From: Promethearchaeati archaeon
GTDB lineage: Archaea > Asgardarchaeota > Heimdallarchaeia > Heimdallarchaeales > Heimdallarchaeaceae
DNA: 16,303 bases
Reading direction: 5' to 3'
NCBI GenBank assembly: GCA_013166775.1
Contig: JABLTJ010000046.1
Coordinates: 1 to 16,303 of the forward strand
Shown: piece after piece, positions 1 to 16,303 of the stretch
Layout of the letters: each line of letters starts with the position of its first letter
Position numbering within the stretch: the stretch's first letter is position 1
Notes under the pieces: model-generated
What the model saw: only the letters and a program-made list of their open reading frames with translations
Databases searched by the model: none
What the model was told of the DNA's origin: nothing
Program-made: the position numbers and the translations under genes

Positions 1-1119
1 GATAAAGCATTCTTTGATCTCATAATTCTAAATCCTCCCTATATGAATTATGGACTTAGAAATGCACAAAAGTATGATAAGGAATTCAGAAATTTTCTTC
101 GAAATCGCTTCTTTTCTGCAGAATACAAATTAAGCCTTTATCCTATCTTTATGGAACGTTCTATTGAGTTACTAAAAGATCAAGGGATACTTGGAATAAT
201 TACTCCTGATTCTCATCTTTTAGGTAGATTCTATTCAAAGATTCGTTCCTATCTTCTTCAAAATACTAATATTTTGGATATCTCATTATTAGGATTCGAA
301 CCCTTTTCAGGAGTAACTCTCGGTAGACCTACTATTACTTTCTTGAAAAAAACTCTTTCCTCTCAAGAACATGCTTTCAATGTGAGATGGATACCTTCGT
401 TTTCATCTTTTGTTGAAGAAAAATGGAAGGAATACTCTAATAATCAAGACGAATTCTCATCAAGTTTCCACAATCGATTTCATTTGTTTTTTAATCAACA
501 AGATGAGGAGTTTGTTAAGGATTGGAAGAATAAATCCTCTAAGCTAATCCAAGATATTGTTTCAATACATACAGGGATTAGGAGTAAGATTGGGCAGAAG
601 AACATAATCTCTAAAACCAAAAAAAGTCATACTTGGAAAAAAGGGATTATTTCAAGCAGTCAAGTTAAACCTTTCTTTCTAGATAATCAAAATCATTGGA
701 TAAACGTCGAACCTTCTATTTTATGGGCAGGAGGGTTTAAGAAAGAAGTAAATGAGAATCCCAAACTATTAGTACGACAAACAGGGTATCAGATAGTTAC
801 GTGTGTTGATTTGGATGGATTTTACCATTTGAATAATTGTCATTCAATATCTCCTAGAAGTAAGGAAACGAATCTGTTCTCTTTGGCAACTATTCTTAAC
901 TCTACTGAATTTAACAGACTTTATCATATCTTGAGTATGGAAAAAGGAAGAGCGTTAGCACAAGTAGATATTGAATTTCTAATAAAATTACCAATTCCAT
1001 CTTTCACAAAAGAAGGTGAGAAGAAACTTGAAGACTTCTACTGGATGAAGAATAAAACTGCTATGAAAGATGATTCTTTTGTAAGCTATTCACTTTTTAA
1101 TTTATTTGAAAAAACTTAA
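1..1119 (+). CDS. Amino-DNA methyltransferase (N6-adenine type, Eco57I/TaqI-like) with C-terminal target-recognition domain; 5'-truncated by the window
   Basis: Frame is open from base 1 (DKAFFDLIILNPPYM...), with catalytic motif IV NPPY at 31-42, upstream of the ATG used by the ORF track. It is followed by LLKDQGILGIITPDS and a TaqI_C-like segment (PKLLVRQTG...HLNNCHSI...LATILNS). Confidence 0.88.
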   Translation, partial: DKAFFDLIILNPPYMNYGLRNAQKYDKEFRNFLRNRFFSAEYKLSLYPIFMERSIELLKDQGILGIITPDSHLLGRFYSKIRSYLLQNTNILDISLLGFEPFSGVTLGRPTITFLKKTLSSQEHAFNVRWIPSFSSFVEEKWKEYSNNQDEFSSSFHNRFHLFFNQQDEEFVKDWKNKSSKLIQDIVSIHTGIRSKIGQKNIISKTKKSHTWKKGIISSSQVKPFFLDNQNHWINVEPSILWAGGFKKEVNENPKLLVRQTGYQIVTCVDLDGFYHLNNCHSISPRSKETNLFSLATILNSTEFNRLYHILSMEKGRALAQVDIEFLIKLPIPSFTKEGEKKLEDFYWMKNKTAMKDDSFVSYSLFNLFEKT

Positions 1120-1129
1120 TTACTAACTA

Positions 1130-1137
1130 TTTATAAA
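1130..1137 (+). promoter_or_regulatory. Putative archaeal TATA box for the ASST gene
   Basis: TTTATAAA ending 32 nt upstream of ATG 1170. Confidence 0.45.
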
Positions 1138-1169
1138 GAGCGTGTTAAGCATCAAAAAAGGTTTGAATT

Positions 1170-4100
1170 ATGCACAAGAAATTTACAAGAAACATGCAAT
1201 TTTTATTCTTCTCTCTTCTTCTAATAAATTCATTCTTTCCTTCGTTCAATATCGTGGGATCTGAGGATATAAACGAAAGAGAAATTCTAAGTTCTGATCC
1301 ATTAGGTAGTCAAAAACTAGCTGAAATACCTTCTGAGAATCCACCTAATCTTGATTATATTGATCAAAATGATATGAATGTTTATACTACTTCTGATAGA
1401 TTTGAGGGCTACAACCTTTTTGTTGTTAACCGCTTATATTCTAAATCGAATGATATTATTCTCTTAGTCACTGATATGGATGGCAATGTACTCAAAGAAA
1501 AATATCTTGGAACAAAAACTTATACATTATATGTTTCACCTAAGTTCATTAACGCTACGCATATTCTTTATGGAGCTCCTGATGGAGCAAGACTTTGGAA
1601 TTATTATACAGATGAAGATGTGTCTTTAGGATTTTATGGACATCATGAGTACGAATACAATCCTGTGCAAGAAACTTTTTTCACTATCAATAGATATACT
1701 GAAATTATAAATGAAGTAAATTATTACTTTGATCACATCCAAGAATACGATTCAACAGGAAACAAGATTTGGGAATTAAGTACATTTACATTTCATACTA
1801 TTGATATGTGGTGTTATTATGAAGAACTCTTTAACTTTAGACCTGATATCTCTCATTCTAACTCAATCTTTTTCGATGCTGAGGAAGATATGATTTATTG
1901 TAATTCAAGAAACACAAATACTTTCTATAAAATCGACCATAGTACGGGCATAGTAGAATGGGCTCTAGGAGAATATGGAGATTTTACTCTTTATGATTTA
2001 AAAGGTAATGTGAAAAATAATTTGTTTTATCATGCTCACGCAGTTGAAAAGATTGATGATAATAAATTCCTCTTATTCGATAATGATTACCATAATCAAA
2101 CCGATGAGGAAAGCAATATCTCTAGACTTGTTGAAATTACAATTGATGAAAATACAATGACTGCTAACGAAACTTGGACTTGGGAAGCTCCAAGTAGTTA
2201 CTATAGTGATGTTTGGGGAGACGCTGATCCACTTCCGAATGGGAATGTTTTTGGAACATTTGGAGCATTCGAGCATGATGGCTATATTAGTATCGGAGCT
2301 AGAATGATAGAAGTAAACACAACTGGTGATATCGTCTGGGAGATGAATTTCCCTATGACAAATTATCATTATGGAATATACAGAGCTGAAAGATTTGGTT
2401 TGTCACCATTTATTAATGCTTCTTCTAAACTCTTTGCAGGTTCAGGAACAGAAATATCAGCTACCTTCCAGACTTGGTATAATTTCAGATCAAAAATAAA
2501 AACGATAGGATCTTATGATCTTTATTTAGATGATGCTTTAATCGATACAGATTCTGTTCAATTTGATAAGTTTTGGCGTGTAAAAAACCTCACTTTTGAA
2601 TTAGGTATTTTACCTGATGGTCAACATAATCTTACCGTTGCTATTGCAGATGAAGCTGGGCATACTACTATCAAGACTATATTCATTAATATAGGACCAT
2701 TCTACATTGAAAAAACGGGGCCAACAGAGATGGAAATTGGAGAAACAAATTCGATAATCAGTTGGTCAGGTTACGCTATAAGTCCCTTGGAGTTCAATTT
2801 GATTATCAATGATACAAATGAAATCACTGACACTTGGAGCGGTGAAATTGTTGAATATGACTTAAATGAATTAATAGCGGGGATACATAATTTCACAGTT
2901 CAACTTTACAACGGAACGGAATTAGTTTTTAATGAAACTTTTTGGGTTACTATCTTCCCATATTCTCCTCCTGTTTTTAACAGTTTTCCAAGTGATCAAT
3001 CAATAACTTGGAATGACTACTTGATGCTCTCATGGAATGTGTCAGATTCCACTCTTTACAAAATAGAACTCTATTTTGATGGTACATTAGCTAGACAAAT
3101 TGATTTTTCAATTCCTCCATTAAGCTATGTTTTTGATTATGTTTTCCCACTTGTCGATGAAGGAAATTATAATGTCACTTTACTTATTATCGATAGGACA
3201 CTAGGGAGTGTTTTAAAAACAACATGGATAGAAGTTGCTCCACCTAGTCCTCCTATTATTTCTCAATTTCCAATGAATGATTTTGTTCAATGGGGACATC
3301 AAAACACTAGTTTCATCTGGGAAGTTCATGGAGAAAGTGATTCTTCATGGAAATTACTAAAAAATGAAAGCATCTATGCTAGTGGAGTTCTTAGTAATAA
3401 AATAATAGAGATTTCTATTGAAGATTGGTATGATATTGAGTGGTACCTAGGAACATATAATCTCACATTATCAGTAGAAGATACTTATGGAAATACCACA
3501 ATTAGCACAGTTTTTATTAAAATAGCAATTGCAGGAGATCCTTATGTTAACGCTATTATTGAGATTGCTTCCCTTTTCTACTACAACGGTGAAAATGCGA
3601 TAGGAGCACCCGATGGTGAATGTGCTCAAATCTTTGCAGATTATAGCAATGGATTTATTACTTTAGATATGGGAAGAGACGAAGAAATTGTTGATGGAGA
3701 TGGAGATGATTTTACGATTATCTCATCATCTGGTCGTTTTGATTGTTGGGTAGGGAATAATCTTGAAGAATCATTTGTATTTCTTGGATCAGGTGAAGGA
3801 AATACTTCTTTTGATTTGAATGCGAAAGACTTAGATTCAGCAAGATATGTGAGAATAGAATATACTTCTGGCATAATGGTTAGAGTTGATGCGATAGTAG
3901 CATTAAATTATCTTATTCTAGAATCTGATTCTGAAAGCCCTGAAATTATCGGACCAGATGATTTTGTTATAAATAATAATGTGACTTCTTTCACCATTTC
4001 TTGGCTGCTTTATGATATTACTCCTTTCAATTTTTCGATAACCATAAATGATGAAGTTTATGATTCAGGCCCATGGAATGGTTCTGATATCACACTTACA

Positions 4101-4289
4101 TACGTTTGGGATGAATTAGGTTTATATGAAGTTGAACTTATTCTCTATGATATCTTTGGGAATCATGCTTCAGACATAGTCAATGTTCAAGTTGAAAATC
4201 AGGATAATAGACCATATTTGTATTTTCTTTTTCTACTTTCACTAGCTGCAATTCCTATATTCCTCTTACAAAGAAAAAGAAAAGTATAA
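1170..4289 (+). CDS. Secreted, C-terminally anchored aryl-sulfate sulfotransferase (ASST family) with Ig-like repeat stalk
   Basis: N-terminal signal peptide (basic then hydrophobic). ASST motifs GHHE (1638-1649), SHSNS (H at 1854), NSR (R at 1908), HAH (2031-2039), LLFDN, LPNGN and YRAER. Five G-x-[HY]-[NE]-x-[TE] beta-sandwich repeats. C-terminal TM helix followed by RKRKV. Confidence 0.85.
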   Translation: MHKKFTRNMQFLFFSLLLINSFFPSFNIVGSEDINEREILSSDPLGSQKLAEIPSENPPNLDYIDQNDMNVYTTSDRFEGYNLFVVNRLYSKSNDIILLVTDMDGNVLKEKYLGTKTYTLYVSPKFINATHILYGAPDGARLWNYYTDEDVSLGFYGHHEYEYNPVQETFFTINRYTEIINEVNYYFDHIQEYDSTGNKIWELSTFTFHTIDMWCYYEELFNFRPDISHSNSIFFDAEEDMIYCNSRNTNTFYKIDHSTGIVEWALGEYGDFTLYDLKGNVKNNLFYHAHAVEKIDDNKFLLFDNDYHNQTDEESNISRLVEITIDENTMTANETWTWEAPSSYYSDVWGDADPLPNGNVFGTFGAFEHDGYISIGARMIEVNTTGDIVWEMNFPMTNYHYGIYRAERFGLSPFINASSKLFAGSGTEISATFQTWYNFRSKIKTIGSYDLYLDDALIDTDSVQFDKFWRVKNLTFELGILPDGQHNLTVAIADEAGHTTIKTIFINIGPFYIEKTGPTEMEIGETNSIISWSGYAISPLEFNLIINDTNEITDTWSGEIVEYDLNELIAGIHNFTVQLYNGTELVFNETFWVTIFPYSPPVFNSFPSDQSITWNDYLMLSWNVSDSTLYKIELYFDGTLARQIDFSIPPLSYVFDYVFPLVDEGNYNVTLLIIDRTLGSVLKTTWIEVAPPSPPIISQFPMNDFVQWGHQNTSFIWEVHGESDSSWKLLKNESIYASGVLSNKIIEISIEDWYDIEWYLGTYNLTLSVEDTYGNTTISTVFIKIAIAGDPYVNAIIEIASLFYYNGENAIGAPDGECAQIFADYSNGFITLDMGRDEEIVDGDGDDFTIISSSGRFDCWVGNNLEESFVFLGSGEGNTSFDLNAKDLDSARYVRIEYTSGIMVRVDAIVALNYLILESDSESPEIIGPDDFVINNNVTSFTISWLLYDITPFNFSITINDEVYDSGPWNGSDITLTYVWDELGLYEVELILYDIFGNHASDIVNVQVENQDNRPYLYFLFLLSLAAIPIFLLQRKRKV

Positions 4290-4354
4290 TTCTTTATCGC
4301 AACGTTACATCCAATATTTTTTAAGTGACAATTTTGGGTTAAGAATGATAACTA

Positions 4355-5155
4355 GTGGCAACCAACGAGAGCTATGAATTTAAAGAGGAATTTAACATTC
4401 TTTGTCAAAGTGCAAAGAAAGCTAGAACTGAGTTATTAAAAATCGTCGAAAAGGGTTTTAGTAAAACACTCAAAGCAAATGATGATCCCGTAACAACTGG
4501 AGATTTTACTGTCAACAATATACTTCAAGAAGAATTTTCCAAGCATTTTCCAGAGATAGGTTGGTTGTCTGAAGAAACAAGAGATAATGCGGACAGATTA
4601 GACAAAGAATTTGTTTGGATTGTAGATCCAATAGATGGAACAAAAGAATTTGTAATGGGTATCCCTGAATATTCAATCTCTGTTGCATTAGTAAGAAAGG
4701 GTTCTCCAATTTTGGGATTGATTCTCAATCCTCTTCGAGATGAGATGTATACTGCAATCAAAGGTAAAGGAGCTTTCTTAAATGAGAAGTCTATTCGAGT
4801 CAAAGAAACTCTTGATGAAAAACCCACAATAGTGGCAAGTAGATCTGAAATCAAAAGAGGTGAATTCGAACCATTTGAGAATGTTTCGAAAGTTGTTCCG
4901 ACAGGTTCTATAGCATACAAATTAGCACTCGTTGCTGCAGGAAAAGCTGATGGTACTTTCAGCCTAGGTCCAAAAAATGAATGGGACATTGCTGCTGGAT
5001 GTTTGATTGTTGAAGAAGCTGGAGGGAAGGTCAGTAACAAATATGGACAAGATTTTAAATTCAACCAGAAAGACACTCTTGTAAATTCCATAGTTGGAAC
5101 ATCAAAAGCTGCGTCTGAGCAGATATTTAGTATGATTCAAAAAGTGATGAATTAA
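4355..5155 (+). CDS. cysQ: 3'(2'),5'-bisphosphate nucleotidase CysQ (PAP phosphatase; inositol monophosphatase family)
   Basis: GTG start; motifs DPVTTGD, LSEE, WIVDPIDGTKEF, ASRS, GSIAYK, EWDIAAG; ends 1 nt before sat-cysC. Confidence 0.9.
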   Translation: MATNESYEFKEEFNILCQSAKKARTELLKIVEKGFSKTLKANDDPVTTGDFTVNNILQEEFSKHFPEIGWLSEETRDNADRLDKEFVWIVDPIDGTKEFVMGIPEYSISVALVRKGSPILGLILNPLRDEMYTAIKGKGAFLNEKSIRVKETLDEKPTIVASRSEIKRGEFEPFENVSKVVPTGSIAYKLALVAAGKADGTFSLGPKNEWDIAAGCLIVEEAGGKVSNKYGQDFKFNQKDTLVNSIVGTSKAASEQIFSMIQKVMN

Positions 5156-5156
5156 A

Positions 5157-6890
5157 ATGAATGGAAAAAGTAAGCTTATACTACCTCATGGTGGAAAGAT
5201 AGTTGATTTAGTAGTTAAAGATGAAAAAATCAGATTTGATCTTATTGAGAAAGCAAAAACTCTTACAAAAGTAAATCTCAATGAGAGAGGCTTAGCAGAT
5301 TTAGAATGTATTGCGACCGGTATTTATTCTCCATTAACAGGTTTCTTGGAAGAAAAAGATTACAAAAGTGTATTGAATGAAATGAGACTAACCGATGGAA
5401 CAATCTGGCCAATTCCAATAACCTTAGCAGTTAGTGAAGATGTTTCTTCAAAATTCAAAGTTGGAGATGAAGCTTCGCTAATGTGGGATGATGTTCATAT
5501 TGGTTTAATGAAAGTTTCAAGTATCTATAAACCTGATAAAAAGGAAGAAGCAATTAAAGTCTATAAAACAGAAGATATTTCTCATCCTGGAGTAGACGCA
5601 TTGTATAAAACTGAGGATGTTTATTTAGGAGGAGAAATTCAACTAATTGAAGAATTACCTCATAAAGAATTCAATGAGTATAGATTTACTCCTAAACATA
5701 CTAGAGCAATTTTTGAAGAGAAAGGATGGAAAACAGTTGTTGCGTTCCAAACAAGAAATCCAATTCATAGGGCTCATGAACATCTTCAAAAAATCGCTTT
5801 GGAATATGTTGATGGATTGTTCATCAATCCACTTGTAGGAGCTACAAAGAAAGATGATATTTCAGCTTCAGTCAGAATGGAATCTTACAATATTATTTTG
5901 AACAGTTACTATCCAAGGGATAGATACTTCTTAGGAGTTTATCCTGCTAATATGAGATATGCAGGACCTCGTGAAGCTATCCTGCACGCTATTTCCAGAC
6001 AAAATTATGGTTGTTCTCATTTCATAGTAGGCAGAGATCATGCAGGTGTTGGAGATTACTATGGCACTTACGAAGCTCAAGAAATCTTCGACCAATTTTC
6101 AAAAGACGAGTTACTGATTACTCCTCTGAAATTTGAACATGCTTTTTATTGCCGAATCTGTGAACAGATGGTAACAAAAAGAACTTGCCCACATGGAAAA
6201 GATGCTCACGTATTCTTATCAGGAACAAAAGTCAGAGAGATGCTTAATAATGGAGAAATGCTTCCTCGAGAATTCACTCGACCTGAAGTAGCAATGATTT
6301 TAATTGATTCTGTTAATAATAAAAGAGCATACAAACTAGAACAAAAGGGTGTTACAATGCTTTTTACAGGGCTCTCTGGTTCAGGAAAAACCACTATATC
6401 AAAAGCTGCAGCTGAAGAATTGAAAAAACGAGGATACAAAGTGGAAAGACTAGATGCAGATATTATCAGACAAAATCTTAGCAAGGGACTTGGCTTCAGT
6501 AAGGATGACCGTGATGAAAACATTCGTAGAGTTGGGTTTGTTTGTCATCTTATGAGTAGAAATGGAGTAATTGCTATGATGGCAAATATAGCTCCATACA
6601 TATCTGTACGTGAAGAAATCAGACAAAGAATTGGTGATTTCATGGAAATCTATGTAAAATGCCCTGTTGAAATCTGTGAAACACGCGATCTAAAGGGTCT
6701 TTATGCTAAAGCTCGTGCGGGTGAGATTACTGGTTTCACTGGAGTAGATGATCCTTATGAAGAACCTCAAGCTCCAGAAGTTGTTTGTGAAACTGATAAA
6801 GAAGCTATAGAGGAAAGTGTTCAGAAAGTCATAGATAAGATGGAAGAACTAGGTTACATCGAGCATTTTAAAGTGAAAGAACCTATCTAG
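5157..6890 (+). CDS. sat: Bifunctional sulfate adenylyltransferase / adenylylsulfate kinase (Sat-CysC fusion, PAPS synthase)
   Basis: Sat motifs PHGG, QTRNPIHRAHE, MRYAGPREA, GRDHAG, Zn site CRIC-x8-CPH, LSGTKVR, RPEV. C-terminal APS kinase with P-loop GLSGSGKT (6369-6392), GLGFSKDDRDENIRR, RDLKGLY and DPYEEP. Confidence 0.96.
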   Translation: MNGKSKLILPHGGKIVDLVVKDEKIRFDLIEKAKTLTKVNLNERGLADLECIATGIYSPLTGFLEEKDYKSVLNEMRLTDGTIWPIPITLAVSEDVSSKFKVGDEASLMWDDVHIGLMKVSSIYKPDKKEEAIKVYKTEDISHPGVDALYKTEDVYLGGEIQLIEELPHKEFNEYRFTPKHTRAIFEEKGWKTVVAFQTRNPIHRAHEHLQKIALEYVDGLFINPLVGATKKDDISASVRMESYNIILNSYYPRDRYFLGVYPANMRYAGPREAILHAISRQNYGCSHFIVGRDHAGVGDYYGTYEAQEIFDQFSKDELLITPLKFEHAFYCRICEQMVTKRTCPHGKDAHVFLSGTKVREMLNNGEMLPREFTRPEVAMILIDSVNNKRAYKLEQKGVTMLFTGLSGSGKTTISKAAAEELKKRGYKVERLDADIIRQNLSKGLGFSKDDRDENIRRVGFVCHLMSRNGVIAMMANIAPYISVREEIRQRIGDFMEIYVKCPVEICETRDLKGLYAKARAGEITGFTGVDDPYEEPQAPEVVCETDKEAIEESVQKVIDKMEELGYIEHFKVKEPI

Positions 6891-6973
6891 TTTCTCTTTT
6901 TCTTATTATTTTCTATTTTTTTATATATATAATTAACAATGAGATAAGAGAAAAAAAAAAGAAAGGAACATCT
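6891..6973. terminator. Probable bidirectional oligo(T) terminator between convergent genes
   Basis: T-tracts on + directly after the sat-cysC stop, then A-tracts (T-tracts on -) directly after the stop of the 170-aa ORF. Confidence 0.55.
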
Positions 6974-7486
6974 TTATTCTCTTCGATGTAGATCAACAAT
7001 TATTGAATCACATTCGTTACATATGAAGAAAATTAATCCACTGCAGCCTTCTGCTGTAGCTTGTTGGAGTTTTTTACATGTGGGGCAATGTAAAACAGAA
7101 AATTTAGTTAAATCAGCTAACTTCACTAAATCTAGAATGTTATTATTTGCTATGTCTTCAGTATAATGAAGCGAATCTAATCTATCAAGAGTTTTTAGTC
7201 GTAGATCTAGTTCTAGTAGAAGCTCATCCTGGTGATCATAAAGAATTTTGAACAAATTCTGAATTAAAGGATGAAAATCTTCGAGTTGTTTTTTCTCAAC
7301 TTGAGGTAATTGTAAGAGGATTTCTGAATGATCATCTGATTCGTGAATTAATCTAAGGTGAATATCTTCTTCTATGCATTCTATTTTATTTTCTTCAAAC
7401 TTGATATGCATATATTCTAAAGCTTCATCGAGACAATTGAAACTTCTCAGAGTTCTATCATTTAATTTTAGTTTGTAGATATTCAT
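6974..7486 (-). CDS. Hypothetical protein with C-terminal Zn-ribbon (CPTC-x18-CNEC)
   Basis: 170-aa ORF; GAGGTGA RBS on - strand at 7491-7497; two CxxC knuckles; 11 nt downstream of the 121-aa ORF. Confidence 0.75.
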   Translation of the reverse strand: MNIYKLKLNDRTLRSFNCLDEALEYMHIKFEENKIECIEEDIHLRLIHESDDHSEILLQLPQVEKKQLEDFHPLIQNLFKILYDHQDELLLELDLRLKTLDRLDSLHYTEDIANNNILDLVKLADLTKFSVLHCPTCKKLQQATAEGCSGLIFFICNECDSIIVDLHRRE

Positions 7487-7497
7487 TCTATCACCTC

Positions 7498-7863
7498 TTA
7501 TACAAATTCAACAAGTTCTTCTTCATCAAGAAAAAGTCTTACCAAATCACTCGTAATAGCAATAGCATACTTGTTAAATTTCTGTGGATCTCTAAAGAAA
7601 TCTGCTTTTGTTAATAGTATATTATCTATCCATGTATAAATTACGGGATGGAATAGATCCATCAATCTATTCATCTGAAATTCAGGTACTCCTAAATCAA
7701 GACAAAGTGATTTCATGATTTTTTTTGTCAAATTATCAGCTATTTCTTTCAGTCTTTCTTCTCCTCTCCAGATGTTCCAACCTTCTTTTATAACTGATTC
7801 TATCCAATCAATCAATATTTCATGAATTGTATCCCAAACATTTATTGTCTCATAATTCAACAT
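7498..7863 (-). CDS. Hypothetical protein (predicted helical, acidic)
   Basis: 121-aa ORF with protein-like composition and no competing ORF; operon-like spacing to the 170-aa ORF. Confidence 0.7.
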   Translation of the reverse strand: MLNYETINVWDTIHEILIDWIESVIKEGWNIWRGEERLKEIADNLTKKIMKSLCLDLGVPEFQMNRLMDLFHPVIYTWIDNILLTKADFFRDPQKFNKYAIAITSDLVRLFLDEEELVEFV

Positions 7864-7920
7864 TTTTCCATTTTTCCTTTAGTTTTTTCCATTTTTCATT
7901 TAATTTTTTACATTTTTCCT
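7861..7920 (-). repeat. Degenerate tandem repeat of (G)GAAAAATG units
   Basis: + strand carries five CATTTTTC/CATTT-like units; the - strand reads aggaaaaatgtaaaaaattaaatgaaaaatggaaaaaactaaaggaaaaatggaaaaatg. Confidence 0.6.
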
Positions 7921-8019
7921 TCAGTTCCTGGTTGTTTTTGGTTTTAAATTAGATGTGTCTTAACCTGGAGTACTATCTTCTACACTTTAACAACCAGAAT
8001 TATTGTGTCTATTTGTATC

Positions 8020-8032
8020 ATTGTGACACAAT
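8020..8032. promoter_or_regulatory. Palindrome ATTGTG-A-CACAAT, candidate operator in a divergent promoter region
   Basis: Perfect 6+6 inverted repeat with a 1-nt centre; related TGTG[AT]C words at 7954, 8004 and 8072. Confidence 0.5.
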
Positions 8033-8113
8033 CTAATAAACTTTGTTGTATAATCACGCAAAATAATATACTGTGACAATAATCTTTTTTAAAGAAGTAA
8101 GAATAATTGATAT

Positions 8114-8299
8114 ATGAAGAATGAAACATCTGATAAAATTCACTTGAAAATTGAACTTAGCGAAGAGGATTTTCAAATGTTCTCTGAAATCCAAACTCAT
8201 TATAATATTAAAAATAAAACAGATGTTTTGAGATTATGTATAAAAGATGCGTTCAGGATTATGAAAAGACGAGAACAGTTACTTAAAGAAATGGTCTAG
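8114..8299 (+). CDS. Small ribbon-helix-helix (CopG/MetJ-like) DNA-binding protein
   Basis: 61 aa; alternating strand IHLKIEL, helix SEEDFQMFSEIQTHY, turn, helix NKTDVLRLCIKDA; TTTTTAAA TATA-like box at 8086-8093. Confidence 0.7.
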   Translation: MKNETSDKIHLKIELSEEDFQMFSEIQTHYNIKNKTDVLRLCIKDAFRIMKRREQLLKEMV

Positions 8300-8301
8300 A
8301 T

Positions 8302-8553
8302 TTAAAGAATACAATCTTCTTCTTCTCCAAAAGCCTTTGCAGTATTCTTCAGAATAAAGCACAGAGCTCTCTTTTCATCTTCAACATGATAAAGCTCTTC
8401 CATGCTTGCTATTGTATAAAGAACAATTTTCCTCAATTTTTCAGCAGGTATGTTTTGTACTTCTTCTATAATTTCTTCAGATAATTTCATAACAGTTCTC
8501 TTTGGATCATCTAAATCAGTCCCTTCAAATGGAATTTTTTCTTTCTGTTTCAT
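8302..8553 (-). CDS. Hypothetical protein
   Basis: 83-aa charged, helical-looking ORF, tail-to-tail with the RHH gene (2-nt gap); no recognised family. Confidence 0.65.
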   Translation of the reverse strand: MKQKEKIPFEGTDLDDPKRTVMKLSEEIIEEVQNIPAEKLRKIVLYTIASMEELYHVEDEKRALCFILKNTAKAFGEEEDCIL

Positions 8554-8638
8554 AATCTTTCTCTCACTAATTTTTTTGCAAATTCATGATGTTTATTATA
8601 CACGAGTGCTGACACAAAGAAGTAGAGTAGAATACTCT

Positions 8639-8836
8639 TTAAGATCTATTTTTCTTATTTACTTTAGTAATCATAATATTTCCATCTTCAAATAGTATCC
8701 ATCTCAGTTTATCTCCATTGTCTAATCCTAAAATATCTACTATTTCTTTTGGGACAGTTGTTCTTCTTCTACTTTCTCTTATAGTTAAAGTTGTTTCTGT
8801 GATGTATTCTACTTTATCTATTTCGATAGTTGTCAT
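8639..8836 (-). CDS. AbrB/MazE/SpoVT-family DNA-binding protein
   Basis: 65 aa with the swapped-hairpin signature RTTVPKEIVDILGLDNGDKLRW...DGNIMITK; TTTAAATA box on - at 8860-8867, 23 nt upstream of the ATG. Confidence 0.85.
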   Translation of the reverse strand: MTTIEIDKVEYITETTLTIRESRRRTTVPKEIVDILGLDNGDKLRWILFEDGNIMITKVNKKNRS

Positions 8837-8868
8837 CTAAGCTTATTTAGTCCCCAGCTTATTTAAAG

Positions 8869-8885
8869 TTTGGTTTGAAACCAAA
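8869..8885. promoter_or_regulatory. Palindromic operator-like site TTTGGTTT-G-AAACCAAA abutting the abrB-like TATA box
   Basis: Perfect 8+8 inverted repeat directly upstream (on -) of TATA 8860-8867. Confidence 0.6.
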
Positions 8886-8977
8886 GAAGTTGGAGCATTT
8901 TGTCGTGAGAGGGTTACATTTTGTTTTATTATGTACTATAAGGTCTTAAGGTGTAAATATGTTGAAGCCAAAGGGCA

Positions 8978-9001
8978 TTGGTTTAACACCAAATTTATAA
9001 A
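8978..9001 (+). promoter_or_regulatory. Second TTGGT-N5-ACCAA site plus TATA box of tauE-1
   Basis: TTGGTTTAACACCAA (8978-8992) followed after 1 nt by TTTATAAA (8994-9001). Confidence 0.6.
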
Positions 9002-9033
9002 CACAATGATTATCTCAAACAAAAAGAAAGAAG

Positions 9034-9939
9034 TTGACTTTCATGGTTGAAGTAATTTCATTTACTATTGGATTTTATGTGCTTTTTGGAGTACTTGCAC
9101 TTGTATGTGAATATGTTGATTCGGCAATGGGGGGTGGATATGGTACCATTCTTGTTCCTGTTCTACTAGGTTTTAATATTGATCGTGCTCTACTCGTTCC
9201 TGCAATTCTTTTTACAGAAATTTGGACAGGATTCGGATCAGCCATTCTTCATCACGTTGTAGGTAACGCGAATTTCCGTTTGCGATATTTATCCAAGGAT
9301 AAAAAACCATCTCGGAAATTTTTTGCAGATGGAGGTTCTATTGCAAAAATAGAAGAAAGCGCTCATGAAAAAAAGAATAAAAGAATTTTTGAGATATCTG
9401 ATGATCTAAAAATTTCTGGCGTTTTAGCATTGTTGGGAATAGTCGGAGGAGTAGTTTCTGCAACTGTAGCTCTTAGCATAAATGAAATTGCATTCAAAAC
9501 ATATATTGGTGTTTTAGTTATGCTTATGGGATTTTTAGTTTTCTTTAAATTGAAGTGGAAATTTTCTTGGTGGAAAATATCAGGGATTGGTTTATTAGCA
9601 GCTTTTAACAAAGGACTGAGCGGAGGAGGTTATGGTCCTTTAATCAGTTCAGGACAGATGATTGTTGATAGAAATCCACGTCAAGCAGTAGCATCAACAT
9701 CTCTTTCTGAAGCAGTAGTTTGTGTTGTTTCTCTTATTATCTATATGACCATCGGGGGAAGTGTCCTATCTATGAATTTCTGGTTTCTAGTTATCGCATT
9801 ACTCATTGGAGCACTAATTTCAGTTCCTTTAGCTGTTTACACAGTGAAATACATTCCAATAGGTAAAATGCAACCGATTATTGGTTTTGTCACGATGCTT
9901 CTTGGAGTATTCACGTTAGCAAAAACATTCGCATTTTGA
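9034..9939 (+). CDS. TauE/SafE (TSUP, DUF81) family sulfur-oxyanion transporter
   Basis: Two internal repeats with EYVDSAMGGGYG and NKGLSGGGYGP glycine motifs; multiple TM segments; start is TTG 9034 or ATG 9043. Confidence 0.88.
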   Translation: MTFMVEVISFTIGFYVLFGVLALVCEYVDSAMGGGYGTILVPVLLGFNIDRALLVPAILFTEIWTGFGSAILHHVVGNANFRLRYLSKDKKPSRKFFADGGSIAKIEESAHEKKNKRIFEISDDLKISGVLALLGIVGGVVSATVALSINEIAFKTYIGVLVMLMGFLVFFKLKWKFSWWKISGIGLLAAFNKGLSGGGYGPLISSGQMIVDRNPRQAVASTSLSEAVVCVVSLIIYMTIGGSVLSMNFWFLVIALLIGALISVPLAVYTVKYIPIGKMQPIIGFVTMLLGVFTLAKTFAF

Positions 9940-9947
9940 ATTATTGC

Positions 9948-9975
9948 ATTCTTTTCTTTTTTTTCTCTTCTTGTT
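9948..9975 (+). terminator. Probable oligo(T) terminator after tauE-1
   Basis: ttcttttcttttttttctcttctt shortly after the TGA stop. Confidence 0.5.
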
Positions 9976-9983
9976 ATACTCGA

Positions 9984-10196
9984 TTATTGTTCTTCAATGA
10001 ACAATCCAATTGCTATCCAATCCAAATTTATCTTAGAAACTAGTAAATTAAGCTCCCAAAAAATCTTATCTAATTCCATTAAAATCTCACAGTTTAATTC
10101 TTTAGCTTTGTTGTAGATTTTTTCTATTTGGATATTATTATCAAAATCAAGTAATGTTTCAACCTTATTTTTATCTTCTTCTGATAGTCCACTCAC
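9984..10196 (-). CDS. Hypothetical protein or gene remnant
   Basis: 70-aa GTG-started ORF with protein-like composition; an in-frame upstream ATG (10211) is cut off by TAA (10200-10202). Confidence 0.4.
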   Translation of the reverse strand: MSGLSEEDKNKVETLLDFDNNIQIEKIYNKAKELNCEILMELDKIFWELNLLVSKINLDWIAIGLFIEEQ

Positions 10197-10269
10197 ATTT
10201 TAACTTTTCATCACCTTTTAAAATCTGATTACCTACTTTGTTTATTGAAGATTGATGAATCACCAAAAA

Positions 10270-11112
10270 CTAGGGTGATAAGAAATAAGAAAAGAGAATA
10301 AATATTACAACTAACAAAAGTGAAACTCCAACAAATAGAGAAACTTGTTTTCTTTTCATCTTTCTTTTTAACCATGTTCCGATACCTGCACCTAGAGGAA
10401 GTGAAAGAGCTAAAGATAAAAACAGATACCAATCAATGTGATTTTCAATAATATGTGTACCCCCACCTACAAGTGCTTTTATCAGGATTATTAATAGTGA
10501 TGTTCCTGAAGCCATCAATGGAGGAAATCCAAAACCGAGTATCAGTAATGGTGTATGTAACCATCCTCCACTTAGACCAACCAGACCAGTTAGTAATCCA
10601 CTGAATAATCCTGCAAGAATTAAGATTGGGATACTTACTTTATATGAATAGCTTTCTTGTCTTATTGTTACATTAGGTTTGATTGTTGCTATCCTTTCCA
10701 ATAAGGATGCTTTCTTTTCTTTTTCTATCTCAATTTCCTCTCTCATTGCATATCTAATCATTCTGTAGCTTAGTAATGCCGCTATTAAGCACATAACTAT
10801 CATCAAAATTAATTCTGGTATTCTGTCTGATACTACTGCCCCTACTAATGCACCTATTGAAGAAGGAATTGCAAAAATAATTGCTAGTTTGTAATCAATT
10901 TCCTTTCTTCTCCTTGCACCTAAAACTCCAACTATTGAGAACACAATTACAGCTAACAATGTAGAGCCTACAATAATGACAAATTCATAATCGAATATTG
11001 TAAAGATGAAAGGTACAAGAAATACACCACCACCAAAACCTGCGATAACACTTACAATTCCTACTACTAACGCAACAATTGCTATAATTGCTAATTCAGC
11101 AGCAGTTCCCAT
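10270..11112 (-). CDS. Second TauE/SafE family transporter
   Basis: GFGGGVFLVP and GLVGLSGGWLHTP repeat motifs, ASGTSL, about 8 TM segments. Confidence 0.9.
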   Translation of the reverse strand: MGTAAELAIIAIVALVVGIVSVIAGFGGGVFLVPFIFTIFDYEFVIIVGSTLLAVIVFSIVGVLGARRRKEIDYKLAIIFAIPSSIGALVGAVVSDRIPELILMIVMCLIAALLSYRMIRYAMREEIEIEKEKKASLLERIATIKPNVTIRQESYSYKVSIPILILAGLFSGLLTGLVGLSGGWLHTPLLILGFGFPPLMASGTSLLIILIKALVGGGTHIIENHIDWYLFLSLALSLPLGAGIGTWLKRKMKRKQVSLFVGVSLLLVVIFILFSYFLSP

Positions 11113-11133
11113 AAAATCATCTTTATCTTCTTA

Positions 11134-11183
11134 TATTTAAAGCAATCCCCCTAATCTTATTCTTAATCCGAAAGTATAAAAAA
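11134..11183. promoter_or_regulatory. Back-to-back archaeal promoters for tauE-2 (-) and the dehydrogenase operon (+)
   Basis: TTTAAATA on - at 11134-11141 (21 nt from ATG 11112); BRE-like CCGAAAG (11168-11174) plus TATAAAAA (11175-11182) on + upstream of ATG 11210. Confidence 0.6.
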
Positions 11184-11209
11184 CTACATATCAAAATAAT
11201 CTGAAAACC

Positions 11210-12583
11210 ATGGATTTCATACAGAATTCAATAGCAGATTTTACAACGTACTTAGCACAAAAGATAGAGAATAAATCTGTTAGAGTTGGTGTTTTAGGAT
11301 TAGGTTATGTAGGTTTTCCTCTTTCCATGCAAATAATCAAATCTGGATTAGATTATGTAGGGTTCGATGTGAAAAAAGAAAAAATCATAGCATTCAAGGA
11401 AGGGAAAATTCCTTATGCAGAATATAGTACTGAAGAGAATCTAGAATTATTAGCTAGATCTAATGTTCAGTTTTGTTATCAAACTGATGGATTAAATGGA
11501 GTAGATATATACATAATTTGTGTTCCAACACCTGTTGATGACAGTCTGAATCCGGATCTTTCCTTCATTCGAAAGTCTGTCAATTATATATCAGAAACTT
11601 TCGAAAAAGGGAATGTAATTATTCTTGAGAGTACTGTTTATCCTGGAGTTACCGAAAATGTTGTAGGTAATTTAATTGAAGAAAAAACCGATCTTGTAGC
11701 GGGAGTAGATTTTGGTTTAGCTAACTGTCCTGAAAGAATCAATCCTGGTGACAAGATTCGAACTATAGATAATATTGAACGAGTAATAGGTGCTAGTTCA
11801 ATTAAACTTGCTCAAGAATTAGCTAAATTCTATAATCAATTTATTTCTGCAAAAATTCATATTACTCCTTCCATAAAGGTAGCTGAAGCATCTAAAGTCA
11901 TCGAGAATACTCAGAGAGATGTAAATATTGCACTTATTAACGAATTTGCTCTAATCTTTGAAAAGATGGGGATAGATGTTATGGATGTAATTGATGCTGC
12001 TTCAAGTAAATGGAATTTCATGAAACTAACTCCTGGAGCAGGAGTGGGGGGTCACTGTTTACCTCATGATCCTCTTTACCTTGCAAATCAGTCATCTATC
12101 TTAGGTTATGATCCTCGTTTAATCTATTCTGCAAGAAAAATAAATGATCATATGCCAGTCCATGTTGTAGATATCATTAAGAATATTCTGAATGAAAAAG
12201 GTAAAACTCTGAAAGGGAGCAATATAATCATACTTGGTGCGTCCTATAAACCAAATGTTGATGATCTTCGTACCAGTCCAACAGAAATTTTCATCAAAAA
12301 TATCAAACCGCATAAGCCTAATTTAGTTATTATTGAACCACATGTTCAAGAAACTACAATATACTCTATTCCTAATCAAACGGAGCTAAATGAAGATGTT
12401 TTAAGAAATGCAGATGTATTAGTTCTATTCACAGCTCATGATTATTTCAGAAATCTTAATTGGGAAGAGATTCGAACAAAAATTAAAACTGAAGATGTTT
12501 TGTTTGTTGATGGAAGAAGAATATTTAATCCTGAAATAATGGAGAAACATTACTTATTTTATGCTATTGGAAGAGGTGTTTAA
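11210..12583 (+). CDS. Nucleotide-sugar dehydrogenase, UDP-N-acetylhexosamine 6-dehydrogenase type (WbpA/WecC/TviB-like)
   Basis: GLGYVG Rossmann motif, ICVPTP, ESTVYPG, PERINPG, KVIENTQRDVNIA, catalytic GGHC, YKPNVDDLR. Confidence 0.93.
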   Translation: MDFIQNSIADFTTYLAQKIENKSVRVGVLGLGYVGFPLSMQIIKSGLDYVGFDVKKEKIIAFKEGKIPYAEYSTEENLELLARSNVQFCYQTDGLNGVDIYIICVPTPVDDSLNPDLSFIRKSVNYISETFEKGNVIILESTVYPGVTENVVGNLIEEKTDLVAGVDFGLANCPERINPGDKIRTIDNIERVIGASSIKLAQELAKFYNQFISAKIHITPSIKVAEASKVIENTQRDVNIALINEFALIFEKMGIDVMDVIDAASSKWNFMKLTPGAGVGGHCLPHDPLYLANQSSILGYDPRLIYSARKINDHMPVHVVDIIKNILNEKGKTLKGSNIIILGASYKPNVDDLRTSPTEIFIKNIKPHKPNLVIIEPHVQETTIYSIPNQTELNEDVLRNADVLVLFTAHDYFRNLNWEEIRTKIKTEDVLFVDGRRIFNPEIMEKHYLFYAIGRGV

Positions 12584-13385
12584 TTTGGAGAAAGTGTTAC
12601 TTAATTCTTTACCAAAAGCAGGTACAAATCTTATAGCTAAAGCTTTGGATCTTCTTGGTTTTTATCCCGCTTTTAGTCTTGATCCGGGACTTTTTCTTAG
12701 AGATAAATGGCAAAATCGAGTAAGACGTTTTTTGAATCGTCCTAGGAAGCAAGGATATATCATTGGTATTAATCACCCTATTGAAATTAGTAGAGGTTCA
12801 GTTGAAAGAATACTTCAAAAAACTCAAAAAGGACAGTATATTACTGCACATATAGGTTTCTCTGAAGACATTCTGTCAAGAGCTCTTGAACTTGATTTTA
12901 AAACCATCCAGATGATTAGAGATCCAAGAGCTGTAGCAGCTTCTTATGTTCCTTATGTAGCGAAGAACATAAACAATCCTTTTCACAAGGAATTCTCTCA
13001 AAAATCTAAGAATGAACAGTATCAAATAGCTTTCAAGGGTTATCAAGGAAAGAACATCTCAAAGCAATCTCTTTATACATCATGTCTTGCATTAGAACCT
13101 TGGATTAATTCCAAAGAGACTTTGGTTATTAAATTTGAGGATATTGTTGGTGAGAAAGGAGGAGGGGATGATACGATTCAGAAAGAAGTTCTAACTGAAT
13201 TAGCATCGCGGATTGGAGCACCAAAAGATAAAATTGATTATGTTGTCGAGAATATTTTTGGATCAGGAAGACACACGTTCCGAAAAGGAAAAATCGACTC
13301 TTGGAAAGATGAAATTCCAAAAAACATTCAAAAGACTATGACTGAAGAGTTAGAACCAATTCTCAGAAAATGGAATTATATTTAG
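12561..13385 (+). CDS. PAPS-dependent sulfotransferase (Sulfotransfer_1/3, cytosolic SULT-like); true start probably TTG at 12585
   Basis: 5'-PSB loop SLPKAGT, 3'-PB motif IRDPRAVAAS, IKFEDI, C-terminal FRKGKIDSWK; GAGGTG RBS at 12573-12578 precedes TTG 12585. Confidence 0.9.
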   Translation: MLLEEVFNLEKVLLNSLPKAGTNLIAKALDLLGFYPAFSLDPGLFLRDKWQNRVRRFLNRPRKQGYIIGINHPIEISRGSVERILQKTQKGQYITAHIGFSEDILSRALELDFKTIQMIRDPRAVAASYVPYVAKNINNPFHKEFSQKSKNEQYQIAFKGYQGKNISKQSLYTSCLALEPWINSKETLVIKFEDIVGEKGGGDDTIQKEVLTELASRIGAPKDKIDYVVENIFGSGRHTFRKGKIDSWKDEIPKNIQKTMTEELEPILRKWNYI

Positions 13386-13425
13386 AACTCAAGAGAAAAC
13401 TACACTCTCTTTTGCTGAATATACA

Positions 13426-14241
13426 TTATTTGGTTGGGAAAACATAATCATATTTTTCGATAATGAAATTCTCTTTCTCTGTTATAAGATTCATCGTCTC
13501 TTTATCATAATAATATGAAGCCTCATGATGTTTTGAGACATTTCGTTTTTTTTCTGTTTTACTCAATATCTTTGCTTCAATTTCTTTATCTAATGAATGT
13601 CCTGCTTTTGTAACATTTTTTATAAAATCCTCTTCAAGATTTTCAATATAAATAACTCCGTCTAAAAGATTATTTAATTCATCATATTCTATAAGCTCAT
13701 TATAGTTCTTAATCTTGGAGGAATTTTGTCTTTTGTAGAAATTCTTCATGTGCAATTTACTATATCTATACGTCATAAAACCTGCAAAATCAGAAAGAGA
13801 ACTATTGGAATAGCCCTCTCTAAGATCGGGCATCCTCTTTCTTTCAAAAAGAAGCTTAAGCCAGCTTCTAAAAAGTTCAGCATCTTCATATGTTTCATAA
13901 TAACTTTGCCATAATTTGATAGGTTTAGTAATTTCAGCCCATGCATTTGCAAATCTTAATTTTAGAATATCTTTTAATATTAGAGCAAAATTACGTTTTG
14001 TTAATCTAATGTATAGTCCACCTTTCTTTTCGCATCCAAAGGCCCAAAGAGAGAGATACCAATTCCATGGGTTTCTGATTGAACCGATGATCAGCTTTTC
14101 TGTATTGTAATTAGTCAACCAATTGTGCTTTCCTATCTTTTCTCCCCCAACGAATCTCTTTAGAAGTAAAGCAATGTGAGAACAAGCTGTTTTTGGCATC
14201 TCTAAATAGATTAGTTTACTTGTAATAAACAATTTAGTCAT
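13426..14241 (-). CDS. PAPS-dependent sulfotransferase (Sulfotransfer_2-like)
   Basis: N-terminal YLEMPKTACS, IRNPWNWYLSLW, IYIENLEEDF, N-x-S..YYD near the C-terminus; no TM segment. Confidence 0.8.
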   Translation of the reverse strand: MTKLFITSKLIYLEMPKTACSHIALLLKRFVGGEKIGKHNWLTNYNTEKLIIGSIRNPWNWYLSLWAFGCEKKGGLYIRLTKRNFALILKDILKLRFANAWAEITKPIKLWQSYYETYEDAELFRSWLKLLFERKRMPDLREGYSNSSLSDFAGFMTYRYSKLHMKNFYKRQNSSKIKNYNELIEYDELNNLLDGVIYIENLEEDFIKNVTKAGHSLDKEIEAKILSKTEKKRNVSKHHEASYYYDKETMNLITEKENFIIEKYDYVFPTK

Positions 14242-14305
14242 GTTTCTCTCAATCAGTTTTTATTTATACTTTCTTATTTGAGATTTAAAGAAGATTTATT
14301 TGAAA

Positions 14306-15865
14306 TTAAGCAGATTTAGTTCTGTTATTAATATATGATTTTACTAAATTTTTTGCGAAATTATAATCTTCTTTCTTTATTAATCTGAACAAGAAAATTA
14401 AACCAATATAAATAACAGTACTTATTAGAAAAGGAACAACTAAGTCGATGTTAATTCCACCTTCTATGACAAAAAGATTGAAGATTACACCTATACCAAT
14501 GGAAATTAATGCAGCAATTAGTATTTTCACAACAATTTTGTAATCATAATGTATTTTGAAATAACGCTGGGATACTATTGTTAGCATTATTAAATTAGAA
14601 CCTTTAATTATAAGATACACAATTCCAATTCCAAGCAATCCCAAAGATGGAATCAAGAAATAAGATGCTAGAACACCACTACCTACGCTGATTACTGAGG
14701 CAATAAGAACCCAGTAGTTTTTGTAATAAAGAGTATGTCCATATGCAACAATGTTTGAAAGTTGCTCACAAGCTTGTGAAACAAACAAGAGAGGTATCAA
14801 ATAGATTCCTCCTAGATAACTGCTGTTGGTAAAAAGATACGTAATTAGAATAGGTGAGAATGCAAAGACCAGAATACAGATTGCTATAATAATGATTCCA
14901 TATAATTTAGAAATCATAATCGTCAAATCTTCCATGCTTTCAAGTTTCTTTTTCTCAAAATATTTGAAAATAATCGGTCTATAGACAGTTCTGAACATTT
15001 GCCCTATCATTAACAGAATATTCGCAATCGGTAATGCTCCAAAAACATAGAGAGCTATTAATGCTTCACCATTTTCTGGATATACTTGATCAATATAAAC
15101 AAGCAAGTAAAGATTGAATGTTCTCATTAGCATTACTTTTCCATATACAGGTACAGAAAAAGCAAATACTGATTTAAGCTCTTTAAAAGAAAATTTCCCT
15201 ATCCCCAAATCCTTTATTAAAACGAAACCACAGTATAATGCAACTATAAATTCAGCTGCACTAATACCTAGAATCAGCCCTAATATTCCTAGATCCAAAT
15301 AAATGACAAAGAGGATTCCGAGAGGAATTTGCAGAAGAACACGCATAATAACCGGTATTGTATAATACCTAGAATTTTGTAGAGATGCAGCAATATTGTA
15401 GCATAAGGTTGAAAAGTACTGTGCTAGTGCAATAATTCCAACAGCCAAAAGTGTTAATACATACGGTTCTATCTCTAAGAATGAAGGATAAAAACCTCTT
15501 GCTAAATAAAGTATAAGTAAAATTCCAATTATAAGAACTTCAATAATTACAAACGAAATAAAACCTGAAAAGACTAAATCTTGTAAATTCTTTTTCTTCC
15601 CTTGAATCTTATATGTAACAGTATATCGATTTAAAGCAGTTTGAAAGCCTATACTTGCATAAGCTAGGATTGTCATAGATGCAGTAACAAAGATAGCATA
15701 TTGTCCCATATCCTCTTGGGGAAGGATGTTTGTGAATATTTTTGTGAAAGCAATACTCAGAGCTTTGGCTAGAACAATAGTGATACCAAAAGAAATTAGA
15801 AACTTTGTTCCAGCTCCTTGCTTAAGTAGAGAATATTGCTTTGTTTCTTCCACATCTTTCACCAA
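14306..15865 (-). CDS. Oligosaccharide flippase (Wzx/RfbX, MOP/PST family)
   Basis: About 14 hydrophobic segments; FTNILPQEDMGQY (typical TRxLxxxxYG), LGILG, ELKSVFAFSVP, LIPSLGLLG; glycan-gene context; TTG start. Confidence 0.85.
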   Translation of the reverse strand: MVKDVEETKQYSLLKQGAGTKFLISFGITIVLAKALSIAFTKIFTNILPQEDMGQYAIFVTASMTILAYASIGFQTALNRYTVTYKIQGKKKNLQDLVFSGFISFVIIEVLIIGILLILYLARGFYPSFLEIEPYVLTLLAVGIIALAQYFSTLCYNIAASLQNSRYYTIPVIMRVLLQIPLGILFVIYLDLGILGLILGISAAEFIVALYCGFVLIKDLGIGKFSFKELKSVFAFSVPVYGKVMLMRTFNLYLLVYIDQVYPENGEALIALYVFGALPIANILLMIGQMFRTVYRPIIFKYFEKKKLESMEDLTIMISKLYGIIIIAICILVFAFSPILITYLFTNSSYLGGIYLIPLLFVSQACEQLSNIVAYGHTLYYKNYWVLIASVISVGSGVLASYFLIPSLGLLGIGIVYLIIKGSNLIMLTIVSQRYFKIHYDYKIVVKILIAALISIGIGVIFNLFVIEGGINIDLVVPFLISTVIYIGLIFLFRLIKKEDYNFAKNLVKSYINNRTKSA

Positions 15866-16056
15866 AAATTCAGGTTCATAATTTCTTCAAATTTAAGAGA
15901 ACTTATTATCTTTTTCAATAATACTCTATCTTTAAATCTTATTATTTCAGCATCTTATTTCTTCGAAATCAAGAAAATAAGTTTGTGATCCAAAAGAAAA
16001 TACTTCATGGCAAAAGATATTTATTTAGCTTTGACATTCATGGTTAAGTGATAAAT

Positions 16057-16303
16057 TTGAAAGGAATCATTTTAGCTGGTGGAGCAGGTACTAGGCTCTA
16101 TCCAATAACAAAATCAATCTCTAAACAATTGTTACCTATTTATGATAAACCAATGGTTTACTACCCTCTTTCTGTTCTAATGCTTTCTGGGATAAGAGAG
16201 ATTCTTATCATCTCTACTCCTGAGGACCTTCCACTTTATAAAAGACTTTTTGGAACGGGAGAACAAATCGGATTGTCTTTCTCTTATGCAGTGCAAGAAC
16301 AAC
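16057..16303 (+). CDS. rfbA: Glucose-1-phosphate thymidylyltransferase, 3'-truncated by the window
   Basis: Manual translation from TTG 16057 (alternative GTG 16048): [59 protein letters not shown]..., the canonical RmlA N-terminus; absent from the ORF track because there is no stop in the window. Confidence 0.95.

Follow-up and report, generated by a model that had tools for sequence, protein, structure and literature searches.

PAPS-supply genes beside a strain-variable surface-glycan island in a Heimdall-group Asgard archaeon

Described systems with dedicated sulfotransferases include the rhizobial NodPQ/NodH-type cassettes and the mycobacterial Stf enzymes, in which a sulfotransferase decorates a secreted or surface glycoconjugate, and the caprazamycin pathway, whose type III polyketide synthase (PKS) is Cpz6. 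Caprazamycin is sulfated in two steps that involve the type III PKS, the PAPS sulfotransferase Cpz8 and the aryl-sulfate sulfotransferase (ASST) Cpz4 (PMC4257720; PDB 9kf4, 9kf2), and Cpz4 prefers sugar hydroxyls (PMC13426309). The Nod cassettes and Stf enzymes are mentioned together with the xss (synechan) cluster of Synechocystis sp. PCC 6803 and similar cyanobacterial sulfated-EPS clusters (PMC8205485). In archaea, Agl30 and Agl31 of Halobacterium salinarum are characterised N-glycan sulfation enzymes (PMC11980604). Here, we describe a locus of a Heimdall-group Asgard archaeon in which a PAPS-supply flank is followed by a strain-variable surface-glycan island, the analysed window covering the flank and the first half of the island. 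The combination of PAPS supply with a glycan island is a design known from bacteria, and we found it in no paper on Asgard archaea.

The xss cluster resembles this locus in placing PAPS-type sulfotransferases of different subfamilies inside a Wzx-type cluster with several glycosyltransferases, and its modification is likewise presumed to be cytoplasmic, on the lipid-linked unit before flipping (PMC8205485). However, xss has Wzy and PCP, neither of which was found at the archaeal locus, and lacks the PAPS synthase, CysQ, TauE and ASST that the archaeal locus has; the locus described here belongs to an archaeon, and its island varies among strains between fixed flanks. The Nod and Stf cassettes share with the locus a dedicated PAPS supply encoded with a glycoconjugate sulfotransferase. 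They differ in their PAPS enzymes (CysDN-type NodPQ in rhizobia, a Sat-CysC fusion here) and in gene content, with a single sulfotransferase and neither an ASST nor a flippase or Rml island. Agl30/Agl31 are comparable in acting on an archaeal surface glycan with uronic acids, in using more than one enzyme for different sugars and in having a flippase in the glycosylation cluster. In contrast to the P-loop PAPS sulfotransferases here, they adopt an alkaline-phosphatase/sulfatase fold and belong to an aglB-anchored cluster, whereas aglB is unlinked in this genome, whose two sulfatase-family matches are weak and lie away from the locus.

Locus reconstruction and PAPS supply

The window is the entire 16,303-nt contig C70 of the MAG. 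An archaeal SSU model scores best, in agreement with the archaeal host originally proposed. By contig joining, C24 (reverse complement), C70 and C10 form one locus. The right end of C70 very likely continues into C10, given a 55-nt exact overlap (the last 55 nt of C70 equal C10:412–467), a near-identical 390-nt stretch (C70:15912–16303 aligns with C10:79–467) and synteny, with no spanning read. At the left end, an Eco57I/TaqI_C-type DNA methylase identified by Pfam matches (1..1119, + strand; C-terminal 372 amino acids) has its N terminus on C24: compared with the 607-aa homologue in G020, residues 3–247 correspond to C24:737–3 and residues 236–607 to C70:1–1116. The methylase lies outside the sulfation system and is a conserved marker of the left flank. 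Two congeners in which the locus occupies a single contig, G020 and G023, have the same gene order as our reconstruction. The reconstructed stretch of about 31 kb, roughly 0.8% of the 3.85 Mb genome, contains the genome's sole Sat-CysC and IMPase-family genes, four of the five detectable PAPS-type sulfotransferases (the fifth is on C103) and two of the three ASSTs, a clustering that exceeds chance by far. All gene calls of the original prediction hold, and its observation is confirmed; its interpretation is partly supported.

The left flank (methylase, cysQ-like, sat-cysC and tauE) is conserved among the congeners. The bifunctional sulfate adenylyltransferase/APS kinase Sat-CysC (5157..6890, +), a single-copy PAPS synthase, comprises PUA_2, ATP-sulfurylase and APS_kinase domains, passes the cut-offs of the NCBIfam Sat and CysC sub-models and has intact QTRNPIHRAH, GRDHAG and P-loop GLSGSGKT motifs. 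It starts 1 nt after the end of a gene for a CysQ-like 3′(2′),5′-bisphosphate nucleotidase of the IMPase family (4355..5155, +; PF00459, E = 1.7e-55). This protein contains DPIDGT and WDIAAG motifs; its best NCBIfam model is CysQ (TIGR01331), at 154.8 bits under a cut-off of 228.8, and its role is probably PAP removal. Two TauE/SafE (TSUP) anion permeases are encoded nearby. The first (9034..9939, +; PF01925, E = 1.3e-21) has about eight hydrophobic segments, is linked to Sat-CysC in genera g1, g2 and g4, and would take up sulfate, its transport direction being putative; a homologue of the second (10270..11112, −; PF01925, E = 2e-44) occurs near Sat-CysC also in both closed genomes of genus g5. 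Between Sat-CysC and the permeases lie genes for a 170-aa protein with a C-terminal CxxC...CxxC ribbon (6974..7486, −) and a 121-aa protein (7498..7863, −), both of no family and with no Pfam match, and for a 65-aa SpoVT/AbrB (MazE-like) DNA-binding protein (8639..8836, −; PF04014, E = 2.5e-8). The 121-aa protein is kept beside Sat-CysC in congeners, with adjoining copies in G023 (53% identical) and G025 (45%); the SpoVT/AbrB gene, called on the Logan contig too, encodes a candidate regulator of the module.

The PAPS made here could in principle feed a reductive route to sulfide for cysteine, and C35 does encode a 615-aa protein with PUA, PAPS_reduct and 4Fe-4S ferredoxin domains. The search for a PAPS reductase that the original prediction proposed therefore returned a match, but one equally common in Sat-CysC-negative genomes: it is present in nine such genomes of the family and missing from several positive ones. 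A search of 47 genomes of the order, among them two closed ones with Sat-CysC, gave no match to the NIR_SIR sulfite reductase domain; the window contains no cysH, apr, sir or cysK, as originally stated; and Sat-CysC is an accessory trait, present in 16 of 24 congeners. Within the genus, a CysQ-like gene accompanies Sat-CysC in 15 of 16 positive genomes and is found in none of the eight negative ones, the two genes adjoining wherever a contig spans both, and Sulfotransfer_3 genes occur in all 25 Sat-CysC-positive genomes and in 6 of 22 negative ones, although these counts overstate the support because the relatives share kinship and are not independent. An exception is G012, 89% complete, which has nine sulfotransferase matches and no Sat-CysC. 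Given the missing sulfite reductase domain and a CysQ-like gene that tracks Sat-CysC, we conclude, as originally claimed, that PAPS serves sulfation, not assimilation, which we regard as highly improbable.

Sulfotransferases within a variable glycan island

Two PAPS-type sulfotransferases are encoded in the window and one more, a Sulfotransfer_3 enzyme, on C10. ST1 (12561..13385, +; 274 amino acids) matches PF00685 Sulfotransfer_1 at 33.8 bits (cut-off 22) and carries PKAGTN and RDPRAVAAS motifs. P0001 (13426..14241, −; 271 amino acids) has no match in Pfam or NCBIfam even at E = 10, and its assignment is upheld by structure prediction: in the AlphaFold model (pLDDT 93.9), the only one of the three for which the fold is shown, each of the 22 best structural matches is a sulfotransferase (Z 10.2 to 6.8). 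Its family, which numbers 446 representatives at E ≤ 1e-30 and occurs in both bacterial and archaeal metagenomes, retains the R-x7-S motif as well as the lysine in the PKTxC(T/S)H loop, K17, R56 and S64 being invariant.

The best fold matches of P0001 are the Golgi heparan sulfate 2-O- and 6-O-sulfotransferases (PDB 3f5f, 5t03; Z 10.2 and 9.3; 190–192 aligned residues). However, identity is 13%, the scores barely exceed those of cytosolic SULTs (Z 9.2–9.0), and P0001 is soluble and cytoplasmic whereas the Golgi enzymes are type II membrane proteins; no specific ancestry is indicated. By sequence, none of the three locus sulfotransferases has a close solved or eukaryotic relative, and one genus of the family has its PAPS genes away from glycan genes. 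The suggestion that the locus bears on the origin of eukaryotic sulfated matrices consequently finds no support.

All three enzymes have PAPS-binding motifs and no signal or membrane segment, and their genes are interleaved with those for an NDP-sugar dehydrogenase, Wzx, Rml proteins and glycosyltransferases. The natural reading of this arrangement is that sulfation precedes Wzx flipping, as originally proposed. The NDP-sugar 6-dehydrogenase (11210..12583, +) has three UDPG_MGDP_dh domains and scores 381.7 bits with TIGR03026, above its cut-off; it is nearest to UDP-ManNAc and UDP-GlcNAc dehydrogenases, its best named models (UDP-ManNAc dehydrogenase and TviB) both falling under their cut-offs, and it would supply a HexNAc-uronic acid precursor. 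The 519-aa Wzx/MOP-type oligosaccharide flippase (14306..15865, −), with about 11 hydrophobic segments and no direct Pfam match, is identified through homologues (40–81% identical) that carry PF01943 and are named flippase. The window ends within rmlA (glucose-1-phosphate thymidylyltransferase; 16048..16303, +; first 85 residues; TIGR01207, E = 1.2e-41), which continues on C10 into a complete rmlA-rmlC-rmlD-rmlB set. Two GT4-type glycosyltransferases (one GT1-family, one GT4-family) are also encoded on C10, so the glycosyltransferases sought downstream are present immediately after the window; the Wzy or AglB sought there is not, the locus containing no priming phosphoglycosyltransferase, Wzy polymerase or AglB, but AglB is encoded on C35, and the product could be either an N-glycan or another polymer.

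The right flank (GT4, methyltransferase, GT87-like, MFS-PhoU and a 624-aa protein) is conserved, and the island between the flanks differs in content among congeners. This genome's island has rhamnose and HexNAc-uronate genes; that of its closest relative has nonulosonic acid and pyruvylation genes. The G020 island encodes a glycerophosphotransferase, Sulfotransfer_1, Wzx, pyruvyl transferase, a CMP-sugar synthase fused to a GT28 C-terminal domain and NeuB, and in G023 a sulfotransferase, a pyruvyl transferase and Wzx are close by. A 'glycosaminoglycan-like' product, as first suggested, is not supported: island content varies in this way, and the analysis turned up neither a polymerase nor a synthase for a repeating disaccharide.

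Acceptors are not readable from a sulfotransferase sequence, and the targets might instead be membrane lipids, small metabolites or protein tyrosines, with the glycan genes mere neighbours. One sulfotransferase gene does lie elsewhere (C103), and in the closed genomes of genus g5 Sat-CysC is surrounded by housekeeping genes, a sulfotransferase gene lying some 16 kb away. The expected linkage of sulfur and glycan genes held in relatives of three genera and failed in this one. We nevertheless find non-glycan targets quite unlikely, since the three locus sulfotransferases are interleaved with glycan genes and the relatives' differing sulfotransferases again lie inside their own differing glycan islands.

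PAPS-making and PAPS-recycling genes beside a glycan island with sulfotransferases and ASSTs indicate that the cell most likely wears sulfated surface glycans, the acceptor being predicted. The explanation we favour, and consider probable, is PAPS-fed sulfation of an island-built surface glycan before flipping, together with an ASST working outside. Sulfate would probably enter through the two TauE permeases and, judging from domains and motifs, be converted to PAPS by Sat-CysC. From context, ST1, P0001 and the Sulfotransfer_3 enzyme would, as soluble cytoplasmic enzymes, add sulfate either to the sugars in a lipid-linked oligosaccharide or to its nucleotide-sugar precursors, the oligosaccharide being presumably assembled by the GT4-type glycosyltransferases from dTDP-rhamnose (RmlABCD) and HexNAc-uronic acid (NDP-sugar dehydrogenase). 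The CysQ-like phosphatase would clear the inhibitory by-product PAP, and the flippase would carry the finished anionic unit outward to surface proteins or a polymer.

A surface-anchored ASST and its neighbours

The ASST (1170..4289, +; 1,039 amino acids; PF05935, 81 bits, E = 1e-22), encoded directly upstream of cysQ-sat-cysC, would provide a second sulfotransferase activity, one that needs no PAPS and works outside the cell, where none is available. It consists of an N-terminal signal-like segment, a Cpz4/EcAST-like β-propeller, Ig/PKD-like repeats, a C-terminal membrane helix and a basic tail, with hydrophobic segments at 11–29 and 1015–1033 and 22 N-x-S/T sequons. Its model (pLDDT 85.6) is closest in fold to Cpz4 (9kf4; Foldseek, E = 1.9e-17) and then to E. 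coli ASST (about 1e-14), and Cpz4 is also its nearest relative by profile (E = 3.6e-10). In a profile alignment H229/N231 match H356/N358 of E. coli CFT073 ASST (EcAST; PDB 3ELQ), R247 matches R374 and H290 lies at or beside the sulfo-histidine H436, so the catalytic residues are retained (residue roles from PMC13426309). The two proteins share the β-propeller and an extracytoplasmic place at about 16% identity. Unlike EcAST, the archaeal protein is anchored in the membrane at its C terminus, carries some 550 additional residues (Ig-like and other domains), lacks DsbL/DsbI partners and is encoded beside PAPS synthesis genes; unlike Cpz4, which serves an antibiotic pathway, it is large, surface-anchored and archaeal, with Ig-like repeats.

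A single genome can have as many as 11 ASST genes; 23 of the 24 congeners carry them, irrespective of PAPS genes, and the family extends across Asgard lineages. These enzymes might therefore shuffle sulfate among environmental phenolic sulfates, independently of the PAPS that the cell itself makes; for most bacterial ASTs the function in nature has yet to be established (PMC13426309). A scavenging or detoxification role has been proposed for the ASSTs of gut and uropathogenic bacteria. This reading seems unlikely in view of ASST-1040-type genes placed, operon-like, immediately 5′ of cysQ-sat-cysC in four genomes (G000, G020, G003 and G018), and of a divergent pair of a ~385-aa PAPS-type sulfotransferase and a ~705-aa ASST that recurs in at least six genomes, one instance being the left end of the present locus, on C24.

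The same arrangements, with a type III PKS beside the ASST in two genomes (in the order PKS, ASST, sulfotransferase in G020:C102, and adjoining in G005:C70), hint at a two-step sulfate relay outward, for which the caprazamycin system is the precedent. A cytoplasmic sulfotransferase would load a phenolic or pyrone carrier, for example a type III PKS alkylpyrone (the alkylpyrone synthase PKS18 is among the closest solved relatives of the PKS), the carrier would cross the membrane, and the ASST, with its likeness to the sugar-preferring Cpz4, would pass the sulfate to surface glycans or other extracellular acceptors. We hold this tentatively, as a possible rather than a probable route. PKS–ASST adjacency is seen in just 2 of 11 PKS-bearing genomes, and the triad is not contiguous in this one, whose PKS lies unlinked on C16, of another subtype and 60% identical; G013 and G014 have abundant ASSTs without Sat-CysC or any sulfotransferase match; the paired ~385-aa sulfotransferase has no specific likeness to Cpz8, its best solved matches being tyrosylprotein sulfotransferases (weak, E = 0.0035), which would suit non-glycan targets; and no carrier exporter was identified. 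Such a relay may add to the favoured explanation, PAPS-fed sulfation of the glycan before flipping, rather than replace it.

Host and extent of the probable sulfation locus

The locus on contig C70 is real, coherent and conserved, and very probably serves mainly to sulfate a surface glycan. In the pathway that we propose, sulfate would be taken up by TauE permeases, presumably acting as importers, and activated to PAPS, and soluble cytoplasmic sulfotransferases would pass it to the sugars of a lipid-linked unit, or of its precursors, that is assembled from rhamnose, HexNAc-uronate and further sugars. The PAP released would be hydrolysed and a Wzx protein would flip the unit, which may then either be transferred to proteins by the AglB encoded on contig C35 or form a polymer.

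The window, 16,303 nt long, comprises contig C70 from end to end. Its genome (G000) is a bin of 3.85 Mb in 115 contigs, with 33% G+C, 88.7% completeness and 4.5% contamination. Its SSU rRNA scores 1311 bits against the archaeal model versus 1054 bits against the bacterial model, the nearest relatives of its Sat-CysC are Candidatus Heimdallarchaeota archaeon sequences (92, 81, 80 and 78% identity), and homologues of its flippase carry the name Candidatus Heimdallarchaeaceae. The host, originally given as a probable archaeon, is therefore classified as a Heimdall-group Asgard archaeon.

The locus continues beyond both ends of the contig. A 607-aa Eco57I/TaqI_C-type DNA methylase split by the assembly (C70:1–1119 and C24:3–737) runs from C70 into contig C24, which encodes residues 3–247, with residues 236–607 on C70 and an overlap of 38 nt between the contigs; this methylase is a conserved neighbour of cysQ-like–sat-cysC across the genus. 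C24 also encodes a 710-residue arylsulfate sulfotransferase (ASST) and, at its very end, the first roughly 70 residues of a roughly 385-residue Sulfotransfer_3 protein. At the right end, the final 55 nt of C70 are identical to C10:412–467, and 390 nt align almost perfectly, a pattern suggestive of a strain bubble at a junction in the assembly. Contig C10 carries rmlA, rmlC, rmlD and rmlB, GT1-family and GT4-family glycosyltransferases and a third sulfotransferase, ST3, which matches both PF13469 and PF00685. Further products encoded there are a conserved protein of 311 residues, a methyltransferase, a polytopic GT87-like protein and an MFS–PhoU protein. Both junctions are supported because the congeners G020 and G023 have the whole order, from the methylase to a 624-residue protein, on single contigs; together, these overlaps and gene orders support a locus of roughly 31 kb spanning C24–C70–C10. 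An exact look-up of the 271-aa protein P0001 (C70:13426–14241(−)) returned one 14-kb Logan contig with the same gene order, also broken within the flippase.

PAPS supply and cytoplasmic sulfotransferases

Sat-CysC (5157–6890(+)) combines PF14306 (PUA_2), PF01747 (ATP-sulfurylase) and PF01583 (APS-kinase). It scores 460.6 against TIGR00339 (cut-off 323) and 233.4 against TIGR00455 (cut-off 138.7), and 586.7 against the whole-fusion model NF004040, below the cut-off of 669. With QTRNPIHRAH, GRDHAG and the kinase P-loop all kept, both the ATP sulfurylase and the APS kinase domains retain their catalytic motifs, as expected of a bifunctional PAPS synthase, which we predict the protein to be. Separated from it by 1 nt is an IMPase-family gene (4355–5155(+)) that had been read as cysQ. 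CysQ is the best-scoring named model for its product, but the score of 154.8 bits against TIGR01331 falls short of the equivalog cut-off of 228.8, and we accordingly call the gene cysQ-like. Its product, which keeps the phosphatase motifs DPIDGT and WDIAAG, is the only member of the IMPase family found in G000. Within the genus (g1), the gene is present in 15 of the 16 Sat-CysC-positive genomes and in none of the eight negative ones, and it adjoins sat-cysC wherever both share one contig; this coupling to the PAPS genes argues against a housekeeping role as an inositol phosphatase.

Sat-CysC is accessory, being encoded in 25 of the 47 genomes of the order and in 16 of 24 congeners. Sulfotransfer_3 genes occur in all 25 Sat-CysC-positive genomes versus 6 of the 22 negative ones, counts that come from related, incomplete genomes and so overstate independence, although their direction is clear. 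The module is thus predicted to make and recycle PAPS, the cofactor of sulfotransferases.

An assimilatory role of Sat-CysC was considered and rejected. None of the 47 genomes of the order yielded the NIR_SIR sulfite reductase domain, which was detected in 11 of 14 control genomes, and the case against assimilation rests on this missing sulfite reductase. A genome-wide search for PAPS reductases returned a PAPS_reduct protein, a 615-aa product with PUA, PAPS_reduct and 4Fe-4S-dicluster (ferredoxin-type) domains (C35:33200–35044; L013:796–2643(−)). Of 30 genomes in the family, 27 encode this protein, among them nine that lack Sat-CysC, and some Sat-CysC-positive genomes do not; since its presence does not co-vary with Sat-CysC, it is no partner of PAPS synthesis. 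Its role is probably unrelated to sulfate reduction, and its PUA domain suggests an RNA substrate.

Both TauE permeases (9034–9939(+) and 10270–11112(−)) were confirmed by Pfam and NCBIfam. A 65-residue AbrB/MazE-type gene (8639–8836(−)) precedes the first, and between sat-cysC and the TauE genes lie two small proteins of no known family: a 121-aa protein (7498–7863(−)), kept at the same place in G023 and G025, and a 170-aa protein (6974–7486(−)) with a terminal CxxC...CxxC ribbon.

Four of the five detectable PAPS-type sulfotransferases of G000 sit in this one locus. ST1 (12561–13385(+)) scores 33.8 against PF00685 (threshold 22), and ST3 scores 47.4 against PF13469 (threshold 27). P0001 matches no Pfam or NCBIfam model even at E = 10 and is therefore placed by fold only. 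In a test run for this protein only among the three, the first 22 VIA matches of its predicted structure (pLDDT 93.9) are all PAPS sulfotransferases (Z 10.2 to 6.8), led by heparan sulfate 2-O-sulfotransferase (Z 10.2) and 6-O-sulfotransferase (Z 9.3), and kinases follow at Z ≤6.0; a Foldseek search of the model against the PDB gave no match at E ≤0.001, the best being weak (E ~0.2). The 5′-phosphosulfate-binding loop reads SLPKAGTN in ST1, MPKTACSH in P0001 and GRSGSTW in ST3, and the 3′-phosphate-binding R-x7-S motif reads RDPRAVAAS, RNPWNWYLS and RHPMAVVNS, respectively. In P0001, the catalytic-loop residue K17 is invariant in 36 homologues, and R56 and S64 are likewise invariant. All three proteins are predicted from sequence to be soluble, with neither a membrane nor a signal segment. 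We take them to be PAPS-dependent P-loop sulfotransferases, as their motifs and, for P0001, the structural model predict, with transfer activity a prediction too. The two such enzymes first proposed within the window thus stand, ST1 by its family model and P0001 by fold. Sequence searches of the PDB with ST1, ST3 and the 392-aa sulfotransferase of G020 gave marginal matches only, from which the acceptor class cannot be inferred.

P0001 belongs to a family of roughly 245–310 residues with the sulfotransferase fold, missed by all Pfam and NCBIfam models and annotated as ‘hypothetical’ in bacteria and archaea and comprising 446 representatives at E ≤1e-30 and 1399 at E ≤1e-10 (50% clusters). The family keeps the lysine of a PKT-type loop together with the R-x7-S motif.

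A strain-variable glycan island

Pfam and NCBIfam bore out the original assignments of the ASST, Sat-CysC, an NDP-sugar 6-dehydrogenase (most similar to the UDP-ManNAc and TviB enzymes), a single Sulfotransfer_1 enzyme and the start of RmlA, the first 85 residues of which form the right end of the window. The 519-aa putative flippase has no direct match to either collection even at E = 10, and an exact-protein look-up returned nothing; the assignment is nonetheless probable, as PF01943 is carried by 29 of 38 homologues of 40–81% identity, some of them named flippase, and the protein has about 11 hydrophobic segments. Reading downstream supplied the glycosyltransferases that the first reading had missed, of the GT1 and GT4 families on C10, but neither Wzy nor AglB in the locus. 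Among the annotated genes of C70 and C10:1–20000, in which a divergent Wzy is easily missed, no Wzy polymerase or chain-length regulator was recognized, and the list of other polytopic candidates comes down to the 7-helix GT87-like protein. The locus holds no priming transferase. The single STT3 (AglB) match of the genome (C35:49960–51144) is neither in nor beside the cluster, and AglB may still use the product of the locus.

Across the genus, the locus has two stable flanks, cysQ-like–sat-cysC (often with the 121-residue protein and the TauE pair) and a block of GT4, methyltransferase, GT87-like, MFS–PhoU and 624-residue proteins. Gene content changes between them, and in G023 and G026 the variable genes flank the PAPS genes on the opposite side. 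The island of G020 encodes a glycerophosphotransferase-like protein, a different Sulfotransfer_1, Wzx, a polysaccharide pyruvyl transferase, a CMP-sugar synthase/GT28 fusion and NeuB, and that of G023 encodes a short sulfotransferase, a pyruvyl transferase and Wzx. Gene content of this kind is what a strain-variable locus for surface glycans would show, with added negative charge as the recurring theme. Pyruvyl transferases and a nonulosonic-acid set (NeuB and the CMP-sugar synthase fused to a GT28 C-terminal domain) lie in the islands of relatives (L017:4010–5098(−), L017:7099–9865(+) and L020:5801–6832(+)), and suggest other anionic decorations at the same locus of congeners. Many members of this Heimdall genus are therefore predicted to bear strongly anionic, strain-specific surface glycans, sulfated and, in relatives, also pyruvylated or with nonulosonic acids; such coats matter for the interactions of cells with partners, viruses and minerals. 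The expected synteny between sulfur and glycan genes extends from g1 to the genera g2 and g4, but fails in two closed genomes of g5, where Sat-CysC lies amid housekeeping genes with only a TauE gene kept nearby.

The right flank on C10, with the GT87-like 7-helix protein (L011:9290–10561(−)) and an unusual MFS–PhoU_div (DUF47) fusion (L011:10581–12599(+)), is kept across three genera. It is followed on C10, after the locus, by three large TPR-repeat proteins of 671, 696 and 389 aa (L011:14552–19949); TPR proteins also separate the short ASST from the methylase, both on C24 and in G020.

The core design with a dedicated PAPS supply is already known from the rhizobial Nod genes. Sulfotransferases within a Wzx-type glycan cluster are likewise found in the cyanobacterial xss cluster (PMC8205485). 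The present locus is of this familiar kind, in a lineage from which our literature search found no description of one, and it includes one unannotated sulfotransferase family and an unusual tie to putative surface ASSTs. The characterized archaeal enzymes of glycan sulfation, Agl30 and Agl31 of Halobacterium, have a sulfatase fold and are encoded in an aglB cluster (PMC11980604); they are a different kind of enzyme from the P-loop sulfotransferases of this locus. Candidates of the haloarchaeal type were rejected: PF00884 has just two matches in the genome, on C94 and C44, both of them weak and outside the locus. Archaeal glycan sulfation would thus not be confined to the haloarchaeal sulfatase-fold enzymes. 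Our literature search found nothing on sulfation, sulfotransferases or sulfated glycans in Asgard archaea; one Asgard glycoproteomics study, of Promethearchaeum, reports no sulfated glycan and calls for work on Heimdallarchaeia (PMC11284389).

The suggestion that the locus bears on the origin of eukaryotic sulfated matrices is not supported. Identity to the eukaryotic enzymes is at most 13%, Z-scores are no better than those to cytosolic SULTs, members of the sulfotransferase families occur widely in metagenomes of bacteria and archaea, and the genes themselves are an accessory set that varies between strains. At present, the locus does not inform that origin.

Putative surface ASSTs and a possible two-step relay

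The ASST of the window (1170–4289(+)) has 1039 residues and 22 sequons and scores 81.2 bits against PF05935 (threshold 24.2). Its sequence hydrophobicity marks an N-terminal segment (11–29) and a C-terminal helix (1015–1033) followed by a basic RKRK tail, features that suggest a surface-anchored protein. For the predicted structure, a beta-propeller, Foldseek places Cpz4 first (E 1.9e-17), then E. coli ASST (EcAST; ~1e-14), with unrelated propellers at 1e-8 or worse, and alignment of the family profile gives the same order (Cpz4 9kf4, E 3.6e-10; E. coli ASST 3elq, E 4.6e-4). The family-invariant H229-x-N231 and R247 align with His356-x-Asn358 and Arg374 of EcAST, residues whose roles, like that of the sulfo-histidine His436, are described in PMC13426309. 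H290 does not vary among 24 Asgard homologues; it aligns with the Cpz4 histidine and by offset lies within one residue of His436, the column of which is just outside the aligned stretch.

ASST-like proteins, putatively of the cell surface, make up a large family that extends across the Asgard lineages Heimdall, Hod, Prometh, Thor and Hermod. A single genome of this genus can encode as many as 11 of them, frequently arrayed in tandem, and genomes that lack the PAPS genes have them too; further copies in G000 lie at C14:20941–21861 and C24:5422–6369.

An extracellular enzyme cannot use PAPS, which is not found outside the membrane. Even so, the long-type ASST gene stands directly before cysQ-like–sat-cysC in four genomes of two genera, and in six genomes or more, among them G000 with the pair on C24, a shorter ASST is paired head-to-head with a PAPS-type sulfotransferase of roughly 385 residues. 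Both arrangements would fit a two-step relay, which we regard as possible but rather doubtful: cytoplasmic PAPS chemistry would charge a phenolic or alkylpyrone carrier, the product of a type III polyketide synthase (PKS), that crosses the membrane, and Cpz4-like ASSTs at the surface would then sulfate the cell’s own glycans or proteins. The resemblance of the modelled ASST to Cpz4, by profile and by predicted structure, points the same way. In caprazamycin biosynthesis, Cpz4 takes its sulfate from pyrone sulfates whose synthesis uses PAPS (PMC4257720), and it prefers sugar hydroxyls (PMC13426309); a PKS, a PAPS sulfotransferase and an ASST make up the enzyme set of that two-step sulfation. 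All three types stand together on contig C102 of G020, where a type III PKS adjoins the pair of an ASST and the 392-aa sulfotransferase, and in G005 (its own contig C70) a type III PKS adjoins a long ASST. Against the relay, ASSTs are abundant also in congeners without PAPS genes, and the PKS of G000 is unlinked, on C16, and of the other subtype. The neighbourhoods of ASST, sulfotransferase and PKS hint at a way to sulfate beyond the reach of PAPS and, if the relay holds, it would count as a new element in the cell-surface biochemistry of prokaryotes; sulfation in the cytoplasm before flipping remains our main reading.

Type III PKSs occur in 11 of the 47 genomes of the order, as two subtypes about 60% identical, and their closest solved relatives include the Mycobacterium tuberculosis alkylpyrone synthase PKS18. 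Those of this genus (C16:78927–80033, or L079:6928–8037; L077:4946–6064; L078:6455–7564) have both chalcone-synthase domains and the motifs TCTG, HPGG and GNMSS.

The C-terminal half of the long ASSTs contains a domain of about 135 residues (window 3516–3923) for which no family was found. It also occurs free-standing, in a 204-aa ORF (L077:4330–4944; 41–50% identical) that stops 2 nt short of the type III PKS gene on G020 contig C102, and it has a match within a 289-aa ORF that follows the short ASST of G023 (L020:3972–4841).
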